64,000 nucleotides of DNA, taken from the NCBI GenBank assembly GCA_964653365.1, contig CAZZER010000004.1, forward strand, positions 8,429 through 72,428, in the 5' to 3' direction. The translations under genes and the position numbers were made by a program. Below the pieces are notes generated by a model. The model did no database searches and had not been told where the DNA came from. It saw only the letters and a list, made by a program, of their open reading frames with translations. Below, piece by piece: positions 1-64,000 of the stretch. The stretch is from an uncultured Candidatus Thioglobus sp. Lineage in GTDB: Bacteria > Pseudomonadota > Gammaproteobacteria > PS1 > Pseudothioglobaceae. Position 1 is the stretch's first letter. Every line of letters starts with the position of its first letter.

Positions 1-2657
1 TCGTATTCTTCATTAATTTGTTTAAGTAGCTCAGGCTTTAAATCATTTGAAAGCAGCGAGGTAGCAACACCAACTGCTTTAGAGGCGTCTTGCACATGGA
101 TAACGCCGTTAGCATATTCGGGTTGTACTTTGACTGCGGTATGTGCTTTAGAGGTGGTTGCACCGCCAATCAGGAGTGGAATGTCAAACCCTTGTCGAGT
201 CAACTCTTTGCCGACAAATACCATTTCATCGAGCGATGGTGTGATTAAGCCAGACAAGCCGATAAGGTCAACGTTTTCCTTTGTCGCTGTTGCAAGAATC
301 TCGTCGGAGGGTACCATGACGCCAAGATCAATAACCTCAAAGTTGTTACATTGCAGGACAACTCCCACAATATTTTTTCCAATATCATGAACATCGCCCT
401 TAACTGTTGCCATAACAATTTTTGGTTTAACTGTGTCTCCAAAATCTTGCTTTTCTGCTTCTAAAAATGGATCTAAATAGGCGACTGATTTTTTCATCAC
501 CCGTGCAGATTTAACCACTTGCGGGAGAAACATTCTGCCAGCACCAAACAGATCGCCAACAACGTTCATGCCATCCATGAGTGGTCCTTCGATAACATAA
601 ATGGGGCGACCTAGTTTATCTAGCGCCTCTTGGGTGTCGGCATCGATGAATTCAGTAATACCTTTGACTAGTGAATGTTCTAGGCGTTTTTCAACCGACC
701 ATGTTCGCCATTCTAAATCACGCTTGTTTTCTTGGGCTTCGCCGCTAGTTGAGAATTTCGGTGCAATTCCAACCAGGCGCTCACCAGCCTCATCGTCTTT
801 GTTAAGCACGATATCTTCAACCGCTTTTTTTAGTTCCTCATCGATATCATCGTAAACTACCAGTTGCCCTGCATTTACAATACCCATGGTCATCCCTGCA
901 TTTACGGCATGGTATAAGAATGCTGAGTGGATGGCTTCACGCACTGGGTTATTGCCTCTAAAAGAAAACGAGACATTGGAAACACCACCAGAGACTTTGG
1001 CATAAGGCAGGGTGGTAGTGATGGCTCGTGTTGCCTCGATAAAATCAAGACCGTAGTTGTTGTGTTCTTCAATACCGGTGGCAATGGCGAAAATATTGGG
1101 ATCAAAGATAATATCCTCTGCGGGAAAATTAACCTCGTCGACTAGAATATTGTAAGCATTAGTGCAGATTTCTACCTTTCGTTGCAAAGTATCTGCTTGG
1201 CCTTCTTCATCAAAGGCCATCACAATAATTGCAGCACCGTAGCGTTTGCAAAGATTGGCATACTTAACGAAATTGTCTTTTCCTTCTTTGAGAGAAATAG
1301 AATTGACGACCGCCTTACCTTGTGAACATTTAAGGCCAGCCTCAATAATTTCCCACTTTGAAGAATCAATCATAAGTGGCACTTTGGCAATGTCTGGCTC
1401 AGAAGCAATTAAGTTAAGGAAGCGAATCATTGCCGCTTCCCCGTCAAGCATGCCTTCGTCCATATTAACATCAACCATTTGCGCACCGTCTTCGACTTGT
1501 GTTTGGCAAATATCAAGCGCTTCCTCGTATTCTTCGTTGAGGATTAAGCGCTTAAACTTGGCCGAACCAGTAATATTGGCGCGCTCACCGACATTGACAA
1601 ATAAAGAGTCATCACCAATATTAAATGCTTCTAAGCCAGATAAACGACATTCTGGTTTGATATCAGGTAGTCGCCTTGGAGGCAAGCCGTCGATAGCATC
1701 GACAATTGCTTTGATGTGTTCGGGTGTCGAGCCACAACAACCACCCAGGATGTTAACCAGCCCTGAAGTCGCCCATTCAGCTACTTGCTCACTCATGCTA
1801 ATAGCGTCGAGCTCATATTCACCAAATTCGTTTGGCAGCCCGGCATTGGGATGAGCAGAAATATAGGTTTCGCTAACACGAGATAACTCGGCCACATACT
1901 GACGAAGGGAATCGGGACCTAGTGCACAATTTAGTCCTATTGAGATTGGTTTAGCATGGCGCAAGGAATTGTAAAAAGCTTCGGTTACTTGCCCAGAAAG
2001 GGTTCGACCTGAAGCATCAGTTATAGTTCCAGAAATCATTATTGGCAATTCAACATAGTCTTCTGCAAAGACTTGCTGCACTGCAAAAATAGCGGCTTTG
2101 GCGTTGAGTGTATCGAAGATTGTTTCAATTAGTATAAGGTCTGACCCTCCTTCAATGAGTCCACGAGTTGACTCTGAATAGACTTCTACTAATTCGTCAA
2201 AAGTAACGTTACGAAATCCAGGATCATTGACATCTGGTGAGAGTGAACAGGTACGCGAAGTTGGACCAATCACACCTGCAACAAATCTCGGTTTGTCAGC
2301 AGTTGAGAATTCATTAGTAATGTTTTTGGCTAATTGTGCAGATGCAAAATTAATCTCGTAGGCAAGATTCTCCATCTCGTAATCTGCCATTGAGATGCGG
2401 TTAGAGTTAAAAGTATTGGTTTCAATAATATCTGCACCAACCTCAAGAAAGGACCTATGAATATCACTGATAATGTGCGGCTGTGTTAAAGTTAGAAGAT
2501 CGTTGTTGCCCTGAACCAAGGTATGCCAATCTTTGAAGCGTTCACCACGATAATCAGCTTCTTGTAATTTGTGCCGTTGAATCATGGTGCCCATAGCGCC
2601 GTCTAATACTAGTATTCGTTGACTTAGAAGGCTTTTCAATACTGTTTTTACACTCAT
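1..2657 (-). CDS. metH: Cobalamin-dependent methionine synthase, N-terminal ~885 codons (C-terminal part runs off the window start)
   Basis: Absent from the ORF track because it has no stop in the window. My minus-strand translation from the ATG (revcomp of cat 2655-2657) reads [27 protein letters not shown]... and stays open to base 1. Revcomp of ~361-400 encodes [13 protein letters not shown], the DxHxxG B12-binding motif. Confidence 0.9.
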
Positions 2658-2837
2658 GAAATGGTATGATTGATTCTAAAAATGAGTTGAAATGGCCTTA
2701 CAAGAGGCAATTCTTAGATTGAATTACTCGATAAACAAGATTAAAAAATCTATTTTAATTATTTTAATAATTGGAATAGCCCTATTTTTTAAAGTTTATT
2801 ATTTAAAAGACTTAAACAAAATTTAAAGCAAAAAAAT

Positions 2838-2872
2838 CTGGACTATTATTTTTCAACTTTCTGGTTCTATAG
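2838..2872 (+). promoter_or_regulatory. Candidate TauR (MocR) operator, box A: CTGGAC-N17-CTGGTTCTATAG, abutting a TTGCCA(2874-2879)-17 nt-TAGACT(2897-2902) promoter upstream of tauA
   Basis: 26 of 35 positions are identical to a box at 10209-10243, including an identical 15-mer TTTCTGGTTCTATAG. It contains an internal direct repeat of CTGG with a 23-bp period. Confidence 0.45.
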
Positions 2873-3038
2873 TTTGCCAAATCGTCTCAAATAGCTTAGA
2901 CTAGAATTCTCATTGCTAATAAGAGTTCATTATTAACACAAGAATATTGGATTAATTTTTTTTTAATCTGTGTTAGGCAATGAGTTTTCTATAGCTAAAT
3001 AGTGAAATAGTTCACTATAAAAATCTAAAGGAGAAACT

Positions 3039-4034
3039 ATGAAAAATATTTACAAAAAAATTGGCGTCACAGCTGTAAGTGCTATGGCTGCCGCAAACGT
3101 TATGGCTCTTGACGAGTTAAACGTTGCATATTTTGAAGAATGGCCGATGCCTTTTGAGTACGCAAAGCAAATTGGCGCGTATGACGAAGCCTTGGGCATG
3201 AAGGTAAACTGGAAGGCATTTGGTACGGGTACTGCAATGTCTGCAGCTATGGCCTCAGGTGATATTGATATTTCCGTGAGTCAGGGTGTCCCGCCATTTA
3301 TTGTGGCAGCATCAACTGGCCAGGATTTACAAATTGTTGACGTAGCAGTAAGCTATGCTGATAACGACAACTGTGTTGTTGCATCAGCTTTAGAAATTGA
3401 TGCAAGCAACGCTTCAGAGTTAGCCGGTAAGAAATTTTCTGTGCCAATTGGTACTGCCGCTCACTACGGCTTCTTAAAGCAAATGGAACACTTTGGTGTT
3501 GACGTTGCTTCATTGCAAGTTGTAGATATGGCGCCACCTGAAGGTGCAGCAGCTTTTGCACAAGGCAGTGTTGACGTATTCTGTGGTTGGGGTGGCTCAC
3601 TTCGCCGTGCTCTAGAGCATGGTAATGTTCTTTTGACTGGTGCAGAAAAAGTCGCGCTTGGTATCCTAGTGTGGGACGTAACCTCAACAACAGCTAGTTT
3701 TGCTGATGAAAACGCCGAAGTATTAACTACTTTCTTGGGCGTTACAGCTGCAGCCAATGCAATGTGGAACTCTGGTGGTTTTACATCACTAATGCTTCCT
3801 CATATTGCCAAAGATGCTGGTATGGATATCGCTGCAACAGCAGACACAATGGCTACCTTTGTATTCCCATCTGTTAGTTCTCAACTATCTAACGCATGGC
3901 TTGGTGGTAGTGGACAAGCCTTCCTTAAAGGTGTAGCAGATGTGTTCGTGAATGCGGGCGAAATCCCAAGCGCACGTGATTCATACGATAGTGCTGTCAA
4001 TACAAATGGTTTGCAAGTATTAGCTAATCAATAA
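3039..4034 (+). CDS. tauA: Taurine-type (NitT/TauT family) ABC transporter periplasmic substrate-binding protein
   Basis: Signal-like N-terminus MKNIYKKIGVTAVSAMAAANVMA. The pattern ASGDIDISVSQGVPPFIVAAS...GKKFSVPIGTAAHYGFLKQM...DMAPPEGAAAFAQGSVD aligns from memory with E. coli TauA. Context includes tauBC, tauR, tpa and xsc. Confidence 0.75.
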   Translation: MKNIYKKIGVTAVSAMAAANVMALDELNVAYFEEWPMPFEYAKQIGAYDEALGMKVNWKAFGTGTAMSAAMASGDIDISVSQGVPPFIVAASTGQDLQIVDVAVSYADNDNCVVASALEIDASNASELAGKKFSVPIGTAAHYGFLKQMEHFGVDVASLQVVDMAPPEGAAAFAQGSVDVFCGWGGSLRRALEHGNVLLTGAEKVALGILVWDVTSTTASFADENAEVLTTFLGVTAAANAMWNSGGFTSLMLPHIAKDAGMDIAATADTMATFVFPSVSSQLSNAWLGGSGQAFLKGVADVFVNAGEIPSARDSYDSAVNTNGLQVLANQ

Positions 4035-4089
4035 ACAACTTAAATCAGGCATGCAAACTGTCTGATAGTTTAAGTTTTTGTAAGACTCT

Positions 4090-4119
4090 AGGTGGCACAC
4101 TGTTGTGTGCCACCTTTTT
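4090..4119 (+). terminator. Intercistronic hairpin plus T-run between tauA and tauB (partial terminator or mRNA-stabilising element)
   Basis: The arms aggtggcacac / gtgtgccacct form an 11-bp perfect stem with loop tgtt, followed by ttttt. Confidence 0.6.
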
Positions 4120-4134
4120 AATAACATGAAATAA

Positions 4135-4950
4135 TTGGAGATTGATTTGAAAGGATTATCAATTGAAAACATTTCGATGCGCTTTGATCTCAAGAACGGT
4201 GATTCAATTCAAGCATTGAAAGACGTCTCTCTTGAAATAGAAGAAGGGCAAATCATTACTGTACTTGGGCCATCTGGTTGTGGCAAAACAACGCTTCTTA
4301 ATATTGTTGCAGGCTTTTTAGCGCCGACTGAAGGACGAGTTGTTCTCGACAATCAAACCGTTACTGGACCAGGCCCTGAGCGTGGTATGGTTTTTCAGCA
4401 AGGAGCGCTATTTGAGTGGATGAATGTCCGTTCAAATGTTGCCTTTGGGCCTAGAATGAAGGGCATGTCAAAAGCCGATCAAAATGAAAAAGTTGAGCAC
4501 CTTTTAGAGGTTGTTGGGCTGGCAGGCTTTGAAGACAAAGCGGTTTACGAATTATCAGGCGGTATGCAACAGCGCGTTGCCCTTGCGCGCTGTTTAGCCA
4601 ATGAGCCTGATGTTATTTTAATGGATGAGCCTCTTGGTGCACTGGATGCACTAACAAGAGAAAAAATGCAAGGATTGGTTTTAAAGCTTTGGAAAGAGAC
4701 AGGCAAAACCATCATCCTTATTACGCATTCAGTTGAAGAGGCTATTTTACTTGGTGAGCGCTTATTGGTCCTTGCTCCTAGACCTGGAAGAATACATAAA
4801 GAATACAGGTTGCCTTATGCTGAAATGGGCGTTACAACAGATTTAAGAGAAGTCAAAAAAACAGAAGGATATACAGAAACACGTGAAGAAATTCTCACCA
4901 TGATTTGGGATATGGAAGAAGAAATCATGGGTAAGGCGGGAGACAACTAA
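4135..4950 (+). CDS. tauB: Taurine-type ABC transporter ATP-binding protein
   Basis: Walker A GPSGCGKTT, signature LSGGMQQRV, Walker B ILMDEP. The start is uncertain: TTG at 4135, or TTG at 4147 six nt after GGAG. Confidence 0.8.
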   Translation: MEIDLKGLSIENISMRFDLKNGDSIQALKDVSLEIEEGQIITVLGPSGCGKTTLLNIVAGFLAPTEGRVVLDNQTVTGPGPERGMVFQQGALFEWMNVRSNVAFGPRMKGMSKADQNEKVEHLLEVVGLAGFEDKAVYELSGGMQQRVALARCLANEPDVILMDEPLGALDALTREKMQGLVLKLWKETGKTIILITHSVEEAILLGERLLVLAPRPGRIHKEYRLPYAEMGVTTDLREVKKTEGYTETREEILTMIWDMEEEIMGKAGDN

Positions 4951-6218
4951 TGGTTATTTTATTAATTTATATCGCTATTTTTGTTGGCGCTTTTTTTGCA
5001 GTCAGAACATTTGAAAAATTTAGAACTCAAAAGCAAGACTTTACCAGCCTTAAAACAGTAACCTTTGGTGATGAAAGTGCGGTTACTTCAAATCGTGCTG
5101 GTTCCATTATCTCAGTTTTGTCTATCTTCTTGATATGGGGAGCTTTTACAGGTTCAAAGCTTGTTCCTATACACGCTCCAGGTCCTTTTATTGGGGACTT
5201 TACATTTACTTATACTGCACAGAATGCAGCTGGTGAAACTGATGATGCCGAGGTGCATATTACTGTTTATGATGTACAGTCTGGCAAAACTCCTGCTAAA
5301 GCTAAAGTTGAGCCTGGCACAGGATTTGCAAAAAATGATAGCGCTAATATTGTAGCTTGGCGTAGTGGTCTAGTTAAAGTTAAGCGCAACGATACTGGCT
5401 ATAAGGAAGATGGTTATAAAGTCATTGCTATTAATGGTCAGAGCATTACACCTAGCTCGGAACTCTTTATAGAGAATGCTCGCATTTATATGACAGCTAA
5501 GGGCACTTTAAGCTTGACACCTGAAAAAGGTTGGCAGATGCAGCCGGTATGGCTACCTGCCCCTGAGACCGTTTGGGCAAGACTGATTACAGTGGCGTCA
5601 GATGGTTACAAAAATTTCACCCTAATGGAGCATCTTGGTTGGTCGCTCTTGCGGGTAGTTGTTGGGTTTTTAGCCGGTGCACTAATTGGAATTCCATTGG
5701 GTTACGCCATGGGCCTTTCTGGCTGGTTCCGTGGTTGGTTTGATCCAATTGTAGAATTTATGCGTCCAGTCCCACCGCTCGCCTTGATTCCACTGGTTAT
5801 TATTTGGTTTGGTATTGGTGAAGAGGGCAAGATAATTTTGCTATTCCTTGCTTCATTGTGGATTATGACTATATCTGCTCGAGCAGGCGTTTCTGGTGTG
5901 AAAATTAGTAAAATTCATGCCGCCTATTCGCTTGGCGCATCTAAAAAGCAAATCATGAGGCTCGTAATTGTGCCAAACAGCTTGCCAGAAATCTTCACTG
6001 GAGCGCGAGTATCCATGGGTGTTTGTTGGGGTACTGTGGTTGCTGCAGAACTTGTTGCTGCTCAAAAAGGCGCAGGTATGATGATTATTAATGCTTCGAA
6101 GTTTCAGATGACCGACCTTGTTATTATGGGTATCGTGCTGATTGGCGTGATTGGTTATGGAATCGATATCTTAATGCGAATTTCTGAGAATTATTTAGTG
6201 CCTTGGAAGGGTAAATAA
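4950..6218 (+). CDS. tauC: Taurine-type ABC transporter permease with an unusual ~205-aa N-terminal extension
   Basis: The C-terminal ~215 aa are a NitT/TauT-type permease (EFMRPVPPLALIPLVIIWFGIGEEGKI, AYSLGASKKQIMRLVIVPNSLPEIFTG). The ATG overlaps the tauB stop (TAATG). At 422 aa it is much longer than the roughly 275 aa I recall for canonical TauC. Confidence 0.75.
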   Translation: MVILLIYIAIFVGAFFAVRTFEKFRTQKQDFTSLKTVTFGDESAVTSNRAGSIISVLSIFLIWGAFTGSKLVPIHAPGPFIGDFTFTYTAQNAAGETDDAEVHITVYDVQSGKTPAKAKVEPGTGFAKNDSANIVAWRSGLVKVKRNDTGYKEDGYKVIAINGQSITPSSELFIENARIYMTAKGTLSLTPEKGWQMQPVWLPAPETVWARLITVASDGYKNFTLMEHLGWSLLRVVVGFLAGALIGIPLGYAMGLSGWFRGWFDPIVEFMRPVPPLALIPLVIIWFGIGEEGKIILLFLASLWIMTISARAGVSGVKISKIHAAYSLGASKKQIMRLVIVPNSLPEIFTGARVSMGVCWGTVVAAELVAAQKGAGMMIINASKFQMTDLVIMGIVLIGVIGYGIDILMRISENYLVPWKGK

Positions 6219-6257
6219 GATTACAATATCGGTTTTTTTGGTTGCCTTGGGGGGTAA

Positions 6258-8729
6258 ATGTCTAGCTCTATACCAACAAAAACGCAGATTGTTATTATTG
6301 GCGGCGGTGTTGTAGGCTGCTCAGTGGCTTACCACTTGTCCCATCTGGGTTATCGTGATGTTGTTCTTTTAGAACGCAAAAAACTTACTTCGGGAACAAC
6401 TTGGCATGCAGCCGGCCTTATTGGTCAGCTGCGTGCTAGTCAGAACTTGACCCAAATGGTGAAGTATTCTGGCGATTTGTACGAAACCCTTGAGGCAGAA
6501 ACAGGTGTTGCCACTGGCTTCAGGCGTTCTGGCTCAGTTGGTCTTGCCACCAATCAGGAGCGTTTTACAGAATTTAAGCGTAATGCTTCACTGGCAAAAG
6601 TTCATGGTGTTGAGGCGCACATACTTTCTCCGGCTGAGCTTAAAAATAAAATCGATTTATTTAACCTTGATGACATCGTGGGTGGTGTGTGGATCCCTCG
6701 TGATGGTAAGGCTGATCCCGCTAATATTGCTATGGCTCTTGCCAAGGGTGCAAAGAACCTCGGAGTTCAGATGTTTGAAGAGGTTAAAGTTACAGCCATC
6801 AACAAAAACCAAGGCAAAATCACTGGCGTAACAACCGATCAAGGTGATATTGAGGCTGAAATTGTTGTTAATTGTGGTGGTATGTGGGCTCGAGAACTGG
6901 GACTGATGGCAGGTGCTAATGTGCCACTTCATGCTTGCGAACATTTTTATGCACTAACCTCCCCAGTGGACAATTTAGGTGACATGCCAACCGTTCGAGT
7001 GCCTGACGAAAGTGCCTACTATAAGGAAGACGCGGGCAAAGTTCTTATTGGTTTGTTTGAGCCTAACGCAAAGCCATGGGGGCAAAACGGCATCCCTGAA
7101 GACTTCTGCTTTGATCAAATCCCTGACGATTTAGAGCATATGATGCCTTATCTTGAACTGGCGATGAATCGCCTGCCTGTGATGGAAAAGTTGGGCTTAG
7201 AGACATTTTTTAACGGCCCTGAAAGCTTTACTCCGGATGACAGTTTTCAGATGGGTGAATGCCCTGAAGTTAAGAATTTATTTGTTGCCGCAGGTTTTAA
7301 TTCAATTGGTATTCAAGCCGCTGGTGGTGCTGGTAAATATCTGGCCGAATGGATTGCTGGCGGTGAGCCACCATGCGATTTATGGGAAGTTGATATACGC
7401 CGCATGCAACCATTTCAAAACAATAAAGTCTACCTTGCAGATCGCGTCAGTGAATCTTTAGGGTATTTGTATGATAATCATTTTCCTTATCATCAATTTT
7501 CGACAGGCCGGGGTTTGCGACGCTCGCCTCTACATCGTTTTTTTGAAGAACGTGGCGCCTGCTATGGTGAAGTAGCCGGCTGGGAGCGCCCCAACTGGTT
7601 TCTATCACAGGAAGACCTTGATAAAGGTGTTGAAGCCAAATATGAATATTCTTGGGAAAAGCAAAATTGGTTTGATTATCACCGGGCGGAGCACATGGCT
7701 ATGCGCGAGACTGTTGGTATGTATGAAATGTTGTCTTTCTCAAAAATTCGCGTTAAGGGTACAGATGCAATGGACTACTTACAATATATTTGCGCGAATG
7801 ATGTAGATGTTCCAATTGGCAAGATTGTCTATACGCAATGGCTTAATCGTAAAGCTGGCATTGAAGCTGATGTTACTATTACTCGACTAGCAAAAGACGA
7901 CTACTTGGTTGTTGGTGGCTCAATGTGCGCTAATCGTGATATGAATTGGCTAGAAAAAAACTTGCCAGAAGGCGCTAATTGTGCATTTTTCGATGCCACT
8001 AATAGTGAAAACTGTTTAGCGATAATGGGGCCTAATTCGAGAGCACTATTGCAATCATTAACTGATTATGACCTGAGTCACGAGAATATGCCCTTTGGCA
8101 GCACTTGCCAGATGGCGCTTGGAATGGTCAATGTTCGTGCTCATAGACTGACTTATGTTGGAGAGCTTGGCTGGGAGATATATTTTCCCATTGAATTTTC
8201 TGAGTATGTGGCAGAGCTTTTGTTTGAAAAAGGTCAAGAATTTTCACTTAAATTATGTGGTATGCATGCCGTAGATAGCTGCCGAACTGAAAAAGCATAC
8301 CGACACTTTGGTCATGATATTACTGATGAGGATAACGTTCTTGAAGCGGGCTTGGGGTTTGCTGTAAAGCCTGACAAAAAGCCGTCAAAGTTTGGTAAAT
8401 TTATTGGTCACCAAGCTGTGCTTGAAAAGGAGGAGAAAGGTCTTGAGAAGCGCTTATTGCAGTTTCTATTGGATGATCCCGAGATTATGCTTTATCACAA
8501 TGAACCTATACTAATAGATGGCAAGGTTGTTAGTTATTTAAGTAGTGGCGCTTATGGTCATGCACTTGGGGCCTCTGTGGGTCTAGGTTATATTGATTGC
8601 GTGGCTGATGTCAGCGATGAGATGATTTTATCGAACAATTACACACTGGAAGTCGCGGGTGAAATTCAAACGGTAAAAGTATCAATAAAGCCAATGTTTG
8701 ATCCTGCTAATAGCAAAATCCGCATTTAA
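6258..8729 (+). CDS. FAD-dependent oxidoreductase fused to GcvT-like folate-binding aminomethyltransferase domains (dimethylglycine/sarcosine dehydrogenase family)
   Basis: 823 aa. N-terminal dinucleotide fold IVIIGGGVVGCSVAYHL. The C-terminal half has the GcvT-type layout (YEMLSFSKIRVKGTDA..., ...GELGWEIYFP...). Length and architecture match DMGDH/SARDH-type enzymes. Confidence 0.75.
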   Translation: MSSSIPTKTQIVIIGGGVVGCSVAYHLSHLGYRDVVLLERKKLTSGTTWHAAGLIGQLRASQNLTQMVKYSGDLYETLEAETGVATGFRRSGSVGLATNQERFTEFKRNASLAKVHGVEAHILSPAELKNKIDLFNLDDIVGGVWIPRDGKADPANIAMALAKGAKNLGVQMFEEVKVTAINKNQGKITGVTTDQGDIEAEIVVNCGGMWARELGLMAGANVPLHACEHFYALTSPVDNLGDMPTVRVPDESAYYKEDAGKVLIGLFEPNAKPWGQNGIPEDFCFDQIPDDLEHMMPYLELAMNRLPVMEKLGLETFFNGPESFTPDDSFQMGECPEVKNLFVAAGFNSIGIQAAGGAGKYLAEWIAGGEPPCDLWEVDIRRMQPFQNNKVYLADRVSESLGYLYDNHFPYHQFSTGRGLRRSPLHRFFEERGACYGEVAGWERPNWFLSQEDLDKGVEAKYEYSWEKQNWFDYHRAEHMAMRETVGMYEMLSFSKIRVKGTDAMDYLQYICANDVDVPIGKIVYTQWLNRKAGIEADVTITRLAKDDYLVVGGSMCANRDMNWLEKNLPEGANCAFFDATNSENCLAIMGPNSRALLQSLTDYDLSHENMPFGSTCQMALGMVNVRAHRLTYVGELGWEIYFPIEFSEYVAELLFEKGQEFSLKLCGMHAVDSCRTEKAYRHFGHDITDEDNVLEAGLGFAVKPDKKPSKFGKFIGHQAVLEKEEKGLEKRLLQFLLDDPEIMLYHNEPILIDGKVVSYLSSGAYGHALGASVGLGYIDCVADVSDEMILSNNYTLEVAGEIQTVKVSIKPMFDPANSKIRI

Positions 8730-8731
8730 CT

Positions 8732-10204
8732 TTATGCCATCATCATCTTGATTTGGTTGATGAGAATATCCATTCCACGATTGATTTTTCCGGTGTTAAT
8801 GGCCGAATAACCTACATGAAGATAGTTTATTGGATGATTGGCACCAAAGAATGAAGCGTGGCCAGGCCTCAGAACAACGCCTTTTTTGCTCAACTCTTCA
8901 CAGAGTAATTTGCTGTCGATAGATTCAGGAATTTTGATCCAGAAAGTGGAGCCGCCAAATGTTGGTGTGCATGAGAGCAAGGGCTCGTTTTTTATTTTTT
9001 CGTTGATGAGTCCCCAGCGTTCTTTATTTGTTCGTTGTATTTTGGCAAACATGTTGTGGTAATGACCAAGACCAATAAACAAAGCGACAGAGCGTTGATT
9101 ATTAGAGGGCACGTGTCTCATCATCAGTCGTCTAAGTGCTCTTGCTTCCTTGATAAGACTTTCGGGTGCCACGAGATAGCCTAAGCGCAAGCCTGGGGCA
9201 AATGCTTTGGAAAAACTGCCAACATAGACCACGTTGTTGTTTTTATCTAGGCTCTTGAGAGAAGGTTTGACTTTTTTAAGAAAATTGATCTCGGCTTCAT
9301 AGTCGTCCTCGATAATGACAGAGTTATGATTGGCAGCATGTTCTAATAACTGCTCTCGTCTTTCCATGCTCATAGTGACACCGGTAGGGTATTGGTGACT
9401 AGGTGTCGTATAGATTAGGTCACAATTTGGATTTATATCGTCTACAACAATTCCTTCTTTGTCGACAGCAACTGGCTCCAGTTTATCTGTTTTGTAGCTA
9501 AGAATATTGCGCACATCTGGATAGCCGGGGTTTTCAATTCCGACGGTGGTGTTATTGTCGACCAAAAGATTGGCTAGAATGTAAATGGCATTTTGGCTGC
9601 CTGAGGTAATAAGTATTTGATCTTTATTAGCCCAAATCCCTCTTTTCGGTAGCACTTTAGATTGAATTTGTTTTATTAGCGAGGGGTCGTCGGTATCTAC
9701 GTGGTCAACATTCCATTTTTTAATTTCCGGTACTGTTGAAGATAGTCTGACTACTTCCCGCCATTCATAAAAAGGAATTAAGACGTGGTCGAGTTGTCCC
9801 ACAGTAAATGGGTAAGGTTGTTTTTGCCAGTCCTCAGTTTTACTAATATTGGTTTTAGCTGAGGGTTTTTTAGTTATTAAACGGTCTATCCAGCTGGGTG
9901 CTGTATCGGCTTGTTCATGTGTGTTACCTAAAACTAGATTTTCGTAAGACGCATCACTAACAAAATAGCCCTTTCTCTCTTTTGCCTCAATATAGCCGTC
10001 ATACTCCAACTCCTTGTAAGCCGCGATCACTGTATTACGCGCTACTTTTAATTCTGCAGCCAAAGCTCTAGAGGAGGGCAGAGACTCTTTTGGACGAATT
10101 AAACCGGTGCTAATAGCATCAATTAGTTGTTGACGTATTTGCAACTGTAGCGTTCTTGGTTTGTCATGACGCAAGGAGAAGAATTGGTGCCACATTTCAT
10201 TCAT
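8732..10204 (-). CDS. tauR: MocR-subfamily GntR transcriptional regulator (wHTH plus aminotransferase-like PLP domain), TauR-like
   Basis: N-terminal GntR HTH LPSSRALAAELKVARNTVIAAYKELEYDGYIE. C-terminal fold-type-I aminotransferase-like domain with SFSKAFAPGLRLGY (PLP-lysine context). Divergent from tpa. Confidence 0.7.
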   Translation of the reverse strand: MNEMWHQFFSLRHDKPRTLQLQIRQQLIDAISTGLIRPKESLPSSRALAAELKVARNTVIAAYKELEYDGYIEAKERKGYFVSDASYENLVLGNTHEQADTAPSWIDRLITKKPSAKTNISKTEDWQKQPYPFTVGQLDHVLIPFYEWREVVRLSSTVPEIKKWNVDHVDTDDPSLIKQIQSKVLPKRGIWANKDQILITSGSQNAIYILANLLVDNNTTVGIENPGYPDVRNILSYKTDKLEPVAVDKEGIVVDDINPNCDLIYTTPSHQYPTGVTMSMERREQLLEHAANHNSVIIEDDYEAEINFLKKVKPSLKSLDKNNNVVYVGSFSKAFAPGLRLGYLVAPESLIKEARALRRLMMRHVPSNNQRSVALFIGLGHYHNMFAKIQRTNKERWGLINEKIKNEPLLSCTPTFGGSTFWIKIPESIDSKLLCEELSKKGVVLRPGHASFFGANHPINYLHVGYSAINTGKINRGMDILINQIKMMMA

Positions 10205-10208
10205 ATTT

Positions 10209-10243
10209 CTGGCTCATTAGTTCCATATTTTCTGGTTCTATAG
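10209..10243 (+). promoter_or_regulatory. Candidate TauR (MocR) operator, box B: CTGGCT-N17-CTGGTTCTATAG in the tauR/tpa divergent region
   Basis: Same geometry as box A, with an identical TTTCTGGTTCTATAG. It starts 5 nt from the tauR start codon and lies about 30 nt upstream of a possible -10 TACAAT (10272-10277) for tpa. Confidence 0.45.
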
Positions 10244-10317
10244 AAAGGGCAAACTTATAACTCTTATATCCTACAATTCCACTTATTGGTAAATTACACA
10301 AAAAAAAGGGGGGTGGT

Positions 10318-11679
10318 ATGTCTGAAAACACAATTATACAAAATGACAAGCAACATGTTTGGCATCATTTGACACAACACAAACCTTTCGAAACAGTTGA
10401 CCCAATTGTTGTTGTCAAAGGCAAGGGGTTGATTGTTACAGATTCAAAAGGTGATGAGTACCTTGACGCAACCTCAGGCGGTGTATGGACGGTTAATTTG
10501 GGCTTTGGTCGTGATGAAATGGTAGAGACTGTTGCCAATCAATTGCAAGAAATCCCATATTTTGCTGGCTCTTTTGGAACAGAGCCTGGTGCAGAGTTCG
10601 CGAAAGAATTAACAAGTCTGATGCCTGGACTTGATAGAGTTTATTACTCTAACTCTGGTTCTGAGGCGAATGAAAAAGGCTACAAAATGGTGCGTCAGCG
10701 TGCACACTCATACAATGATGGTAAGAAGCATAAAATTATTTATCGTGATCGAGACTATCATGGAACAACAATTGGCGCTTTAAGTTCAACGGGCCATGCA
10801 CAGCGGAAAAACCAATACGGCCCCTTTGCTCCCGGATTTGTTGAAATGCCACACTGTTGCTGCTACCGTTGTCCTTTTGGTAAAAAGTATGGTGAGTGCA
10901 ACATCGAATGTGCACATGCACTTGAAACGGTTATCCAGCAAGAAGGACCAGACACTGTTGGTTCGGTAGTGCTTGAACCAATCACTGCTGGTGGCGGTGT
11001 GATTCCACCAGTTCCGGAATACTTTCCAATTATTGAATCCATTTGTCGCAAGTACGATGTGTTGTTGCATATTGATGAGGTGGTATGCGGCCTTGGAAGA
11101 ACCGGTAAATGGTTCGGCTACCAAAACTACGAAGTACAGCCTGATATCGTTACCACAGCTAAGGGCTTAGCTGCTGGCTACGCTGCTATTTCAGTAACCG
11201 TTACTAGCGAAAAAGTATTTGAACACTTTAAGAAAAATGCTTCAGATCCAGAGGGTCATTTTAGAGACATCTCTACTTTTGGAGGTTGTACTGCTGGACC
11301 AGCAGCGGCAAGAAAAACCTTGAGTATTATCAAAGAAGAAAATCTTCTAGAGAACGTTAATACGATGGGTGATTACTTAAAAGAAAAGCTGTTTGAGCTC
11401 CAAGACAAACATCCTGTGATCGGTGAAGTTAGAGGCAAAGGTTTGTTTTGTGGTGCAGAGTTGGTCAAAAATAGAGAAACTAAAGAGCCACTTGGTGATG
11501 GGGCTGTTGCATCAATTGCCGGCCATTGTTTGAAAAATAAAGTGATGATTGGGCGTAGTAATAGTAGCTTTGTTAATTCTAATAACGTGCTCTTGTTTAG
11601 TCCTGCATTTATCACAACAAAATCTGATATTGACGCTATTATTGAGGCAGTTGACAACGCTTTGAGTGAGAATACTTAA
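10318..11679 (+). CDS. tpa: Class-III (omega) aminotransferase, taurine:pyruvate aminotransferase by context
   Basis: 453 aa. Motifs GGVWTVNLGFGRDEM, SGSEANEKGYKM and DEVVCGLGRTGKWFGYQ are typical of omega-aminotransferases. It sits between tauR and ald-xsc. Confidence 0.75.
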   Translation: MSENTIIQNDKQHVWHHLTQHKPFETVDPIVVVKGKGLIVTDSKGDEYLDATSGGVWTVNLGFGRDEMVETVANQLQEIPYFAGSFGTEPGAEFAKELTSLMPGLDRVYYSNSGSEANEKGYKMVRQRAHSYNDGKKHKIIYRDRDYHGTTIGALSSTGHAQRKNQYGPFAPGFVEMPHCCCYRCPFGKKYGECNIECAHALETVIQQEGPDTVGSVVLEPITAGGGVIPPVPEYFPIIESICRKYDVLLHIDEVVCGLGRTGKWFGYQNYEVQPDIVTTAKGLAAGYAAISVTVTSEKVFEHFKKNASDPEGHFRDISTFGGCTAGPAAARKTLSIIKEENLLENVNTMGDYLKEKLFELQDKHPVIGEVRGKGLFCGAELVKNRETKEPLGDGAVASIAGHCLKNKVMIGRSNSSFVNSNNVLLFSPAFITTKSDIDAIIEAVDNALSENT

Positions 11680-11703
11680 TTTTGATATTCAAGGGGGATT
11701 ATC

Positions 11704-12819
11704 ATGATTATTGGCGTACCAAAAGAAATTAAAAACCACGAGTATCGTGTTGGGCTCACACCGCCTAGTGTCAAAGAGTGCGTAAAGCACGGACACAGTG
11801 TATTAGTACAAACTAATGCTGGTAATGGGATTGGTGCAAGCGATTCTGATTATGAATCGGTAGGTGCAACCATTATCGACACTGCTGAAGCTATTTTTGC
11901 TAAGGCTGAGATGATTGTGAAGGTGAAAGAGCCCCAGGCCAATGAAAGAGCAATGCTAAGAGAGGGTCAAATTCTTTATACTTATCTTCATCTTGCTCCA
12001 GACCCAGAACAAACCAAAGACCTGGTTAATAGTGGCGCTATTTGCATCGCTTACGAAACTGTCACTGCTGAAAAGGGCGGCTTGCCTCTACTAGCACCAA
12101 TGTCAAAGGTAGCAGGCAGAATGGCTGTACAAGCAGGTGCGCATTTTCTTGAGCATCCAAATGGTGGCTTGGGCGCACTCTTGGGTGGTGTTCCAGGCGT
12201 TGAGCCTTTAAAAGTTGTTGTAATTGGTGGTGGTGTTGTTGGCTCGCATGCTGCACATATTGCTGTGGGTATGGGTGCAGATGTTTGGGTGTTGGATAAC
12301 AATCCGCAGACATTGGAAAGTCATTGGGAGCAATTTGGCAGAACTACAAACGCTGTCTTTTCAACGCAAAGCTCTATTGAAGAACATGTTACTAGCGCAG
12401 ACCTAGTAATCGGTGGGGTTTTAATTCCGGGCTCAGAAGCACCAAAACTGGTTACAAAAGAGATGATTAGTGCAATGAAGCCGGGTTCTGTTGTGGTTGA
12501 TGTCGCTATTGACCAAGGTGGTTGCTTTGAAACTTCAAAAGCTACAACGCACGCCGATCCAACTTATGTTGTTGACGATGTTGTGCACTACTGTGTGGCT
12601 AATATGCCAGGTGGTGTGCCAAAAACGTCTACTTATGCACTTAACAATGTGACATTACCTTTTGCGCTGAATATAGCCAATAAGGGTGTTAAGCAAGCCC
12701 TACTTGATGATGAGCATTTAAGAGCGGGTTTGAATGTTCATTCTGGAAAAGTAACATGTGAAGAAGTCGCTCACGATTTGGGCTATGAATATTTCGATGC
12801 GCTTGATGCGCTTAATTAA
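11704..12819 (+). CDS. ald: Alanine dehydrogenase
   Basis: MIIGVPKEIKNHEYRVGLTP at the N-terminus and the NAD fold VVVIGGGVVGSHAAHIAVGMGADV. 371 aa. Confidence 0.9.
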   Translation: MIIGVPKEIKNHEYRVGLTPPSVKECVKHGHSVLVQTNAGNGIGASDSDYESVGATIIDTAEAIFAKAEMIVKVKEPQANERAMLREGQILYTYLHLAPDPEQTKDLVNSGAICIAYETVTAEKGGLPLLAPMSKVAGRMAVQAGAHFLEHPNGGLGALLGGVPGVEPLKVVVIGGGVVGSHAAHIAVGMGADVWVLDNNPQTLESHWEQFGRTTNAVFSTQSSIEEHVTSADLVIGGVLIPGSEAPKLVTKEMISAMKPGSVVVDVAIDQGGCFETSKATTHADPTYVVDDVVHYCVANMPGGVPKTSTYALNNVTLPFALNIANKGVKQALLDDEHLRAGLNVHSGKVTCEEVAHDLGYEYFDALDALN

Positions 12820-14620
12820 CTAATTTATAACAGGAGAATCAAAAATGACAAGAATGACCTCAAGTGAGGCCTTTGTAGAAACAATGGTTGCCAATGGTGT
12901 TAAAGACATCTTTGGTATTATGGGCTCTGCCTTTATGGATGCTATGGACATCTTTGAACCGGCAGGCATTCGCCTTATCCCAGTGGTACACGAGCAGGGT
13001 GCTGGTCACATGGCAGACGGCTATGCTCGCGTTAGTGGCAAGCACGGTGTTGTGATTGGCCAAAATGGCCCGGGTATCTCTAATTGTGTAACTGCCATTG
13101 CAGCTGCTTATTGGGCACACTCTCCAGTGGTTATCATTACCCCTGAGGCTGGCACTATGGGCATGGGTCTTGGTGGCTTCCAAGAAGCTAACCAGCTACC
13201 AATGTTCCAAGAGTTTACTAAGTACCAAGGGCACGTTTGTAACCCAATGCGTATGGCTGAGTTTACTGGTCGTTGCTTTGACCGTGCCATGAGTGAAATG
13301 GCGCCAACACAGCTTAACATTCCAAGAGACTACTTCTACGCCGATGGTGAGTTCACTATCCCACAACCAAGAAGAATCGACCGTGGTACTGGTGGTGAAG
13401 AATCTCTTAACGATGCCGTTAACCTCATTGCGCAAGCGCAGTTCCCAGTAATTGTCTCTGGTGGTGGTGTAGTCATGGCCGATGGTGTTGACGAGTGTAA
13501 GGCACTTGCTGAGCGCTTAGGTGCGCCAGTAGTTAACTCTTATCTACATAATGACTCCTTCCCAGCTAGCCATGAACTATGGTGTGGTCCACTCGGTTAC
13601 CAAGGCTCTAAGGCTGGTATGAAGCTAATTGCTCAAGCCGATGTTGTAATCGCCTTAGGTACGCGTTTAGGACCTTTTGGCACATTGCCTCAACATGGTA
13701 TGGATTACTGGCCAAAAGACGCCAAAATCGTACAAATTGACGCCGACCATAAGATGCTTGGTTTGGTTAAATCAATTACTGTTGGTATTTGTGGTGATGC
13801 TAAAGCGGTTGCTGAAGCACTCACTGCCAAACTGGCAACAGCAGATCTTGCTTGTGATGCCAGCAAAGCTGAAAGAGCGGAAAAAATCGCTCAAGAGAAA
13901 GCCGACTGGGAAAAAGAATTGGATGAATGGATCCATGAAACTGACCCATACAGCCTAGACATGATTGAAGACCTTGAAGAGGGTTGGTTACACCCAAGAC
14001 AAGTTTTGCGTGAGCTTGAGAAGGCAATGCCTGAAGATGTGATGGTATCAACTGATATTGGCAACATCAACTCGGTGGCTAACAGCTACTTACGTTTTGA
14101 GAAGCCAAGAAGCTTCTTCGCACCAATGAGCTTTGGTAACTGTGGTTATGCGCTACCAACCATTATCGGTGCTAAAGCAGCAGCCCCTCACCGTCCAGCT
14201 GTCTCATACGCAGGTGATGGCGCTTGGGCCATGAGCATGGTAGAAACCATGACTTGTGTACGTCACGACATTCCTGTTACAGCTGTGGTCTTCCACAACT
14301 GCCATTGGGGTGCTGAGAAGAAGAACCAAGTAGACTTCTACGACAGACGCTTTGTTGCCGCTGAACTAACAGATCAACACTTTGTCAACATTGCTGAATC
14401 AATGGGTGCCGAAGGCATCCGTGTGGACAAACTTGAAGAGGTTGGTCCAGCGCTTAAAAAAGCCATTGACATGCAAATGAACGAAGGCAAAACAACCATC
14501 ATTGAAATCATGTGTACGCGTGAATTGGGTGACCCGTTCCGTAAAGATGCATTGAGCAAACCGGTGCGTTACTTGCCGAAGTACAAAGACTATGGTGTGA
14601 ATCAGCAGCATAGGTAGAAA
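12818..14620 (+). repeat. Copy 1 of a 1803-bp perfect direct repeat (27 nt of 5' leader with RBS, plus xsc, plus 3 nt)
   Basis: Every line I compared is identical to 32918-34720 at a constant offset of 20100. All six-frame ORFs in the two copies have identical translations. The first mismatches are t12817/a32917 and g14621/a34721. Confidence 0.9.
12845..14617 (+). CDS. xsc: Sulfoacetaldehyde acetyltransferase (ThDP-dependent), copy 1
   Basis: 590 aa. ThDP-enzyme layout (acetolactate-synthase-like) with the ThDP motif GDGAWAMSMVETMT...N. Located downstream of tpa-ald. Confidence 0.8.
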   Translation: MTRMTSSEAFVETMVANGVKDIFGIMGSAFMDAMDIFEPAGIRLIPVVHEQGAGHMADGYARVSGKHGVVIGQNGPGISNCVTAIAAAYWAHSPVVIITPEAGTMGMGLGGFQEANQLPMFQEFTKYQGHVCNPMRMAEFTGRCFDRAMSEMAPTQLNIPRDYFYADGEFTIPQPRRIDRGTGGEESLNDAVNLIAQAQFPVIVSGGGVVMADGVDECKALAERLGAPVVNSYLHNDSFPASHELWCGPLGYQGSKAGMKLIAQADVVIALGTRLGPFGTLPQHGMDYWPKDAKIVQIDADHKMLGLVKSITVGICGDAKAVAEALTAKLATADLACDASKAERAEKIAQEKADWEKELDEWIHETDPYSLDMIEDLEEGWLHPRQVLRELEKAMPEDVMVSTDIGNINSVANSYLRFEKPRSFFAPMSFGNCGYALPTIIGAKAAAPHRPAVSYAGDGAWAMSMVETMTCVRHDIPVTAVVFHNCHWGAEKKNQVDFYDRRFVAAELTDQHFVNIAESMGAEGIRVDKLEEVGPALKKAIDMQMNEGKTTIIEIMCTRELGDPFRKDALSKPVRYLPKYKDYGVNQQHR

Positions 14621-14671
14621 GTAACTCGAAGCACTTTTTAGCTCTTTAAGAGTTGTGTGGCTTTCACAATT

Positions 14672-14697
14672 AAGGCAGGTTTTATCCTGCCTTTTTT
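14672..14697 (+). terminator. Rho-independent terminator after xsc copy 1
   Basis: aaggcagg-ttttat-cctgcctt followed by tttt. Confidence 0.75.
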
Positions 14698-14726
14698 GTA
14701 CATATTTTCTTTGTTTGCAAACAAGG

Positions 14727-14779
14727 TTGACACACTAATGGGAAACATGATAAGATGCTCGAAACTCATATATATGAGT
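14727..14779 (+). promoter_or_regulatory. P(sat-apr): TTGACA(14727-14732)-18 nt-TAAGAT(14751-14756), followed 7 nt later by the 16-bp palindromic operator ACTCATATATATGAGT (14764-14779)
   Basis: Read directly. The architecture is nearly identical to 26877-26927 and, on the minus strand, to 25952-25894. Confidence 0.65.
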
Positions 14780-15006
14780 AATATAAAGAGTAATCTCAAT
14801 AAGATATAGCAAAGTTAAAGTCTTGGATCAATGGATTGAATAATCTGGCTCTAAAGATTCGGTTTGTGATAAGTAAGAACGTTTTACAATTGACAAGCTT
14901 TAAATGATTAACCCGATGCAAAAATAAATGAGAAGCCGTTTTAAGAAAAAAATAATCAAACTAAACCTTTGCGTTGATATGGCTCCCTTAAAGCCAAAAG
15001 TTGATT

Positions 15007-16215
15007 ATGTCTAATTTAGTGCCTGCGCATGGCGGCCTTGGTTTAAAGCCTTTAGGTCTTAATGATTATGAATTAACATCAGAGTTATCTAGAGCACAAG
15101 ACTTGCCATCTATTCCTTGCTCATCAAGAGAATTTGGCGATATTATTATGATGGGTATTGGTGGTTTTACTCCCCTTGATGGCTTTATGAATGAAGCAGA
15201 CTGGAAAAATGTCTGCTCTAATATGACAATGTCTGACGGCCTCTTTTGGCCAATCCCTATAACCTTGTCAACGAACGACGAAAGTATTCAAGAGGGTGAT
15301 GACATTGCCTTAACATTTGGCGACAGTGGAGATGTAATCGCTACGATGACAGTCACTCAGAAATACTGTATTGATAAAGATTTTGAGTGTCAATCAGTCT
15401 ACAAAACTACCGACCAAGAGCACCCTGGCGTGTCTATGGTGATGGCTCAAGGTAAATACAATCTTGCAGGCTCTATTAAAGTTTTGTCAGACGGGCATTT
15501 TCCCCAGACTTACGGTAGGCTTTATATGACCCCCAGTGAGACACGAACCTATTTTGAAGAAAAAGGTTGGTCAAGTGTTGCTGCCTTCCAAACGCGAAAC
15601 CCTATGCATCGTTCGCACGAATATCTGGCAAAAATTGCGATAGAAATCTGTGATGGAGTGATGATACATTCAACTTTAGGTGAGCTTAAGCCTGGGGACA
15701 TCCCAGCAGAAGTTCGCTCAAACGCGATAAGTGCTCTTATTGAGAATTACTTTACCGACAATAGTGTGTTGCAATCTGGCTATCCACTAGACATGCGATA
15801 TGCAGGGCCACGAGAGGCACTCTTGCATGCTCTTTTCCGCCAAAATTATGGCTGCTCACATTTGATTGTTGGGCGTGACCATGCTGGCGTTGGTGACTAC
15901 TACGGACCTTTTGATGCTCACAATATTTTTGATGAAATTCCAAAAGATGCATTAATTACTCAACCCCTTAAGATTGATTGGACATTCTGGTGTAATAAGT
16001 GCGCAAGTATGGCCAGTATGAAGACTTGCCCACATAGTTCTGATGATAGGTTGTTATTATCAGGTACTAAACTAAGACATATGCTAAGCGAGAATCTTGA
16101 TGTTCCTGAGAATTTTTCTAGAGCAGAGGTCTTAACCATATTGCGCGACTATTATGCGAAGCTAAAAGACGATGAAAAAGTCAAGGTGGAGTTAAAAGGC
16201 CACTCGGCGCAATAA
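15007..16215 (+). CDS. sat: Sulfate adenylyltransferase (ATP sulfurylase, Sat type)
   Basis: Motifs [13 protein letters not shown] and [12 protein letters not shown]. The track starts at TTG 15001; ATG 15007 ([10 protein letters not shown]) is more likely. Confidence 0.9.
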
Positions 16216-16273
16216 AAATGTAATAGCGATTTTTTAACGAAATTTATTATTTATTTAAGGAGAGATAAAAGAG

Positions 16274-17098
16274 ATGATTTCAACCAACCGAATTGCTGAA
16301 TTGTCGGCAGAGATACCTTACGAAGTGATGCAATACTATGTTGCAATCATGATTGCGCTTGTTGTTATCGCAACAATTGTTGATGTTACTCATAAAAAAA
16401 GCGCTAAATATTTCTTTGAGAACGCTAAAAAGGCTCAAAAAAATGCAACAAGAAAGGTTCCCAGTGGAGAGAAGGCAAGCATTGCAATAAAAACCGCCAT
16501 AGAGGATGTTGCTCTTTCAGGTGAATTTTGCAATACTAGGCGTAGAATAGCCCATTTGCTTACTATGTATGGTTTTATTCTCTTTGTGCTTTCAACGGCT
16601 ATCATGGTCTTTTGTGCAGAATCCGGTGAATCCTATACTATCCTCCCACAGTTGTGGCATTTAGGTGCTGGCATGCTGGCATTAGGTAGTTGGTGGTTTT
16701 GGTTATTTATTCGAGTCGACGTTGCTGCTGAGGGTAACAAGTGGTACAACATTGAACCGATGGATTTATTTAGCCTGTCATTAATGGCTACATCGGCATT
16801 TGCCCTAATTTGGTCCCTTAGCGGTGGTGGCGTTGGCCTCTTGTTTGTTTTGTTTGTGGCTGCCAGCACTATTCTATTTGGTGGTGTTCTATGGTCAAAG
16901 TTTGCACATATGTTTTTCAAACCTGCAGCAGCGTTTAACAAACGCATGATGAAGGCTGATGGTTCTATGGAAAATCTACCAGAACCAGCTGACAGATCAA
17001 ACCCTGAAACTCGTGATAGGCACTCAATGCTATTGCTTAAAGATGCGCCGATGGATATGGGCTTAGGTATTAAGCGTGAAGCGCCACGCCATTATTAA
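16274..17098 (+). CDS. aprM: Polytopic membrane protein, AprM-like putative membrane anchor and electron-transfer partner of APS reductase
   Basis: 274 aa with several long hydrophobic segments. It lies immediately upstream of aprBA, as aprM does in sulfur-oxidiser-type apr loci. I could not verify any diagnostic motif by eye. Confidence 0.5.
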   Translation: MISTNRIAELSAEIPYEVMQYYVAIMIALVVIATIVDVTHKKSAKYFFENAKKAQKNATRKVPSGEKASIAIKTAIEDVALSGEFCNTRRRIAHLLTMYGFILFVLSTAIMVFCAESGESYTILPQLWHLGAGMLALGSWWFWLFIRVDVAAEGNKWYNIEPMDLFSLSLMATSAFALIWSLSGGGVGLLFVLFVAASTILFGGVLWSKFAHMFFKPAAAFNKRMMKADGSMENLPEPADRSNPETRDRHSMLLLKDAPMDMGLGIKREAPRHY

Positions 17099-17118
17099 TT
17101 AGATTAAGGAGAAAGATT

Positions 17119-17589
17119 ATGCCAACTTTTGTATATATGACTCGTTGTGATGGCTGTGGACATTGTGTTGATATTTGTCCTTCGGATATTATGCACATTG
17201 ATAAGAAGTACCGTCGTGCAGTAAACATAGAACCCAATATGTGTTGGGAGTGTTATTCTTGTGTCAAAGCTTGCCCACAAAATGCAATTGATGTGCGCGG
17301 TTATGCCGATTTTGCACCGCTAGGACACAGTGTTAGGGTGTTAAGAGAAGAGGAAAAAGGCACCATTTCATGGAAGATTAAATTCCGTGACGGACGTGAA
17401 AAGAACTTTGTTTCCCCAATAACAACCAAACCTTGGGGCGAAAATATTCCAAAACTTAGTGAGTTGCCAATGCCCACTGAAGACGAATTTAAGAACCAAT
17501 TACTTTGTTATGAGCCTGATGCGCTAAACCTCGAAGAGGGTCTTCATACAATGAAAAATCTAACACTCAAAGAGGGAGTTTATTACTAA
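17119..17589 (+). CDS. aprB: Adenylylsulfate (APS) reductase beta subunit
   Basis: Two ferredoxin-type clusters, CDGCGHCVDICP and CWECYSCVKACP, plus a long C-terminal tail. Translationally coupled to aprA (TAATG). Confidence 0.85.
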   Translation: MPTFVYMTRCDGCGHCVDICPSDIMHIDKKYRRAVNIEPNMCWECYSCVKACPQNAIDVRGYADFAPLGHSVRVLREEEKGTISWKIKFRDGREKNFVSPITTKPWGENIPKLSELPMPTEDEFKNQLLCYEPDALNLEEGLHTMKNLTLKEGVYY

Positions 17590-19442
17590 TGGCAAAAGTT
17601 AAAACAATCTACGAAAATTGCGATGTGCTGGTTGTCGGTGGTGGCATGGGCGGCACGGGCGCGGCTTATGAGGCAAGATATTGGGGACGGGACATGAAAA
17701 TTGTTGTTGCCGAAAAGGCTAACATCGACCGCTCTGGTGCTGTTGCACAAGGCTTATATGCAATTAACTGCTACATGGGAACCCAGTGGCAAGAAAACAA
17801 TCCAGAGGATCATGTTCGCTATGCGAGAAATGATCTAATGGGCATGGTTCGAGAAGATCTCGCTTATGATATGGCTCGCCATGTTGATTCAGCTGTGCAT
17901 AAATTTGAAGAGTGGGGCTTACCATTGATGCGCAACGAAGAAACTGGTCGTTATCAAAGAGAGGGTAAGTGGCAAATTATGATCCATGGTGAGAGTTACA
18001 AGCCAATTGTAGCGGAGGCGGCGAAAAAATCTGCTGACAAAGTCTACAACCGCATAATGGTCACTCATTTGTTAATGGATGAAAATCAAGAAAATCGTGT
18101 TGCTGGCGCAGTTGGCTTTAATTGTCGCACGGGCAATTATCACGTTTTTAGAGCAAAAGCGGTAGTAGTTTCTGCCGGTGGTGCGTCTCACATTTTCAAA
18201 CCTCGTTCCGTAGGTGAAGGCATGGGTCGAACTTGGTATGCACCGTGGAGCAGTGGCTCAGCGTATGCGTTATCGATTGAGGCTGGCGCAAAAATGACAC
18301 AAATGGAAAACCGTATTGTATTGGCCAGATTCAAAGACGGTTATGGGCCAGTTGGTGCCTACTTTCTACACCTTAAAACATATACTCAAAACGGTTATGG
18401 TGAAGAATACGAGTCCAAATGGTACGAACACACAAAGGAAATTGTTGGCGAATATATAGATCACACACCAACGCCAACTTGTTTGCGTAATCATGCTTTT
18501 ATTGAGGAAGTAAAAGCGGGTCGTGGCCCTATTCACATGGTCACTATGGAAGCTTTCCAAGACCCTCATCTTGAAGAAGTGGGATGGGAAAACTTTCTTG
18601 GTATGACTGTTGGTCAAGCGGTAGTTTGGGCTTCGCAAAATATCGATCCTAAATACATCAATCCTGAATTAACAACCTCCGAACCTTATGTGATGGGTTC
18701 ACATGCAACTTGTTCTGGCGCTTGGTGTTCCGGACCAGAGGATCTCTCTCCGCCAGAATATTTCTGGGGCTACAACCGAATGATGACGGTGGATGGTTTG
18801 TTCGGCGCTGGAGACGCTATTGGTGGTACAGCGCATGCGTTTTCATCGGGTTCTTTTACTGAGGGTCGTTTGGCTGCAAAAGCTGCAGTTAATTACATTC
18901 TCGATGGTAAGGGTGAGGATATTGATGTATCAAAGAAAAAAATTGCTGAACTAAAAGAGGCGATATATAAACCTCTCGAAAATTACACAGTTGGACGCAA
19001 TGAAATTGTCGGTGGTACGGTTTCCCCAAGCTATCTTTTGCCAATCCAAGGGCTTCAACGCCTTGAAAAAATTATGGATGAATACTGTGGTGGCATTGGC
19101 GTTAATTATATGACCAATGATAAACTGCTTAACATGGGCTTAGAAAAACTAGCGGTCCTTGAAGAAGATTTAGACCACATCGGTGCTGAGGATACTCACC
19201 AATTGATGAGAGCGTGGGAATTGAAGCATCGTCACCGCACATCTGAATGTGTCATGCAACATACCTTATTCCGCAAAGAGACGCGCTGGCCAGGGTATTA
19301 CTATCGTGGGGACGCACTCAAACTGGATGACGAGAATTGGCATGTACTAACTGTTTCAAGACGTAACCCTGAGACAGGGGAGTACACGATGGAGAAAGCA
19401 CCGGTGTATCACTTGGTTGATGATGAACAGGGGGCTGGCTAA
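17589..19442 (+). CDS. aprA: Adenylylsulfate (APS) reductase alpha subunit (flavoprotein)
   Basis: 617 aa. FAD fold DVLVVGGGMGGTGAAYEA. Fumarate-reductase-like flavoprotein layout, paired with aprB and sat. Confidence 0.85.
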   Translation: MAKVKTIYENCDVLVVGGGMGGTGAAYEARYWGRDMKIVVAEKANIDRSGAVAQGLYAINCYMGTQWQENNPEDHVRYARNDLMGMVREDLAYDMARHVDSAVHKFEEWGLPLMRNEETGRYQREGKWQIMIHGESYKPIVAEAAKKSADKVYNRIMVTHLLMDENQENRVAGAVGFNCRTGNYHVFRAKAVVVSAGGASHIFKPRSVGEGMGRTWYAPWSSGSAYALSIEAGAKMTQMENRIVLARFKDGYGPVGAYFLHLKTYTQNGYGEEYESKWYEHTKEIVGEYIDHTPTPTCLRNHAFIEEVKAGRGPIHMVTMEAFQDPHLEEVGWENFLGMTVGQAVVWASQNIDPKYINPELTTSEPYVMGSHATCSGAWCSGPEDLSPPEYFWGYNRMMTVDGLFGAGDAIGGTAHAFSSGSFTEGRLAAKAAVNYILDGKGEDIDVSKKKIAELKEAIYKPLENYTVGRNEIVGGTVSPSYLLPIQGLQRLEKIMDEYCGGIGVNYMTNDKLLNMGLEKLAVLEEDLDHIGAEDTHQLMRAWELKHRHRTSECVMQHTLFRKETRWPGYYYRGDALKLDDENWHVLTVSRRNPETGEYTMEKAPVYHLVDDEQGAG

Positions 19443-19482
19443 CAAGCCCGCTGAAAAGCAAAACGTCAAATTTAATCAAAAG

Positions 19483-19512
19483 ACCGTTATACTTATTGTG
19501 TAGCGGTTTTTT
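19483..19512 (+). terminator. Rho-independent terminator after aprA
   Basis: accgttatac-ttatt-gtgtagcggt forms a 10-bp stem with two G-U pairs, followed by ttttt. Confidence 0.6.
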
Positions 19513-19524
19513 AATGTATAGAAA

Positions 19525-19875
19525 ATGAACTTATTAAATAAAACAGACGATGAGATTCTTGAGATTGCTAACCCAATGTGGCGCAATCTTATTAAGAATT
19601 CGAATAATCAAAACTACATCGGTTTCACCAAGAATTTTTCCAAAGAAATGTTGCGGGGAGCCAACGAAATCGAAGTTGGAAAACAATGGGCGAGAAACGA
19701 GTTAACCAAGAACTTATCCAAAGACATGGAATTACTTGGCATTCTTAGGCGAGGCGATCATGTCAGTATTTTATACAAGCAAACAAATAAGAAAATCCCT
19801 GGGGAATACTTGGGTCGTCTTGTGCTAGGTGTGGAGGATGGTATGGTTAGAATTTTTGGTGCAACGATATTTTAG
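19525..19875 (+). CDS. Hypothetical protein (116 aa)
   Basis: Clean ORF with an ATG start after the aprA terminator. No motif recognised. Confidence 0.45.
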   Translation: MNLLNKTDDEILEIANPMWRNLIKNSNNQNYIGFTKNFSKEMLRGANEIEVGKQWARNELTKNLSKDMELLGILRRGDHVSILYKQTNKKIPGEYLGRLVLGVEDGMVRIFGATIF

Positions 19876-19882
19876 CCATGTT

Positions 19883-20377
19883 ATGAAAGAAATTATTCAA
19901 GACGATAAATTTGTCGAATTAAACTACAAAATTACAGATCAAAAAACGGGTGAAATAATTGCTCAAGTGAATGTACCTTTGGGTTATGTTCAAGGCGATA
20001 AATCGCCATTATTGCCTCAAGTCATCCAGGCGCTTGAAGGAAAGTCGGTCGGTGATAAAATAGATGTGCCAATAGATTGCACTGAAATATTTGGCCCATG
20101 GGATAAGGATTTAACCTTTACAGACGACCTTGAAAACGTGCCAGAGGAGTATCGCTCGATTGGTACTAAAATCACGATGGAAAATAACGAGGGTGAGCCT
20201 AAAGATTTTTTTGTAACCAAGATTGAAAATAACAAGCTTACAGTAGATGGCAACAATCCTTTGTGCGGTAGGGAAGTGATTTTTTCCTTAAAGATTATTT
20301 CAATTCGCGATGCAACCGAAGCAGAGATTGAATCTGGTTGTGCCGTAGAGGTTGATCCAAACGAAACACGACATTAA
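19883..20377 (+). CDS. FKBP-type peptidyl-prolyl cis-trans isomerase, SlyD/SlpA-like
   Basis: From the internal ATG at 19883: MKEIIQDDKFVELNYKITD...; IF-domain-like insert; LTVDGNNPLCGREVIFSLKIISIRDATEAEIE matches the SlyD-family C-terminal motif (hPLAGk.L.F.v.v..vR.At.eE). No His-rich tail. Confidence 0.7.
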   Translation: MKEIIQDDKFVELNYKITDQKTGEIIAQVNVPLGYVQGDKSPLLPQVIQALEGKSVGDKIDVPIDCTEIFGPWDKDLTFTDDLENVPEEYRSIGTKITMENNEGEPKDFFVTKIENNKLTVDGNNPLCGREVIFSLKIISIRDATEAEIESGCAVEVDPNETRH

Positions 20378-20396
20378 TATCATTAATGCAATTATT

Positions 20397-20744
20397 ATGC
20401 CAATAGACTTCTCCCTTTTAGAAATAAACCTAGCAAAGAACCTTGTTAATGATCGATGGCGTGACGTAAAAATTGAGCTCGCTGATGTTGAAGTCTCAAG
20501 ATCATCGAAAAGCGAATCTTTGCCTTATCCAGCCCTTGTATGGGAGGCCTCAAAGTGCACGTTCGTTGTTATCAAGGTCGACGAATCCGCCTATAAGTGT
20601 ATTTTTTATTATTTAGGTACACAACGTTTTGATACTGGGGTCAATGAGTATGAAGATTTACACGATTGTGTTCTTTCGATCATGAAGCTTCAAGCCAACT
20701 TTTTGTTGACAAAAAACAACGATATCAGCGTTTCAAACACTTAA
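20397..20744 (+). CDS. Hypothetical protein (115 aa from ATG 20397)
   Basis: ORF only; no motif recognised. The track start at 20352 overlaps the upstream gene. Confidence 0.4.
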   Translation: MPIDFSLLEINLAKNLVNDRWRDVKIELADVEVSRSSKSESLPYPALVWEASKCTFVVIKVDESAYKCIFYYLGTQRFDTGVNEYEDLHDCVLSIMKLQANFLLTKNNDISVSNT

Positions 20745-20753
20745 AGAAATAAG

Positions 20754-21242
20754 CTAAGCAGAAAGGTCGTTAAAGACATGCGACTCAAACATCCAATTTT
20801 CTTTGTTGTCGATTGTTAGCGTTAAACATCTGGGCCCACCCTGGTTGCGAACACCACCTGAAGCTCCAGGGTTGATTATCCAAGGTTTGGTGTCATCGTC
20901 TATTGTTTGCACATGAGTGTGCCCATATACAACAGCCTTTGCGTCTGGATAAGTTCTTCTTAGTGAGTCATGGCACGGTTGGTAATGACCATGCTTATGC
21001 CCGTGCTCTATTACCAGGGTGCCACCAGGTAAATCAAGGCTCTCAACTTCTTTAAGGAAGAGCATGTGTGGATCATTGTTTCCTTGAACTGCAATAAGCT
21101 TTTGTCTTGGTGTAAGGTATTGCAGGATGGATTCATCAATAATATCTCCAGCATGAACAGCAAAATCACAGTTGTTAATCAACTCGACTATTTGCGGGTG
21201 GATTTCACCATGTGAGTCTGAAAGAATTGCAATAGTTACCAT
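20754..21242 (-). CDS. YfcE/MJ0936-family metallophosphoesterase
   Basis: Motifs DSHG, HAGD, GNND, EHGH and GHTH occur in canonical order. Lies 22 nt downstream of the soeC-like gene on the same strand. Confidence 0.8.
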   Translation of the reverse strand: MVTIAILSDSHGEIHPQIVELINNCDFAVHAGDIIDESILQYLTPRQKLIAVQGNNDPHMLFLKEVESLDLPGGTLVIEHGHKHGHYQPCHDSLRRTYPDAKAVVYGHTHVQTIDDDTKPWIINPGASGGVRNQGGPRCLTLTIDNKENWMFESHVFNDLSA

Positions 21243-21263
21243 ACAAAAAACCTTTATAAATTA

Positions 21264-22190
21264 TTATGCTTCTCTGCCATAGTATAAATTGACAACGTGT
21301 TTGGCTTCAGCAAAAAATAGCCATCTTTCCAACAGGGCGCCAAGGAAGCAAGTACATGTCGCACTAACTAATGTAACAAAATCAAAACCCTGTAACAAGC
21401 TGAATACTGGAAAAACTACCATCAAAATGAGAGAAGCATAACGAAGTACCTGCACTTTTTTTGCAGATACCTCAAAACCAAATTCACGCATTGAGAAGTT
21501 TTTGGCACTTTCACCCGTATGCAATAAGCGCACGGTTCTTGCAGAGAGACCTGTTGCTGTTTTGATACTTAGACCAGAGGGTTTGCCTATAAAGTAATAG
21601 TAAATGATTTTAGTAATAAGAACCAATGTGGGTAAAACAAGCAATATTTCAACGGGCATATTAGGCCCTTGATCAAAGAATTTGAAGATTGATAGGCATG
21701 CTAGGGAGCCAGAAAGTAGCCCAATTAATATGTAATTGCATGGTACTAGGGGTGAATTCCAGGCGCGAATAGTCTTAAGGCACGCATAAATCATTCCCGT
21801 TGAATAAATCGTGATTAATGAAATAGCCATGAGAGTAATTGCAATAGAACTAAACAACGTTTCGCTTGCTTCGAACAGATAGAATGAAGCGATAAAAATC
21901 AACGCGATAGGAAAACTTAACACCGCAAATACACCTTCTCTTGAAAGCCAAGATGAACGAAAACGCAAAAATGCTCGCCAAGCATTCTTTGGATTTGCCA
22001 AATGAAATGTTGATGAAATTAACCCCAGCACAACACAAAGTAAACCAAAGGACGTACTTGTGAATAGCGCATCAGAAAAGTGATTTACAGACTCTTTACT
22101 GAGCAGTGCAATTAACGCGGAGAAAACCAAAACGCCATATCCCATTCCTGAGGAGACCGTAAATAAGATAACTGAAAAAGCTGGATGCAT
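21264..22190 (-). CDS. soeC: DmsC/NrfD-like polytopic membrane anchor subunit, SoeC-like
   Basis: 308 aa, about 8 hydrophobic helices. Third gene of the molybdoenzyme operon. Confidence 0.6.
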   Translation of the reverse strand: MHPAFSVILFTVSSGMGYGVLVFSALIALLSKESVNHFSDALFTSTSFGLLCVVLGLISSTFHLANPKNAWRAFLRFRSSWLSREGVFAVLSFPIALIFIASFYLFEASETLFSSIAITLMAISLITIYSTGMIYACLKTIRAWNSPLVPCNYILIGLLSGSLACLSIFKFFDQGPNMPVEILLVLPTLVLITKIIYYYFIGKPSGLSIKTATGLSARTVRLLHTGESAKNFSMREFGFEVSAKKVQVLRYASLILMVVFPVFSLLQGFDFVTLVSATCTCFLGALLERWLFFAEAKHVVNLYYGREA

Positions 22191-22205
22191 AATTACTCCA
22201 ATTAG

Positions 22206-22898
22206 TTAGCGACTAATTAACTCATTCGCCCAGTTTTTAACTTGGCTAATGAGTGTTTTTGGTTTTTTGTCAATCTTGATATTGTTGGCAAGTCTTGGCG
22301 GTAAATATTGGTTTGTTGGGTTGTATCCAAGTTCACTCATTAAACCATCGCCATTTCTCTCACGAGTTAGCTTGCTAACATTCGAGTTAGGGTCATCGAA
22401 GTCGCCAAAATGGCGTGCACTGGTTGGGCAGGTCATAACACATGAGGGTTGGCGCTCAGCCTCTGGCAGTGATTCATCATAAATTCGATCAACACATAGG
22501 GTGCACTTTTTCATCGTGCCAGATTCTCTGTCTAGTTCTCTAGAGCCATAAGGGCAGGCCCATGCGCAATAATTGCAACCCATGCATTTGTCTTGGTCAA
22601 TTAAAACAATGCCATCGCTTTTGCGTTTGTAAGATGCACCTGTTGGACAAACAGTAACACAGGCGGCCTCTTCACATTGCATACAAGACATAGGGAAATT
22701 AACCGTTTTATCATGAGGGTAGTCGCCTTCTTCGTAAACACGAACACGGTTAAAAAAAACGCCCGAAGGATCTTTGTCATAAGGTTTATGATCGCTAAGT
22801 GAGCCTGTTGTTCCAGATGTGTTCCATTCTTTACAGGAAATGGCGCAAGCATGACAACCAACACAGGTGTCTAAATCAATAACTAATCCTAATCTCAT
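22206..22898 (-). CDS. soeB: 4Fe-4S ferredoxin-type electron-transfer subunit (DmsB-like), SoeB-like
   Basis: Cys clusters CVGCHACAISC, CMQCEEAACVTVCP, CMGCNYCAWACP and CTLC...C. Confidence 0.7.
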   Translation of the reverse strand: MRLGLVIDLDTCVGCHACAISCKEWNTSGTTGSLSDHKPYDKDPSGVFFNRVRVYEEGDYPHDKTVNFPMSCMQCEEAACVTVCPTGASYKRKSDGIVLIDQDKCMGCNYCAWACPYGSRELDRESGTMKKCTLCVDRIYDESLPEAERQPSCVMTCPTSARHFGDFDDPNSNVSKLTRERNGDGLMSELGYNPTNQYLPPRLANNIKIDKKPKTLISQVKNWANELISR

Positions 22899-22907
22899 AA
22901 TATCTCC

Positions 22908-25841
22908 TTAACGCGCTTTTTTGCCACGGGTTAATACGTCTTTTGTTGGGCGCACAATATTGACAGGGTCGTGAGTTTTGTATCTAAGAATGTCGGGTTG
23001 TAATGGTGCGTTAGGTATAGGCTTAATAGTGTCAAACTGCGGGAATGAAACCGGCGTTTGATCTTCAGCTCTTCGCACTTTGACTCGGGCGTCGTACCAA
23101 GCAGCTTGGCCAGTAATTGGGTCAGAATTTGTCAATTCTTTTCTGGAAGGTGAATTGGGTAACAATTCTGAAATTAAATGGTTAAGCAAAAAGCCTTTTT
23201 CCGATTCGTTAGAACCCGCTTTTAAGCCCCATGCGCCAGATTGCTTGCCAATAGCGTTCCAAGTCCAAACAGTGTGCTTTTCACAACCTTCCATCAACTT
23301 AGCTTGAACTTTAATTGCGCCACTTCTAGATTCGACCCATACCCAATCGTGCTCAGCAATACCCATCGATTCAGCGATTGTTCGATTAATATAAAGCCTA
23401 TTTTGAGCCATAATTTGACGCAACCAAGCGTTTTGTGAATCCCATGAGTGGTACATAAACATTGGTCTTTGAGTGGTGGTTGAGAAAGGATATTCATTTT
23501 CATCAATCATTTCCACCTCAAGAGGTTTGTAGTAACTTGGGCAGGGTGTAAAGTATTTGCTTAAACGTTCTTTATCAGTTTCGTTTGTGGGGCAAGGTCC
23601 GTCGTAAAGGCCCTTTCCAGCTAAGCGGAACTTTTGCAAGGTCTCTGAGTACAACTCCATGACAATGGGTTTGTCATTAAAATTTAAATGAGTCTCGGCT
23701 GCAAACTCAAGATACTCTTTATTAGCAAAACGATAGTACTTTTGTGAGTCCGGAATTTTGGTCTCGAAAAAACTTTCGTTTTCAATATATTTTTCCCACT
23801 GATCCGGGTTTGGCTCTCCAACAATACTTTTTTCACCGTTTTTACCTCTCCAGCCAGCTAAAAAACCTATTCCGGGGTGCTTTTCCCAATTGGTGATAAA
23901 TTCTTTGTAACCTGAGTATTTAGCGCTGCCATCCGCATTCGTGAATACGGGAAATTTTAACCTAGTGCCCAAGTCAACCATGACTTCTTGCCATGGCCTG
24001 ACATCGCGATCTAGTTCAACAATTGGGTGTCTGATTGAGTCAGCAATAACATGCGGCTCGGAAATAGGGCGGTCAAGGATAGAGATTGTGTCGAAGCGCT
24101 CTAGGTAGGTAGTGTCAGGCAGAATAAGGTCGCCAAAATTAACTGTTTCTGAGTGAAAAGTGTCCACAACCACCAAGTACGGAATTTTATATTCACCGTT
24201 TTCGTCTTTTTCTCGTAAAAGTTTTTGGGTGTCTCCGGGATTCATGCTTGAATTCCATGCCATATTCGCCATAAAGAAAATAAGCGTATCAATTGAGTAT
24301 GGATCTCCCTTTACTGCGTTGTTGACCACCATATGCATAAGGCCGTGGTTTGCAATGGGCGCTTCCCATGAATAGGCTTTATCAATTCTAAGTGGTTTTC
24401 CGCTCTTGTCGATACACAGATCTTCTGGACATGTAGGAAAGCCTAAAGGTGGTGTTTTTAAAGGCGTATTAGGCGACATCTCTTTTGCCGGTTTAATTGG
24501 CGGCGGTATCATTCTTGGGAAGGGAGGCTTTGCCAAGTGTGACCCCGGGCAATCAATGGCTCCTAACAGCACTTGCAAGATATGAATGGCGCGACAAGTT
24601 TGAAAGCCGTTCGAGTGTGCAGCGATACCACGCATCGCATGCATTGACACTGGTCTGCCAATAAATTTATCGTGTTTTCTGCCAGTCCAATCTGTCCATT
24701 CCGTTTCAATTTCTATGGTTTCTTGAAAAGCTACATGTGACATTTCTAAAGCATGTCTTTCGATATCTTCAACAGAGATACCAGTTTCTTTCTCAATCTT
24801 TTCTAAGCTGTATTCATCATCAAGGTAAGTTTCAACCAAAATAGTAAAAGAGGTTTTAACCATAAAACCTTCATCAGTTTGCCACTCACCAAATAAAGCA
24901 GGCTTTATATCTGCTTGACTCGCATCCACAAAGCTGTTTTCTTCAAGCTCCCAAGCCAGAGGCTTGCCTTCACTGTTTCGCCAAATAAGGCCGTCATTGC
25001 TTTGGCCTGGATTTTGAATAACCAAATGAGGCGCATTGGTGTAACGCACCAAAAATTCTTTGTCAAATTGATCGTTTTCAAGCAATACACGAGACATTCC
25101 TATTGCAAACAAGCCATCGGTTCCTGGTCGGATAGGAATCCACTCATCAGCAATAGCTTGGTAGCCAGTACGCACTGGGTTTACGGTGGCAAATTTAGCA
25201 CCATTTTTTTTCAGTTTTGAAAGACCGATTTTAATTGGATTTGACGAATGGTCTTCGGCTACACCCCAAAGCATAAAGTACTTGGTATTATCCCAATCAG
25301 GATCGCCAAACTCCCAAAATGACTGCCCTAATGTATAGAGACCCGCCGCCGCCATATTGACAGAGCAAAAGCCGCCGTGTGCAGACCAATTAAGCGTTCC
25401 AAATTGTTGTGCCCAAAGCCCCGTAAGCGCCTGCATTTGATCTCTGCCGGTAAAAAAAGCCAATTTTTTTGGGTCAGTATCACGGATTTTTTGTAAACGC
25501 TCTGTGAGTTCGTTCAGGGCTTCATCCCAGGATATAATCTCGAACTCCCCTGCACCTCTTTCTGTACCAGGCTTTCTGCGCATGGGAGAGTGGAGTTTAG
25601 CCATAGATTCATGCTTCATAATGCCAGCATTGCCTTTGGCACAAAGCACACCTTTGTTTATTGGGTGGTTGCGATTACCTTGTATGTAGCGAACTTTTTT
25701 CCCTTCAAGCGTCACTTTGATGCCACAACGGCAAGCACACATATAGCAAGTGGTTGTTTTTACTTCTTGATTTGATCTGTCTTCAAAAATCGGTAAAGGG
25801 TCTTCAAGATCAATATTTTGCGGGCATGTTTGTGTGCTCAT
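22908..25841 (-). CDS. soeA: Bis-MGD molybdopterin oxidoreductase catalytic subunit without a Tat signal, SoeA-like (cytoplasm-facing sulfite:quinone dehydrogenase)
   Basis: 977 aa. N-terminal FeS motif CYMCACRCG...C. There is no RRxF(L/K) motif in MSTQTCPQNIDLEDPLPIFEDRSNQEVKTTT. The three-gene A-B-C layout and sulfonate context fit SoeABC. Confidence 0.65.
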   Translation of the reverse strand: MSTQTCPQNIDLEDPLPIFEDRSNQEVKTTTCYMCACRCGIKVTLEGKKVRYIQGNRNHPINKGVLCAKGNAGIMKHESMAKLHSPMRRKPGTERGAGEFEIISWDEALNELTERLQKIRDTDPKKLAFFTGRDQMQALTGLWAQQFGTLNWSAHGGFCSVNMAAAGLYTLGQSFWEFGDPDWDNTKYFMLWGVAEDHSSNPIKIGLSKLKKNGAKFATVNPVRTGYQAIADEWIPIRPGTDGLFAIGMSRVLLENDQFDKEFLVRYTNAPHLVIQNPGQSNDGLIWRNSEGKPLAWELEENSFVDASQADIKPALFGEWQTDEGFMVKTSFTILVETYLDDEYSLEKIEKETGISVEDIERHALEMSHVAFQETIEIETEWTDWTGRKHDKFIGRPVSMHAMRGIAAHSNGFQTCRAIHILQVLLGAIDCPGSHLAKPPFPRMIPPPIKPAKEMSPNTPLKTPPLGFPTCPEDLCIDKSGKPLRIDKAYSWEAPIANHGLMHMVVNNAVKGDPYSIDTLIFFMANMAWNSSMNPGDTQKLLREKDENGEYKIPYLVVVDTFHSETVNFGDLILPDTTYLERFDTISILDRPISEPHVIADSIRHPIVELDRDVRPWQEVMVDLGTRLKFPVFTNADGSAKYSGYKEFITNWEKHPGIGFLAGWRGKNGEKSIVGEPNPDQWEKYIENESFFETKIPDSQKYYRFANKEYLEFAAETHLNFNDKPIVMELYSETLQKFRLAGKGLYDGPCPTNETDKERLSKYFTPCPSYYKPLEVEMIDENEYPFSTTTQRPMFMYHSWDSQNAWLRQIMAQNRLYINRTIAESMGIAEHDWVWVESRSGAIKVQAKLMEGCEKHTVWTWNAIGKQSGAWGLKAGSNESEKGFLLNHLISELLPNSPSRKELTNSDPITGQAAWYDARVKVRRAEDQTPVSFPQFDTIKPIPNAPLQPDILRYKTHDPVNIVRPTKDVLTRGKKAR

Positions 25842-25893
25842 TCTCGATTTGGCAATGCTTATATTAATTAAAAGGAAGTTTGTGATTTGAGTA

Positions 25894-25952
25894 ACTCATA
25901 TATATGAGTACATTCGGTGTTAATTTTACTTGGTTGTAAGTCTGCTTGGCAA
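25894..25952 (-). promoter_or_regulatory. P(soe): reading the minus strand, TTGCCA(25952-25947)-18 nt-TAAAAT(25928-25923), followed 13 nt later by ACTCATATATATGAGT (25909-25894)
   Basis: Read directly. Same palindrome and same 18-nt spacer as the other two promoters. Confidence 0.6.
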
Positions 25953-25989
25953 TAAATATAAGAGGTCTGATAATTTGCTGGGCAATAAA

Positions 25990-26709
25990 TTATTCTGGCA
26001 CACCAATAGTGGTTGTGTAACTGAACATATCAGCACGACCAGTTGTTATACGATATTCAACCAACCCTTTGCCTTTTGCATAAGAATGACGGTTTAGGAT
26101 AACAACAGGGTCTCCCTCATTAATATCAAGAATAGTAGCAGTTTTATTATCAGCAATGCTTGCAGTTAGTATTTCTTTAGATGAGGTAACATGGGTTCCA
26201 AATTGTTTGGATACCAATGCATATAACAAGTCTGGGATATGAACGCTAGATTTCTGCAAACCCTCAACTGTCTCAGCGATCCACCAAGATTTTTCAATTA
26301 TGATCGGGTGCTTTTTATCGATATATCCCATTCTTTCTAGGTAAATCACTTCGTCACCATGCTCAATTTCAAGTTGATGGCTGATTTCAGCGGTAGCAGA
26401 AATCTTTTTTCTAACCGGAGTTGTTTTATAGATGCGGATTGACGAGCCAGTGCTACTACCATAACTGAAAAAGTTAAACATACTATTGTCAAAGCCATAA
26501 TCCGAAACATAGGTGCCTTTACCATGATGGCGATAGAGTAATTTGTCTTGCTCAAGAATATCAATGGCCTTTCTGACTGTCCCAACACTGACGCCGAGTA
26601 ATTTTGACAGCTGTGATTCAGAGGGCACAAGGTCACCAACCATTAATTCACCACTAGTAATTCTATCCTTAATATGGTCAACTACAGTTTCGTAAAGTTT
26701 CTTTTTCAA
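25990..26709 (-). CDS. GntR-family transcriptional regulator, HutC subfamily (wHTH plus UTRA effector domain)
   Basis: 239 aa. N-terminal HTH ESQLSKLLGVSVGTVRKAIDILEQDKLLYRHHGKGTYV. The C-terminal ~160 aa have UTRA-like length and pattern. Confidence 0.8.
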   Translation of the reverse strand: MKKKLYETVVDHIKDRITSGELMVGDLVPSESQLSKLLGVSVGTVRKAIDILEQDKLLYRHHGKGTYVSDYGFDNSMFNFFSYGSSTGSSIRIYKTTPVRKKISATAEISHQLEIEHGDEVIYLERMGYIDKKHPIIIEKSWWIAETVEGLQKSSVHIPDLLYALVSKQFGTHVTSSKEILTASIADNKTATILDINEGDPVVILNRHSYAKGKGLVEYRITTGRADMFSYTTTIGVPE

Positions 26710-26876
26710 AGCAAGGCATATAATTGAATTTTGATATATGATAACACACTGATCATATCCACGAAGACTCGTATTGGTCCATTTAATTATAGTATGTCAA
26801 TTAAGGTGCAGTTATAACTAATTGTTTTTTATTGAAAAATATAATTTTTTGCTTTATATCAATATAAAAAATATAA

Positions 26877-26927
26877 TTGACAACCTGTAAGTTGCCATGG
26901 TAAGATGCATCACTCATATATATGAGT
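26877..26927 (+). promoter_or_regulatory. P(tct): TTGACA(26877-26882)-18 nt-TAAGAT(26901-26906), followed 5 nt later by ACTCATATATATGAGT (26912-26927)
   Basis: Read directly. It lies in the divergent region between the GntR gene and tctA. Confidence 0.65.
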
Positions 26928-26974
26928 ACTGGCGAATCATAAATATAATTAATTAATTTATTGAGTGCAATAGA

Positions 26975-28486
26975 ATGGAATATTTCGTATTTTTAGACTA
27001 CTTTGATAACGTTTTTACTTGGTATCACTTAGCACTACTTATTGGCGGTACATTTGCTGGAATTGTTTTGGGAGCATTGCCTGGCCTTAGCCCAACTATG
27101 TCTGTTGCTCTTCTTATTCCATTTACTTTCCATATGGAGCCAGCTAGTGGCCTAATTTTGTTAGGTGCTATGTACACAGCCACTGTAGCTGGTGGCGCGA
27201 TTAGTGCTATCTTGGTGAATGTGCCTGGCGCACCGGCTAATATTGCTACGGCTATGGATGGTCATAAACTAGCAAAGCAAGGCAAGGCAAAAGAAGCTCT
27301 TCACTATTGCTTTATGTCGTCATTTGTTGGCGGTATATTTGGTGTTATTATTCTAATTTTCTTTACCCCACCTTTGGCTGAATGGTCGCTAAAATTTGGC
27401 ACGACAGAGCTTTTTTGGGTTGCGATTTTAGGTATTACCATCATTGCAACAATTGACTCGAATTCTGTTGTCAAAGGCCTTTTATCAGGCCTTTTTGGTT
27501 TGATATTGGCGACAGTGGGTGACAATCCGGTTCTTGGCGTTGAAAGATTTGTGGTCTCAGATCACCTTACCGGCGGTGTTAATATTGTTGTTGGTTTGAT
27601 TGGTTTGTTCGCAATGCCACAAGTCCTAAGCCTGATGGAGGGTTATTATAAAGACAAACACGATGTATTAGAAGCCACAGGTTCTTCCACTTTGCTTCAA
27701 TCATTTAGGTATGTACTTAGCCGTATTAAAGCGTTGTCAATTGGATCTGTCGTTGGCTCTTTGATTGGCATCATCCCAGGTGCTGGCGGACAAATAGCGG
27801 GCCTAGTTTCCTACGATCAGACAAAAAAAGTAAGTAAAGTCCAGGACAATTACGGCAAGGGTGAGCCAGAAGGTGTTGTCGCAGCTGAAAGCGCAAACAA
27901 TTCGATGGTTGGGCCTTCTTTAATTCCGTTATTAACTTTGAGTATTCCAGGCAGCCCTACAGCAGCGGTTTTGTTGGGTGGTCTTCTTATTCATGGTATT
28001 TTTCCTGGCCACGAAATTTTTGTGTCAGAAAATACTAAAGAAGTGGTTTGGACATTTATTGATTCTTTAATTCTTGCGCAAGTGTTCATGCTTATTATTG
28101 GTCTTTTCCTAAGCAGACATAGTGGCTGGATTATGAAAGTACCTGACAACTATATGGCTGTCGGTATTTTTGTTTTGGCAGTTTTTGGTACTTATAGTAT
28201 CGGTAACTCGTATTCAGATGTGTTGATCATGGTTACTTTGGGCACTGTAATGTTTTTTGCCAGTAAGGCAGGTTTTAGCGCTGTACCTGTTGTGTTGGGT
28301 ATTATTTTGGGTCCAATTGCTGAGAATAACTTTTTATTGGGTAAATTAATTGGCGGTGCAAAATATCAAGGTGATTGGTGGCTGTACTTTGTTCGCGATT
28401 CTCTCAATATAACTTTGATTGCAATCTGTTTACTTTCAATCGCATGGGGTGTTTACTCCACAACAAAATCTAAGAATAAATCTTAA
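26975..28486 (+). CDS. tctA: Tripartite tricarboxylate transporter (TTT) large permease, TctA family
   Basis: 503 aa, highly hydrophobic. TctA-like pattern GALPGLSPTMSVALLIPFTF..., ...IIPGAGGQIAGLVSYDQ..., ...LSIPGSPTAAVLLGGL. Confidence 0.8.
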   Translation: MEYFVFLDYFDNVFTWYHLALLIGGTFAGIVLGALPGLSPTMSVALLIPFTFHMEPASGLILLGAMYTATVAGGAISAILVNVPGAPANIATAMDGHKLAKQGKAKEALHYCFMSSFVGGIFGVIILIFFTPPLAEWSLKFGTTELFWVAILGITIIATIDSNSVVKGLLSGLFGLILATVGDNPVLGVERFVVSDHLTGGVNIVVGLIGLFAMPQVLSLMEGYYKDKHDVLEATGSSTLLQSFRYVLSRIKALSIGSVVGSLIGIIPGAGGQIAGLVSYDQTKKVSKVQDNYGKGEPEGVVAAESANNSMVGPSLIPLLTLSIPGSPTAAVLLGGLLIHGIFPGHEIFVSENTKEVVWTFIDSLILAQVFMLIIGLFLSRHSGWIMKVPDNYMAVGIFVLAVFGTYSIGNSYSDVLIMVTLGTVMFFASKAGFSAVPVVLGIILGPIAENNFLLGKLIGGAKYQGDWWLYFVRDSLNITLIAICLLSIAWGVYSTTKSKNKS

Positions 28487-28487
28487 T

Positions 28488-28940
28488 ATGAAGCCCCAAA
28501 TCAAACTTTCCACTATTGTTGTCACATTACTTACCATTGGTTTACTGATAATCTCCTTTGACGAGGTTCTCAACCCGAACAAATGGACTGAAAACGAAGA
28601 CTACCTATTCCCACGATTTGTAGCTTGTGGAATCGCATTTTTGACTCTACTCTTATTTTTTGATCAAACAAAAAATAAAAAAACCCTATTAAAAGACTTA
28701 TTGCCAGGCCTGGGCTTAATAATTGTCTACCTTGTCGTCATGAAAACCATTGGTTTTTATGTGACCTCCCTAATTATGTTCTTCGCAGTTGTGATGATTT
28801 ATCAAAAGCGTGAAGAATCTACTGACTTTTGGCGTGCGAGCATTTATAAACTCGCAATATCAATAGTTTTTACAGTTGTACTGTACTTGCTATTTACTGT
28901 GTTATTGAATGTTTACCCGCCAAAGGGGTTGTTTTTATAA
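28488..28940 (+). CDS. tctB: TTT small membrane subunit, TctB family
   Basis: 150 aa from ATG 28488, one nt after the tctA stop. Four hydrophobic helices. Located between tctA and tctC. Confidence 0.65.
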   Translation: MKPQIKLSTIVVTLLTIGLLIISFDEVLNPNKWTENEDYLFPRFVACGIAFLTLLLFFDQTKNKKTLLKDLLPGLGLIIVYLVVMKTIGFYVTSLIMFFAVVMIYQKREESTDFWRASIYKLAISIVFTVVLYLLFTVLLNVYPPKGLFL

Positions 28941-28963
28941 CTAACTCATATAAGGAGAGAAAA

Positions 28964-29923
28964 ATGAAAATTAAACAATTAACAAAAGTTGCATTACTTG
29001 CAGCGGCATCAATGATGGCGTTTCAAGCTTCTGCAGCATACCCTGATGGTAAGCCAATCGGTACTATGGTTGCTTATGGTCCGGGCGGTGCGACAGACTT
29101 CCAAGCACGTATTGCAACTTTAGCAGCGGGCAAAGAGGCGTTTATTGGCTCGCCAATTTACATCGTTAATAAGCCGGGTGCTGGTGGTCGTACTGGTTGG
29201 AACTGGTTCGCTAGTGAGGCGCCTAAAGATGGCTTTATGCTTGCTGCATACAATGTGCCGCATTTCATTGCCCAATCAATCGTATTTGACACTGCATACA
29301 ATATCGATACTTTGGAGCCATTAGGTAACTGGGGTGCAGATCCTGCGGTATTAATCGTGGGTAAAGATAGCCCTTTCAATACAGTTGAAGAGTTACTTGC
29401 ACACGCTGATGCAAATCCTGGTGCTGTAACAATCAGTGGTGCTGGTAAATTTGTTGGTCACCATATTGCATACTTGCAGTTTGCAAAAGCCTCCGGCAAA
29501 GACATGACATACATCCCAGCTAAGGGCGGTGTTGATGCTCTTAGAATGGTTAAAGCGGGTGAAGTATCAGCTGGATTTAACAACTTGTCTGACTCTGCAA
29601 GAAGTGCTGCTGATCTTAAGATCTTAGCTGTTGCAGACCTTACAAGACATGAATACCTTCCAGATGTTCGCACATTAATGGAAGCTGGTGTTGATGTAGA
29701 TGATTCAAGTGTTAACTTCCGTGGATTGATGGTTCCTGCTGGAACACCTCAAGACGTTATCGATTACCTAGCAAGCAAAGTGCCTGCTATGTTTAACGAT
29801 AAGAAGACACAGGGCAAGATGAAGTCGACTAACTCTCCTTCTCGTATCATGAGTAGAGATGAAGTCGTTTCCATGTGGTCAGAAAGACAAGCTTACTTGA
29901 CTGAGCTACTAGCTGGTCTTTAA
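28964..29923 (+). CDS. tctC: TTT periplasmic substrate-binding protein, TctC/Bug family
   Basis: 319 aa. Signal peptide MKIKQLTKVALLAAASMMAFQASA. Bug-family pattern VNKPGAGGRTGWN. Confidence 0.8.
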   Translation: MKIKQLTKVALLAAASMMAFQASAAYPDGKPIGTMVAYGPGGATDFQARIATLAAGKEAFIGSPIYIVNKPGAGGRTGWNWFASEAPKDGFMLAAYNVPHFIAQSIVFDTAYNIDTLEPLGNWGADPAVLIVGKDSPFNTVEELLAHADANPGAVTISGAGKFVGHHIAYLQFAKASGKDMTYIPAKGGVDALRMVKAGEVSAGFNNLSDSARSAADLKILAVADLTRHEYLPDVRTLMEAGVDVDDSSVNFRGLMVPAGTPQDVIDYLASKVPAMFNDKKTQGKMKSTNSPSRIMSRDEVVSMWSERQAYLTELLAGL

Positions 29924-29945
29924 TAGTTAATATTTAAGCTTTACC

Positions 29946-29974
29946 GACTAGGGCGTCGTTTAGGCGCCTTAGTC
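29946..29974 (+). promoter_or_regulatory. Intercistronic hairpin between tctC and the fusion gene (no T-run)
   Basis: gactagggcg-tcgtttagg-cgccttagtc forms a 10-bp stem with one G-U pair. Confidence 0.35.
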
Positions 29975-30007
29975 AACTCAATGTATATTTTCTTTTAGAT
30001 TACAATA

Positions 30008-32914
30008 ATGAAATCCAAAACCGATTCCTTGATTGATGAATTAATCAGTCGAGCCAGAATAGCTCAATCCATAATTAATGATTTTTCTCAGGAACAAATC
30101 GATGAAATGCTCCTAGCTGTTGCATGGGAGGTTATCAAACCTGAAAACAATCACCCTTTGTCCGAAATGGCTGTAGAGCACACAGGCTGTGGCAAGGTAG
30201 AAGACAAAATGCGAAAGAATCAGCGCAAAACAATGGGTTTGCTTCGCGATTTAAAAGATGTTAATACTGTTGGTATTATTAATGAAGATACTGATAATGG
30301 AATAATAGAGATAGCAAAACCGGTTGGCGTTATTGGTGCGATAGCACCCTCAACCAATCCAATTGCAACACCACTCAATAAAACCATTAATGCACTCAAA
30401 TGCCGCAACGCAATTATTCTTGCACCTTCACCAAAAGGTGCTGTAGTTTGTCAAAAAGTGGTCTCACTTATGCAAGATGCTTTACGTAGAGTTGGCGCGC
30501 CTGTTAATTTAGTGCAAGCGCTACCTATGCCAATAAGTAAAGAAAATACCAATGAATTAACCGAGAAAGTTGACTTGGTGGTTGCAACCGGCTCACAAAA
30601 CAATATTAAAAGGGCGTTGGCCACAGGAACACCAACCTTGGGCGTGGGTGTTGGCAATGTACCTTCTATCATTGATGATAGTGCAGACTTAGCTGATGCT
30701 GCAGCAAAAATAAAAGCATCAAAAACTTTTGATAATGCCACCAGCTGCTCATCAGAAAATAGCGTTGTTATTCTTGATTCGATATATCAAAAAACATTAG
30801 ATGCACTTTCTGCCGAGGGTGGTGTATTGCTTAACGAGAAAGAAAAAACATCTCTTTGTGAGCAAATGTGGGACGAAAATCACGTTATTAATCGCAATAT
30901 CATTGCCAAGAGATCGGCTGAAATTGCTCGATTAGTTGGTTTTGAGAAACAAAAATTTGAATCTTCAGAGTTTCTAATGGTCGAAGAAACAGGAATCGGC
31001 AAAGATTATCCTTTTTCTATGGAAAAGCTTTCACCCATATTAACAGTCTATCGTGCACAGGATTTTGACGATGCTGTTCGCCTGACTACCAAAATTCTTA
31101 AAAACCAAGGCCAAGGACACTCGTGCAGCATCCACAGTAAAACGGATGCTAATATTGACAGGCTTGGTCTTGAATTGCCTGTATGCCGTGTCATCGTTAA
31201 TCAGGCACACTGTTTTGCTACTGGTGGTAATTTCGATAATGCCTTGCCATTTTCACTGTCAATGGGTTGTGGCACCTGGGGGAATAATGTTTCAGGTGAA
31301 AACTTAAACTACAAACAATACCTCAACATAACCAAAATTGTAAGAACTATTAAGCCTAATGAGCCAACTGAAGAAGAGCTTTTTGGTGAGTACTGGGAAA
31401 AACACCTGCTACCAAATTCAAAGACAATTACAAACTTTGTAGATAAGTTTGCATTAAGCACACCAGAAAAAACTTATCTGATAGAAGCTGACACTGACAA
31501 CCATATTAGCTACAAACAACTCAAAGACGATATTCTAAAACTGGGATCTTACTTTAACCAAAACTCGATTAAACCTGGAGATAAAGTGGGTTTTTTATTG
31601 GACAACAGTTACCCAACAACGCTCTTATTTTTAGGGGCAATGTACCATGGAGTTATCGTTGTTCCAGTTAACATTGTTGCAGGCAAAACGCAGATTCAGT
31701 ACACAATAGAGCATTCTGGCTGTAAGAAATTGTTCGTCTCTGCCGACTATATAGAGAAGTTTAGCGATATTCTTACCGAGGTCAGTGCTGAAACAATAAA
31801 GTACGAAACTCTAAATGATCTTGGTAGCTTAGTAGCCTCAAATAAAGCTCCGGATTTAACTTCTGAAACACCTGGCGTATTAATATATACCTCGGGCACT
31901 ACTGGAGTCCCTAAAGGAGTGCTTCTTAATCATGGCAATGTTTTAGCAGGCGGGGAAAATACTGCTATCGCGCACCAAATTGATAGCGACGATATTTCTT
32001 TATGTGTACTACCACTTTATCATATTAATGCCGAAATGGTTTCTGTTTCATCCGCTTTGGTTAGCAACAGTTGTGTGGTAATGATGAGCAAGTTTAGTGT
32101 TTCCAATTTTTGGCAAACCATTGAACAGTATCGATGCACGTGGTTTAGTGTTGTGCCAACGATTATCAACTATCTAATTGGTGATGATTGTGATGTCTCT
32201 AAATTGGACTTGAGTTGCGTCCGCTTTGGCCGCTCTGCCTCTGCACCTCTTTCGCCGGAAGTTCATAAAAACTTTGAGAAAATTTTCAATGTTCATCTTG
32301 TTGAGACAATGGGGTTGACTGAAACTTCTGCGCAAATATTGTCCAATCCACTTGGTAATCGCAAGCACGGCTCTGCAGGCATTGCATACGGCAATGAAGT
32401 GCGAGTTGTTAATGATGCAGGTGAATACGTGAAACCGGGCGAGATTGGTGAGTTGGTCATCAAAGGCAACAACGTTATGCATGGTTACTATAATAATGAA
32501 GAGGCTACAAAATCAGCATTTAATGATGATGGATATTTACTCACTGGAGATCTTGGCCGTGAAGACGATGAGGGCTTCTTTTATATTACCGGCAGGACAA
32601 AAGAGTTGATTATTAAAGGTGGTGAAAATATTTCTCCACGGGAGATTGATGATGCGCTCTATCAGCACAATGCCATCCTTGAAGCATGTGCTTTTGGCGT
32701 GCCTGATGACAATTACGGAGAAGAGATTGCAGCCTTTGTATTGCTAAAAGACAATTGCCAAACCAATGAAGAAGAGCTTAAAGAGTTATGCATTTCATTG
32801 CTGGGTAATTTTAAAACACCTAGTCGAATAGTATTTGTTGACGAGCCACTTCCAAAAGGGCCGTCCGGCAAGATTCAGCGCTTAAAAATTGCCGAAAGTT
32901 ATTCACAAAACTAA
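30008..32914 (+). CDS. Bifunctional fusion: N-terminal CoA-acylating aldehyde dehydrogenase (SauS-like) and C-terminal AMP-forming acyl-CoA ligase (SauT-like)
   Basis: aa 1-~445 match EutE/PduP/AdhE-N-type motifs: KPVGVIGAIAPSTNPIATPLNK, GVGVGNVPSIIDDSADL, and the catalytic-Cys context KTFDNATSCSSENSV. aa ~470-968 match adenylate-forming ligase motifs: LIYTSGTTGVPKGVLLNH, TGDLGREDDEGFFYITGRTKELIIKGGENISPREID, PKGPSGKIQR. It is a single uninterrupted 968-codon ORF. Confidence 0.7.
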   Translation: MKSKTDSLIDELISRARIAQSIINDFSQEQIDEMLLAVAWEVIKPENNHPLSEMAVEHTGCGKVEDKMRKNQRKTMGLLRDLKDVNTVGIINEDTDNGIIEIAKPVGVIGAIAPSTNPIATPLNKTINALKCRNAIILAPSPKGAVVCQKVVSLMQDALRRVGAPVNLVQALPMPISKENTNELTEKVDLVVATGSQNNIKRALATGTPTLGVGVGNVPSIIDDSADLADAAAKIKASKTFDNATSCSSENSVVILDSIYQKTLDALSAEGGVLLNEKEKTSLCEQMWDENHVINRNIIAKRSAEIARLVGFEKQKFESSEFLMVEETGIGKDYPFSMEKLSPILTVYRAQDFDDAVRLTTKILKNQGQGHSCSIHSKTDANIDRLGLELPVCRVIVNQAHCFATGGNFDNALPFSLSMGCGTWGNNVSGENLNYKQYLNITKIVRTIKPNEPTEEELFGEYWEKHLLPNSKTITNFVDKFALSTPEKTYLIEADTDNHISYKQLKDDILKLGSYFNQNSIKPGDKVGFLLDNSYPTTLLFLGAMYHGVIVVPVNIVAGKTQIQYTIEHSGCKKLFVSADYIEKFSDILTEVSAETIKYETLNDLGSLVASNKAPDLTSETPGVLIYTSGTTGVPKGVLLNHGNVLAGGENTAIAHQIDSDDISLCVLPLYHINAEMVSVSSALVSNSCVVMMSKFSVSNFWQTIEQYRCTWFSVVPTIINYLIGDDCDVSKLDLSCVRFGRSASAPLSPEVHKNFEKIFNVHLVETMGLTETSAQILSNPLGNRKHGSAGIAYGNEVRVVNDAGEYVKPGEIGELVIKGNNVMHGYYNNEEATKSAFNDDGYLLTGDLGREDDEGFFYITGRTKELIIKGGENISPREIDDALYQHNAILEACAFGVPDDNYGEEIAAFVLLKDNCQTNEEELKELCISLLGNFKTPSRIVFVDEPLPKGPSGKIQRLKIAESYSQN

Positions 32915-32917
32915 ACA

Positions 32918-34720
32918 AACTAATTTATAACAGGAGAATCAAAAATGACAAGAATGACCTCAAGTGAGGCCTTTGTAGAAACAATGGTTGCCAATGGTGT
33001 TAAAGACATCTTTGGTATTATGGGCTCTGCCTTTATGGATGCTATGGACATCTTTGAACCGGCAGGCATTCGCCTTATCCCAGTGGTACACGAGCAGGGT
33101 GCTGGTCACATGGCAGACGGCTATGCTCGCGTTAGTGGCAAGCACGGTGTTGTGATTGGCCAAAATGGCCCGGGTATCTCTAATTGTGTAACTGCCATTG
33201 CAGCTGCTTATTGGGCACACTCTCCAGTGGTTATCATTACCCCTGAGGCTGGCACTATGGGCATGGGTCTTGGTGGCTTCCAAGAAGCTAACCAGCTACC
33301 AATGTTCCAAGAGTTTACTAAGTACCAAGGGCACGTTTGTAACCCAATGCGTATGGCTGAGTTTACTGGTCGTTGCTTTGACCGTGCCATGAGTGAAATG
33401 GCGCCAACACAGCTTAACATTCCAAGAGACTACTTCTACGCCGATGGTGAGTTCACTATCCCACAACCAAGAAGAATCGACCGTGGTACTGGTGGTGAAG
33501 AATCTCTTAACGATGCCGTTAACCTCATTGCGCAAGCGCAGTTCCCAGTAATTGTCTCTGGTGGTGGTGTAGTCATGGCCGATGGTGTTGACGAGTGTAA
33601 GGCACTTGCTGAGCGCTTAGGTGCGCCAGTAGTTAACTCTTATCTACATAATGACTCCTTCCCAGCTAGCCATGAACTATGGTGTGGTCCACTCGGTTAC
33701 CAAGGCTCTAAGGCTGGTATGAAGCTAATTGCTCAAGCCGATGTTGTAATCGCCTTAGGTACGCGTTTAGGACCTTTTGGCACATTGCCTCAACATGGTA
33801 TGGATTACTGGCCAAAAGACGCCAAAATCGTACAAATTGACGCCGACCATAAGATGCTTGGTTTGGTTAAATCAATTACTGTTGGTATTTGTGGTGATGC
33901 TAAAGCGGTTGCTGAAGCACTCACTGCCAAACTGGCAACAGCAGATCTTGCTTGTGATGCCAGCAAAGCTGAAAGAGCGGAAAAAATCGCTCAAGAGAAA
34001 GCCGACTGGGAAAAAGAATTGGATGAATGGATCCATGAAACTGACCCATACAGCCTAGACATGATTGAAGACCTTGAAGAGGGTTGGTTACACCCAAGAC
34101 AAGTTTTGCGTGAGCTTGAGAAGGCAATGCCTGAAGATGTGATGGTATCAACTGATATTGGCAACATCAACTCGGTGGCTAACAGCTACTTACGTTTTGA
34201 GAAGCCAAGAAGCTTCTTCGCACCAATGAGCTTTGGTAACTGTGGTTATGCGCTACCAACCATTATCGGTGCTAAAGCAGCAGCCCCTCACCGTCCAGCT
34301 GTCTCATACGCAGGTGATGGCGCTTGGGCCATGAGCATGGTAGAAACCATGACTTGTGTACGTCACGACATTCCTGTTACAGCTGTGGTCTTCCACAACT
34401 GCCATTGGGGTGCTGAGAAGAAGAACCAAGTAGACTTCTACGACAGACGCTTTGTTGCCGCTGAACTAACAGATCAACACTTTGTCAACATTGCTGAATC
34501 AATGGGTGCCGAAGGCATCCGTGTGGACAAACTTGAAGAGGTTGGTCCAGCGCTTAAAAAAGCCATTGACATGCAAATGAACGAAGGCAAAACAACCATC
34601 ATTGAAATCATGTGTACGCGTGAATTGGGTGACCCGTTCCGTAAAGATGCATTGAGCAAACCGGTGCGTTACTTGCCGAAGTACAAAGACTATGGTGTGA
34701 ATCAGCAGCATAGGTAGAAA
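32918..34720 (+). repeat. Copy 2 of the 1803-bp perfect direct repeat
   Basis: See copy 1. Offset is exactly 20100 nt. Confidence 0.9.
32945..34717 (+). CDS. xsc: Sulfoacetaldehyde acetyltransferase (ThDP-dependent), copy 2
   Basis: The 590-aa translation is identical to copy 1. It is followed by pta, the classical xsc-pta pairing. Confidence 0.8.
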   Translation: MTRMTSSEAFVETMVANGVKDIFGIMGSAFMDAMDIFEPAGIRLIPVVHEQGAGHMADGYARVSGKHGVVIGQNGPGISNCVTAIAAAYWAHSPVVIITPEAGTMGMGLGGFQEANQLPMFQEFTKYQGHVCNPMRMAEFTGRCFDRAMSEMAPTQLNIPRDYFYADGEFTIPQPRRIDRGTGGEESLNDAVNLIAQAQFPVIVSGGGVVMADGVDECKALAERLGAPVVNSYLHNDSFPASHELWCGPLGYQGSKAGMKLIAQADVVIALGTRLGPFGTLPQHGMDYWPKDAKIVQIDADHKMLGLVKSITVGICGDAKAVAEALTAKLATADLACDASKAERAEKIAQEKADWEKELDEWIHETDPYSLDMIEDLEEGWLHPRQVLRELEKAMPEDVMVSTDIGNINSVANSYLRFEKPRSFFAPMSFGNCGYALPTIIGAKAAAPHRPAVSYAGDGAWAMSMVETMTCVRHDIPVTAVVFHNCHWGAEKKNQVDFYDRRFVAAELTDQHFVNIAESMGAEGIRVDKLEEVGPALKKAIDMQMNEGKTTIIEIMCTRELGDPFRKDALSKPVRYLPKYKDYGVNQQHR

Positions 34721-34783
34721 AACATCCTGAGGTTATGTTTCTAGCCTCTTCTCCATATGGGTAGGTTGATGGCTACCAAACCA

Positions 34784-34811
34784 AAGCAGGGCTAATATAG
34801 CCCTGCTTTTT
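34784..34811 (+). terminator. Strong hairpin plus T-run between xsc copy 2 and pta
   Basis: aagcagggcta / tagccctgctt form an 11-bp stem around a 3-nt loop, followed by a T-run through 34811. It lies 36 nt upstream of the pta ATG. Confidence 0.65.
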
Positions 34812-34847
34812 AATGTAAACTGGCTAGTTCTTAATAAGGCTTATACA

Positions 34848-35843
34848 ATGACATCACTAGATAAACTGACGATTAATGCAAGGCAGAACTGTCCAAGAAT
34901 TTTATTACCCGAATCCACTGATGACAGGGTTTTAAAAGCAGCTTTATTGATAGATGAACAACGTCTTGCTCAAGTTGTCCTACTGGGTGATAAAAAACGA
35001 GTAAATCTCAAACTTTCGCAACTAGGCAGTACTGAAAACACTTCTATTGAATTTATTGACTCTGATGATGTATTGATGCAGCAAGATTATGCTCATACTT
35101 TGTATGAGTTGCGTAAGAGCAAAGGTTTGAGCCTTGAAGAGGCAACTGATTTTGTTAAACAAGGCGTCGTGTTTGCCATGCTTGCTCTGCAACGTGGCGA
35201 AGTCGATGGCATAGTGACTGGCGCCATCACACCAAGCCAACAGGTCTTGAGCAACGCATTGAAAATTGTTGGTGTTGCCCCAGGATCACGGTTGGTTTCC
35301 AGTTTCTTTTTGATGTTATTTGATGAAAATCATCAAAAGTACGGCAGTGAAATGTTGTTCTCCGATTGTGCAATGAATATCAACCCAAGCGCTGAAAACT
35401 TGGCCGAGATAGCAAAAAGCACCATCCGCTCTGCCAATGATCTTTTAGGAATAAAACCTAAAGTTGCCATGCTTTCCTTTTCAACAAATAAAAGTGCTGA
35501 ACATGAGCAGGTTGAGAAGGTGAGTCAAGCAACCAGTTTGTGTCATAAGGCAAACTTGAATGCTGATATTGTTGGCAACATTCAATTAGATGCTGCGCTT
35601 GATAACGAGGTGCTGAATCTTAAATTTCCAGAGACATCTTTTGTTGCGCCTGCCAATGTATTGATTTTCCCAACCTTAGACGCAGGAAATATCGGCTACA
35701 AGCTTGTTCAGAGATTTTCAGGTGCAGATGCTGTTGGGCCAATACTGCAAGGTTTAGAAAAACCAGTAAATGACTTATCAAGAGGTTGTAGTGTTGATGA
35801 GATCGTCAACACCGTTATTATTACTGCCAATCAATGCGCTTAG
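34848..35843 (+). CDS. pta: Phosphate acetyltransferase (short PTA_PTB form)
   Basis: 331 aa. N-terminus ...CPRILLPESTDDRVLKAA... and C-terminal ...FPTLDAGNIGYKLVQR... are typical of Pta. Lies downstream of xsc. Confidence 0.85.
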   Translation: MTSLDKLTINARQNCPRILLPESTDDRVLKAALLIDEQRLAQVVLLGDKKRVNLKLSQLGSTENTSIEFIDSDDVLMQQDYAHTLYELRKSKGLSLEEATDFVKQGVVFAMLALQRGEVDGIVTGAITPSQQVLSNALKIVGVAPGSRLVSSFFLMLFDENHQKYGSEMLFSDCAMNINPSAENLAEIAKSTIRSANDLLGIKPKVAMLSFSTNKSAEHEQVEKVSQATSLCHKANLNADIVGNIQLDAALDNEVLNLKFPETSFVAPANVLIFPTLDAGNIGYKLVQRFSGADAVGPILQGLEKPVNDLSRGCSVDEIVNTVIITANQCA

Positions 35844-35850
35844 CGCATAG

Positions 35851-37470
35851 TTACATACTGATATAGTTTGGCCCACCACCGCCTTCAGGTGGTGTCCAAG
35901 TTATGTTTTGTGCTGGATCTTTAATGTCGCATGTTTTGCAATGCAGGCAGTTTTGAGCGTTAATCTGAAAACAATCTTGGCCTTCTTTCTCAATAATCTC
36001 ATAAACACCAGCTGGGCAAAACCTTTGTGCAGGTTCTGCGTATTTCGCCAGATTCTCACCTAACGGAATGCTTAAATCGCTTAGCTTTAAATGTACAGGC
36101 TGATCTTCTTCATGATTAGTGCCTGATAAAAACAGCGAGGAGGTAATATCAAAAGTTAATTGATTGTCTGGGGCAGGGTATTCTTTAATTGTTGCCTTGT
36201 TGGCTAAATTTAGGCTCTCTGAGTCCTTTTGTTTGTCCTTAATTGAGAAGGGCAATTTGTTTTGAAAAACATTAGAGTCGATATAGTTGTAAGCCGAGCC
36301 AAGATAAAAACCAAATTTATGTAATGCAGAACTGAAATTTCTTGACTGGTAAAGCTCTTTATAAAGGTTGCTAGACTTAAATAAATCATCAAAGTCACAA
36401 ACTTCTTCATTTAGTACTTTATTGATGTATTCAGCTGCAAGGATGCCGGATTGCAAAGCGCAATGGCTACCCTTAATTTTGCCCGGATTCAATGTGCCAG
36501 CATCACACCCAATAATCATGCCACCTTCGAAATCCATTTTCACCAATGAATTTAGGCCGCCCTTGCTTATCGCTCTAGCGCCATAAGAAATTCGCTTACC
36601 ACCCTCTAAATATTTCTTAATAACAGGGTGGGTTTTATACTGCTGAAATTCTTTAAAGGGATTTTGATGTGGATTGCTATAGTTTAGGTCAACTATCAAA
36701 CCAACAGAAATACGGTTTTTATCCGCATGATATAGATAGCCACCACCCGAAGCGCCTTGAGTTAAAGGCCAGCCAATGGTGTGTAGCACATCACCCTCAG
36801 CGTGCTTGTCGTTTTCCACTTCCCAAATTTCTTTGAAGCCAATGGCAAAATGTTGTGGTGTTTTGCCCTCGTCAAGATTAAAGTCTTTTATCAATTGCTT
36901 ACCAATATGACCACGCGCACCCTCTGCGAAGATGGTTTGTTTGGCCATAATATTCATACCGGGTGCCCAGGTGCCTTTTTCATTACCCTCTTTGTCAATG
37001 CCCATGTCTGGTGTTACAATGCCGCAAACTCGTCCACTTTCATCAGTTAAGTAGTTTTCAGCAGGAAAGCCTGGAAAAATATCCACACCCAATTCCATTG
37101 CTTTTTCACCAAGCCATTGACACAACTCACCTAAGGAGATGATGTAATTACCATGATTATGAAGACCTTTCGGTGTAAGCCACGATGGCACCTTGATGCT
37201 TTTGGCATTATTTCTTAGAAAATAAACATCATCCCCTTTCACCTTATTATTTAATGAAGGGCAGCTTTGAGCATCTTCTGGGAAGAGATCAAATAAGGCT
37301 CCTGGCTCAAAGACGGCGCCAGAGATAATATGAGAGCCAATCTCAGAGCCTTTTTCAAGCAAACAGACCGAAAGGTTAGGATTAAGCTGCTTTAATTTGC
37401 AAGCCGAAGCAAGGCCTGAAGGCCCGCCACCAACAACAACAACATCGTATTCAATCGATTCTCTTTCCAT
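35851..37470 (-). CDS. Electron-transfer flavoprotein:ubiquinone oxidoreductase (ETF-QO)
   Basis: 539 aa. FAD fold YDVVVVGGGPSGLASA. C-terminal FeS region CPAGVYEI...CLHCKTCDIKDP...PEGGGGPNY. Confidence 0.9.
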   Translation of the reverse strand: MERESIEYDVVVVGGGPSGLASACKLKQLNPNLSVCLLEKGSEIGSHIISGAVFEPGALFDLFPEDAQSCPSLNNKVKGDDVYFLRNNAKSIKVPSWLTPKGLHNHGNYIISLGELCQWLGEKAMELGVDIFPGFPAENYLTDESGRVCGIVTPDMGIDKEGNEKGTWAPGMNIMAKQTIFAEGARGHIGKQLIKDFNLDEGKTPQHFAIGFKEIWEVENDKHAEGDVLHTIGWPLTQGASGGGYLYHADKNRISVGLIVDLNYSNPHQNPFKEFQQYKTHPVIKKYLEGGKRISYGARAISKGGLNSLVKMDFEGGMIIGCDAGTLNPGKIKGSHCALQSGILAAEYINKVLNEEVCDFDDLFKSSNLYKELYQSRNFSSALHKFGFYLGSAYNYIDSNVFQNKLPFSIKDKQKDSESLNLANKATIKEYPAPDNQLTFDITSSLFLSGTNHEEDQPVHLKLSDLSIPLGENLAKYAEPAQRFCPAGVYEIIEKEGQDCFQINAQNCLHCKTCDIKDPAQNITWTPPEGGGGPNYISM

Positions 37471-37493
37471 CTTGTTTGCCTCAAACGAATATA

Positions 37494-38417
37494 TTAAGTA
37501 TTATCGATTAATTCCTGAACAGCGCCAAACAAATCAGTATTCCATACAAGATCTGCCATTCTAGCCATTGGCGCATCTGCATCGTTATTAATAACAACAA
37601 TCACTTGCGAATCTTTCATGCCAGCTAAATGTTGAATGGCTCCGGAAATACCAACGGCCAAATACAATTTGGGCGCAACCACCTTACCTGTTTGACCTAC
37701 TTGATAATCATTAGAGATAAATCCTGCATCAACAGCTGCCCTAGATGCACCAACCGCGGCATCGAGTTTGTCTGCTAATTGCTCAATCAAAGAAAAGTTC
37801 TCCTGCGAACCAAGTCCTCGACCACCAGAAACAATACGGTCTGCTGTAGTTAATTCTGGACGCTCAGATTGAGACTCCTGAAGTGAAATAAAAGTGGAGT
37901 TTGAGTCTGGAACAGAAGTGGACAACACATCAATGGAGGCCGAACCACCATCTTCTGTGTGATCAAATGCCGTTGGGCGAACTGTCATTAGGATTGTTTC
38001 GTCACTGCTCTCAACTGTCGCCATGATGTTGCCAGCATAGAGAGGGCGTACGAAGGTGTTAGCTGATTTAATTTCACAAACATCCGATATCGGTTGAACA
38101 TCAAGCAGAGCACCAACAACAGGCACAATATTTTTACTGTAGGTCGCAGAACCTGCAATTAGATATTGATAAGAGCCCATAACCTCAGCAATGAGTTTAC
38201 TTGCGATACCTGCAGACACATGTTCAAGCACCGGGTCAGCTATAACTTTGACATTGCTGATCCCGCTTAGTGAAGCTACTGCGTCAGCGTTTGCAGCATC
38301 GTTAGTTAATACAAGTGCATCAACAGTATCCGATAATTGGGTAGCAGCAGTCACTGCAGCACGTGAGTTGGCGCTGATTTCTGCACCATGTAATTCGATT
38401 AAAACTAAGGCTGACAT
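37494..38417 (-). CDS. etfA: Electron transfer flavoprotein alpha subunit
   Basis: 307 aa. C-terminal FAD-binding region VSGGRGLG...QVGQTGKVVAPKLYLAVGISGAIQHLAGM. Confidence 0.9.
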   Translation of the reverse strand: MSALVLIELHGAEISANSRAAVTAATQLSDTVDALVLTNDAANADAVASLSGISNVKVIADPVLEHVSAGIASKLIAEVMGSYQYLIAGSATYSKNIVPVVGALLDVQPISDVCEIKSANTFVRPLYAGNIMATVESSDETILMTVRPTAFDHTEDGGSASIDVLSTSVPDSNSTFISLQESQSERPELTTADRIVSGGRGLGSQENFSLIEQLADKLDAAVGASRAAVDAGFISNDYQVGQTGKVVAPKLYLAVGISGAIQHLAGMKDSQVIVVINNDADAPMARMADLVWNTDLFGAVQELIDNT

Positions 38418-39178
38418 TAGAGTACTCCCATTTGGTTTAATTCATTAAGCAATTCTTTTGCCGATGACACTTGTTTCGCTGCTCTGTCCTTGGTACCAGA
38501 TTCCTCAACACTAACGACTTTAACTCGAGGACTTACATCAATGTCAAGACTCGACAACTCCACGGTTTCGAGCGGTTTAGATCTTGCCTTCATAATATTG
38601 GGCAAAGAGGCATATCTTGGCTCATTTAAACGCAAATCGACGGTTACAATTGCTGGAAGGTTAAGCCCTCTTTGTTCAATTCCTGAATCAATTTCTCGAC
38701 TCACTTCAACACCATGCATATCTTCACTTAAAGTGAATTTTGAAATGAAAGTGCCCAAGGAATAATCAAGAAGACCCGAGAGCATTTGCCCGGTTTGATT
38801 ATTGTCGTTATCGACAGCTTGCTTGCCCATGATGACCAATTCTGCTTCTTCACGTTTAACAACGTTAGCAAGGATTTTGGCCAAATGCAGCGGTTGCAGA
38901 TCAGCATCGACTTCAGTCTTAATAAAAATAGCACGATCTACACCCATTGCAAGTGCTGTTCTAAGTGTGTCAACTGTTTTATCAGAGCCAATGCTTACAG
39001 CGATTGTCTCACTTGCTTTGCCGCTTTCTTGCAATCTAAGCGCCTCTTCAACAGCAATTTCACAAAAAGGGTTCATCGCCATCTTGGCATTGGTTAAATC
39101 AACCCTTTGTGTTTGCTTGTCAACGCGAGCTTGTGTGTAAGGGTCAAGTACACGCTTGATTGGTATAATGATTTTCAT
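38417..39178 (-). CDS. etfB: Electron transfer flavoprotein beta subunit
   Basis: From the internal ATG at 39178: MKIIIPIKRVLDPY..., MNPFCEIAVEEALRL. Its stop overlaps the etfA start (TAATG). Confidence 0.9.
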   Translation of the reverse strand: MKIIIPIKRVLDPYTQARVDKQTQRVDLTNAKMAMNPFCEIAVEEALRLQESGKASETIAVSIGSDKTVDTLRTALAMGVDRAIFIKTEVDADLQPLHLAKILANVVKREEAELVIMGKQAVDNDNNQTGQMLSGLLDYSLGTFISKFTLSEDMHGVEVSREIDSGIEQRGLNLPAIVTVDLRLNEPRYASLPNIMKARSKPLETVELSSLDIDVSPRVKVVSVEESGTKDRAAKQVSSAKELLNELNQMGVL

Positions 39179-39329
39179 CTGTCGTAGCGTCCTAACTATA
39201 AAATCTGCGAATAATACCATATAAGTATTGATTGTTCATAACTCGAGTAACGATATTTTTTCGACTTGTCGATTGGAAAAATCGATAGTTTTTTGCGCGC
39301 TAACAGGGTGGCAATATAGATTGAAATAT

Positions 39330-40766
39330 CTACCGTATCGGAAAGCGCAATCTTGCCTCAGCGCCGCCCTGTAAAAAGCGATTTTGCAGTGTTATTTCCC
39401 CGCCGTGAAGCTGCATGATTTTCTTAACAAAGCGCAAGCCCAAACCATTTCCTCGCTTACCTGTGTCTGGCCTAGAAACTGAAAAAAATCGCGTAAATAA
39501 TTTGCGCATCACATGTTCGGGAATACCTGGGCCTTCATCCAAAACAACTATGTTAACTGCCGTATTGGTTTCAGTTGCTTTAATTGTAATAGTGCCCTCG
39601 ATTGGGCTGAAATCAAGGGCATTATTAAGAATATTGCCAATAGCCTGTTCTAGTAACAATTTCTCAGCAATTATTTTTCCATCTTGCTCAATTTCAAACT
39701 CTACACTAAGATTTTTATTGGCAATTGCGCGAACGCGGCTTGGTGCCTTTAAAACATTTTCGACAATAGTTTTGATATTAAGCGTGGCTACATTTTTTAA
39801 ATTCTCCCTTCTTTCAATACGCGAAAGCTCCAACAATCTAGTTACCAATTTATCCATCTGTTTGTTTGAGTCAAGAATATTTTGGATAAAGTGCTTCCTT
39901 TGCTCGTCATCCATTGGTAAAAGTAGGTTTTCTGCTGTTGCTCGTACACCAGTAATTGGTGTTCGTAATTCGTGAGCCAAGGTGTTTATATATTCTTCTA
40001 CGTTGTCTTTGAGCTCTAGATCACCACGCAATTTTTCAATGGCTTTAGTGAGCTTGATAAATTCATCGTTCTTAATATGAGGTTTGGGCGCATTTTCACC
40101 TTTGGAAAGTTGAGTTGTGTATCTGACCAAAATATTGGTATCACGAGAGACAATATAACTTGCAAAACCACCAAAGATTAAGGAGACAAACAATATATAC
40201 AGGGCGTACTCATATATTTGCACAGCGCCTTTGTCAAAATAGGGTGTTAGTAGAAGCATGGGTTTTACAACAACAAGCACACCAACAATGTTCTTTTTTA
40301 AGTCGAAAACCGGGCTTGAAACATACAGAGCCTTTGCGGCAATTAATGGTTTTTCATTGTTAGGATCATAAGGTATTTTGCGAATACCGTGATTACCCTT
40401 AAGTGCATTGACTACTTCTTTGTGCTGGCTCATATCTTTTCCAAGCGACGAACCACGTGAATCATAAATAACCTTACCGGACTCATCCGTAAGATAGACC
40501 TCTAAGTTGGTGAGAAAATGATCTTTATGGGGGCCAATTTGGGGATTGAGGTAACCGGAAATAACATTGCTAAATGTATCCACATCAATGCCATCATTAA
40601 CAATATGATGCGCGGCTATTTGGCCCAACAGATTTGAGGCGTCAATCATCACCTCTTCTGCAGACTGTTCGCTTGTTCGGTGCGCGATAAGCCAAACAAT
40701 TGAGCTACTAATCAAGAAATATAGAATAAAGAGCTTGGTGCCGATATTGAATTTGAAAGGCTTCAT
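39330..40766 (-). CDS. Sensor histidine kinase (two TM segments flanking a periplasmic domain, plus HisKA and HATPase_c)
   Basis: H-box AHELRTPITGVRA. G-boxes DEGPGIP and GNGLGLRFV. Confidence 0.85.
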   Translation of the reverse strand: MKPFKFNIGTKLFILYFLISSSIVWLIAHRTSEQSAEEVMIDASNLLGQIAAHHIVNDGIDVDTFSNVISGYLNPQIGPHKDHFLTNLEVYLTDESGKVIYDSRGSSLGKDMSQHKEVVNALKGNHGIRKIPYDPNNEKPLIAAKALYVSSPVFDLKKNIVGVLVVVKPMLLLTPYFDKGAVQIYEYALYILFVSLIFGGFASYIVSRDTNILVRYTTQLSKGENAPKPHIKNDEFIKLTKAIEKLRGDLELKDNVEEYINTLAHELRTPITGVRATAENLLLPMDDEQRKHFIQNILDSNKQMDKLVTRLLELSRIERRENLKNVATLNIKTIVENVLKAPSRVRAIANKNLSVEFEIEQDGKIIAEKLLLEQAIGNILNNALDFSPIEGTITIKATETNTAVNIVVLDEGPGIPEHVMRKLFTRFFSVSRPDTGKRGNGLGLRFVKKIMQLHGGEITLQNRFLQGGAEARLRFPIR

Positions 40767-41431
40767 TCAATCAAGCTGTAACCAATACCGCGATGCGTTT
40801 CGATGTATTCATTTTTACTATCAATCTCGTGCAAGCGCTTGCGAATCGATTTGATGTGTGTGTTAATGGTTTTAACATCCGAACCATGAGGTCTATCCCA
40901 AATAATGCTCAGTAAATATTCGCGGGAATGCACTCGATTTGGATGCTTTATTAAATGAGAAAGTATTTTAAATTCAGCAGGGGTTAGGGTTAAATCCTGA
41001 GCACAAAAAACGACTTTTTGCATGGCATCGTTAATGCTAAAGCTAGACTGTGAGACGTTAATATCGGTGCGAAGATGTCTCAGTTGGGCGCGAACGTGCG
41101 CCACCACCAATCTTGGGCTTAGCGGTTTCGTTACATAGCCATTCGCCCCTAATCCTTCTAAACCCAAAACTTGGTCGGCTTCATCATCTCTAGCAGATAT
41201 GATTACCACGGGTAGTTCTGATTTAGTGCGAATCTTGCGCAAGACATCAAAACCACTCATGTCTGGAAGTCCTATATCGAGCAACACTAAATCAACCGTA
41301 TTGTTGTCAATATAATCAAGCGCCGCATGGCCATTGTCAAACCATTGACAAGTAAAAGAATCTTTTTCTAAAATGAATTCAATGCTTTCAGCAATGGTTC
41401 TATCATCTTCAACAATCAGAATATGTTGCAT
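40763..41431 (-). CDS. OmpR-family response regulator
   Basis: Receiver domain ILIVEDD...DLVLLDIGLPDMSGF. C-terminal winged-helix ...VKTINTHIKSIRKRL...GIGYSL. 4-nt overlap with the kinase gene. Confidence 0.85.
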   Translation of the reverse strand: MQHILIVEDDRTIAESIEFILEKDSFTCQWFDNGHAALDYIDNNTVDLVLLDIGLPDMSGFDVLRKIRTKSELPVVIISARDDEADQVLGLEGLGANGYVTKPLSPRLVVAHVRAQLRHLRTDINVSQSSFSINDAMQKVVFCAQDLTLTPAEFKILSHLIKHPNRVHSREYLLSIIWDRPHGSDVKTINTHIKSIRKRLHEIDSKNEYIETHRGIGYSLIE

Positions 41432-41744
41432 ATTTATATAGGAGTCTTAAAAGGCATTATTGTAGTTAAAAATCAGATAAACAAAACAACCTTCATACAA
41501 TCTTCACCAAAACTTCACTTATAAAACATTTGACATTGGAATCAATAGCCTAAACTAAGAATCATTGTTTTTGGTCAATTAGGGCGAAGTGTTTCACATT
41601 CTCCTTTTTGTTGGCAATCGTAAGATGGCGATAACTTAGCACGTTAAGCTCGATGTTATCACAGGCTATAAGCAAGCGAACGCCCTAATGGCTAAAAACA
41701 CCATTATTTAGGCTTTTAATTTATAACCTTGAAGCTACTGAATT

Positions 41745-41870
41745 ATGAAAAAACAAATTACAAAGAACCTCGAACATTTCTACCACAATCCTCTCCTTGG
41801 GGTAGATGAGGTACCGGCTGATGCTGGTGGTCTCTCCTTCCGCCAGCAGCACCTTTTTGCTAAGGCATAA
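41745..41870 (+). CDS. Possible 41-aa small ORF (below the ORF-track cutoff)
   Basis: My translation: MKKQITKNLEHFYHNPLLGVDEVPADAGGLSFRQQHLFAKA. The stop lies 3 nt before the ATG of the next ORF. No obvious RBS checked. Confidence 0.25.
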   Translation: MKKQITKNLEHFYHNPLLGVDEVPADAGGLSFRQQHLFAKA

Positions 41871-41873
41871 TCA

Positions 41874-42320
41874 ATGTCTGCCCAAGCAAACAATAAACAC
41901 TGGTCAAGTATTAACGCTGTTCCAGTATTGCACTTAACATTAAAAAAAAACAATCAGCATTTTGTTGTTTTAGAAGGAGTTAGCGACGAAGTGTTGGAGG
42001 TCGGACTTGGTAGATTATCTGCCAGTTACTTTCCCTCAGATTCAGGCACTGTTGTCATTTATGTCAGTCAATCATTTAATTTTTTACAAAATTTACAACT
42101 TAACGATCAAATTATTCTAAACGAACAAAAAGGAGGGCAGTTTAATTATGCCGTTTGCAAAATGGAAATTATCGACATAAAAGACAACCCTATCAATATT
42201 CAGGAAGATATTGACGAGTTAAAGCTGTTCACGGCTTGGCCGTTTGGTTCAGATAAAGATCAAACCACTCTTAGATATATTGTTCACTTAACTCAACTTA
42301 GCAAACCTGCTTTGCATTAG
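41874..42320 (+). CDS. Sortase-fold-like protein lacking the catalytic His and Cys and lacking a membrane anchor
   Basis: 148 aa. From memory of sortase family motifs: VLEGVSDEVLEVGLGRL resembles v.EG.s...L..GpGH; TVVIYVSQSFNFLQNLQLNDQIIL resembles n.viaGHRdt.F..L..L..GD.I.l; LKLFTAWPFGSDKDQTTLRYIVHL resembles LtLvTC.PF.......RyvV.a. Confidence 0.4.
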   Translation: MSAQANNKHWSSINAVPVLHLTLKKNNQHFVVLEGVSDEVLEVGLGRLSASYFPSDSGTVVIYVSQSFNFLQNLQLNDQIILNEQKGGQFNYAVCKMEIIDIKDNPINIQEDIDELKLFTAWPFGSDKDQTTLRYIVHLTQLSKPALH

Positions 42321-42340
42321 GCATTGGGAAATTGTCAACA

Positions 42341-42502
42341 ATGAAAGAAATTCAAAGCCAAGCCGATAAATCTAAATCCAAAAACGATAAAGAGAAGATC
42401 TTTTGCAGACATCTTAATGTCAATGAATCTCAGCTTCATAAAGCACTAGCTTGGTATCACAGTGCCATGCAAAGCACACAACAAAGAAAGCTTCATCACT
42501 AG
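42341..42502 (+). CDS. Possible 53-aa small ORF
   Basis: My translation: MKEIQSQADKSKSKNDKEKIFCRHLNVNESQLHKALAWYHSAMQSTQQRKLHH. Starts 20 nt after the sortase-like ORF. Confidence 0.2.
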   Translation: MKEIQSQADKSKSKNDKEKIFCRHLNVNESQLHKALAWYHSAMQSTQQRKLHH

Positions 42503-42842
42503 CTTTTAAGAACAATTTCCACCTATAGCTCTAAATAACGACAAAAGTAAGCATTTAGTTCGAGTGCAAAAAATTTGGAAAATTTTCACTTTTAAGCTTT
42601 TCATATTGAAAAAATACACCTAAGTGGTTATTATTAGCCAAAAACAGCTTGTTTTTCTCAGTTTTTTACAGAAAACACTCATTTAAAGAGAACCCTGAGG
42701 AAAAAATGAGTTTGATGACTTCAGATGCATGAATCTTCATTTTCACTATAAAAGACTGTAATAACTACCTTGTAATCATTGGGTAAACTCATTGTCTTAT
42801 GTATACTAGCCTCAATTATCTTGCGCTAAGCTGGGAAGAAAA

Positions 42843-43973
42843 ATGGATTTAATCAAAGCACTTTCGATTGTTGGCGATGAGTTGTTAATTGATTGGCACG
42901 ATGGCATGCAGAGTCGTCTATATAGCCACTGGTTGCGCGATCATTGCCAAATGCCAACTTCTCGTAATTCGGCCAACGGTCAGCGCCTGCTCAGTGTAAT
43001 AGAAATTCCACAGGACACTTTTATTGAGAAAGTTGAGCAAGATAAAGACGGCAATGTGCGTGCACTCTTTCAACCAGAAAACCATTTATCCGTTTTTACC
43101 GAACAATGGTTGAGAGATAATTGTTATAACCTGAATCAACAATTTGATGATCGAAGTGCAGTAAATAAGAAACTGTGGCAAAAGAGTAGCTTTTCGGGCA
43201 ACCTGCCAAGAGTTGATTTTGATGATATGCGCAAAACCAAGCAAGGAAAAATTGACGCCTTGACGTGCGTTAGAGATTTTGGTTTTTGCATCTTGGAAAG
43301 TGTGCCTTGTATTGAAGGACAAGTGCTGAAAGTAATTGCAAAAATAGGATTTACCCGCGAAACAAATTACGGCGCAATCTTTGAGGTACGCACCGAGGTA
43401 AACCCAAATAATCTTGCTTATACAAATATGGGGCTCGGATCGCATACCGACAATCCATACCGCGACCCAGTGCCCACCGTACAATTATTACACTGCCTAG
43501 AAAGCTCGACAGAGGGTGGCGATTCAGTACTTGTTGATGGCTTTCAAGCTGCGCAAGTTTTGCGTGAAGAAAGCCCAAAAAATTTTGAAACCTTGGCTAA
43601 TACATGGATAAATTTTCGGTTTTCTGATGAAAAGACCGATCTACATTCTCGCGTGCCAATGATTGAGGTCAACGATAAAAACGAAGTGATTAAAGTCAGG
43701 TACAACAACCGCTCCATTGATACCATTAAGCTGCCCTTTGAAAAAATTCGTGATTATTATCAAGCCTATCGTCATTGGGGGGAAATTATTGAAAGGGAGG
43801 ATTTAAAGGTGACTTTTAAGTTAACGCCTGGAGACCTAATGCTGTTTGACAACACACGAGTTATGCATGCCAGAACTGCTTTTTCAAAGGATGGTAAGCG
43901 CCATTTGCAAGGAGCTTATACCGACTTAGATGGCTTATACAGCCTTTTAAATGTATTGGAAAAAGACCCGTAA
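42843..43973 (+). CDS. Fe(II)/2-oxoglutarate dioxygenase of the gamma-butyrobetaine-hydroxylase/TauD family (TmpA- or PhnY*-like)
   Basis: 376 aa. N-terminal DUF971-like domain LIDWHDGMQSRLYSHWLRDHC. Facial-triad context GSHTDNPY (HxD) and ...NTRVMHARTAF. Confidence 0.7.
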   Translation: MDLIKALSIVGDELLIDWHDGMQSRLYSHWLRDHCQMPTSRNSANGQRLLSVIEIPQDTFIEKVEQDKDGNVRALFQPENHLSVFTEQWLRDNCYNLNQQFDDRSAVNKKLWQKSSFSGNLPRVDFDDMRKTKQGKIDALTCVRDFGFCILESVPCIEGQVLKVIAKIGFTRETNYGAIFEVRTEVNPNNLAYTNMGLGSHTDNPYRDPVPTVQLLHCLESSTEGGDSVLVDGFQAAQVLREESPKNFETLANTWINFRFSDEKTDLHSRVPMIEVNDKNEVIKVRYNNRSIDTIKLPFEKIRDYYQAYRHWGEIIEREDLKVTFKLTPGDLMLFDNTRVMHARTAFSKDGKRHLQGAYTDLDGLYSLLNVLEKDP

Positions 43974-43974
43974 T

Positions 43975-44538
43975 ATGACTGAAGTGAATGCCAATAATAT
44001 AGTTAATCATATCGAGGATGTGTTTGATCGTCGTGGCGCAGAATCGTATCTGGGCGAACAAGTAACTATGGCACAACACATGCTGCAAACTGCAGAGTGT
44101 GCTGAAAAAGCTGGCGCCGATAACAGCTTGATTGTTGCAAGCTTGTTGCATGATATCGGCCACTACAAAAATGAAATTCCCGAGAGTGTACTAGCCAAAG
44201 GTACAGATAATTACCACGAGGAAGCTGGCGCTAACTTTTTGCAAGATTTCTTCCCTCAATCCGTTGTTGAGCCAATTCGTCAACACGTAGCCACAAAGCG
44301 TTATTTATGCGCTGTTAAACCCGAATATTTTGATCGGCTTTCACCAGCTTCCGTTCACACACTTAACTTACAGGGCGGACCAATGAGTGCCAAAGAGGTC
44401 GAAGAATTTGAAAAGAATGATTTTCTCGAGCAATGCATTGCTTTGCGCTATTGGGATGAAGAGGGCAAAGATCCAGATCGAACACATCCACCATTTTCTT
44501 ATTATCGGCATTTAGTCGAATCTTTAATTGTACGTTGA
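43975..44538 (+). CDS. HD-domain protein (TmpB/PhnZ-like diiron oxygenase candidate)
   Basis: 187 aa from ATG 43975, one nt after the upstream stop. Motifs QHMLQTA, LLHDIGHY and a later H...H/D pattern. The size and pairing with a TauD-family gene match the PhnY*/PhnZ and TmpA/TmpB pairs. Confidence 0.6.
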   Translation: MTEVNANNIVNHIEDVFDRRGAESYLGEQVTMAQHMLQTAECAEKAGADNSLIVASLLHDIGHYKNEIPESVLAKGTDNYHEEAGANFLQDFFPQSVVEPIRQHVATKRYLCAVKPEYFDRLSPASVHTLNLQGGPMSAKEVEEFEKNDFLEQCIALRYWDEEGKDPDRTHPPFSYYRHLVESLIVR

Positions 44539-44566
44539 TGCTGCGCAACAATAATCGGGGAGGGAA

Positions 44567-45397
44567 ATGTTTAAAGTAATTTTAGTGATAGTTGATGGAC
44601 TCAAGTACGAAACAGCCATTGATCAATGTGGCTATTTAGAAGCTCTCGTGGAATCCAATCAAGCCAGGAGAATGAAAATGCTGGCTGTTTTGCCAACGCT
44701 CTCAGCGCCAATTTATGAAACACTTCATACCGGTCTTGAGCCCCATGAGCACGGCATCACGTCGAATGACAACTTGCGCCAATCAAATTTTGACAATATT
44801 TTTTCAATTTCTAAGGCGCATGGCCTTGTTACAGCTGCTGCTGCACACAGCTTTTTTTCCACTTTGTATAATACCGATCCATACAATCCAGTAACAGACC
44901 AAGAAGTTAACGACCCAAATAAACCAATACAACACGCAAGATTCTATTCTGAAATTGGCGCTACGTCATTTAATATTTCACTACTTTCTGAACATGATTT
45001 AATGAATCAAGCCAGCATGTTGATTCAGCGCTATCAGCCAAACTATTTAATGATCCACTCTTCAAGCTGCGATGCTATTGGACACAAATATGGTGGTGAC
45101 TCCCCCGAATACTCAAAACAAGCTTGGATGGTGAATGATCAGCTGGCTCAACATATACCTCTTTGGATAAGTGCGGGATATCGAATTCTTGTTACGGCGG
45201 ATCATGGTTTTACAGATCTGGGTACTCACGGAGGAACCAGTGACGTCGAACGCTGGACTCCTTACTATGATATCGGTCATCCACGCCCCGGCATTGAGGA
45301 GTCAATAGTCTCTCAACTTTCTGTCGCACCAAGTATCTTGGGGTTGTTAAATCTGCCAATACCCAACCAGATGAAGGCAAAGCAATTGCATGTCTGA
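44567..45397 (+). CDS. Alkaline-phosphatase-superfamily enzyme (type I phosphodiesterase/nucleotide pyrophosphatase-like)
   Basis: 276 aa. Metal and nucleophile motifs in order: VIVDGL, LPTLSAPIYETLHTG, SSCDAIGHKYG, VTADHGF..GTHGG. Confidence 0.65.
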   Translation: MFKVILVIVDGLKYETAIDQCGYLEALVESNQARRMKMLAVLPTLSAPIYETLHTGLEPHEHGITSNDNLRQSNFDNIFSISKAHGLVTAAAAHSFFSTLYNTDPYNPVTDQEVNDPNKPIQHARFYSEIGATSFNISLLSEHDLMNQASMLIQRYQPNYLMIHSSSCDAIGHKYGGDSPEYSKQAWMVNDQLAQHIPLWISAGYRILVTADHGFTDLGTHGGTSDVERWTPYYDIGHPRPGIEESIVSQLSVAPSILGLLNLPIPNQMKAKQLHV

Positions 45398-45656
45398 AGC
45401 CCAAATTAACTGGACAGTTTATTTGCTAGAATGCGGGGATAAAAGCCTTTACTGTGGGATAACAAACAATCTTGACAAACGACTAAGACAACACAATGGA
45501 GAACTTAAAGGTGGAGCTAAATATACCCGAACTCACCAGCCCTGTCGGCTAGTATACCAAGAGCAATCAGTAAATCGCAGTGAAGCGTTAAAGAGGGAAG
45601 CTGAAATTAAAAAAATGCCAAAAAGTGAAAAACAAAATTTGGCGAATCAAAACTAA
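45390..45656 (+). CDS. GIY-YIG domain protein (UPF0213/YhbQ-like)
   Basis: WTVYLLEC...LYCGITNNLDKRLRQHN...SEALKREAEIKKM. 8-nt overlap with the upstream gene. Confidence 0.8.
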   Translation: MSEAQINWTVYLLECGDKSLYCGITNNLDKRLRQHNGELKGGAKYTRTHQPCRLVYQEQSVNRSEALKREAEIKKMPKSEKQNLANQN

Positions 45657-45663
45657 GTCGGTT

Positions 45664-46218
45664 TCAATCAAGAGCTTTTTGTAATACACTTAAATCGTCA
45701 AGCACCATTTTCGAATGGCTATTTGGGTCAACCGAAAGATAAATCTTAGCAATATTCCCTTTAGGGTCAATAATAAAGGTGTTGCGTTTGGCAAGTTTGA
45801 TTAAGTAATAGTTTCGTAAAGAATCATAGGACTCTGATACCTCGCCACTGGCATCTGAAAGCAGAGAGAAGGGCAGTTTGAATTTATCGGAAAACGCCTT
45901 ATGTGACTCGATACTATCAACACTAATGCCAAACACAATGGCTCTTGAGTTGATAATTCGCTCTACAGCATCTCTAAAATCACAGGCTTGGGTTGTGCAA
46001 CCTGGGGTGTCGTCCCTTGGGTAAAAATAAAGAACAAGCCATTGCCCGTAGTAATCACTTAAGTTGTGATTACTGCCGTATTGATCTGGCAGATTGAAAT
46101 CGGGCGCGGGGTCACCAATTTCTAGGTTCGCATTGGTGTTTGAAAATATCGAAAGTAAGACAGCCATAATGATTGTTTTTAACATCGTTTTTCGGCGTAT
46201 GATGCTCATGAAAAACAC
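45664..46218 (-). CDS. bcp: Bcp-type peroxiredoxin with N-terminal signal peptide
   Basis: GDPAPDFNLPDQYG...WLVLYFYPRDDTPGCTTQAC. The true start is probably the internal MLKTIIMAVLL. Confidence 0.85.
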   Translation of the reverse strand: MFFMSIIRRKTMLKTIIMAVLLSIFSNTNANLEIGDPAPDFNLPDQYGSNHNLSDYYGQWLVLYFYPRDDTPGCTTQACDFRDAVERIINSRAIVFGISVDSIESHKAFSDKFKLPFSLLSDASGEVSESYDSLRNYYLIKLAKRNTFIIDPKGNIAKIYLSVDPNSHSKMVLDDLSVLQKALD

Positions 46219-46342
46219 TTTATCATAATTGTTTATTTGCGGTTGAATAATACATTAAAATTCGCGCTTTAAATTTTCTAGCCCGCCTTTTTGTTGTTAA
46301 TACTACGTAAAGGGTTTGCCTTAATTAAGATCGGAAATCATT

Positions 46343-47605
46343 ATGCTTAGAACCGTTATGCTTGCAACTTGGCCCTTGTTTTTGGGCGTTTTGTTTATCA
46401 GCCTTGGTAACGGGCTACAAGGTACGCTTAGTAGCTGGCGAGCTGAATCCGAAGGTTTTGCAGTTCTCACCATTGGTTGGGTTATGTCGGGCTATTTTAT
46501 TGGCGCTCTAACCAGTGCACTTGTGTCGCCAAAACAAATAAATAAAACTGGCCATATCCGTACTTATGCTGCATTTGCCTCAATCGCTTCAACAGCAATT
46601 TTGTTGCAAATCATTTTTATTGAACCACCAGTTTGGTTTATCGCGCGATTGTTATCGGGTTTTTGTGTCGCAGGAATAATGATTATTGTTGAAGGCTGGC
46701 TTAACGCTATATCCAACAACCAAAATAGAGGGCAGATATTCTCTATCCATATGGTGGTTGTTTGGGGTGGTCTTGCTCTAGGACAAGGTTTGTTTGTGGT
46801 TGATGATCCATCTGGTGTTAATTTGTTTTTATTAGCCTCTATCTTGCTTTCAGTCTCGTTAATTCCCATACTTTTGACAAAAATAGAATCGCCTGTTATT
46901 GAAGATCAAGAGTCACTTGGTGTTATAGCTTTATGGAAAGCATCTCCTTCTGGCATGGCAACTTTTGGTATCTCAGGCCTTGCTTCCGCGGCATTTTTTG
47001 GTTTAGGCACGATTTACGCCATTAAAAAAGGCCTGAACATTCCAGAAACAGCACTTTTTATGACTCTTTTTGTGGGTTTTGGTGCTGCATTCCAGTGGCC
47101 CCTCGGTTGGCTTTCCGATAAAATTGACCGCAGAAAGGTGATTATTCTATGCTGTGCAAGTGTGGTTGCAATATGCTTGGTGCTTCATTTTGTTGATTTT
47201 TCAACCCCTGTCTTTTTGGTGTTTAGTGGCTTAATAGGTGGTTGCACTTTGCCTTTGTATGCTTTAGGTGTTGCACAATCCAATGACCGACTAGAACCTA
47301 AGCAAATGGTTAGTGCTAGTGGCACCATTGTTCTTGTATATGGCTCTTTTGCAGCACTTGGCCCTTTTACAATGAGTTTCTTTCTTGATGTCTTTGATGC
47401 AACGGGATTTTTACTCTACTTGGGTCTTATCCATTTAGCCATTGCCCTCATTGTTCTGTTTATGATGTTTATTCATGAGGATGTTGAAGAGGCTGAACAA
47501 GCACACTTCCAAGTTATGGCGCACAGGCCAACGGCTGTTGCTATGGAGGTTATTGCTGAAGAAGCAATCGAATCTGCTGATACAGAAGAGGGTGACAGCG
47601 TTTAG
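46343..47605 (+). CDS. MFS transporter
   Basis: 420 aa, about 12 hydrophobic helices, acidic C-terminal tail. Confidence 0.7.
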   Translation: MLRTVMLATWPLFLGVLFISLGNGLQGTLSSWRAESEGFAVLTIGWVMSGYFIGALTSALVSPKQINKTGHIRTYAAFASIASTAILLQIIFIEPPVWFIARLLSGFCVAGIMIIVEGWLNAISNNQNRGQIFSIHMVVVWGGLALGQGLFVVDDPSGVNLFLLASILLSVSLIPILLTKIESPVIEDQESLGVIALWKASPSGMATFGISGLASAAFFGLGTIYAIKKGLNIPETALFMTLFVGFGAAFQWPLGWLSDKIDRRKVIILCCASVVAICLVLHFVDFSTPVFLVFSGLIGGCTLPLYALGVAQSNDRLEPKQMVSASGTIVLVYGSFAALGPFTMSFFLDVFDATGFLLYLGLIHLAIALIVLFMMFIHEDVEEAEQAHFQVMAHRPTAVAMEVIAEEAIESADTEEGDSV

Positions 47606-47612
47606 CTAATAT

Positions 47613-48227
47613 TTAAACGCTTGCCGGATTGTCTACGTCGTGACCCAGATCCTTAAGATCTTGATAACGATCACCGATACGATGGTGAGGCCTCCCGCCG
47701 ATTGAAGCGCCTAGAGCAATAACAATCTCATCATCTGCTGGTGCATCAGGAATTGCCAGCTGAATGGTTAAATAGTGCGATCGACGACCGGCATCGTTTT
47801 TATCCATCAGTGGGATTAAAATTGGTGCATTGGCGCCAGCACGAGTATTGCAAAATGACAAATACGATTTTGCACCAACTGCTTCCCGGTAAAAATTGCC
47901 AAAACGTAATGTGTGAATAAGTGCAGAAGCATGCTCAACCTCACCACGCAAACCAACAACGGCGGATTTGCCATAACCCTCAATTACTTCTCCAGAGCCT
48001 GCTTCTTTAATTACCATATCAGAAAGCATTTTTCCTAAACCAGGGGCAACGTCGTGAATACCGGGCTTTAAATCTTCTACAAAAACATCATTGCCGTCTT
48101 TGGACAACCAAGGGTTCTTAACAACAGCAATGGCTGCAATAAGTGTTAAAGGTGTAGCTGCAACTTTACCGCCTTCGATAAGAGTTTGTTCAACATGAAG
48201 TAGGGTTTTTCGTATTTCTGCTGGCAT
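47613..48227 (-). CDS. Amino-acid-synthesis family protein (AA_synth/DUF1185-like)
   Basis: MPAEIRKTLLHVEQTLIEGGK...IAAIAVVKNPW...GYGKSAVVGLRGEVEHASALIH...RRSHYLTIQLAIPDAP matches my recollection of this family. Confidence 0.6.
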   Translation of the reverse strand: MPAEIRKTLLHVEQTLIEGGKVAATPLTLIAAIAVVKNPWLSKDGNDVFVEDLKPGIHDVAPGLGKMLSDMVIKEAGSGEVIEGYGKSAVVGLRGEVEHASALIHTLRFGNFYREAVGAKSYLSFCNTRAGANAPILIPLMDKNDAGRRSHYLTIQLAIPDAPADDEIVIALGASIGGRPHHRIGDRYQDLKDLGHDVDNPASV

Positions 48228-48335
48228 GATTAATTGGTAATTAAATCGGAATTGGATTATATCAGTGTTGAATGTTTAGATGATAATTTCAAATTCTCAT
48301 ACAACAAGTGAGTTGTGGCCAATAATTTTTTCGAT

Positions 48336-48689
48336 TTAATCTTTTATTGCAGCAATAACTGAGATTTCAACTAGTAAGGCTTCACGTGCCATTGAAGCGC
48401 GTACACACGCTCTCGCTGGTGCAAAACCTTTGGGTACCCAAGCATTCCAAACAGCATTCATGGCGGCAAAATCATCCATTGATTTGAGGTAAATAGTTGC
48501 CGAGAGAAGATGTTCCATGGAGCTGTTATAGGTGTTGAGCAAACCTTCAACCTTATCCAGCATGCTCTGAGTTTGCCCACTAATGTCAGCGTTAGGGTCT
48601 TCAGCGACCTGCCCTGTAAGGTACAAGGTGTGGTTATGGATAACTGCACGACTCGAGCGGTCGTTAGTTTCGAATCTAGATATTTTCAT
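48336..48689 (-). CDS. RidA/YjgF-family protein
   Basis: 117 aa with a YjgF-like pattern (LYLTGQV..., ...ARACV.A.....LVEI). Lies downstream of dadA-alr. Confidence 0.7.
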   Translation of the reverse strand: MKISRFETNDRSSRAVIHNHTLYLTGQVAEDPNADISGQTQSMLDKVEGLLNTYNSSMEHLLSATIYLKSMDDFAAMNAVWNAWVPKGFAPARACVRASMAREALLVEISVIAAIKD

Positions 48690-48697
48690 AGTGATTA

Positions 48698-49777
48698 TTA
48701 TTTAAGGTAATTTTTATAAACTCGCTTGGTGATTTTTGTAAGAATTTCATAAGATATGGTGTTTGAAAATTCTGCAACTTCATTGATGGTAATATTTTCA
48801 CCAAACATCTCAACACGATCGCCTATTTTCGCATTGGGTACATGGGTTAGATCAATCGTTGTCATATCCATTGAGACTCTACCGACTACTCTTGACCTGG
48901 TGTTGTTAATATAAACCGGGGTGCCGTCTTTAGCGTGGCGTGAGTAACCATCAGCGTATCCTACTGCAACCACGCCAATTTTCATATCTTGCTCACAAAT
49001 AAAACGTGATCCATAACCAATGCCTTGGCCTTTTTTAAAATCTTTAATTGAAATTAACACCGAAGAAAGTGTCATGGCAGGAGTAAGATTTTTTTGATAT
49101 CTAGCCTCAATGAATGGGGATGCGCCGTAGAGCATAATGCCAGGGCGATTATATTGTTTATGAGAGTTTCGCCAAGCAACAATCCCAGCAGAATTGGCTA
49201 TTGAAGAAGGATGACCAGACTCTTTAGCGATACGATTAAAGTTGTCGATTTGGTTTTGGGTAAAAATATCGTATGGTTCGTCCGCTTTTGAGAAGTGAGT
49301 CATCAAAACAATGTCAGCAACATTGTTGCTTTTCTCCAAAGCATTTAGGGCAAGTTTAAAGCCACTTTCATGAAAACCGAGACGACACATACCAGAATCG
49401 TATTTTAGAAATACAGTAATTGATTCTTTGAGTGATGCATTTAAAACCCATTGAAGCTGTAGGTCGCTACTTACAACAACCATCAGGTTGTGTTTTTCTA
49501 CCAATGCAAGCTCTGATTCTTCAAAAACACCCTCCAAGAGAAGGATGGGCTTTTGTTGAATGCCAGCTCCTCTTAATTCAATAGCTTCCTCTATGCATGC
49601 TACTCCATAGGCGTCAGCAACATCTTCAAGGTAGGATGCGACTTCTATTGCTCCATGTCCATACGCATTGGCTTTGACAATAGCTATAGCTTTAGAGTTG
49701 GGTGCTATTTTTTTTGCATACAAGTAGTTGCTTTTAACCGCCTGTAAGTTGATAGTTGCAATGCATGCCCTGGACAT
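48698..49777 (-). CDS. alr: Alanine racemase (catabolic, DadX-like by context)
   Basis: PLP-lysine motif AIVKANAYGHG. 359 aa. Confidence 0.9.
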   Translation of the reverse strand: MSRACIATINLQAVKSNYLYAKKIAPNSKAIAIVKANAYGHGAIEVASYLEDVADAYGVACIEEAIELRGAGIQQKPILLLEGVFEESELALVEKHNLMVVVSSDLQLQWVLNASLKESITVFLKYDSGMCRLGFHESGFKLALNALEKSNNVADIVLMTHFSKADEPYDIFTQNQIDNFNRIAKESGHPSSIANSAGIVAWRNSHKQYNRPGIMLYGASPFIEARYQKNLTPAMTLSSVLISIKDFKKGQGIGYGSRFICEQDMKIGVVAVGYADGYSRHAKDGTPVYINNTRSRVVGRVSMDMTTIDLTHVPNAKIGDRVEMFGENITINEVAEFSNTISYEILTKITKRVYKNYLK

Positions 49778-49781
49778 AAAT

Positions 49782-51053
49782 TTAAACCACCTTGTTAGAA
49801 TACGGATACCTAGTCATCTCAAGACCGTCTAGGGGTATAGCAGTTTCGTTATCAGAAACAATATCGGCGATTAATTTACCAGACCCAGTTGACATGGTCC
49901 AACCTAGAGTGCCATGCCCGGTATTTAAAAACAGGTTTCCAATGGGTGTTTTGCCAATAATTGGCGTACCATCAGGCGTCATTGGTCTAAGTCCTGTCCA
50001 AAATTGATCTTCACTCATGTCAGCTGCATGCGGAAACAGGCTTTCTACTGAATGCCTAACTGTTGCTCTAGACTTTTCTCTTAACGACAGATCGAATCCA
50101 GTCAATTCTGCAGTACCTGCGGCTCGAACGTTATCGCCAAGACGCGTAATAGCCACTTTGTAAGTCTCATCCATAACAGTGGATTGCGGGGCATCTTTGT
50201 CACTAATAACAGGCACAGTAATTGAATAACCCTTAACAGGGTAAACAGGGATATCAATACCAACAGGTTTTAGAAATTGAGAAGAATAACTACCCATGGA
50301 TACAACAAACTTATCTGCGTCCATTTCGCCTTGATTTGTGTTAATTGATATGACCTTGCCCTTACTAATGTTTAAACTCACGATTGTTGTATTAAATTCA
50401 AATTTAACACCTAATTCAAGGCACTTTTTTTGAAGTTCGTTGGCAAACTTAAAGCAGTTGCCAGAAGCATCTCCCCTAAATTGCAGCCCTCCGGCAATTT
50501 TGTGTTTCACATGCCTCAAGCCGGGCTCTGCTGATAGACACTCTTCAACATCCAAAGCCTTGTATTCGGTACCAAACTTGTTTAAAACGGCAATGTCTTT
50601 TTTAGTTTCAAGTACTTGCTTAGCAGTTCTTAGAATTTGCACAAAACCTTGTTTTCGCTGTTCATATTGTATACCAGTATCTCTTTCAATTTCACTTAAG
50701 CATTCTCTAGCGTAGTTAGATATTCTAAGCATACGGCCTTTGTTAATATCGTAGCTTTTGTGGTTGCAATTTTTTAGCATTCTATAAGCAAATTTGATCG
50801 TTTCGCTACTCATCATTGGGTTAATGACTAATGGAGAATGTTTACTAAATAACCATTGAATGGCTTTCAGTGGAACTCCTGGAGCAGCCCATGGAGAAGA
50901 GTAGGCAAAGGAAACTTGGCCAGCATTGGCATGGCTCGTTTCAAGTGCGACACTTTTTTGGCGCTCAACAACGCTTACTTGATGGCCTTGTTTAGCCAAA
51001 AAATATGCAGAAGTGGTGCTAATTATGCCTCCACCGAGTATTAATACCTTCAT
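49782..51053 (-). CDS. dadA: D-amino-acid dehydrogenase
   Basis: MKVLILGGGIISTTSAYFLAKQGHQVSVVER...ETSHANAGQVS. 423 aa. Confidence 0.9.
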   Translation of the reverse strand: MKVLILGGGIISTTSAYFLAKQGHQVSVVERQKSVALETSHANAGQVSFAYSSPWAAPGVPLKAIQWLFSKHSPLVINPMMSSETIKFAYRMLKNCNHKSYDINKGRMLRISNYARECLSEIERDTGIQYEQRKQGFVQILRTAKQVLETKKDIAVLNKFGTEYKALDVEECLSAEPGLRHVKHKIAGGLQFRGDASGNCFKFANELQKKCLELGVKFEFNTTIVSLNISKGKVISINTNQGEMDADKFVVSMGSYSSQFLKPVGIDIPVYPVKGYSITVPVISDKDAPQSTVMDETYKVAITRLGDNVRAAGTAELTGFDLSLREKSRATVRHSVESLFPHAADMSEDQFWTGLRPMTPDGTPIIGKTPIGNLFLNTGHGTLGWTMSTGSGKLIADIVSDNETAIPLDGLEMTRYPYSNKVV

Positions 51054-51332
51054 TTATTTTAGGTGTGCAATATCAAAAAAGTTGAATTTTACCATTCACA
51101 GAAATAACATAATTTTACAAATATGGAGCCATATCAGAACATTATCTCTACCAATAATACGAAGAAGAGAATTACTTAGAAGTTATTGAAGTTCAATTAA
51201 TATTTTAAAATATTCGGCCTTACTTTGTATTATGAAAACGATTGTTATATATTGATAAGTTTGTTTGCCTAAATTGTATTATCAGTTTAAAATAATTCAC
51301 TTTCGTTATTCATTTATTAATAGGAGAAGGGT

Positions 51333-52586
51333 ATGTTTGATAAATCTCAAACTTTGTCTGTCGTTGACACTGAAATCGCTGATGCAGTAAATGCTGAAGT
51401 AGGACGTCAAGAAGCACATATTGAATTAATTGCTTCAGAAAATTACACGTCACCTGCTGTCATGGAGGCTCAAGGTTCACAATTGACTAATAAGTATGCT
51501 GAAGGTTATCCATACAAACGCTACTACGGTGGCTGTGAGCATGTAGATGTTGTTGAGCAATTAGCCATTGATCGTGCAAAAGAATTGTTTGGCGCTGATT
51601 ACGCCAACGTTCAACCACATTCAGGCTCTCAAGCCAACGCTGCAGTTTTTCAAGCGCTTTTGGTTCCAGGCGATACAATTCTTGGCATGAGTTTAGCTCA
51701 CGGTGGTCATTTGACACACGGTGCGGCACCCTCATTTTCTGGTAAAAACTTTAATGCAATTCAATATGGTTTAAAGCCTGAAACTGGTGAAATTGACTAC
51801 GATGAAGTTGAACGTTTAGCTAATGAACACAAACCCAAAATGATTATTGCTGGTTTCTCAGCATACTCTCGTGTAATTGATTGGAATCGCTTTAGAGAAA
51901 TTGCTGATGCAGTTGGCGCTTACCTATTTGTTGATATGGCACACGTTGCAGGTTTAATTGCAACTGGACTTTACCCTTCACCAATGGCTATTGCTGATGT
52001 TGTTACAACAACAACGCACAAAACATTAAGAGGCCCAAGAGGTGGTTTGATTCTTGCCAGAGCCAACGAAGAGATTGAGAAAAAACTAAATGCAGCGATT
52101 TTCCCGGGCATCCAAGGTGGGCCGTTAATGCACATTATTGCTGCTAAAGCAGTTGCTTTCAAAGAAGCCCTAGGCGAAGAGTTTAAAGCTTATCAACAGC
52201 AGGTAGTTGTAAATGCTCAAGCAATGGCTGAGACATTTATCTCTCGTGGTTATGATGTTGTTTCAGGTGGTACAGATGACCACTTATTCTTAGTTAGCTT
52301 TATTTCACAAGGCCTAACAGGTAAGGCGGTTGACGCCGCTCTAGATTCGGCCCACATTACTGTTAATAAGAATGCTGTACCAAACGATCCGCAATCACCA
52401 TTTGTGACGAGCGGGATTCGTGTGGGTACACCAGCCGCGACAACAAGAGGTTTTGGCGAATCTGATTGCCGTGACCTAGCTACTTGGATTTGTGACATTT
52501 GTGATGATATTGAAAACCCTGCAGTAATTGACGAGGTTAGAGTAAAGGTTGAAGCGCTTTGTGCACAACATCCAGTTTATAAGTAA
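51333..52586 (+). CDS. glyA: Serine hydroxymethyltransferase
   Basis: [19 protein letters not shown] and [14 protein letters not shown]. Confidence 0.95.
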
Positions 52587-52600
52587 TAATCTCGCTTAAA

Positions 52601-53053
52601 ATGCGCTGTCCATTTTGTCAATCTGATGATACAAAAGTACTGGACACGCGACTTCTCGACGATGGTTCACAAGTGCGTCGTCGTCGGGAATGCCTCTCTT
52701 GTGGAGAGAGGCACTCTACCCGTGAAACAATCGACTTAAATCTACCACGATTAATTAAAAGCGATGATTCAAGACAGTCATTCAGTGAAGAAAAACTTCG
52801 TTCTGGCTTACTCAAAGCCTTAGAAAAAAGACCGGTTGAAACAGCAAAAATCGAAACAGCCATCCAAAGGATTGAACGACGCTTGATGGCACAAAATGAT
52901 CGTGAAGTTCATTCTTCTAAAGTAGGCGAATGGGTAATGGAGGAGTTGCAAGCCCTTGATGAAGTTGCTTATATTCGTTTTGCTTCTGTTTATCGCCAAT
53001 TTCAAGACATTGAAGCCTTTAAAAGCGAAATAGATAAATTGATGAAAAAGTAA
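52601..53053 (+). CDS. nrdR: Transcriptional repressor NrdR
   Basis: MRCPFCQSDDTKVLDTR...RRRECLSCGERHST (zinc ribbon) plus an ATP-cone. Confidence 0.95.
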   Translation: MRCPFCQSDDTKVLDTRLLDDGSQVRRRRECLSCGERHSTRETIDLNLPRLIKSDDSRQSFSEEKLRSGLLKALEKRPVETAKIETAIQRIERRLMAQNDREVHSSKVGEWVMEELQALDEVAYIRFASVYRQFQDIEAFKSEIDKLMKK

Positions 53054-53164
53054 CCTTTAACTTTACCAGATAGGCATAATGCCTTGATATGCATCTTTCT
53101 TTCGCTCACACTAAAAAACACTCCGAAAATACTCAGTCTTTAGGCAGTATTTATTCTTTAAATC

Positions 53165-54526
53165 ATGGCTAAAACAAAAGTAGAATATGTGTGTGCTAAC
53201 TGTGGCGCAAGCCATTATCAATGGGTGGGGCAATGCCTAGAATGCAAAGAATGGAATACTTTAGAAGAGGTGTTTGTAACACCTACTAAAGCTGCCAAAT
53301 CTGAGGCTTTAAGGGACTTACCCGCTTCAAAAGTGCAAATGCTTAATGAAGTAAGTGCACAATCTAACAGAAGGCTATCAACCGGACTCAGCGAACTTGA
53401 TCGAACTTTGGGTGGCGGCCTAGTCGAAGGATCTGTTGTCTTAATTGGCGGCGACCCAGGTATTGGAAAATCAACTCTCATTTTACAAGCCCTTGCTTTT
53501 ATCAACACTAGCGAAAATACTCTATACATCAGTGGTGAAGAATCTGCCCAGCAAATAAGTGAACGAGCTCACCGACTCGCTATTGATTCAGATGTTCAAT
53601 TGCTGAGTGAAACCTACCTTGAAAAAATACTTAAAACGGCAAAAAATCTGAATCCAAAAGTCATTGTTATTGACTCCATTCAAACTCTGGTGAGCGATAG
53701 CTCAACTTCAGCACCTGGCTCGGTAACCCAAGTTAGAGATTGCGCAGCACAGCTGACTCAATTTGCAAAACAAACCAATACCATCATGCTTATGATCGGG
53801 CATGTGACAAAGGGTGGTGCATTAGCAGGACCTAGAATATTGGAGCATATGGTTGACACCGTGCTTTACTTTGAGGGCGATGCCGGTGGTCGTTACCGAG
53901 TCATTAGGGCGGTGAAAAATCGCTTTGGTGCAGTAAATGAAATCAGTGTTTTTGCAATGAGTGAAAAAGGCCTGCAACAAATCACTAATCCTTCGGCTAT
54001 TTTTCTTTCAAATGAAAACCTATCCTCACCTGGTTCAATGGTGATGGTCACCAGGGAAGCAACTAGGCCAATACTAATTGAGGTGCAAGCTCTTGTTGAC
54101 CAGTCTAATGGCGCACCAAAACGAGTGAGTGTTGGCATGGACCAAAATCGCCTTGCCTTGCAATTAGCCATTCTGCACAAACATGGAGGTATTGCAACTT
54201 TTGATCAGGATGTTTTTATCAATGTTGTGGGCGGCATTAAGGTTAGTGAAACAGCCTCTGATTTGGTGGTGATGTTAGCTATTGTCTCCAGTCTTCGTAA
54301 TAGGGTAATCCCTAAAGATTGGCTTGCTTTTGGTGAAGTTGGACTGGCCGGAGAAGTCAGACCAGTGTATAACGCACAAGAGAGACTTTCAGAGGCTCAA
54401 AAACAAGGCTTTAAACTGGCTATTGTACCCAAAGCAAATGCACCAAAAAAACCGTTAAAAGGGATGAAAATCGTAGCTATAGACCGCCTATCTGAGGCGC
54501 TAGATTACTTAGCAGAGCATATTTAG
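53165..54526 (+). CDS. radA: DNA repair protein RadA
   Basis: Zinc finger YVCANCGASHYQWVGQCLECKEWNT, Walker A GGDPGIGKST, KNRFG motif, Lon-like C-terminus. Confidence 0.95.
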   Translation: MAKTKVEYVCANCGASHYQWVGQCLECKEWNTLEEVFVTPTKAAKSEALRDLPASKVQMLNEVSAQSNRRLSTGLSELDRTLGGGLVEGSVVLIGGDPGIGKSTLILQALAFINTSENTLYISGEESAQQISERAHRLAIDSDVQLLSETYLEKILKTAKNLNPKVIVIDSIQTLVSDSSTSAPGSVTQVRDCAAQLTQFAKQTNTIMLMIGHVTKGGALAGPRILEHMVDTVLYFEGDAGGRYRVIRAVKNRFGAVNEISVFAMSEKGLQQITNPSAIFLSNENLSSPGSMVMVTREATRPILIEVQALVDQSNGAPKRVSVGMDQNRLALQLAILHKHGGIATFDQDVFINVVGGIKVSETASDLVVMLAIVSSLRNRVIPKDWLAFGEVGLAGEVRPVYNAQERLSEAQKQGFKLAIVPKANAPKKPLKGMKIVAIDRLSEALDYLAEHI

Positions 54527-54552
54527 TGTTCAGAGAAGTTGTGTTGTTCGAG

Positions 54553-55143
54553 TCAATAATCAATGCCTTTTTGTGCTCTGATATTGTCTCTAAAAGCGTG
54601 CTTAACGTCTTTGATGTCGCTAACAGTATCAGAAATATCAATTAAACTCTGGCTTGCAGCCCTACCAGTGATAACAACATGTTGTTTTTCTGGACGTTTC
54701 TTAAGTGCCAAAAGAATATCGTCTTCGTCAAGATAGCCGTAGTTAATCATATAGGTAAGCTCATCAAACACAACTAAGTTCGTATCTTTATCTTCTAAAA
54801 AGGCCTTGCCTTTTTCCCAAGTTGAGCGAGCCTTTTCGGTGTCCAATTCCTTGTCTTGAGTGTCCCAAGTGAAGCCACTCTCCATCAAGGCTGTGGAAAT
54901 ATTTGGGTGGTTATTAAGAAACAAATCTTCGCCCGTATCTTGCACACCTTTTAAAAAGCGTACCAGGCCTACTTTTAGATCATAGCCCAAGGCCCTACAA
55001 ATCATACCCATAGCTGATGAGGATTTACCTTTGCCATTTCCCGTTAATAAAACAATAATACCTTTGTCAATATTGGCAGCATCTATCCTAGAATCAATAT
55101 AGGCTTTCTTCTTCTGCATGCGTTTTTTGTATGAGCTATCCAT
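54553..55143 (-). CDS. btuR: Cob(I)yrinic acid a,c-diamide / cobalamin adenosyltransferase
   Basis: GIIVLLTGNGKGKSSSAMG...VVFDELTY...VITGR. Confidence 0.85.
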   Translation of the reverse strand: MDSSYKKRMQKKKAYIDSRIDAANIDKGIIVLLTGNGKGKSSSAMGMICRALGYDLKVGLVRFLKGVQDTGEDLFLNNHPNISTALMESGFTWDTQDKELDTEKARSTWEKGKAFLEDKDTNLVVFDELTYMINYGYLDEDDILLALKKRPEKQHVVITGRAASQSLIDISDTVSDIKDVKHAFRDNIRAQKGIDY

Positions 55144-55321
55144 GGTAATTATTATAGAGATTAATTGTTTGGCTTGCTCCTTGAGAAGGTGTATATGTCA
55201 ACATGCTCAAACTCCTGATTGACAGTCGTAAAAAGCCTATTAAGTTGATGTACAAATCTTGTTGGAGCAGTTGCAAGGCAAGGGGCTGTCCTTGCCGCCA
55301 CTCCAAGACAATAATGTTTTT

Positions 55322-57079
55322 TTAGAAGTTATAGATAGTGCCCAATGTTATTGTGCGACCCAAATTGTTATAACCTTTAGCCATTTCATAATCTTTATCC
55401 AGAGCATTATTAATGTTAAGAGAAATACTCATATAGTTATTGTAATGGTAACGAGTCGATAAATTTAAGAGACCATAACCACCCAACTTTACATTGTCTG
55501 TATGCGCATCTTTATCCCATGCCCATGACTTGGCACTTAAGTTGACTTTATGGTCAAAATTGTCAGTGCTTTTGGTCAAAGTTAAGTTAATAAAATGGTT
55601 TGGTCTTCTACCTTTTTGCAAACCTGTAGATTTCGCAACCGCTGTATTGTAATCGTAGCTGGAGTTAACATCCCAACCTGCCAGATGAGTATTAACAGCC
55701 AATTCAGCCCCCTTAATATCCACAGTGCCTTCATTAATATAATGATCATCAACACTCCATGTGCCTGAATATTTAAAGGCATTGCTTAATTTGCTTTTGT
55801 AAATCTTTGTGTCAATGTTTCCCCAGTCGTATTGCTTATTTGCACCAATTTCAAAGGTAATGGAATGTTCAGGTTTAAGGTTGGTCTTGTTACGAGTGAT
55901 ATTCAAATTATTTTGATAGTGACTTGGTAAATTCGTTGCTTTACCAAAGGCAGCGTTTACCCTGGTGTTGGCCGAATAATTTTTGGCCCAGTTTAGGTTA
56001 TAGGTGGTATGGGTGCTAAACTTATCATGGTCCACCAATCTAACGCCAAATGACAACTCATTGTCACCAACATTGCCTTGCCACTGGGTAAATAGGTCTG
56101 TGTGCTTTATTTGTTTACTGTTGTCAACATCTTTGTCAATAACGTCAGAAAAACCAATTGAAAGCTTGGCATTTTCAAGTGATAACTCGTTTATAAGAGT
56201 GAGTGTATTTAGCTTGTATTTATCACCTCTACGTTGTGTTTTTTGACGCATAACATCAAGCCTTGTGTTTAGCTTTTCACTAAATTGATGTGTTGTTTCT
56301 AAATTAAATTGCGTAAGATTGTTATCGGGTTTTGGCGTACTCCAAGAATCATCATATTCAATATCAGCCTCAGTTTTTAAAACATTCAGCTTAACATGAG
56401 TTTTATCGGTGATAACCGTGCCAAAATTTACGCTACTTGAAGTTCTATCGACCGGGTCTAAATCACCATTACCGGTAGCGTCAATACCATCAGTATGATA
56501 ATCACTCATTGATAAATTAAGGTAATTTTCGCCACTCTTAAAATGGGAGGCAAGACTGACTTTTTTACTGTTATGCGTGCCGTAAGACAATTTAATTGTG
56601 CTTTGTTTTTCTTTTGTTGATTCTTTATTGGTAAATACGTGAATCACACCGCCAATTGCTCCGGGACCATAAAGTGACGAAAAAGGTCCTTTAGAAATTT
56701 CAATACGTTCAATTTGATCGAGCGGCACAACGTCAAAGTTGGGTTGTGTCGCAGTGATTGAAACCACACTTCCATCAACCAATAATAAAGTATGGCTCGC
56801 TTCATTGCCTCGAATACGCAGCGCCCCTAAATTTCCTTGTCCACCTTCAAAGGTGACAGATGGAACAGTAGCCAACAACTCTGTAAAAGTATTTACGCCA
56901 GTTTGTTGAATTTCACCTTTTGTCATTTTGATGGTTGAAGCAATGGAACCAATAACTGGGGAGGCTGTCCTATACTCGGTGTTTAAATAAATGGGTATTG
57001 GGCCCAATACCGCATTGGCGGTTGTAGCAAAAGCAAGAATTGAGGTTGCAGTAACCAGGGCAATTTTATTAAGATTCAT
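55322..57079 (-). CDS. btuB: TonB-dependent outer-membrane receptor, cobalamin receptor by riboswitch context
   Basis: 585 aa. Signal peptide, plug and beta-barrel pattern, and the C-terminal ...GRTITLGTIYNF. Preceded by a cobalamin riboswitch. Confidence 0.75.
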   Translation of the reverse strand: MNLNKIALVTATSILAFATTANAVLGPIPIYLNTEYRTASPVIGSIASTIKMTKGEIQQTGVNTFTELLATVPSVTFEGGQGNLGALRIRGNEASHTLLLVDGSVVSITATQPNFDVVPLDQIERIEISKGPFSSLYGPGAIGGVIHVFTNKESTKEKQSTIKLSYGTHNSKKVSLASHFKSGENYLNLSMSDYHTDGIDATGNGDLDPVDRTSSSVNFGTVITDKTHVKLNVLKTEADIEYDDSWSTPKPDNNLTQFNLETTHQFSEKLNTRLDVMRQKTQRRGDKYKLNTLTLINELSLENAKLSIGFSDVIDKDVDNSKQIKHTDLFTQWQGNVGDNELSFGVRLVDHDKFSTHTTYNLNWAKNYSANTRVNAAFGKATNLPSHYQNNLNITRNKTNLKPEHSITFEIGANKQYDWGNIDTKIYKSKLSNAFKYSGTWSVDDHYINEGTVDIKGAELAVNTHLAGWDVNSSYDYNTAVAKSTGLQKGRRPNHFINLTLTKSTDNFDHKVNLSAKSWAWDKDAHTDNVKLGGYGLLNLSTRYHYNNYMSISLNINNALDKDYEMAKGYNNLGRTITLGTIYNF

Positions 57080-57099
57080 GGCAGCTCCTAAGAAAAAGT

Positions 57100-57262
57100 A
57101 AATGAGCTAAAGGAAAGCGAATCAAGAGGATAAGACGCCTTACTTACCACCCATCGTAGTTAGTAAAAAAGTTGATTGAATATGTCTCGGGCTAATCTTT
57201 AAAAGAAATACCGTTGCGAGGGCAGCGTTGGATTTTAACCAACTTCCAGAGATTCAAAAATC
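57100..57262 (-). promoter_or_regulatory. Cobalamin riboswitch in the btuB leader (boundaries approximate)
   Basis: On the minus strand, CTGGAAGTTGGTTAAAATCCAACGCTGCCCTCGCAACGGTA (57250-57210) matches the conserved GGAA..GGT.AAA.TCC...GCTG.C.CGCA.CGGTA core. AGCCCGAGACAT (57193-57182) matches the B12 box AGCCCGAAGACC of E. coli btuB. A TATAAT lies just upstream. Confidence 0.8.
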
Positions 57263-57396
57263 GCGTTATTATACTGATGATTCTAGTTCCTGTTAAGCGA
57301 AACAAATCGATGGTATTGATTAAGAAATACAATACTCAAAGTAATAGATACGCTTGGGTAAAATTAACGCCATAAAAATTTACAACATATCACCTC

Positions 57397-58476
57397 ATGA
57401 GTCAAATTTTCAATTTTAGTGCTGGCCCATCTACACTGCCTAAACCCGTTTTGCAAAAAATTCAGCGTGACCTGCTTGAGTTTGGGAATGCAAAAGCCTC
57501 TGCAATTGAAATATCACACCGAGGGGTGGATTTTATGGCTCTGGCAAAAAAGGCAGAGCAGGATTTAAGAGATTTAATGGCAATCCCTGACAATTACAAA
57601 GTATTGTTCTTGCAGGGGGGTGCCTCTCAGCAATTCTCAATGGTCCCAATCAATTTACTGTGTGGCAAGAAAACAGCTAATTATAGCCATACTGGACATT
57701 GGTCGGATAAAGCGATTAAAGAGGGTGCTCGCTACTGTGATGTGAACATTTGCACCAGTAGTAAAGATAGTGGCTTTACGGATATTCAAGATTACTCTGA
57801 TTGGAATATTGACGAAAATGCGGCTTATTTACATTTCACGCCGAATGAGACGATTGCAGGCCTGGAGTTTGATTATGTTCCTTCAGTCAACATGCCGGTA
57901 GTTGCTGACATGTCTTCCTCAATACTCTCTCGACCAATTGATGTGTCAAAATTCGGCGTTATTTATGCAGGTGCACAAAAAAATATCGGTGCTGCCGGCT
58001 TGACCGTTGTCATTGTTAGAGAAGATTTAATTGGTAATTCAATGCCCAACCAACCCATACTTTTTGATTACGGTTCGCAAGCATACAATGATTCAATGTA
58101 CAACACCCCTTGTACATTTGCTTGGTATGCTGCAGCTTTGGTTTTTGAGTGGTTAAAAGACTTGGGTGGCATTGAAGCAATTGCCAAACAAAATGAGAAA
58201 AAATCTCAACTATTGTATCAAACCATTGATCAATCTGATTTTTATTCAAATAATATCAACCCTCGTTACCGCTCATGGATGAACGTGCCATTTTTTCTAG
58301 CCGATGATAAATTGAATACTAAGTTTATTGAGCTTGCGTTTGATGCAGGTCTGTTGGCACTAAAAGGCCATAAAGCTGTTGGTGGAATGAGGGCCAGTAT
58401 CTATAATGCTATGCCAACTGAAGGTGTAGAAGCTTTAGTGAACTTTATGAAAGAATTTGAGAGATCAAAAGCTTAA
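57397..58476 (+). CDS. serC: Phosphoserine aminotransferase
   Basis: MSQIFNFSAGPSTLP... and GAQKNIGAAGLTVVIVRED. Confidence 0.95.
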   Translation: MSQIFNFSAGPSTLPKPVLQKIQRDLLEFGNAKASAIEISHRGVDFMALAKKAEQDLRDLMAIPDNYKVLFLQGGASQQFSMVPINLLCGKKTANYSHTGHWSDKAIKEGARYCDVNICTSSKDSGFTDIQDYSDWNIDENAAYLHFTPNETIAGLEFDYVPSVNMPVVADMSSSILSRPIDVSKFGVIYAGAQKNIGAAGLTVVIVREDLIGNSMPNQPILFDYGSQAYNDSMYNTPCTFAWYAAALVFEWLKDLGGIEAIAKQNEKKSQLLYQTIDQSDFYSNNINPRYRSWMNVPFFLADDKLNTKFIELAFDAGLLALKGHKAVGGMRASIYNAMPTEGVEALVNFMKEFERSKA

Positions 58477-58521
58477 AGAGGACACATAAGTCGCTCAAAT
58501 CTAATAAAATTCACAACTAGC

Positions 58522-59601
58522 ATGAAAGAACAAGCCTTAAAAGACTTAAGAAAGAAAATTGACGACCTGGACGAACAAATTCAGGCGCTCATTTCAGCGC
58601 GCGCTGATCTAGCAGCCGAAGTTGCAAAGGTTAAAAAAGAAACCAACACGCAAAGTGTTTTTTATAGACCTGAAAGAGAGGCGCAAGTTTTATCTCGGGT
58701 GATTGAGCGCAACCAAAGTCTGCTAAAAGATAGGGATGTTGGCCACATATTTCGGGAAATAATGTCTGCATGTCTAGCCCTTGAGCAACCCCTTAAAATT
58801 GCATTTCTAGGGCCTGAAGGCACCTTTACACAAGAGGCTGCATTAAAGCATTTTGGCCACGCTGTTTCTACGCTTGACTGTGGCAATATTGACGAAATCT
58901 TTCATCAAGTTGAAACAGACAATGCCCACTATGGTGTTGCCCCGATTGAAAACTCATCAAACGGTGTTATTGGTGGCACTCTTGACCTTCTATACAGCCA
59001 CAAACTAAATATTTGTGGAGAGGTTGAGATTGCAATCGCCCATCAGTTGATGATGCAAGATCAGACACAAGAAATTAAAGTGATTTATGCTCACCAACAA
59101 GCGCTTGATCAATGTCGGCGTTGGCTTGCTAATCACCACCCAAATGTAGAATTGAAGGCTGTAGCCTCAAACGCGCTTGCGGCACGTTTGGTCAAGGATG
59201 AGGCAAATTCAGCAGCGATTGCTTCTGAAGCAGCTCTTGGCCTGTATGGTTTGCAACGGGTGGCAAAAAATATTGAAGACAAGGCGGGCAATGTAACTCG
59301 ATTTGTTGTAATTGGCAAAGATACTGTGCCTGCCGGTGGTACGGATAAAACCTCACTGTTAATTGCTACCAAACACAAAGCTGGTGCACTTTTTGACTTG
59401 CTAGAACCATTTAAAGCACAAAATATTAATTTACTGCAATTGGCACGGCATCCGATTCCTGGCGTCAAATGGGAATACCTATTCTTTATAGATGTTGAGG
59501 GTCATCAAAATGATATGAATCTTAGTGCCGCCCTGAAAGAAGTTGAGAGTCGTGTTTCTGAACTTAATGTTCTTGGCTCATACCCAGCAGCCGTTTTATG
59601 A
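58522..59601 (+). CDS. pheA: Bifunctional chorismate mutase / prephenate dehydratase
   Basis: N-terminal CM helix LRKKIDDLDEQIQALISARADLA, a PDT domain IAFLGPEGTFT, and a C-terminal ACT domain. Confidence 0.9.
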   Translation: MKEQALKDLRKKIDDLDEQIQALISARADLAAEVAKVKKETNTQSVFYRPEREAQVLSRVIERNQSLLKDRDVGHIFREIMSACLALEQPLKIAFLGPEGTFTQEAALKHFGHAVSTLDCGNIDEIFHQVETDNAHYGVAPIENSSNGVIGGTLDLLYSHKLNICGEVEIAIAHQLMMQDQTQEIKVIYAHQQALDQCRRWLANHHPNVELKAVASNALAARLVKDEANSAAIASEAALGLYGLQRVAKNIEDKAGNVTRFVVIGKDTVPAGGTDKTSLLIATKHKAGALFDLLEPFKAQNINLLQLARHPIPGVKWEYLFFIDVEGHQNDMNLSAALKEVESRVSELNVLGSYPAAVL

Positions 59602-60662
59602 AGATTCGACAATCCATTATTGACTTGCAAGCCTATCAAGGAGGTAAGCCAACCACTGAGTTGAAGCGCGAACTGGGCCTTGAAAGGATTATAAAGCTCG
59701 CTTCTAATGAAAATCCAATGGGTGTTAGCCCACTTGTATCCGAAGCAATGGTTGCATCTATCGCTGACTCCAACCGATACCCAGATGGCAACAGTTATGC
59801 ACTTAAAAACGCGCTCTCTAATCACTTTGGCGTATCGCCAGAAACGTTAACACTTGGCAATGGATCTAACGAGTTGCTATGCCTGATCGCGAAGGTATTT
59901 GTTGAAAACAAACAAGACGAGGTCATTTTTTCACAGTACGCCTTCCCAGTCTACGCTATGGCAACAAAGACGTTAAGCGCAACTGCTGTTGTTATCCCTG
60001 CACGAAACTTTGGCCATGATTTACAAGCAATGCTCGAGGCAATAACCGACAATACCAAACTTATCTTTGTTGCTAACCCTAACAACCCGACTGGCACATT
60101 GCTTTCCGATGACGAGCTACATTCATTCCTCGAGAGAGTTCCTGGGGAGATTCCAGTTGTTTTGGATCAAGCTTATATTGAATATTTGAATAAAGAAGAC
60201 GTCGCAATTGATTGGCTTAATGCATTCAGCAACTTAATAATAACAAGGACTTTTTCCAAAGCTTATGGACTTGCAGGCCTTCGGGTAGGTTATGCAATAT
60301 CAAGTTCAGAAATTGCTGATTTAATCAACCGTGTGCGAGACCCTTTTAACGTCAACAGCATTGCACAAAGTGCTGCTATTGCTGCCCTAAATGATTCTGA
60401 GCATTTGCAAAAGGCAGTTGGGTTAAATTCTGCTGGACTAAAACAACTCGAACGTGGCTTTGAAAAACTGGGTATAAATTTCATTCATTCTTTTGCAAAC
60501 TTTGTTGCCATTGAAGTCACTAATGCCATTGATACTTACAAGAAGTTGTTAAGAAAAGGCGTGATTGTCCGCCCAGTTGAAATGCCAAACTACCTAAGAG
60601 TTTCTGTTGGCACCGAGGCAGAAAATGACTGTCTTTTGGAGGCCTTAGCAACAGTATTATGA
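59598..60662 (+). CDS. hisC: Histidinol-phosphate/aromatic aminotransferase
   Basis: KLASNENPMG and TFSKAYGLAGLRVGY. 4-nt overlaps with pheA and tyrA. Confidence 0.9.
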   Translation: MKIRQSIIDLQAYQGGKPTTELKRELGLERIIKLASNENPMGVSPLVSEAMVASIADSNRYPDGNSYALKNALSNHFGVSPETLTLGNGSNELLCLIAKVFVENKQDEVIFSQYAFPVYAMATKTLSATAVVIPARNFGHDLQAMLEAITDNTKLIFVANPNNPTGTLLSDDELHSFLERVPGEIPVVLDQAYIEYLNKEDVAIDWLNAFSNLIITRTFSKAYGLAGLRVGYAISSSEIADLINRVRDPFNVNSIAQSAAIAALNDSEHLQKAVGLNSAGLKQLERGFEKLGINFIHSFANFVAIEVTNAIDTYKKLLRKGVIVRPVEMPNYLRVSVGTEAENDCLLEALATVL

Positions 60663-61510
60663 TGAATAAAGTTTGTATTATTGGTGTTGGCCTAATCGGT
60701 GGCTCTTTGGCTAAATCGATGATTAAAACCCAACAAGCCAATCATGTTATTGGCTTTGGCCGAAGCCCAAAAAGACTACATGAAGCTCAAAACAACGGTG
60801 TTATTACCGACTATACCACCGACATTAAAGATGCGCTTGATGGCGCAGATTTAGTTGTGATTGCGACACCAGTTGGTAGTTTTGAGTCTATTCTCAGAGA
60901 TATCCATCCTCATCTTAATCCTTCGACAATTATTACTGATGTTGGCAGCACAAAAGAAAGCGTTATTAAGGTTGTAGAGTCTGTTTTTGGTAATTTACCT
61001 GACAACTTTGTGCCGGCCCACCCAATTGCGGGCAAAGAAAAGAGTGGCTTTGAAGCAAGTGATAGTGAGCTCTTTGCCAATAGAAAAGTGATTATCACTC
61101 CCACCGAATGTAGTTCGAGTGAAGCTGTCGAAACAGTATCACATATCTGGCAAACAACAGGAGCAACTGTCGATATGATGAGTGCTACTTCCCATGATGA
61201 ATTATTAGGAATGACATCTCATTTACCTCATATGCTTGCATTCTCCATTATGAATTATCTTATCTCTCAAAACCCAAATGCCAGCTTATATGCTGCAGGG
61301 GGCTTTAGGGACTTTTCTCGAATCGCTTCTGGCGACCCAATTATGTGGCGTGATATTTGTCTTAACAATAAAGATGCTATCATTAAACATATAAAGGGCT
61401 ATAGGGCTACTCTGGATAATTTAATTGATGCTATTGAAGCTGAAGAAGCTACAACCATCGAAACCTTGTTTACAGATGCAAAAACCACTCGCGATAAGTG
61501 GTTGGTTTAA
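60659..61510 (+). CDS. tyrA: Prephenate dehydrogenase
   Basis: VCIIGVGLIGGSLA, DVGSTK and AHPIAG. Confidence 0.85.
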   Translation: MMNKVCIIGVGLIGGSLAKSMIKTQQANHVIGFGRSPKRLHEAQNNGVITDYTTDIKDALDGADLVVIATPVGSFESILRDIHPHLNPSTIITDVGSTKESVIKVVESVFGNLPDNFVPAHPIAGKEKSGFEASDSELFANRKVIITPTECSSSEAVETVSHIWQTTGATVDMMSATSHDELLGMTSHLPHMLAFSIMNYLISQNPNASLYAAGGFRDFSRIASGDPIMWRDICLNNKDAIIKHIKGYRATLDNLIDAIEAEEATTIETLFTDAKTTRDKWLV

Positions 61511-61531
61511 TAGAGGCAGTAAAAGGAAAAT

Positions 61532-62836
61532 ATGAGTAGTTTTGTAGTATCACACGCGCAGTCGTTAAAAGGCTCAGTCAAGGTCCCTGGCGACAAATCA
61601 ATATCTCACCGCTCAATCATGTTGGGTTCAATAGCCGATGGCATTACTCATGTAAAAGGTTTTTTACAGGGCGAGGATGCGTTATCGACCCTTAAGGCGT
61701 TTCAAGATATGGGTGTTGTCATCGAACGAGAGGACTCTAATGTCACTATTCATGGTGTTGGCATGGATGGACTTAAAGCACCCAACCAACCTCTTAATCT
61801 CGGCAATTCTGGTACTTCAATACGCCTAATATCAGGACTACTCAGTGCCCAAAACTTTAGCAGTGAAATGCATGGTGACGAATCCCTTTCAAAAAGACCA
61901 ATGGGCAGGGTTATTGATCCCTTAACAGCTATGGGCGCTGAAATAGAATCTCAAGATGGCAAACCACCGTTAATAATTAAAGGCGGGAAAAACCTTAAAG
62001 CCATTGACTATAGACTGCCTGTAGCTTCTGCGCAAATTAAGTCTTGTCTGCTACTGGCTGGCCTTTACGCCAAGGGCACAACTTCTGTCACAGAAGGTGG
62101 AATAACTAGAGATCATACTGAAAGAATGTTAAGAGGCTTTGGCTATGAAGTATTAAGTAAGAACGGTCGAATATCACTAACAGGCGGCAAATCATTGACT
62201 GCTTGCGATATTGAAGTACCTAGTGACATCTCATCTGCAGCATTTTTTATGGTGGCTGGCTGCATTGCTAAAGATTCTGACATCACCCTTGAAGCAGTAA
62301 ATATCAATCCAACCCGAACCGGTGTGATTGACATCTTAAAACTAATGAACGGCAAAATCGAACTAAGCAATGAGCGCCTATCCGGTGGTGAATTGGTGGC
62401 TGATATTCGCGTACAATCTTCAAATTTGAAAGGGATCCACATTCCGGAAAATTTAGTGCCGCTTGCTATTGATGAATTTCCATCACTCTTTATTGCCGCA
62501 AGTTGTGCAGAGGGAGAAACTGTCTTAACTGGCGCAAGAGAGTTGCGTGTTAAAGAGTCCGATCGTATCCAAGTGATGGCTGATGGTTTAGATATTCTGG
62601 GCATTAAAAATGAAGTCCTGGATGACGGTATCCGTATAGAGGGTGGTATATTTTCTAAACCTCAATCGCCCATTGAATCACACCATGACCATCGTATTTC
62701 TATGTCTTTCGCTATAGCATCTGTGGCTTGTGAACATGACATTGAAATTAGCGGGGTAGATAATGTAAAAACATCTTTTCCAAATTTTGCTGAGCTGTGT
62801 ACACAAATTGGCATGAATATCAGCGAAATAAATTGA
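61532..62836 (+). CDS. aroA: 3-phosphoshikimate 1-carboxyvinyltransferase (EPSP synthase)
   Basis: VPGDKSISHRSIMLG, LGNSGTSIRL and RVKESDRI. Confidence 0.95.
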   Translation: MSSFVVSHAQSLKGSVKVPGDKSISHRSIMLGSIADGITHVKGFLQGEDALSTLKAFQDMGVVIEREDSNVTIHGVGMDGLKAPNQPLNLGNSGTSIRLISGLLSAQNFSSEMHGDESLSKRPMGRVIDPLTAMGAEIESQDGKPPLIIKGGKNLKAIDYRLPVASAQIKSCLLLAGLYAKGTTSVTEGGITRDHTERMLRGFGYEVLSKNGRISLTGGKSLTACDIEVPSDISSAAFFMVAGCIAKDSDITLEAVNINPTRTGVIDILKLMNGKIELSNERLSGGELVADIRVQSSNLKGIHIPENLVPLAIDEFPSLFIAASCAEGETVLTGARELRVKESDRIQVMADGLDILGIKNEVLDDGIRIEGGIFSKPQSPIESHHDHRISMSFAIASVACEHDIEISGVDNVKTSFPNFAELCTQIGMNISEIN

Positions 62837-62874
62837 TAAGAATTGCCAAATAAATTACCTAAACAAATCATTAC

Positions 62875-63795
62875 ATGAGCAGCGATATTAATTCAAGAGT
62901 ACTAGCAAATGCAGAACCATTTTTTGCTTGGGATGTGGTTGCTTATTTGTTTGTTGCTCTTTTGTTAGCGTTTGTTATTGTTGTTCTTGATTTGCTTTTA
63001 TTTTCAAAAAATAGAAGTGCGATTAAGTCACAAGAAGCGGGGCAACGCAAATTACAAAACTGGGTGTATTTTCTTGTTTTTTTAAAGTTTTCCAAAGATG
63101 AAAAATACAATAATCGTCCAAAAATTGTACAGTGGTCAATTGAATTCTTCCCAATTTTGTTGTTGGTGATATTTATCCGTGGCTTTGTCTTTGAACCTTT
63201 TCGTGTACCCTCTAATTCTATGATGCCAACCTTATTAACTGGTGATTTTATTGTTGTTAATAAGTTTGATTATGGATTAAGATTACCGGTTACAAACACC
63301 CAATTAATCGAATTTTCAAAGCCAGAACGTGGCGATGTTGTTGTTTTCAGATATCCCAACTACGAGCGAAACAGGGTCTACCTTGGTGCGGATTTTATTA
63401 AGAGAGTCGTTGGGCTCCCCGGTGATAAGATCTCTTATCAAAAAGATAAGCTAATTATTAATGGAAATGCCGTCGAGTACAATAACATCGGACCTTACAA
63501 GGGGGTCGATTCAGGTCGCGCTATGAGTGGCTATAATCATGTTAGGGAGAACATCGAAGGTGGTAACCATGATGTTTTGCTCAGTCCAATTAAATTCTCA
63601 GTTCAATTCCCAGAAATAACCGTACCCGAGGACCATTACTTTGTGATGGGGGATAACAGATCAAACAGTGGCGATTCTAGAGCTTGGGGCTATGTGCCAG
63701 AAAGTTATATTATTGGTAAAGCGGTAGGTATTTGGATGCATTGGGATTGGAACTACAATGCTATGCAATTGTCCAGAATCGGTGGATTTGACTAA
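62875..63795 (+). CDS. lepB: Signal peptidase I
   Basis: SNSMMPTL (catalytic Ser), FIKRVVGLPGD (Lys box) and GDNRSNSGDSR. Confidence 0.9.
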   Translation: MSSDINSRVLANAEPFFAWDVVAYLFVALLLAFVIVVLDLLLFSKNRSAIKSQEAGQRKLQNWVYFLVFLKFSKDEKYNNRPKIVQWSIEFFPILLLVIFIRGFVFEPFRVPSNSMMPTLLTGDFIVVNKFDYGLRLPVTNTQLIEFSKPERGDVVVFRYPNYERNRVYLGADFIKRVVGLPGDKISYQKDKLIINGNAVEYNNIGPYKGVDSGRAMSGYNHVRENIEGGNHDVLLSPIKFSVQFPEITVPEDHYFVMGDNRSNSGDSRAWGYVPESYIIGKAVGIWMHWDWNYNAMQLSRIGGFD

Positions 63796-64000
63796 GATAT
63801 AAGCTTCAAATAAATATCCTTTAACGATTGCTTGGAATCGAAATGAATGATGATTTTCCCCGAGTCATTTTTACCAGGCTTAATTTCTACTTTTGAATTC
63901 AGTCTTTTGGAGAACGACTCTTTCATCTCTAGCCACTGAGGATTTAACTTTTTGATATTTTTTGGACTTGGATTTAGTGCCTGACGAACCAATACTTCAG
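63792..64000 (-). CDS. C-terminal end of a ParB-like protein (N-terminus beyond the window end)
   Basis: The frame stays open to base 64000; the track M is a TTG. The tail ...WLEMKESFSKRLNSKVEIKPGKNDSGKIIIHFDSKQSLKDIYLKL resembles the ParB C-terminal dimerisation segment. Only 69 codons are visible. Confidence 0.35.
   Translation of the reverse strand, partial: EVLVRQALNPSPKNIKKLNPQWLEMKESFSKRLNSKVEIKPGKNDSGKIIIHFDSKQSLKDIYLKLIS

Follow-up and report, generated by a model that had tools for sequence, protein, structure and literature searches.

A gene present twice in one genome with no difference between its copies raises the question of whether it was duplicated recently or whether older copies have been kept identical. 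Here, we addressed this question for xsc in a 64,000-nt stretch (the window) from the chromosome of an uncultured, heterotrophic marine bacterium of the Thioglobaceae (SUP05/Arctic96BD-19 type). The initial annotation had described an 1803-bp perfect direct repeat carrying xsc and had ascribed its lack of divergence to a very recent duplication or ongoing gene conversion. Our analysis points to an old duplication of the ald tail, xsc, and a terminator, which has probably been homogenised since then by gene conversion and which would leave one xsc in each of two regulons.

The repeat and the operons around its copies

Exact comparison of positions 12818–14620 and 32918–34720 (offset, 20100) found 0 mismatches in 1803 bp, where 'perfect' means identical or nearly so, since the assemblies are short-read throughout and small internal differences between copies could be collapsed. 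The boundaries also agreed with those first reported. The repeat consists of a 27-nt leader with a ribosome-binding site (RBS), the 590-codon xsc ORF, and 3 nt past its stop; in copy 1 its first two bases are also the final two of the ald stop codon (12817–12819), and copy 2 begins 3 nt past the sauST stop codon (32912–32914). In the 300 bp beyond the repeat ends on either side, ungapped identity was 26–29%, which is the random level. The window contained 0 N bases, and the structure is thus free of scaffolding gaps. Both copies encode an Xsc that matched TIGR03457 (NCBIfam) with 1036.5 bits (cutoff, 676.4) over amino acids 3–580 of 590. The features of the locus are as follows.

8732–10204, minus strand: tauR, MocR-type regulator (GntR HTH and aminotransferase fold; NCBIfam MocR-like families, best E = 8.5e-109), divergent from tpa
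10318–11679, plus strand: tpa, aminotransferase class III (NCBIfam aminotransferase subfamily match)
11704–12819, plus strand: ald, alanine dehydrogenase (Ald TIGR00518, 507 bits; cutoff, 392)
12818–14620, plus strand: repeat copy 1, with leader and RBS, xsc1 ORF (12845–14617; Xsc TIGR03457), and 3 nt; identical to 32918–34720
14621–14699, plus strand: 'h' element, diverged remnant of the ancestral repeat tail, with terminator hairpin (14672–14693) and T-run (terminator scan)
14727–14779, plus strand: promoter-like site (TTGACA-18-TAAGAT with TG) and 16-bp palindrome ACTCATATATATGAGT (14764–14779), upstream of sat
15007–16215, plus strand: sat (NCBIfam Sat, 517 bits, above cutoff)
16274–17098, plus strand: aprM-like membrane ORF, 274 aa (weak TcuB-type match, no Pfam match; 'aprM' inferred from position)
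17119–17589, plus strand: aprB (NCBIfam AprB, 196 bits, above cutoff)
17589–19442, plus strand: aprA (NCBIfam AprA, 1015 bits, above cutoff)
within 19525–21242, plus strand: three small ORFs, namely 116 aa, FKBP-type PPIase, and 115 aa (NCBIfam; no Pfam match for the 116-aa and 115-aa ORFs)
20754–21242, minus strand: YfcE-type phosphodiesterase (NCBIfam)
21264–22190, minus strand: soeC, DmsC-type anchor (Pfam DmsC)
22206–22898, minus strand: soeB, 4Fe-4S subunit (NCBIfam DMSO-reductase-family match)
22908–25841, minus strand: soeA, molybdopterin subunit (NCBIfam DMSO-reductase-family match)
25894–25909, no strand assigned: second 16-bp palindrome, 3' of a minus-strand promoter-like site (25952–25923) facing soeA
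25990–26709, minus strand: gntR, HutC-subfamily GntR regulator (HTH and UTRA; NCBIfam, Pfam GntR and UTRA), divergent from tctA
26877–26927, plus strand: promoter-like site (TTGACA-18-TAAGAT with TG) and third palindrome (26912–26927), upstream of tctA
26975–28486, plus strand: tctA (Pfam TctA)
28488–28940, plus strand: tctB (Pfam TctB)
28964–29923, plus strand: tctC (Pfam TctC)
30008–32914, plus strand: sauS-sauT fusion, 968 aa (SauS equivalog NF047625, 705.9 bits, cutoff 600, aa 6–465; AMP-forming ligase, aa 472–967)
32918–34720, plus strand: repeat copy 2, with the same leader, xsc2 ORF (32945–34717), and 3 nt past the stop
34721–34847, plus strand: xsc2–pta spacer, with 'h' element, hairpin (34783–34809) and T-run, then a pta-proximal motif (..TGTAAACT..)
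34848–35843, plus strand: pta, phosphate acetyltransferase (NCBIfam TIGR00651, 337 bits; cutoff, 311)

The locus thus begins with tauABC, a DMGDH-like gene, and the divergent tauR, which adjoins tpa in all relatives, and runs through tpa-ald-xsc1 with its terminator, sat-aprMBA, soeABC on the minus strand, and the divergent gntR to tctABC-sauST-xsc2, a hairpin, and pta. The rest of the window carries housekeeping genes. The ORFs of the block between the copies are all metabolic, regulatory, or small unknowns, and replication genes are absent from it. No transposase/IS, integrase, or terminal inverted repeats were found in the window, and no tRNA genes either.

Sulfoacetaldehyde is an intermediate common to taurine and sulfoacetate breakdown. 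Xsc splits it into acetyl phosphate and sulfite, and the genes between the copies would oxidise the sulfite. On the taurine side, tpa and ald (10318–12819, plus strand) form the taurine-to-sulfoacetaldehyde part of operon 1, while sat-aprM-aprB-aprA (15007–19442, plus strand) represents the APS route of sulfite oxidation. The DMSO-reductase-family matches of soeABC fall below the equivalog cutoffs and no Soe-specific model matched; the three-subunit architecture of this family (molybdopterin, 4Fe-4S, and DmsC-type anchor) is present, and we assign soeABC by architecture and context as a putative cytoplasmic sulfite dehydrogenase-type complex. The SauT half of the fusion (aa 472–967) gave matches to generic acyl-CoA ligase families that stayed under the family-specific cutoffs, the profile libraries searched containing no SauT-specific model, and is a candidate sulfoacetate-CoA ligase from its fusion to SauS and its context. 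This fusion is present throughout Thioglobaceae. The tripartite tricarboxylate-type transporter TctABC probably takes up sulfoacetate in the manner of SauXYZ; a TTT-type sulfoacetate transporter associated with SauS/SauT/Xsc has been described (PMC10413351).

The operon anatomy supports the earlier proposal that the copies belong to different regulons, TauR-type for copy 1 and GntR-type for copy 2, with regulation by TauR and GntR itself being predicted. Copy 1 ends the tpa-ald-xsc operon, divergent from the MocR-type tauR and followed by a terminator, whereas copy 2 lies inside the tctABC-sauST-xsc-pta operon, divergent from the HutC-type gntR. The palindrome ACTCATATATATGAGT occurs in 3 perfect copies (0 expected), each just 3' of a promoter-like site and located before sat, soeA, and tctA, respectively; none was found before tpa. 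The copy upstream of sat is in the same place in a second species (G41, see below) with 1 mismatch, the soeA-side copy is perfect and in the same place in G41 and the related locus L189, and the copy in the gntR-tctA spacer is kept family-wide (PS1, L187, L186, L132, and L121). The GntR/sulfoacetate regulon appears also to drive sat-apr and soe through this common predicted 16-bp operator. Each xsc copy has a terminator hairpin on its 3' side (fold energies of -18.1 kcal/mol, z = -4.2, for xsc1 and -19.8 kcal/mol for xsc2), and the pta-proximal motif TGTAAACT is kept in all layouts.

The repeat is real and was seen in many independent assemblies. The two-copy layout recurred in scaffolds of 43–74 kb from at least 8 separate samples (ENA) and in several JGI contigs. 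Contigs of other assemblies terminate precisely at the limits of the repeat: the JGI contig L198 ends at the last base of the repeat, and L095 and L099 begin 2 nt inside it. Polymorphisms common to both copies within a population were observed, at few sites and in short-read data only. At repeat index 1787, ERZ23498795 has A in its two copies and the other 4 paired samples have G in theirs; this site is 16 nt from the repeat end and is thus phased to the unique flanks by k-mers. At index 1718, A adjoins both flanks across samples.

The same layout in a second species

A second species, represented by the JGI contig Ga0206681_10000041 (G41; loci L106/L107), has the same gene order and two-copy layout. 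In G41, the repeat spans 1927 bp without a mismatch, and its copies lie 20251 nt from each other. The xsc sequences of the window and G41 differed at 242 of 1773 sites (86.4% identity), 200 of them at third-codon positions, whereas 0 differences were found within either genome; paralogs are thus closer within a genome than orthologs are between genomes. The full layout is known from no more than two lineages at species level, namely that of the window and that of G41/L189, where the comparison for L189 covered the copy 2 side.

Both ends of the repeat retain traces of a common origin. On the left, the last two codons and stop of G41 ald read ACAAACTAA, which in the window is made up of the 3 nt 5' of copy 2 (ACA) and the first 6 nt of that copy. 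The same sequence follows sauST in the window, G41, and L189, and in G41 it lengthens SauST to 971 aa. This junction (the sauST end, ACAAACTAA, and the leader) agrees between the window and G41 to within 3 nt. On the right, the sequences after window copies 1 and 2 aligned locally with the 122-nt repeat tail of G41 with scores of 45 and 36, respectively (0/2000 shuffles reached the score in either case). They match different parts of that tail, and no significant alignment is left between the two window tails themselves. Collinearity extends over the entire 20 kb that separates the copies, including the three small ORFs and the YfcE-type gene, all of which are kept in G41.

Gene order, the ACAAACTAA junction, and tail homology are therefore common to the two lineages, and the layout is judged to have arisen before the two species split. 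The occurrence of this layout in at least one further species shows the duplication of xsc to be old, and the original duplicated unit (approximately 1.93 kb) ran from the last ald codons to the terminator in front of pta. Of the two explanations first offered for the identity of the copies, the evidence favours gene conversion and gives no support to recent duplication, given the layout and left junction of G41, whose xsc copies are identical to each other but 13.6% apart from those of the window.

Under the reading that we prefer, gene conversion of the RecA type would repeatedly overwrite one xsc copy with the other, and the copies would stay identical within each genome because of this concerted evolution. 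The converted tract would be limited to the leader and ORF in the window lineage, so that the tails could drift apart, and would reach 122 nt further in the G41 lineage. Each regulon would thereby have its own xsc, one under TauR for taurine and one under GntR for sulfoacetate, while selection for the block presumably offsets its loss when recombination between the repeats loops it out.

At synonymous sites, the window and G41 were diverged to saturation in the block and flanks alike (pS, 0.57–0.82). At 0.525, the value for xsc was lower than that of its neighbours; codon bias, or exchange of xsc between species, could account for this. The GC and GC3 values of block genes (0.33–0.44) and flanks (0.32–0.40) overlapped, and the comparison of composition suggested by the initial annotation thus revealed no difference.

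Other relatives bear on how the layout arose. Three loci of a more distant clade (L015, L124, and L131; approximately 74% identity over EtfQO, EtfA, and EtfB) have the T2 layout, tpa-ald-xsc-pta-etfQO, with the same flanks; an ald-xsc-pta order, as expected of an empty site, was seen in this distant clade only. In PS1-type genomes, sauST immediately precedes the same pta-etfQO flank. An ancestor with the order ald-xsc-pta is plausible, since an ald tail forms the left end of the repeat unit and the hairpin found upstream of pta its right end. In L011, which belongs to the same clade as the window, a single xsc is followed by the same tail (score 98), a C-terminal fragment of soeC, an N-terminal fragment of soeA, and then pta, all on one contig. 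A short duplicated motif, TTTTT(C/T)ATGT, hints weakly that L011 may once have had a second xsc; the alignment of its pta-upstream region with the repeat tail was not significant. Flank trees disagree on the branching within the clade and on its closest outgroup, and any ancestral layout is thus tentative. The layout may have originated by a single crossover with a circular fragment, possibly an ancient one, or by duplication followed by insertion.

Alternative explanations

One extension of these results is that RecA makes the 20-kb module a unit of reversibly changing copy number in wild populations, looped out to leave ald-xsc-pta, the order of the T2-layout genomes, and regained or amplified by recombination through xsc. 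If so, gene conversion would keep the repeats perfect and the switch fast, and the module would be a mobile 'cassette' with no need of mobility genes. We regard this as unlikely.

Still less probable is an assembly artefact, in which one xsc, or two clearly different ones, would have been duplicated or homogenised by short-read assembly. The assemblies are all short-read, and the 1.8-kb repeat exceeds the insert size, so scaffolds must have been resolved by loop traversal; de Bruijn assembly removes small bubbles and may pass through a collapsed repeat a second time, such that a copy divergence of up to a few percent could be hidden. Population SNPs within xsc were also scarce (approximately 5 seen versus roughly 23 expected from the flank density; 10 loci), as consensus collapse would produce. 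However, the four junctions (ald-xsc, xsc-sat, sauST-xsc, and xsc-pta) were each recovered in many independent assemblies made with different assemblers, and the block, whose ends both lie in xsc and which is free of replication genes, must sit between two copies. Moreover, the soe DNA of L011 lies between xsc and pta on one contig, the diverged window tails were assembled separately without trouble, and phasing ties the SNP located 16 nt inside the repeat to both flanks. A hidden divergence of a few percent would still be far below the approximately 14% between species.

The initial annotation had also proposed a Campbell-type integration, in which a circle bearing xsc together with sat-apr, soe, gntR, tctABC, and sauST entered a tpa-ald-xsc-pta operon, making the block a gain-and-loss cassette. 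The topology is exactly that of a single crossover, and the ends of the repeat unit and the ald-xsc-pta-etfQO order with the same flanks in L015, L124, and L131 agree with the model. As a recent or mobile insertion, however, the model is very improbable: the same layout and junction occur in a species diverged to synonymous saturation in block and flanks, the composition of the block is not distinct, no integrase, rep, IS, or tRNA genes were found, the window repeat tails have decayed, which takes time, and soe pseudogene remnants are present at the site in L011. Relatives with the same two-copy layout would, according to the initial annotation, argue against a recent insertion, and G41 is such a relative, with copies homogenised within each genome rather than diverged. 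Nor does the model predict the PS1-type position of sauST directly upstream of pta-etfQO.

Independent recent copying of xsc next to sauST in the window and G41 lineages, with no long-term conversion, would fit the different repeat lengths (1803 versus 1927 bp) and the recurrence of xsc duplication in cis in unrelated bacteria (see below), but we give it very little credence in view of the left junction shared to within 3 nt, the homology of both window tails to the G41 repeat tail, and the full collinearity of the 20-kb interval, and because overwriting an existing copy with the other is gene conversion by definition.

Significance and comparison with known systems

An old duplication homogenised by gene conversion would make this locus a clean natural example, from an abundant uncultured marine lineage, of a gene for a shared downstream enzyme that has been doubled to provide one copy per substrate-specific regulon. 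Its copies would have been held identical across speciation despite the risk that crossing over poses to 20 kb of sulfur-oxidation genes. The locus also warns that zero divergence need not mean recent insertion, and that identical repeats in short-read metagenome scaffolds should not be taken at face value. By way of a HutC-type regulator and its 16-bp operator, the predicted regulon would link the uptake and cleavage of sulfoacetate with the oxidation of sulfite (sat-apr and soe) in heterotrophic SUP05 relatives, and it bears on how marine members of this group gain energy from organosulfonates.

Known C2-sulfonate pathways degrade taurine via Tpa/Ald/Xsc/Pta and sulfoacetate via SauT/SauS/Xsc, the latter in Cupriavidus necator H16 (PMC10413351). 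The window likewise has Xsc (TIGR03457), a SauS equivalog, an AMP-forming ligase, and Pta, and its TctABC-type transporter adjoins sauS/sauT, as do the SauXYZ homologues in alpha- and gammaproteobacteria (PMC10413351). It differs in that SauS and SauT are fused (968 aa), the regulator is a HutC-type GntR, xsc occurs twice, once per pathway, and sat-aprMBA and soeABC lie between the xsc copies with a common operator. An Azoarcus sp. MAG (DYFV01000062) and Janthinobacterium sp. LB3P112 also carry two xsc copies on the same strand at a distance of 9–20 kb, with pta after one of the two; unlike the identical window copies, these are 97.8 and 94.0% identical, respectively, and their neighbouring genes differ.

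As in Campbell-type elements and islands, the window block lies between direct repeats, and recombination would bring back a canonical operon of the kind found in relatives. Unlike them, it lacks an integrase, a tRNA att site, replication genes, and a compositional signal; its age matches that of its flanks, and its repeats consist of a whole functional gene of 1.8 kb.

Concerted evolution by RecA-dependent gene conversion is known from rRNA operons and from the textbook case of tufA/tufB in Salmonella and Escherichia coli, which are far apart and inverted. The xsc pair differs from tufA/tufB in that its members are same-strand direct repeats with a spacing of only 20 kb, each in a catabolic operon for a different substrate, and crossing over would delete a useful 20-kb block; in addition, conversion of xsc is deduced from comparative data only. 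As with tufA/tufB, the paralogs are identical or nearly so within a genome while the orthologs have diverged between species, identity falls off abruptly where the homologous tract ends, the copies have polymorphisms in common, and mobile-element machinery is absent. The xsc pair of the window is probably a new example of a known process, concerted evolution.

The xsc repeat and the genes around it

An exact comparison of positions 12818-14620 (copy 1) and 32918-34720 (copy 2) bore out the perfect direct repeat proposed in the initial annotation: all 1803 bp were identical at an offset of 20100 nt (0 differences), and the DNA flanking both copies showed random-level identity in an ungapped comparison. 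The whole window contained no N bases, and a perfect match of 1803 bp cannot occur by chance. In copy 1 the repeat opens with the final two bases of the ald stop; in copy 2 it opens 3 nt past the stop of a 968-aa fusion gene. It consists of the xsc ORF (590 codons), preceded by a leader of 27 nt that contains an AGGAG ribosome-binding site and followed by another 3 bases. Its second base (12819) showed an A/G population polymorphism, in copy 1 only, that turns the ald stop from TAA into TAG; the repeat is 2 nt shorter in strains with TAG. Genes were assigned using NCBIfam and Pfam searches together with gene tables, and the earlier gene calls proved essentially right.

Gene order around the two xsc copies
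Left of copy 1: tauABC, DMGDH-like FAD/GcvT fusion (6258-8729), MocR-type tauR (tauR on the minus strand)
Operon 1: tpa, ald, xsc1 (12845-14617)
Sulfite oxidation genes: sat, 274-aa membrane ORF at the aprM position, aprB, aprA
After aprA: three small ORFs, then yfcE (minus strand)
soeC, soeB, soeA (minus strand)
HutC-type gntR (minus strand)
Operon 2: tctA, tctB, tctC, SauS-SauT fusion (30008-32914), xsc2, pta
Right of pta: etfQO, etfA, etfB, then creBC (minus strand)

The remaining window genes were housekeeping genes (glyA, nrdR, radA, the pheA-hisC-tyrA-aroA genes, and lepB), indicating that the window is chromosomal; no tRNA, IS, integrase, or terminal inverted repeat was found in it. SauT and SauS turn sulfoacetate into sulfoacetaldehyde, from which Xsc forms acetyl phosphate and sulfite, and in alpha- and gammaproteobacteria TTT-type transporters occur in association with sauS, sauT, and xsc (PMC10413351). 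SauS and SauT have been described as separate enzymes in Cupriavidus necator (PMC10413351), whereas they form a single protein of ~968 aa in the genome of the window and in hundreds of Thioglobaceae sequences (P0001-P0120), including that of Ca. Pseudothioglobus singularis PS1.

Several features outside the block, that is, the DNA between the copies, were also recorded. Between tauC and tauR, all relatives carry the 823-aa fusion, in which an FAD-dependent oxidoreductase is joined to a GcvT-type aminomethyltransferase and which resembles dimethylglycine/sarcosine dehydrogenase. In sample ERZ23498657 (L010/L197), tauR was called at 423 aa versus 490 aa, possibly a truncated regulator variant. 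The Rfam search yielded no match in the block and a single one in the window, a cobalamin riboswitch (RF00174, 57184-57247, minus strand; 32.1 bits, barely over the gathering score), located 5' of a gene for a TonB-dependent receptor (55322-57079), with a corrinoid adenosyltransferase gene (54553-55143) close by.

Reality and age of the duplication

At least 8 different marine samples yielded scaffolds of 43-74 kb with the exact Xsc, Pta, and Ald proteins; each scaffold carried both copies and was 99.75-99.97% identical to the window. Among the JGI contigs, L198 ended on the last base of the repeat, L095 and L099 started 2 nt inside it, and L200 and L201 ended ~120 nt into it, which is the behaviour of a true two-in, two-out repeat in a de Bruijn graph. 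Small bubbles may collapse in short-read assemblies, so that strict identity of the copy interiors is not demonstrable, and the "perfect" repeat is to be read as identical or nearly so.

The closest genomes to the window were Thioglobaceae MAGs. A second species, represented by JGI contig Ga0206681_10000041 (G41; loci L106/L107), had the same gene order from tauC through creC and a perfect direct repeat of 1927 bp, whose copies were 20251 nt apart and comprised xsc together with its 32-nt leader and 122 nt of sequence 3' of the gene. Sister contigs of this species were broken 90-125 nt into xsc; thus, the repeat is real there too. The xsc genes of G41 and the window differed at 242 of 1773 positions, 200 of which were third-codon positions. 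Identity within each genome together with a 13.6% difference between genomes is the signature of concerted evolution. Synonymous sites between the two species were saturated in flank and block genes alike (pS 0.57-0.82), and neither GC nor GC3 separated the block from its flanks; the block has thus co-diverged with the chromosome. A recent insertion of the block was rejected, given the full two-copy layout in a second species and the fact that, among the relatives compared, ald-xsc-pta genomes occurred only in a more distant clade. Of the two readings offered in the initial annotation, very recent duplication or ongoing gene conversion, only the latter is supported.

Conversion was also considered at the population level. 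In five samples with both copies on one scaffold, the copies were identical except for the boundary base (A/G, in the ald stop). A SNP 16 nt from the right end of the repeat, phased to the unique flanks by k-mers, was A in both copies of ERZ23498795 and G in both copies of the other four paired samples, and a SNP 85 nt from that end adjoined the flank on the sat side in some samples but the one on the pta side in others. Polymorphism common to the paralogs, seen here at few sites, is what ongoing conversion would predict.

The GC3 of xsc (12845-14617 in the window; L106; L011, a same-clade relative with a single xsc) was 0.43-0.44, the highest of the neighbourhood, with tpa and ald at ~0.30-0.40. 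It exceeded tpa and ald by 0.04-0.14 in the two-copy clade, was slightly raised in genomes with the tpa-ald-xsc-pta-etfQO layout, and was not the highest in PS1-type genomes. Synonymous divergence of xsc between the species was the lowest of the neighbourhood (pS 0.525). Codon bias, GC-biased conversion, or interspecies exchange could produce this combination; GC-biased conversion is not uniquely supported, as GC3 is also raised in single-copy L011.

Layouts, junctions and remnants in relatives

Five layouts were observed in the family.

Layouts of the xsc and sulfoacetate genes
Ca. Pseudothioglobus singularis PS1 (complete genome), L187: gntR-tctABC-sauST-pta-etfQO without xsc; tau-xsc elsewhere
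L015, L124, L131: tpa-ald-xsc-pta-etfQO
L011: single xsc, soe remnants, pta
Window, G41, L189 (contig of the G41-type lineage, read at copy 2): two xsc copies around the block
L062, L121, L132: tpa-ald-xsc-DUF924-like gene-(about 8 kb)-gntR-tctA...

Deleting the block would leave exactly the operon of the second layout, including its flanks. This layout therefore supports the topology of the single-crossover (Campbell-type) model in the initial annotation; a recent Campbell insertion or a mobile cassette is not upheld. The genomes with the second layout were more distant (~74% identity in EtfQO, EtfA, and EtfB). Under midpoint rooting the left- and right-flank trees gave different sister groups, and the layout may be either the ancestral state or a loop-out product.

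The junctions bear on the origin of the repeated unit. In G41, the repeat starts with ACAAACTAA, the last two ald codons and the stop. The same nonamer occurs 3' of sauST in G41, lengthening SauST to 971 aa, and is also carried by window copy 2 (TAA-ACA-AACTAA) and by L189. The window and G41 thus have the left junction in common to within 3 nt. This points to a single ancestral event, with the unit derived from an ald-xsc context. The extra 122 nt of G41 end with a terminator hairpin and ...TTTTTCATGT, and before pta in G41, AAACT... stands immediately 3' of ...TTTTTCATGT. Against these 122 nt, the tail 3' of window copy 1 matched the hairpin (score 45) and that of copy 2 matched the first 40 nt (score 36; 0/2000 shuffles in each case). 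Direct alignment of the two window tails was not significant, their homology being visible only via G41 and L011; the decayed, non-matching tails are therefore within-window evidence of an old duplication. The ancestral duplicated unit was thus ~1.93 kb, and in the window lineage homogenisation would now be confined to the leader and ORF, the tails having drifted.

An ald-xsc-pta ancestor agrees with the ald tail and pta-type hairpin of the unit. Two origins are formally possible: a circularised fragment may have entered by an ancient single crossover, or an insertion may have come after a tandem duplication. The block itself is implausible as a free circle, because both its ends lie in xsc and it holds no replication genes; soe DNA is integrated at the xsc-pta site in L011.

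L011, the closest of the MAGs compared, fell in the window/G41 clade in both flank trees. Its ald-xsc was followed by the same tail (score 98), then by the C-terminal part of soeC, the N-terminal part of soeA, and pta-etfQO. Its positions 11917-12911, between the single xsc and pta, hold a decaying sulfite dehydrogenase locus from which soeB is gone. Because L011 keeps these fragments, the placement of soe between xsc and pta predates the lineage split, and most of the block would since have been lost through deletions other than an xsc-xsc crossover. Alignment of the L011 pta-upstream sequence with the repeat tail was not significant, and only a short duplicated T-run with CATGT remains, which is no more than suggestive of a former two-copy genome with an xsc2.

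The motif TTTC[A/G][T/G]GTAAACT was present immediately 5' of pta in every layout seen, and is a candidate promoter or regulatory element for this gene. It was located at 34815-34847 in the window and 5' of pta in L011, L015, L105, L107, L124, L131, L187, and L189, and was kept whether xsc, sauST, or a soeA remnant preceded pta.

In L134 (16737-17954), a 405-aa ORF combines pta with an in-frame N-terminal gntR fragment (aa 1-79), which now lies on the plus strand; tctABC and sauST are absent, and the arrangement resembles a rearrangement scar. L189 was ~98.3% identical to G41 except in two patches differing by 22-35% (7500-8750 and 10250-12862; tctA-tctB and most of sauST), which a distant lineage contributed by recombination. 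Had the sauST patch ended exactly at the repeat, it would have marked an xsc2 overwritten after an import; it ends ~46 nt before the repeat and is non-diagnostic.

Proposed regulation and known cases

The proposal that the two copies sit in different regulons holds on the anatomy of the locus, with xsc1 in the TauR unit and xsc2 in the HutC-type operon. The gap from ald to xsc1 is 25 nt with no promoter-like site, and a terminator (14672-14693, -18.1 kcal/mol) lies 3' of xsc1; copy 1 would accordingly belong to the TauR unit. The 16-bp palindrome ACTCATATATATGAGT had three perfect copies in the window (0 expected by chance), at 14764-14779, 25894-25909, and 26912-26927, before sat, soeA, and tctA, respectively, each 7-13 nt 3' of a promoter-like -10 element; none was found before tpa. 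It was conserved in the gntR-tctA spacer of PS1, L187, L186, L132, and L121, and also occurred before sat and soeA in G41 and L189. The HutC-type regulator probably has its operator in the palindrome, and probably acts as a common repressor of tctABC-sauST-xsc2(-pta), sat-aprMBA, and soeABC. If so, sulfoacetate catabolism would be linked to sulfite oxidation.

We found no literature report of xsc duplication or of sulfoacetate genes in Thioglobaceae. Two xsc genes in cis also occurred in the Azoarcus MAG DYFV01000062 (L037/L048) and Janthinobacterium sp. LB3P112 (L084/L088), 8.7 and 19.7 kb apart and 97.8 and 94.0% identical over ~1.94 kb, respectively, with one xsc of each pair followed by pta; xsc duplication for separate pathways is therefore recurrent. 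In kind, the process at this locus is the ordinary one of paralogs evolving in concert, and tufA/tufB is its best-known bacterial case. The xsc locus differs from the usual cases in that its direct repeats lie 20 kb apart and bracket useful genes, and in that the arrangement survived speciation.

Follow-up and report, generated by a model that had tools for sequence, protein, structure and literature searches.

The window, by which we mean the whole 64 kb stretch of DNA that was analysed, carries genes for sulfite oxidation and for sulfonate uptake and breakdown, with a regulator gene between them:

15007-16215, + strand: sat (NCBIfam model passed above its cut-off)
16274-17098, + strand: aprM-like membrane protein (weak QmoC/TcuB membrane-domain matches only)
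17119-17589, + strand: aprB (NCBIfam model passed above its cut-off)
17589-19442, + strand: aprA (NCBIfam model passed above its cut-off)
19525-20744, + strand: three small ORFs 3' of aprA (116, ~180 and ~115-130 aa), recognised by synteny
20754-21242, - strand: yfcE-like phosphodiesterase, downstream in the soeABC block (20754-25841)
21264-22190, - strand: soeC, DmsC/NrfD membrane-anchor subunit
22206-22898, - strand: soeB, 4Fe-4S subunit
22908-25841, - strand: soeA, Mo-bisPGD catalytic subunit
25990-26709, - strand: HutC-type GntR regulator, 239 aa (Pfam GntR winged helix-turn-helix and UTRA)
26975-28486, + strand: tctA (Pfam TctA)
28488-28940, + strand: tctB (Pfam TctB)
28964-29923, + strand: tctC (Pfam TctC)
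30008-32914, + strand: sauS-sauT fusion, 968 aa (SauS equivalog and AMP-binding ligase half)
32945-34717, + strand: xsc copy 2 (xsc model passed)
34848-35843, + strand: pta (pta model passed)

The sat-aprMBA genes (15007-19442, + strand) encode AMP-dependent sulfite oxidation. The three small ORFs that follow are probably part of the apr operon: they are syntenic with aprA in the related loci L009, L010 and L013, and two of the three lie after aprA in L202 and one in L166. A Pfam search of the three gave no match; one of them shows a weak FKBP-type PPIase match. The soeABC block contains all three subunit types expected of a SoeABC-like molybdoenzyme. A twin-arginine motif was sought at the SoeA N-terminus (MSTQTCPQNIDLEDPLPIFEDRSNQEVKTTTCYMCACRCG) and is absent, consistent with the cytoplasmic orientation of SoeABC. 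The closest named SoeA homologs (66-70% identity) carry the generic name 'molybdopterin oxidoreductase', come mostly from Thioalkalivibrio, Acidithiobacillus and Ectothiorhodospira, and have hosts that are mostly sulfur oxidisers. The putative role of soeABC is direct sulfite:quinone oxidation.

The SauS equivalog NF047625 matches residues 6-465 of the 968-aa fusion protein with 705.9 bits (cut-off 600). Its C-terminal half belongs to the AMP-binding acyl-CoA ligases, with no SauT-specific model among the best 25 of its 145 matches, and the fusion of SauS to an acyl-CoA ligase is kept in most orthologous loci. The gene identities proposed in the sequence-only reading (sat-aprMBA, soeABC, the GntR regulator, tctABC, the fusion gene and xsc) were borne out by Pfam and NCBIfam, with the aprM product as an AprM-like membrane protein and soeABC as a SoeABC-like molybdoenzyme. 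Its imported sulfonate also stands and can be narrowed to what is most likely sulfoacetate, since the SauS equivalog passed and a TTT sulfoacetate transporter is known (PMC10413351). The tct-sauST-xsc-pta group, with its TTT transporter, SauS-SauT fusion, Xsc and Pta, therefore appears to be a sulfoacetate-specific core.

A palindrome shared by three promoters

The features that connect these operons are a self-complementary 16-mer and the predicted promoters next to it, which were located by a consensus scan:

14727-14756, + strand: promoter P1 of sat-aprMBA, TTGACA-18-TAAGAT with an extended -10 TG (10 of 12 consensus matches)
14764-14779: palindrome 1, ACTCATATATATGAGT, 7 nt after the -10 of P1
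25894-25909: palindrome 2, 13 nt after the -10 of the soeA promoter
25923-25952, - strand: soeABC promoter, TTGCCA-18-TAAAAT (the TAAAAT -10 is also present in L009)
26877-26906, + strand: tctA promoter, TTGACA-18-TAAGAT with an extended -10 TG
26912-26927: palindrome 3, 5 nt after the -10 of the tctA promoter

Exact search places three copies of the palindrome in the window, and the sigma70-like promoters, their 18-nt spacers and the gaps of 7, 5 and 13 nt (sat, tctA, soeA) are as the sequence-only reading had described them. In the sat P1 and tctA promoters a TG lies directly 5' of the -10, and the architecture of the tctA promoter is the same in L009, L010, L011 and L013.

Could these copies be chance occurrences, or a generic repeat that regulates nothing? 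The 16-mer is rich in A and T, and unrelated metagenome contigs contain it too. However, only 0.20 matches at up to three mismatches are expected in the whole window and four were observed, a number reached by none of 100 dinucleotide-preserving shuffles. The fourth match (56185, three mismatches) lies inside an ORF (55322-57079) and scores at the null level. When the window was scanned with a position weight matrix derived from orthologous sites, each of the three palindromes scored 28.4 bits and the next-best site 7.9 bits; in 30 first-order Markov sequences with the dinucleotide transitions of the window, the maximum averaged 7.9 bits and reached 12.1 at most. Beyond the three exact copies, no other site in the 64 kb resembles the palindrome. 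Only the 16 bp are common to the three sites, and because their flanks differ they do not belong to a longer dispersed repeat. All three copies, against an expectation of about zero, lie on promoters of functionally linked operons. Together with the conservation across lineages at the same promoter positions, described below, these statistics effectively refute a chance or generic-repeat origin.

The regulator and the conservation of its candidate operator

The sequence-only reading had assigned the regulator to the HutC-type GntR proteins, and its domains and alignments agree. The N-terminus is a GntR winged helix-turn-helix (PF00392, with no weak mark in Pfam) that aligns to the DNA-binding domain of NagR, and the C-terminus is a UTRA effector domain (PF07702). 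Among solved structures, the protein matches NagR (YvoA) over its full length (residues 11-235) and DasR over nearly its full length. The NCBIfam models HutC, PhnF and TreR match it below their curated equivalog cut-offs, which places it in the HutC subfamily and in none of these named orthologous groups.

The palindrome is a 16-bp dyad with a 4-nt centre, ATAT, a geometry that would be typical of HutC operators. The published consensus is NyGTMTAKACNy, with GT and AC 4 nt apart (PMC4494728); here the corresponding positions read AT and AT. In NagR, two arginines read the GG of dre sites (PMC4333415). These residues, Arg38 and Arg48, align to Ser and Val in the present regulator, consistent with an operator that does not contain those guanines.

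The sequence-only reading suggested a search of relatives and comparative footprinting of orthologous loci, and this comparison points to the same regulator. About 30 non-redundant orthologous loci carry the palindrome between gntR and tctA with 0-2 mismatches; they span several gammaproteobacterial families and regulator identities down to 45%. Among 14 GTDB ortholog loci, the gntR-tctA spacer carries the site (up to two mismatches) in 10 and the variant GTCAT-N4-ATGAC in two, and one is rearranged; in 262 kb, only one such palindrome lies outside these spacers. In a Halomonas locus (L019), the regulator ortholog is present and the palindrome is absent. The orthologous palindromes are exact or nearly so while their flanks diverge, and they always overlap core promoter elements, either after the -10 or, in Njordibacter-like loci, between the -35 and the -10.

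The sites at sat and soeA are less widespread. All three sites are kept in a sister lineage (L009/L220/L221) whose genes show about 75-86% nucleotide identity. There, sat P1 is conserved in L220/L221 in its -35, its -10 block and, with one mismatch, its palindrome, and the soeA palindrome is exact in L009 and L220/L221 with diverged flanks. Upstream of sat, an exact or one-mismatch palindrome also occurs in 13 metagenome loci and in L222/L223, so that this site recurs in the sister lineage and in Thioglobus-like lineages; among relatives, the soeABC site is confined to the sister lineage. The L010 lineage lacks the sat palindrome despite an 82% identical regulator, and soeA relatives at 78-88% identity have no palindrome at soeA. 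These absences suggest that two of the three targets are recent, lineage-specific additions to a conserved tct-sauST core.

The genes of more distant paralogs of the regulator (32-35% identity; Bradyrhizobium, Rhodopila, Methylobacterium) are preceded at 39-54 nt by AGTCAT-N4-ATGACT, and in the annotated Bradyrhizobium locus L032 the paralog gene heads an MFS-amidohydrolase operon. A near-identical palindrome beside alphaproteobacterial HutC paralogs with unrelated targets argues that the motif tracks the regulator clade and not the target genes. The exact 16-mer was located in 120 metagenome stretches, among them 18 gntR-tctA spacers and 13 regions upstream of sat; unrelated contexts also occur, for example beside PIN-toxin genes on high-GC soil contigs and on eukaryotic DNA. 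Generic scatter, which would speak against an operator, is not seen in the window, where only three promoter sites occur, although metagenomes also hold copies in unrelated contexts.

Instead, the palindrome might be the binding site of some other factor whose gene lies elsewhere, such as a global sulfur or redox regulator, with the GntR protein acting on another target. To our knowledge, the palindrome does not resemble Fur, CRP/FNR, PurR or similar boxes. It does not have the GT-N4-AC hallmark of HutC operators (PMC4494728), and some sat-linked copies lie on contigs with no gntR nearby. Against this, it co-localises with gntR orthologs in the roughly 30 diverged loci and accompanies distant regulator paralogs in unrelated gene contexts, which makes a different factor improbable. 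A role at the RNA level, as a hairpin at the mRNA 5' end affecting stability or translation, seems very improbable. In all three promoters of the window the palindrome does follow the predicted -10, and it can form a 6-bp stem with a 4-nt loop (MFE -5.4 to -7.1 kcal/mol in folded stretches of 41-43 nt). However, z-scores no stronger than -1.4 to -2.2 mark these hairpins as weak, conservation is as high in the ATAT loop as in the stem, and second palindromes occur upstream of gntR in either orientation. Both in Njordibacter-like loci and 5' of an HTH-Pta fusion gene, the palindrome overlaps the -35 or the spacer, where it would be untranscribed.

In our view the HutC-type regulator (25990-26709) probably uses the palindrome as its operator and thereby couples the three operons by repression. 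The link between tct-sauST-xsc, soeABC and sat-aprMBA put forward in the sequence-only reading is supported by the roughly 30 gntR loci, the sat and soeA sites of the sister lineage, the sat sites of Thioglobus-like lineages and the palindromes of the paralogs. Autoregulation through the 26912 site, which that reading had also considered, finds no support in this genome: the site is 203 bp from the gntR start, and the window contains no second palindrome close to that start. In other lineages, a palindrome lies 66-83 nt upstream of gntR.

Proposed regulation and a probable second promoter of sat-aprMBA

We propose that a regulator dimer binds each copy of the palindrome. As each copy lies at or just after a predicted transcription start, the bound protein would stop transcription at three promoters, during initiation or early in elongation. 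The first would serve tctABC-sauST-xsc-pta, for sulfoacetate uptake and its conversion through sulfoacetyl-CoA to sulfoacetaldehyde and desulfonation; the second soeABC, for direct sulfite:quinone oxidation; and the third, P1, AMP-dependent sulfite oxidation by sat-aprMBA. The repressor would be released by a small anionic pathway metabolite in the UTRA domain, and as the likeliest effector we would guess sulfoacetate or an early intermediate.

The regulator could also bind the palindrome as an activator or dual regulator, which we regard as unlikely. The 18-nt spacers are suboptimal and can indicate a need for activation, and the known sulfoacetate regulator, SauR of C. necator, is reported as an activator (PMC7057948). 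On the other hand, a site at +1 to +20 or between the -35 and the -10 is where a repressor binds; near-consensus hexamers and an extended -10 occur together in two of the three promoters; and NagR and DasR, the closest characterised HutC members among solved structures, are repressors (PMC4333415, PMC4918961).

Upstream of sat, the window contains a taurine module (8732-14693) and, downstream of palindrome 1, elements of what appears to be a second, TauR (MocR)-type promoter of sat-aprMBA, P2:

8732-10204, - strand: MocR/TauR-like regulator, 490 aa
10208-10243: TauR-type box pair
10318-11679: tpa
11704-12819: ald
12845-14617: xsc copy 1, 100% identical to xsc copy 2
14672-14693: terminator, end of the module
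14822-14856, + strand: TauR (MocR)-type direct-repeat box pair, cTTGGATCAATG ... CTGGCTCTAAAG, upstream of sat
14885-14890, + strand: candidate -10 of P2, TACAAT, 28 nt after the TauR-type box

The sequence CTGGYTCTAWAG occurs only at 2861, 10232 and 14845. The box pairs at tauA, tpa and sat share a spacing of 22-23 nt, with TAnAAT 28-29 nt further on; only tpa and sat have the composite CTGGYTCTAWAG-N28-TACAAT (two matches, 0.00 expected). The sat pair resembles the published TauR repeat, CTGGACYTAA (PMC4494728), and is conserved with the P2 -10 in L220/L221. A MocR-type regulator with direct repeats about two helical turns apart upstream of promoters is the arrangement of a candidate TauR (MocR) regulon. 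The MocR/TauR-type regulator encoded nearby would drive P2, which together with P1 would allow sulfite from taurine or from sulfoacetate to induce sat-aprMBA. Taurine and sulfoacetate signals may thus converge at this operon. A single effector co-inducing everything, as first suggested, is too simple, because sat-aprMBA also has this conserved box pair with its own -10.

In a sister lineage, the same winged-helix domain is joined to a complete phosphotransacetylase (406 aa) in place of the UTRA sensor, with an exact palindrome 79 nt upstream of the fusion gene. This HTH-Pta protein could be a 'trigger enzyme' that reads Xsc-made acetyl-phosphate and regulates its own gene, and it might also control sat-apr.

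In the proposed regulon, sulfoacetate import and breakdown would be switched together with two systems that oxidise the toxic sulfite produced, and two sulfonate-specific signals would converge on one operon, sat-aprMBA. A HutC-type repressor with a palindromic operator is itself a known kind of system. The wider picture is one we hold tentatively, with more doubt than confidence: dissimilatory sulfite oxidation in abundant marine Gammaproteobacteria wired to organosulfonate supply by a conserved HutC-type repressor and its palindrome, with TauR-type convergence at sat-aprMBA and a Pta-fusion trigger enzyme.

Comparison with known systems

NagR (YvoA) of Bacillus subtilis and DasR of Streptomyces, the closest solved structures, have the same two-domain architecture, although the sequences are only distantly related (phmmer E-value 1.8e-15). 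Both are dimeric repressors on promoter-overlapping dyad operators with a 4-nt centre and leave the DNA when their UTRA domain binds a small anionic effector (PMC4333415, PMC4918961). A dyad with a 4-nt centre over a predicted promoter is seen here as well. The half-site differs: it is ACTCATAT here, whereas dre half-sites carry the consecutive guanines G-5 and G-4 read by NagR (PMC4333415). Our targets are sulfonate and sulfite genes, and those of NagR and DasR are amino-sugar genes.

The sulfoacetate cluster of C. necator, described by Weinitschke in 2010, reportedly uses an MFS transporter. SauR of Cupriavidus necator H16 controls the same enzymes, SauS and SauT, is divergently encoded and has sulfoacetate as its inducer; the passages of PMC7057948 that describe it report an activator, in contrast to the repressor proposed here, and mention no link to sulfite oxidation. 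In Bilophila wadsworthia, the TTT transporter SauXYZ adjoins SauS, as tctABC does here, and its binding protein binds sulfoacetate by ITC; this precedent, with the gene context, supports tctABC as a putative sulfoacetate importer (PMC10413351). The Bilophila locus belongs to an anaerobic, sulfite-respiring pathway via isethionate, with no sulfite oxidation, and the word 'regulator' is absent from the main text of PMC10413351.

TauR of Rhodobacter capsulatus and Sinorhizobium meliloti, a MocR-subfamily activator of taurine dissimilation, also controls sulfonate catabolism via Xsc, and a TauR-like regulator and its boxes are present in this window as well. TauR differs from the HutC-type regulator in its GntR subfamily, its aminotransferase-like sensor, its response to taurine and its activation from direct repeats (CTGGACYTAA) instead of a palindrome. 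Reconstructed TauR regulons elsewhere include BisC/HybA/DmsC genes (PMC5320631), which in our reading look like SoeABC and thus provide a precedent for a sulfonate regulator coupled to sulfite oxidation.

The palindrome and its setting in the window

The 16-mer ACTCATATATATGAGT is its own reverse complement, and the window search returned exact copies at 14764-14779, 25894-25909 and 26912-26927, the same three that the sequence-only reading had reported. When up to three mismatches are allowed, one extra match appears in the window, at 56185; 0.20 matches are expected, and none of the shuffles reached four. The match at 56185 (three mismatches) was discarded, as it lies within a listed ORF (55322-57079) and scores at the null level. 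Upstream of this 585-aa ORF, a cobalamin riboswitch aptamer (57184-57247, - strand) was detected at 32.1 bits, just above the Rfam gathering threshold of 31.5. A weight matrix made from the sites at orthologous loci was then run over the window. All three copies score 28.4 bits and the runner-up position 7.9 bits, which is the level reached by random sequence. The scan of the window revealed no weaker additional sites, including in the vicinity of the gntR promoter.

A consensus scan recovered the three promoters proposed earlier, together with the distances from the -10 to the start of the palindrome:

14727-14756, + strand: TTGACA-18-TAAGAT, with a TG before the -10 (extended -10); palindrome (14764) after 7 nt
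25952-25923, - strand: TTGCCA-18-TAAAAT; palindrome (25894) after 13 nt
26877-26906, + strand: TTGACA-18-TAAGAT, with a TG before the -10 (extended -10); palindrome (26912) after 5 nt

The repeat shared by the three regions ends with the 16 bp, and an Rfam search gave no match in the region of interest. That the element works instead as an RNA hairpin is a weak alternative: in a context of 41-43 nt it folds with only -5.4 to -7.1 kcal/mol (z-scores of -1.4 to -2.2), and in some lineages the site would escape transcription altogether.

Genes of the window
3039-8729: tauABC and an FAD/GcvT-domain gene (taurine module)
8732-10204, - strand: MocR/TauR-like regulator (taurine module)
10318-14617: tpa-ald-xsc (taurine module), with a terminator (14672-14693) at its end
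15007-19442: sat, an AprM-like gene, aprB and aprA, then three small conserved ORFs
21264-25841, - strand: soeABC, accompanied by a YfcE-like phosphodiesterase gene
25990-26709, - strand: gntR, encoding the 239-aa regulator with GntR and UTRA domains
divergent from gntR: tctABC, a 968-aa fusion gene, a second xsc and pta

In the 968-aa fusion, the N-terminal half scores 705.9 bits with the SauS equivalog model (cut-off 600), and the C-terminal half is an AMP-forming acyl-CoA ligase. In Bilophila, a TTT transporter adjoining SauS binds sulfoacetate (PMC10413351), and for this reason the sulfonate imported by the window's tctABC is most likely sulfoacetate. SoeA carries no Tat signal, and its nearest named homologs (66-70% identity) come mostly from sulfur oxidisers. 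The nearest named relatives of the regulator are from 'Gammaproteobacteria bacterium' (78%) and Candidatus Thioglobus sp. (72%). The contig itself derives from a marine metagenome and is present in many assemblies.

The two xsc copies, one after tpa-ald (12811-14625) and one after sauST (32911-34725), share 100% nucleotide identity over about 1.8 kb. In the sister lineage (L220, L009), xsc also occupies both positions, and the two are 98.0% identical across samples; background divergence between the samples is of the same size. The identical copies suggest gene conversion, or possibly assembly collapse.

Two further features of the gene order were observed. The last gene of the tauABC operon (6258-8729) encodes an 823-aa fusion of an FAD oxidoreductase and a GcvT-like domain, of the dimethylglycine/sarcosine-dehydrogenase type, and it is also kept at this position in L220 and L221 of the sister lineage. 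Between 19525 and 21242, three small ORFs without a Pfam match and the YfcE-like phosphodiesterase gene accompany aprA in several lineages. Behind aprA, all three ORFs are found in L009, L010 and L013, two in L202 and one in L166; one of them has a weak FKBP-PPIase match. These ORFs may be accessory to APS reductase.

Distribution of the site and extent of the predicted regulon

Orthologous loci, with protein identities of 46-90%, were collected by regulator-homolog lookups and one GTDB genome scan. Their sources are uncultured marine Gammaproteobacteria, Poriferihabitaceae, Arenicella, Candidatus Njordibacter, Oceanospirillaceae, Sedimenticolaceae and Chromatiales. With few exceptions, gntR and tctABC are divergent in these loci, and a SauS or SauS-SauT-like gene follows tctABC. 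A search of relatives with one or two mismatches had been suggested as a check on the palindrome; the gntR-tctA spacer holds it with 0-2 mismatches at 10 of the 14 GTDB ortholog loci. Two more (L023, L024) carry the variant GTCAT-N4-ATGAC, one is rearranged, with a one-mismatch site following tctC (L022), and one, from Halomonas (L019), has the ortholog and lacks the site. Beyond the gntR-tctA spacer, a single site with up to two mismatches occurs in the 262 kb of these 14 loci. The flanks of the site cannot be aligned between lineages, and its position at the core promoter is kept. Most loci have it a few nt past the -10; in Njordibacter-like loci it falls between a TTGAC -35 and the -10. The conserved operator core is TCAT-N4-ATGA.

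The proposal that the 26912 site also autoregulates gntR found no support in this genome: the site lies 203 bp away from the start of gntR, and the gene has no proximal site. In other lineages, a second site lies 66-83 nt upstream of gntR.

L220 and L221 show full synteny with the window from tauC to gntR and belong to the same lineage as L009 (98% nucleotide identity between them in aprA and soeA), at just 75-86% nucleotide identity to the window's genes. Upstream of sat they carry TTGACA-18-TATGAT-7-ACTCATATATATGAAT, and upstream of soeA the palindrome is exact. L009 likewise has an exact copy at soeA, and a one-mismatch copy at tctA. In the Thioglobus-like contigs L222 and L223 (contigs up to 556 kb), ACTCATACATATGAGT lies upstream of sat, 12 nt after TATAAT; in Thioglobus-like genomes, the sat site and gntR were never found within 10 kb of each other. 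The L010 lineage, whose regulator is 82% identical, has sat-aprMBA nearby, with no site upstream of sat at up to three mismatches, and the palindrome is absent at soeA relatives of 78-88% identity (L213-L215). Because of these absences, we consider that the conserved core of the predicted regulon is tct-sauST. Several lineages would add sat-apr to it, and soeABC would be included only in the window lineage and its sister lineage.

Two arrangements in these relatives deserve mention. In L215 (SoeA 88% identical), soeA is divergent from pta, and the spacer (1508-1823) lacks the palindrome and contains two copies of TATGAATATATAT, which resembles a variant half-site. In Thioglobus-like contigs (L222/L223 6904-10000, L102, L158, L164, L166, L178, L182 and L202), the palindrome sits in the intergenic region between sat and a divergent AzlC-family gene. 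The neighbors annotated, in L222 and L223, are azlC, then azlD and a SulP/STAS transporter gene; these genes may serve the export of sulfate or sulfite and be controlled together with sat.

Metagenome contigs were also scanned for the exact 16-mer, giving at least 120 stretches, which were sorted by tblastn and flanking-ORF clustering. Among the matches listed, 18 are gntR-tctA spacers, 13 lie directly upstream of sat-aprMBA, one is upstream of a gene for a GntR-HTH::Pta fusion and one upstream of a 33%-identical HutC paralog. The 13 sat regions form at least four groups by their differing flanks, with the palindrome exact in every one; where a -10 is readable, it is 12 nt upstream of the palindrome, as in TTGACA-18-TATAAT-12-palindrome. 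The remaining listed matches are two unrelated recurrent contexts and singletons, eukaryotic DNA among them, and flank analysis of the listed matches gave no further coherent regulon member. One recurrent context adjoins PIN-domain toxin genes in high-GC soil contigs (L093, L094, L110, L142, L147, L188), and the other adjoins the gene for a 183-aa protein of unknown family (L121, L132, L137, L179, L186, L189). Both are unrelated to sulfonates.

A second candidate promoter of sat-aprMBA

TauR is a MocR-type activator. Exactly three copies of the 12-mer CTGGYTCTAWAG lie in the window, one each ahead of tauA, tpa and sat, and each has a CTGG/TTGG box 22-23 nt upstream and a TAnAAT hexamer 28-29 nt downstream:

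2837-2872: TauR(MocR)-type direct-repeat box pair (CTGG...N...CTGGYTCTAWAG), upstream of tauA
10208-10243: box pair of the same type, upstream of tpa
14822-14890: TauR(MocR)-type box pair and TACAAT, upstream of sat and downstream of the palindrome

The composite CTGGYTCTAWAG-N28-TACAAT gives two matches against 0.00 expected. The box pairs resemble the published TauR direct repeat CTGGACYTAA (PMC4494728). Since the TauR-like boxes and TACAAT downstream of the palindrome are conserved (both are kept in L220 and L221) and the gene for a MocR-type regulator adjoins, sat-aprMBA is probably transcribed from tandem promoters, of which P1 would answer to the HutC-type repressor and P2 to a TauR-type activator. 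P2 would account for the disposal of taurine-derived sulfite, with no need for the GntR regulator to sense a shared intermediate. BisC/HybA/DmsC genes are already part of TauR regulons that were reconstructed in other bacteria (PMC5320631); they resemble SoeABC.

The regulator, its proposed mechanism and known systems

Besides the orthologs, the GTDB scan gave 66 HutC paralogs at greater distance. Ten, from Bradyrhizobium, Rhodopila and Methylobacterium (L027-L035, L041; 32-35% identity), carry A(G/C)TCAT-N4-ATGACT 39-54 nt before the start codon of their own gene (around 9947-9979), usually as the sole such match in the 20-kb locus. In the locus annotated, Bradyrhizobium L032, the paralog gene leads an operon that also encodes an MFS transporter and an amidohydrolase and has no relation to sulfonates; the predicted operator type is also used in this unrelated pathway. 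These distant paralogs, because they carry a near-identical motif beside non-sulfonate genes, are the strongest argument for assigning the palindrome to this regulator clade and not to another factor. In betaproteobacterial paralogs, TCAT-N4-ATGA matches about 5.2 kb away were set aside as irrelevant, being inside the coding motif NFMRMMF. Covariation of recognition helix and operator gave no usable signal, as PSESQLS/VSVGTVRKAI and PSEPQLA/VSQGTVKKAI regulators both occur with ACTCAT...ATGAGT.

A related domain occurs outside the window in about 35 protein clusters from marine metagenomes, as 406-aa fusions of a GntR winged helix to a complete phosphotransacetylase. The winged-helix domain is 59-67% identical to that of the window regulator (63% in L194). 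In both loci examined (L194 473-1772 and L216 7392-8691), the palindrome is exact 79 nt upstream of the fusion gene, where it overlaps the likely -35 of a TGnTAAAAT promoter. The downstream neighbors (etfQO, etfAB and a two-component system) are those of the window pta, and the protein is labelled plain Pta wherever sources give a name. Provided that it binds DNA, the fusion would be an enzyme-regulator reading the acetyl-phosphate branch of the Xsc reaction.

The nearest solved structures to the regulator are NagR/YvoA, a full-length match, and DasR. The usual HutC operators are palindromes, NyGTMTAKACNy, with GT and AC 4 nt apart (PMC4494728); the window site (cAT-ATAT-ATg) has the same geometry but A/T where the hallmark has G/C. 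The two half-site guanines are read by arginines in NagR (Arg38 and Arg48), and the minor groove is contacted by its wing residue Gly69 (PMC4333415). The window regulator has Ser (PSES) and Val (VSVGT) aligned with these arginines and retains the wing glycine (HMMER alignment). We infer that a protein without both guanine-reading arginines fits an operator without those guanines.

The sites span roughly +1 to +20, or the promoter spacer, and NagR and DasR, the nearest characterised HutC members among the solved structures, are repressors (PMC4333415, PMC4918961). On these grounds, we propose that the regulator would block its promoters sterically and that a pathway metabolite would lift the repression. 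The likeliest candidate effector is sulfoacetate or an early intermediate, because the regulator is invariably linked to genes for the transporter and SauS/SauT; of all steps in the mechanism, this one is the least secure.

Taurine, sulfoacetate and other sulfonates are major marine carbon and sulfur currencies, and their desulfonation liberates toxic sulfite. Our literature search found no paper tying a GntR/HutC regulator to sulfoacetate, soeABC or aprBA-sat, and no description of sulfite oxidation (SoeABC, AprBA-Sat) being coordinated with sulfonate catabolism in hetero- or mixotrophic marine bacteria. The value of the present analysis is a well-supported, testable predicted regulon that would tie sulfonate supply to dissimilatory sulfite oxidation in widespread marine bacteria, with three testable items: the regulator, the 28-bit predicted operator and the set of target operons. 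The predicted operator is conserved from SUP05/Thioglobus relatives through sponge-symbiont and Oceanospirillales lineages and could serve as a metagenome marker for annotating the sulfoacetate/sulfite regulon, and the regulator-operator pair is a candidate sulfonate biosensor. The sole characterised sulfoacetate regulator, SauR of C. necator, is reported to be an activator, and HutC is not among the regulator types that the SauR study lists (PMC7057948). For the HutC family, the mechanism proposed here is an ordinary one.

Follow-up and report, generated by a model that had tools for sequence, protein, structure and literature searches.

Co-occurrence of Sat-AprMBA and SoeABC, two putative cytoplasm-facing sulfite oxidation routes, in a sulfonate gene island of a marine Thioglobus

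In the small marine Thioglobus genome studied here (Arctic96BD-19; a 65-contig draft of 1.46 Mb, 93.6% complete), the genes sat-aprM-aprB-aprA (15007-19442, + strand) and soeA-soeB-soeC (25841-21264, - strand) lie side by side between two copies of xsc (12845-14617 and 32945-34717, both + strand). Positions refer to the window, i.e. the whole stretch of 64,000 nucleotides that was analysed. All seven genes are intact and reach good family scores. Sat-AprMBA and SoeABC each belong to an already known kind of enzyme; what is new is their co-occurrence within the genus. Among 43 species genomes of Thioglobus, this is the only one in which both systems were found; otherwise, the presence of Apr/Sat excludes that of SoeABC and vice versa. 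We regard it as probable (roughly 75%) that the two systems are cytoplasm-facing routes which convert Xsc-derived sulfite to sulfate and conserve energy. In the indirect route, AprBA would join sulfite and AMP to APS, two electrons would pass via the AprM anchor to the quinone pool, and Sat would convert APS and pyrophosphate to sulfate and ATP. In the direct route, SoeA would oxidise sulfite with water, and the electrons would reach the quinone pool via SoeB and SoeC. The sulfite would originate from taurine (tpa-ald-xsc1) and sulfoacetate (tctABC-sauST-xsc2).

Components of the two systems

The product of sat (15007-16215, +) is a dissimilatory-type ATP sulfurylase (NF003166, 516.7 bits vs. 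a cut-off of 387) with the Pfam domains ATP-sulfurylase and PUA_2. A preliminary description of this DNA had named sat, a membrane gene, aprBA, the molybdoenzyme subunits and yfcE, all of which we found intact where they had been placed; the two sat motifs it quoted are located at residues 195 and 289. The polytopic membrane gene which it listed after sat (16274-17098, +) encodes an AprM-like anchor of 274 aa with five hydrophobic segments according to hydropathy. This protein matched no Pfam family and resembled QmoC and TcuB weakly, in their membrane parts; it is kept within the genus at 58-60% identity. The gene adjoins aprBA upstream, and aprM is found immediately 5' of aprBA in all lineage-I loci (PMC2211403, PMC3779200). 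The FeS subunit of APS reductase is encoded by aprB (17119-17589, +; TIGR02060, 195.8 bits vs. 135.65), and the two ferredoxin clusters reported for it consist of cysteines 10/13/16/20 and 42/45/48/52. Together with the missing KGxD/EK/R loop, these positions correspond to lineage-I numbering; the spacing of Cys20/42/45/48 is that of AprB from Apr lineage I (PMC2211403). Judged by these signatures, AprB is of the oxidative lineage-I type, which is known from sulfur oxidisers and SAR11. The FAD subunit is encoded by aprA (17589-19442, +; TIGR02061, 1015.4 bits vs. 641.75), which is present as a single copy in the genome; a comparison with AprA of A. fulgidus (PDB) gave 651 bits.

The closest parallel is the sat-aprMBA operon of Allochromatium vinosum (Alvin_1118-1121; PMC3779200), which has the same gene order and is co-transcribed. 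There too, AprM is a five-helix protein without a known domain, AprB shows the lineage-I spacing of cysteines, and the genome additionally contains a separate assimilatory pathway of the cysDN type. In contrast to A. vinosum and lineage I, the Thioglobus operon has no rDsr or Sox feed, its evident sulfite source being Xsc; it is preceded by a palindromic operator which it has in common with the sulfoacetate operon, and downstream of aprA it has a pair of short conserved genes with NTF2-like and FKBP-like leads. As these enzymes can in principle work in either direction (PMC2211403), Sat and AprMBA could alternatively activate and reduce sulfate for biosynthesis. We consider this assignment very improbable: a set for assimilation consisting of CysD, a CysN-CysH fusion, and a NirA/Sir-type sulfite reductase is encoded on another contig, AprB is of the type found in sulfur oxidisers and SAR11, and the operator is common to sulfite-producing genes.

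On the opposite strand, soeA (22908-25841, -) codes for a Mo-bisPGD catalytic subunit of 977 aa with the Pfam domains Molybdop_Fe4S4, Molybdopterin, and Molydop_binding. The product of soeB (22206-22898, -; Pfam Fer4_11) is an FeS subunit with four clusters and no signal peptide; its first cysteine motif begins at residue 12. SoeC (21264-22190, -) is a membrane anchor of the DmsC/NrfD type (Pfam DmsC, 4.9e-21) with 8 crude TM segments deduced from hydropathy. In agreement with the earlier statement that the 977-aa subunit has no twin-arginine signal, no RR was found in the N-terminus of SoeA or of 119 homologues. These signals point to a three-subunit molybdoenzyme which faces the cytoplasm. 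SoeA is 65-70% identical to Tat-less proteins of Thioalkalivibrio, Acidithiobacillus, Ectothiorhodospira, and Granulosicoccus; within this range of identity it belongs to a tight clade of sulfur oxidisers and taurine-degrading marine Gammaproteobacteria. The preliminary description had named PhsA and TtrA as enzymes to be told apart from SoeA; its scores are far below the cut-offs of both models (PhsA, 186 bits vs. 694; TtrA, 97 vs. 1750) and of the DmsA model, and the ArrA model does not fit either. PsrABC/PhsABC share the three-subunit plan and are the closest curated model, and PsrA of T. thermophilus (PDB 2VPW) is the closest solved structure; however, the match to PsrA amounts to just 132 bits and covers residues 25-268, and SoeA is about 200 residues longer and has no Tat signal.

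By plan and topology, the Thioglobus proteins are likened to the experimentally studied SoeABC enzymes of A. vinosum (Dahl et al. 2013) and Ruegeria pomeroyi (Lehmann et al. 2012), both as cited in PMC6335251. Shared features are the subunit order A-B-C, the lack of a Tat signal, an anchor of the NrfD/DmsC type, and a tie to taurine catabolism such as has been proposed for roseobacters. The Thioglobus system differs in that the soe promoter carries the operator of a HutC-type regulon, in a yfcE gene 21 nt downstream, and in its streamlined host genome.

Linkage of the genes and source of sulfite

The first xsc copy, which encodes sulfoacetaldehyde acetyltransferase (TIGR03457, 1036.5 bits vs. 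676.4), ends the series tpa-ald-xsc. The second copy is the last gene of an operon on the + strand for uptake and desulfonation of sulfoacetate, which further comprises tctABC (26975-29923) and a sauS-sauT fusion (30008-32914). It is followed by a gene (34848-35843, +) read as pta (phosphate acetyltransferase) on account of its position, the synteny with etf genes, and the preliminary description; its product is 58-70% identical to that of the ORF at the same place in relatives, where the synteny with the etf genes is kept. On the DNA level, the xsc copies are 100% identical over about 1.8 kb, from approximately 27 nt 5' of the ATG to just beyond the stop codon. Such a repeat is prone to misjoining in short-read assembly, and the genome is a draft, so that the contig might be a chimera which brings together apr and soe from different genomes across xsc. 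An inspection of independent assemblies makes this scarcely credible. In one of them, made up of Logan contigs of run X1 (possibly the source sample), a single repeat-free contig of 9.7 kb corresponds to 18577-28279 and extends from aprA via yfcE, soeCBA, and gntR into tctA at a uniform depth of 51. The xsc parts have a depth of 101-108, about twice that of the island, which fits two real copies, and both junctions, ald-xsc and sauST-xsc, are present. In a second study (X3), a contig bridges xsc into the sat leader. A circle of 20 kb plus one chromosomal xsc would fit the graph equally well, yet apr and soe would stay on one molecule. An RNA library (X9) of the study to which run X1 belongs contains contigs which are at least 99% identical to xsc, aprB, aprA, soeA, tctC, and sauST; these give a hint of expression only, as contaminating DNA may be their source.

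In order to identify the source of sulfite, other sulfur genes were considered. None of the 43 Thioglobus genomes (this one included; five of them are closed) yielded DsrA, whereas the same search found it in 48 of 60 genomes from other genera of the family. SoxB gave no hit above the cut-off in the 43 genomes, and SoxY and FCSD were not found in the genome studied here, which is 93.6% complete. These negative results are in agreement with 10.1101/2020.12.11.421487. Given these absences and the separate assimilatory set, Xsc is the evident source of sulfite; because Sox and reverse-Dsr machinery are lacking, the substrate of both routes is most plausibly sulfonate-derived. This finding supports the earlier proposal that the modules detoxify sulfonate-derived sulfite and conserve energy from it, and do not just serve lithotrophy, as does the shared operator.

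A lithotrophic role would nevertheless accord with several observations. The genome encodes a RuBisCO large subunit, Apr/Sat works together with rDsr in the rest of the family, the regulon also covers genes of central carbon metabolism, and thiosulfate stimulation and sulfur globules have been reported for Ca. T. singularis. Apr/Sat and Soe might then mainly oxidise sulfite which an unrecognised pathway forms from inorganic sulfur (thiosulfate, sulfide, stored sulfur), and would in this way feed CO2 fixation by RuBisCO, their position in the island being incidental; in view of the stimulation by thiosulfate, such an inorganic route to sulfite may exist. We rate this explanation as unlikely: besides the negative results for DsrA and SoxB in the 43 genomes and for SoxY and FCSD in the present one, the operator is common to the sulfoacetate operon, and in those relatives which have soe only, soeABC lies directly against xsc. 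Other Gammaproteobacteria provide an independent link of Soe with taurine: in about 9 of 80 of their loci, among them that of Arenicella, soeABC lies at most 10 kb from tauR, tpa, or xsc.

Shared operator and candidate regulator

The 16-bp palindrome ACTCATATATATGAGT occurs as an exact match at positions 14764, 25894, and 26912, three times against a chance expectation of 0.2. Each occurrence is just 3' of the -10 box of a strong promoter-like site, and these three sites are the best in the region. They are 14727-14756 (TTGACA-18-TAAGAT, +) with the operator at 14764-14779 for sat, 25952-25923 (TTGCCA-18-TAAAAT, -) with the operator at 25894-25909 for soeA, and 26877-26927 (+; promoter and operator) for tctABC-sauST-xsc2. 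The gene matches and the exact palindromes thus reproduce the claim that both routes are located between two xsc copies and share an operator.

The candidate repressor at the palindrome is a HutC-type GntR regulator (25990-26709, -; Pfam GntR and UTRA). Across the genus, the presence of gntR tracks that of the operator, and genomes without the regulator are also devoid of the operator, which is kept 5' of sat across the apr-type genomes. The textbook HutC-type site has a GT..AC core, from which the palindrome departs; consequently, it is their co-occurrence which suggests the pairing of GntR and palindrome. Most likely, the adjacent regulator represses all three operons and would be released by a metabolite of the sulfonate pathway. 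Note that the same operator also occurs 5' of genes for malyl-CoA lyase/malate-CoA ligase and mdh/malic enzyme. Hence, the regulon might respond to C2 or C4 carbon status instead of to a sulfonate or sulfite.

Comparison with related genomes and the genes between aprA and soeC

SoeABC occurs in just four of the 43 species genomes. Three soe-only sisters (G001, G055, G020) resemble the island in having tauR, a tpa-ald-xsc series which converges on soeCBA, and pta and etf genes further on; the backbone proteins are 86-96% identical, pta 69-70%. These genomes differ by having a single xsc and by lacking sat-apr, gntR, the operator, and tctABC-sauST; at soeA, G055 shows a shortened palindrome only. 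From the distribution of genes, the present genome looks like an intermediate in the replacement of Apr by Soe. The ancestor of the genus would have had an operator-controlled sat-aprMBA, one subclade would have acquired SoeABC between xsc and pta, and this genome would have retained both, whereas Apr/Sat would have disappeared from the sister species together with the regulator and the genes for sulfoacetate. It could be argued that only one route is in use here and that the other has recently become redundant and is heading for loss as in the sisters, since the two systems are mutually exclusive across the rest of the genus and the sisters are devoid of apr, gntR, and operator. We judge this quite improbable. 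None of the seven genes is disrupted and their family scores are good, exact operators are found at both promoters, RNA-library contigs match both aprBA and soeA (weak evidence), and in A. vinosum the two systems have both remained functional (PMC3779200; Dahl et al. 2013, cited in PMC6335251). The use of both routes for sulfite from sulfonates thus remains our preferred reading.

Between aprA and yfcE, three small ORFs (19525-20744, +) had been overlooked in the preliminary description. For orfX1 (116 aa) and orfX2 (about 164 aa), which together span 19525-20377, no Pfam match was obtained; NTF2/SnoaL-like and FKBP-like leads, respectively, stem from a feature-based search (Atlas) only. An aprA followed by both genes was also seen in L013, in Thioglobus genomes of the apr type, and, at the edge of the locus, in Thioalkalivibrio ALJ7. 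OrfX3 (20397-20744) is a doubtful ORF: it has no homologue in any of the loci compared, and it is missing from relatives, in which the gap between orfX2 and yfcE is just about 20-50 nt. The YfcE-family phosphoesterase (20754-21242, -; TIGR00040, 69.3 bits vs. 56.25) is indeed present after soeC, at a distance of 21 nt and not 22 nt as had been stated, and its upstream junction is unlike that in relatives. In all apr-type relatives examined (G007, G019, G021, G047), yfcE is convergent with orfX2, whereas the three soe-only sisters have no yfcE after soeC. This distribution identifies yfcE as a relic of synteny which ancestrally adjoined the apr locus, not as an accessory of Soe.

Two predicted routes of sulfite oxidation in an organosulfonate island

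In this genome the apr module (sat-aprM-aprB-aprA) and the soe module (soeABC) are co-located with a sulfoacetate operon behind a shared operator, an arrangement which is new. The two enzyme systems are established already, and so is their joint occurrence in A. vinosum; that sulfonate-derived sulfite is handled by Apr/Sat or by Soe, and that apr/sat occurs together with taurine genes in the clade, is established as well. The window (contig C4) belongs to a draft genome of 1.46 Mb (65 contigs, completeness 93.6%), and the named genomes closest to it are MAGs of Candidatus Thioglobus (Arctic96BD-19/T. singularis genus). Gene order was assigned by means of Pfam and NCBIfam, which located all members of both modules announced in the preliminary description; they are indeed bracketed by two xsc copies, xsc1 (as part of tpa, ald and xsc1, 10318-14617) and xsc2 (32945-34717).

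The product of sat (15007-16215) scored 516.7 bits against NF003166 (cut-off 387) and 383.8 bits against TIGR00339 (cut-off 322.95), and the two motifs attributed to it are present (QTRNP... at residue 195, GRDHAG... at residue 289). AprA (17589-19442) reached 1015.4 bits against TIGR02061 (cut-off 641.75) and AprB (17119-17589) 195.8 bits against TIGR02060 (cut-off 135.65); the PDB scores of AprA were 651 bits for A. fulgidus and 570 bits for D. gigas. According to Meyer and Kuever, in the oxidative Apr lineage I aprM precedes aprBA and qmo genes are absent; its AprB does not possess the charged KGxD/EK/R loop, so that the cysteines of cluster I are residues 20, 42, 45, and 48 (PMC2211403). 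The AprB studied here has cysteines 10/13/16/20 and 42/45/48/52, which is the lineage-I spacing described in that work, and no qmo genes occur in the apr locus. The polytopic membrane gene (274 aa, 16274-17098) ends 20 nt upstream of aprB. Its product matched no Pfam family; five hydrophobic segments are seen when the sequence is inspected, and a crude threshold gives four. The protein fits the description of A. vinosum AprM with five helices and no Pfam family. In that organism sat-aprM-aprB-aprA, arranged in the same order as here, are co-transcribed (PMC3779200). Based on family scores, AprB cysteines, and the aprM context, AprBA is assigned to the oxidative lineage-I type.

The preliminary description had missed three small ORFs following aprA (orfX1, orfX2, orfX3; 19525-20744), for which Pfam was blank even at E = 1. 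That they represent one frameshifted gene was ruled out, as orfX1 and orfX2 are each conserved separately in relatives. These two (116 aa and about 164 aa, 19525-20377) are always found 3' of aprA in those Thioglobus genomes which encode Apr/Sat (apr-type; loci L120, L123, L128, L133). The pair recurs in a Pseudomonadota MAG (L013, 2446-3294) and at the edge of a Thioalkalivibrio locus (L010, 3-750). Atlas gave purely feature-based leads, namely an NTF2/SnoaL-like protein for orfX1 and an FKBP-like one for orfX2. Their products may assist lineage-I APS reductase, either as accessory proteins or in its maturation.

On the opposite (minus) strand, soeA (22908-25841), soeB (22206-22898), and soeC (21264-22190) are adjacent, with gaps of 9 and 15 nt, and encode the expected Mo-bisPGD subunit, FeS subunit, and NrfD/DmsC-type anchor. 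SoeA carries a CX2CX3CX27C cluster motif at its N-terminus, starting at residue 32; in SoeB the first Cys cluster motif begins at residue 12 without a leading signal sequence, and SoeC has eight crude transmembrane segments. The N-termini of SoeA and SoeB were assessed by inspection: an RR pair is absent from the first 45 residues of SoeA and the N-region is not hydrophobic, in line with the claimed lack of a Tat signal. The same region was devoid of RR in all 119 SoeA homologues of at least 900 aa. As neither a Tat nor a Sec signal was seen, the active site is predicted to face the cytoplasm.

SoeA was also compared with the reductases of thiosulfate (PhsA), polysulfide (PsrA), and tetrathionate (TtrA). 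The closest solved structure is T. thermophilus PsrA, albeit with 132 bits and for residues 25-268 only. SoeA scored far below the cut-offs for PhsA (186.2 bits, cut-off 694) and TtrA (97.2 bits, 1750), and reached 119.9 bits for DmsA/YnfE (cut-off 777.7) and 82.2 bits for ArrA (cut-off 1600). These scores and the missing Tat motif argue against such a reductase; neither of the two findings named beforehand as contradicting a Soe-type enzyme, Psr/Phs/Ttr membership or a cryptic Tat signal, was seen in SoeA. Full-length homologues with 65-70% identity exist in Thioalkalivibrio, Ectothiorhodospira, Acidithiobacillus, Granulosicoccus, Arenicella, Amphritea, and others; those of the first three genera are Tat-less. 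The comparison covered 80 loci, none of them from Allochromatium. SoeABC has been described for A. vinosum as well as R. pomeroyi, and homologues were reported in Acidithiobacillus (PMC6335251), so that SoeA is linked to the experimentally studied proteins (Alvin_2491 of A. vinosum and that of R. pomeroyi) in an indirect way. In about nine of the 80 loci outside the genus, Arenicella among them, soeABC lies less than 10 kb from xsc, tpa or tauR; the link between Soe and taurine is therefore independent of the genome under study.

Shared operator and probable source of the sulfite

The 16-bp palindrome ACTCATATATATGAGT occurs exactly at 14764, 25894, and 26912 (0.2 occurrences expected by chance), that is before sat, soeA, and the sulfoacetate operon with tctABC (26975-29923), a sauS-sauT fusion (30008-32914), and xsc2. 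The shared operator proposed in the preliminary description is thus borne out. Each copy is situated a few bases 3' of a -10 box, and these are the three best promoter-like sites of the region. A terminator-like hairpin at 21442-21474 was discounted, because it falls inside the coding sequence of soeC. The candidate regulator of the palindrome regulon is the product of a HutC-type GntR gene (25990-26709, minus strand), which combines a GntR HTH with a UTRA effector domain according to Pfam.

Allowing at most one mismatch, the palindrome was found in 34 of 43 genomes of the genus. In apr-type genomes, it lies about 2.8 kb upstream of aprA, i.e. before sat, and a second copy is located between gntR and tctABC-sauST-pta; gntR adjoins the operator in G007, G047, and G018. 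Genomes of the genus which are devoid of the regulator (G001, G055, G020, G041) do not have the palindrome either, and a search of SoeA loci from other taxa gave no exact match to it. In G055, which has no gntR, a shortened palindrome (ACTCAT-G-ATGAGT; locus L136, about 13520-13600) is found 5' of soeA and aligns with the operator of the source genome; it may be a former, decayed operator. In G019, the operator directly precedes pta, with tctABC-sauST absent (L143, G019:C1:890970-891176). Here, the match to the regulator is confined to its first 69 residues (67% identity) and lies inside an open frame of 319 aa, so that the regulator may be rearranged or of another architecture.

Two more exact copies were detected elsewhere in the source genome. 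On contig C39 (L134, about 5428), the palindrome precedes a CitE/malyl-CoA-lyase-like gene, followed by genes for malate-CoA ligase beta/alpha, a thioesterase, and a lipid kinase; on contig C40 (L135, about 1727), it is flanked by mdh and a gene for malic enzyme. Given these sites, the regulon would reach into C2/C4 metabolism and would thus join uptake and desulfonation of sulfoacetate, sulfite oxidation, and C2/C4 carbon handling. Instead of a sulfonate, an intermediate of carbon metabolism might act as effector.

Where does the sulfite come from? DsrA was detected in none of the 43 genomes of the genus (five of them closed), including the source genome, although the same search was positive for 48 of 60 genomes from other genera of the family. 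SoxB did not exceed the cut-off in any genome of the genus, and SoxY and FCSD were not found in the source genome. The absence of DsrA and SoxB agrees with Ansorge et al., according to whom the Arctic96BD clade is limited to aprAB and sat, without sox/dsr, and is the only one to encode taurine use (10.1101/2020.12.11.421487). Assimilation is accommodated separately on contig C17, which encodes CysD, a CysN-CysH fusion, and a NirA/Sir-type sulfite reductase; the fusion is a single ORF of 651 aa (L145, 82-2037) joining the large subunit of sulfate adenylyltransferase to a PAPS/APS reductase domain of the CysH type. A. vinosum likewise possesses cysDN beside sat (PMC3779200). With Dsr and Sox absent, assimilation encoded elsewhere, and Xsc present in two copies, Xsc is the evident source of sulfite as judged from gene content.

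The preliminary description had proposed that both modules oxidize sulfonate-derived sulfite and conserve energy from it, rather than serving lithotrophy only. This oxidative, energy-conserving reading is the best supported one, given the lack of Dsr and Sox, the shared operator, and the location of Soe near taurine genes. Since contig C10 encodes a RuBisCO large subunit (L003, 474-aa frame), sulfonate-derived sulfite might serve as reductant and energy source for CO2 fixation. Relatives of Arctic96BD-19/Ca. Thioglobus singularis are abundant in the dark ocean and are usually counted as sulfur oxidizers for carrying aprA and sat. The absence of Sox and rDsr, an operator common with the sulfoacetate operon, and the position of soeABC against xsc show, on the level of genomic logic, that aprA and sat are part of organosulfonate catabolism in this genus, as is SoeABC in those genomes which have it. 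Note that counts of aprA and sat in metagenomes would then not be evidence of lithotrophy in this genus, and taurine and sulfoacetate would be energy sources that could support the RuBisCO of these cells.

Exact duplication of xsc and linkage of the modules

The DNA of xsc1 and xsc2 is 100% identical over about 1.8 kb (12818-14620, 32918-34720); the identity starts some 27 nt upstream of the ATG, so that the ribosome-binding region is included, and ends shortly after the stop codon. The copies are direct repeats around an 18.3-kb apr-soe-gntR-tct-sauST segment, and this exact duplication bracketing the module is a further new finding. Because identical copies can mislead an assembler, the assembly was checked. 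In the Logan run X1, which is possibly the source sample but was processed by a different assembler, a 9.7-kb contig of depth 51 covers 18577-28279 and leads from aprA via orfX, yfcE, and soeCBA to gntR and tctA. Parts of xsc have a depth of 101-108, about twice that of the segment, and are entered from both ald and sauST. In X3, a run of another study, a contig bridges xsc into the sat leader, operator included; X3 and X4 otherwise contributed short pieces of 95-99% identity, none bridging apr to soe, and nothing can be read from empty bins in X3, X4, and X9.

That apr and soe are linked on one molecule is solid. Two xsc copies are the simplest reading, although the graph is equally compatible with a 20-kb circle in addition to one chromosomal xsc. 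Homologous recombination between the identical copies could lead to deletion, amplification or circularization of the module. In the RNA library X9 of the same study, contigs at least 99% identical to xsc, aprB, aprA, soeA, tctC, and sauST give a hint that genes of the island are expressed.

Apr and Soe in the genus

Across the 43 species genomes, Apr/Sat and SoeABC follow an either/or distribution, a new observation; SoeA occurs in four of them, and the source genome is the only one to hold both systems. Apr-type genomes, e.g. the closed G007, G019, and G047, have three loci each: operator-sat-aprMBA-orfX1-orfX2, convergent with yfcE; gntR-operator-tctABC-sauST-pta, convergent with etf genes (G007, G047); and tauABC...tauR-tpa-ald-xsc. 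In the soe-type genomes G001, G055, and G020, by contrast, tpa-ald-xsc is convergent with soeCBA, and pta is divergent from soeA with etf genes beyond; neither aprA nor gntR nor the operator was found in these three. The source genome shows a soe-type backbone, beginning with a MocR-type tauR (8732-10204, minus strand), into which two blocks are interposed. One extends from the operator to yfcE and lies between xsc and soeC; the other comprises gntR to sauST plus the second xsc and lies between soeA and an ORF named pta by its position (34848-35843).

This layout accounts for yfcE (20754-21242, minus strand), and the explanation by apr-locus synteny is new. The gene was reported to follow soeC at 22 nt; the adjacency holds, the distance is 21 nt. 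In every apr-type genome examined, yfcE is convergent with orfX2 and directly follows another co-directional gene, whereas no soe-only genome has it after soeC. A role as Soe accessory gene was rejected in view of this synteny, and its position behind soeC is best described as a by-product of block joining, which does not point to a role in sulfite oxidation. Read-through may nevertheless lead to transcription of yfcE.

The backbone is most similar to soe-type species (xsc 94-96%, ald 90-91%, tpa 86-88%, ETF-QO 87-88% identity). AprA shares 85-87% identity with each of its counterparts in apr-type genomes, which are 93-100% identical to one another, and SoeA is 88-89% identical to the other three, which share 90-95%. 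The simplest history would be a basal branching of the lineage within the soe subclade; the apr operon and the regulon would be ancestral, retained here and later lost from the sister species. More generally, we propose that the Apr/Sat route is being replaced by SoeABC in Arctic96BD-19 Thioglobus, the source genome representing a living intermediate. The incoming soeABC would have been placed under a resident HutC-type repressor already joining sulfoacetate catabolism, sulfite oxidation, and C2 assimilation, in a module of about 18 kb, for which homologous recombination between the identical xsc copies on either side could result in loss, amplification or transfer. This proposal is tentative; we give it a probability of roughly 40%. 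An either/or distribution with one dual genome is a natural system in which to ask why one or two routes are kept.

Within the family, one further genus has a SoeA, which is 78% identical. The closed genome G059, from a third genus, contains a SoeA-like remnant of 45% identity with four in-frame stops (G059:C1:643547-644887), which suggests that SoeABC was once more widespread in that genus or in the family. In the apr-type genome G018 (L130, 9976-16569), genes for malate synthase G, RraA, AceK, isocitrate lyase, and an IclR-type regulator are located between xsc and gntR, so that the glyoxylate shunt adjoins the sulfonate genes.
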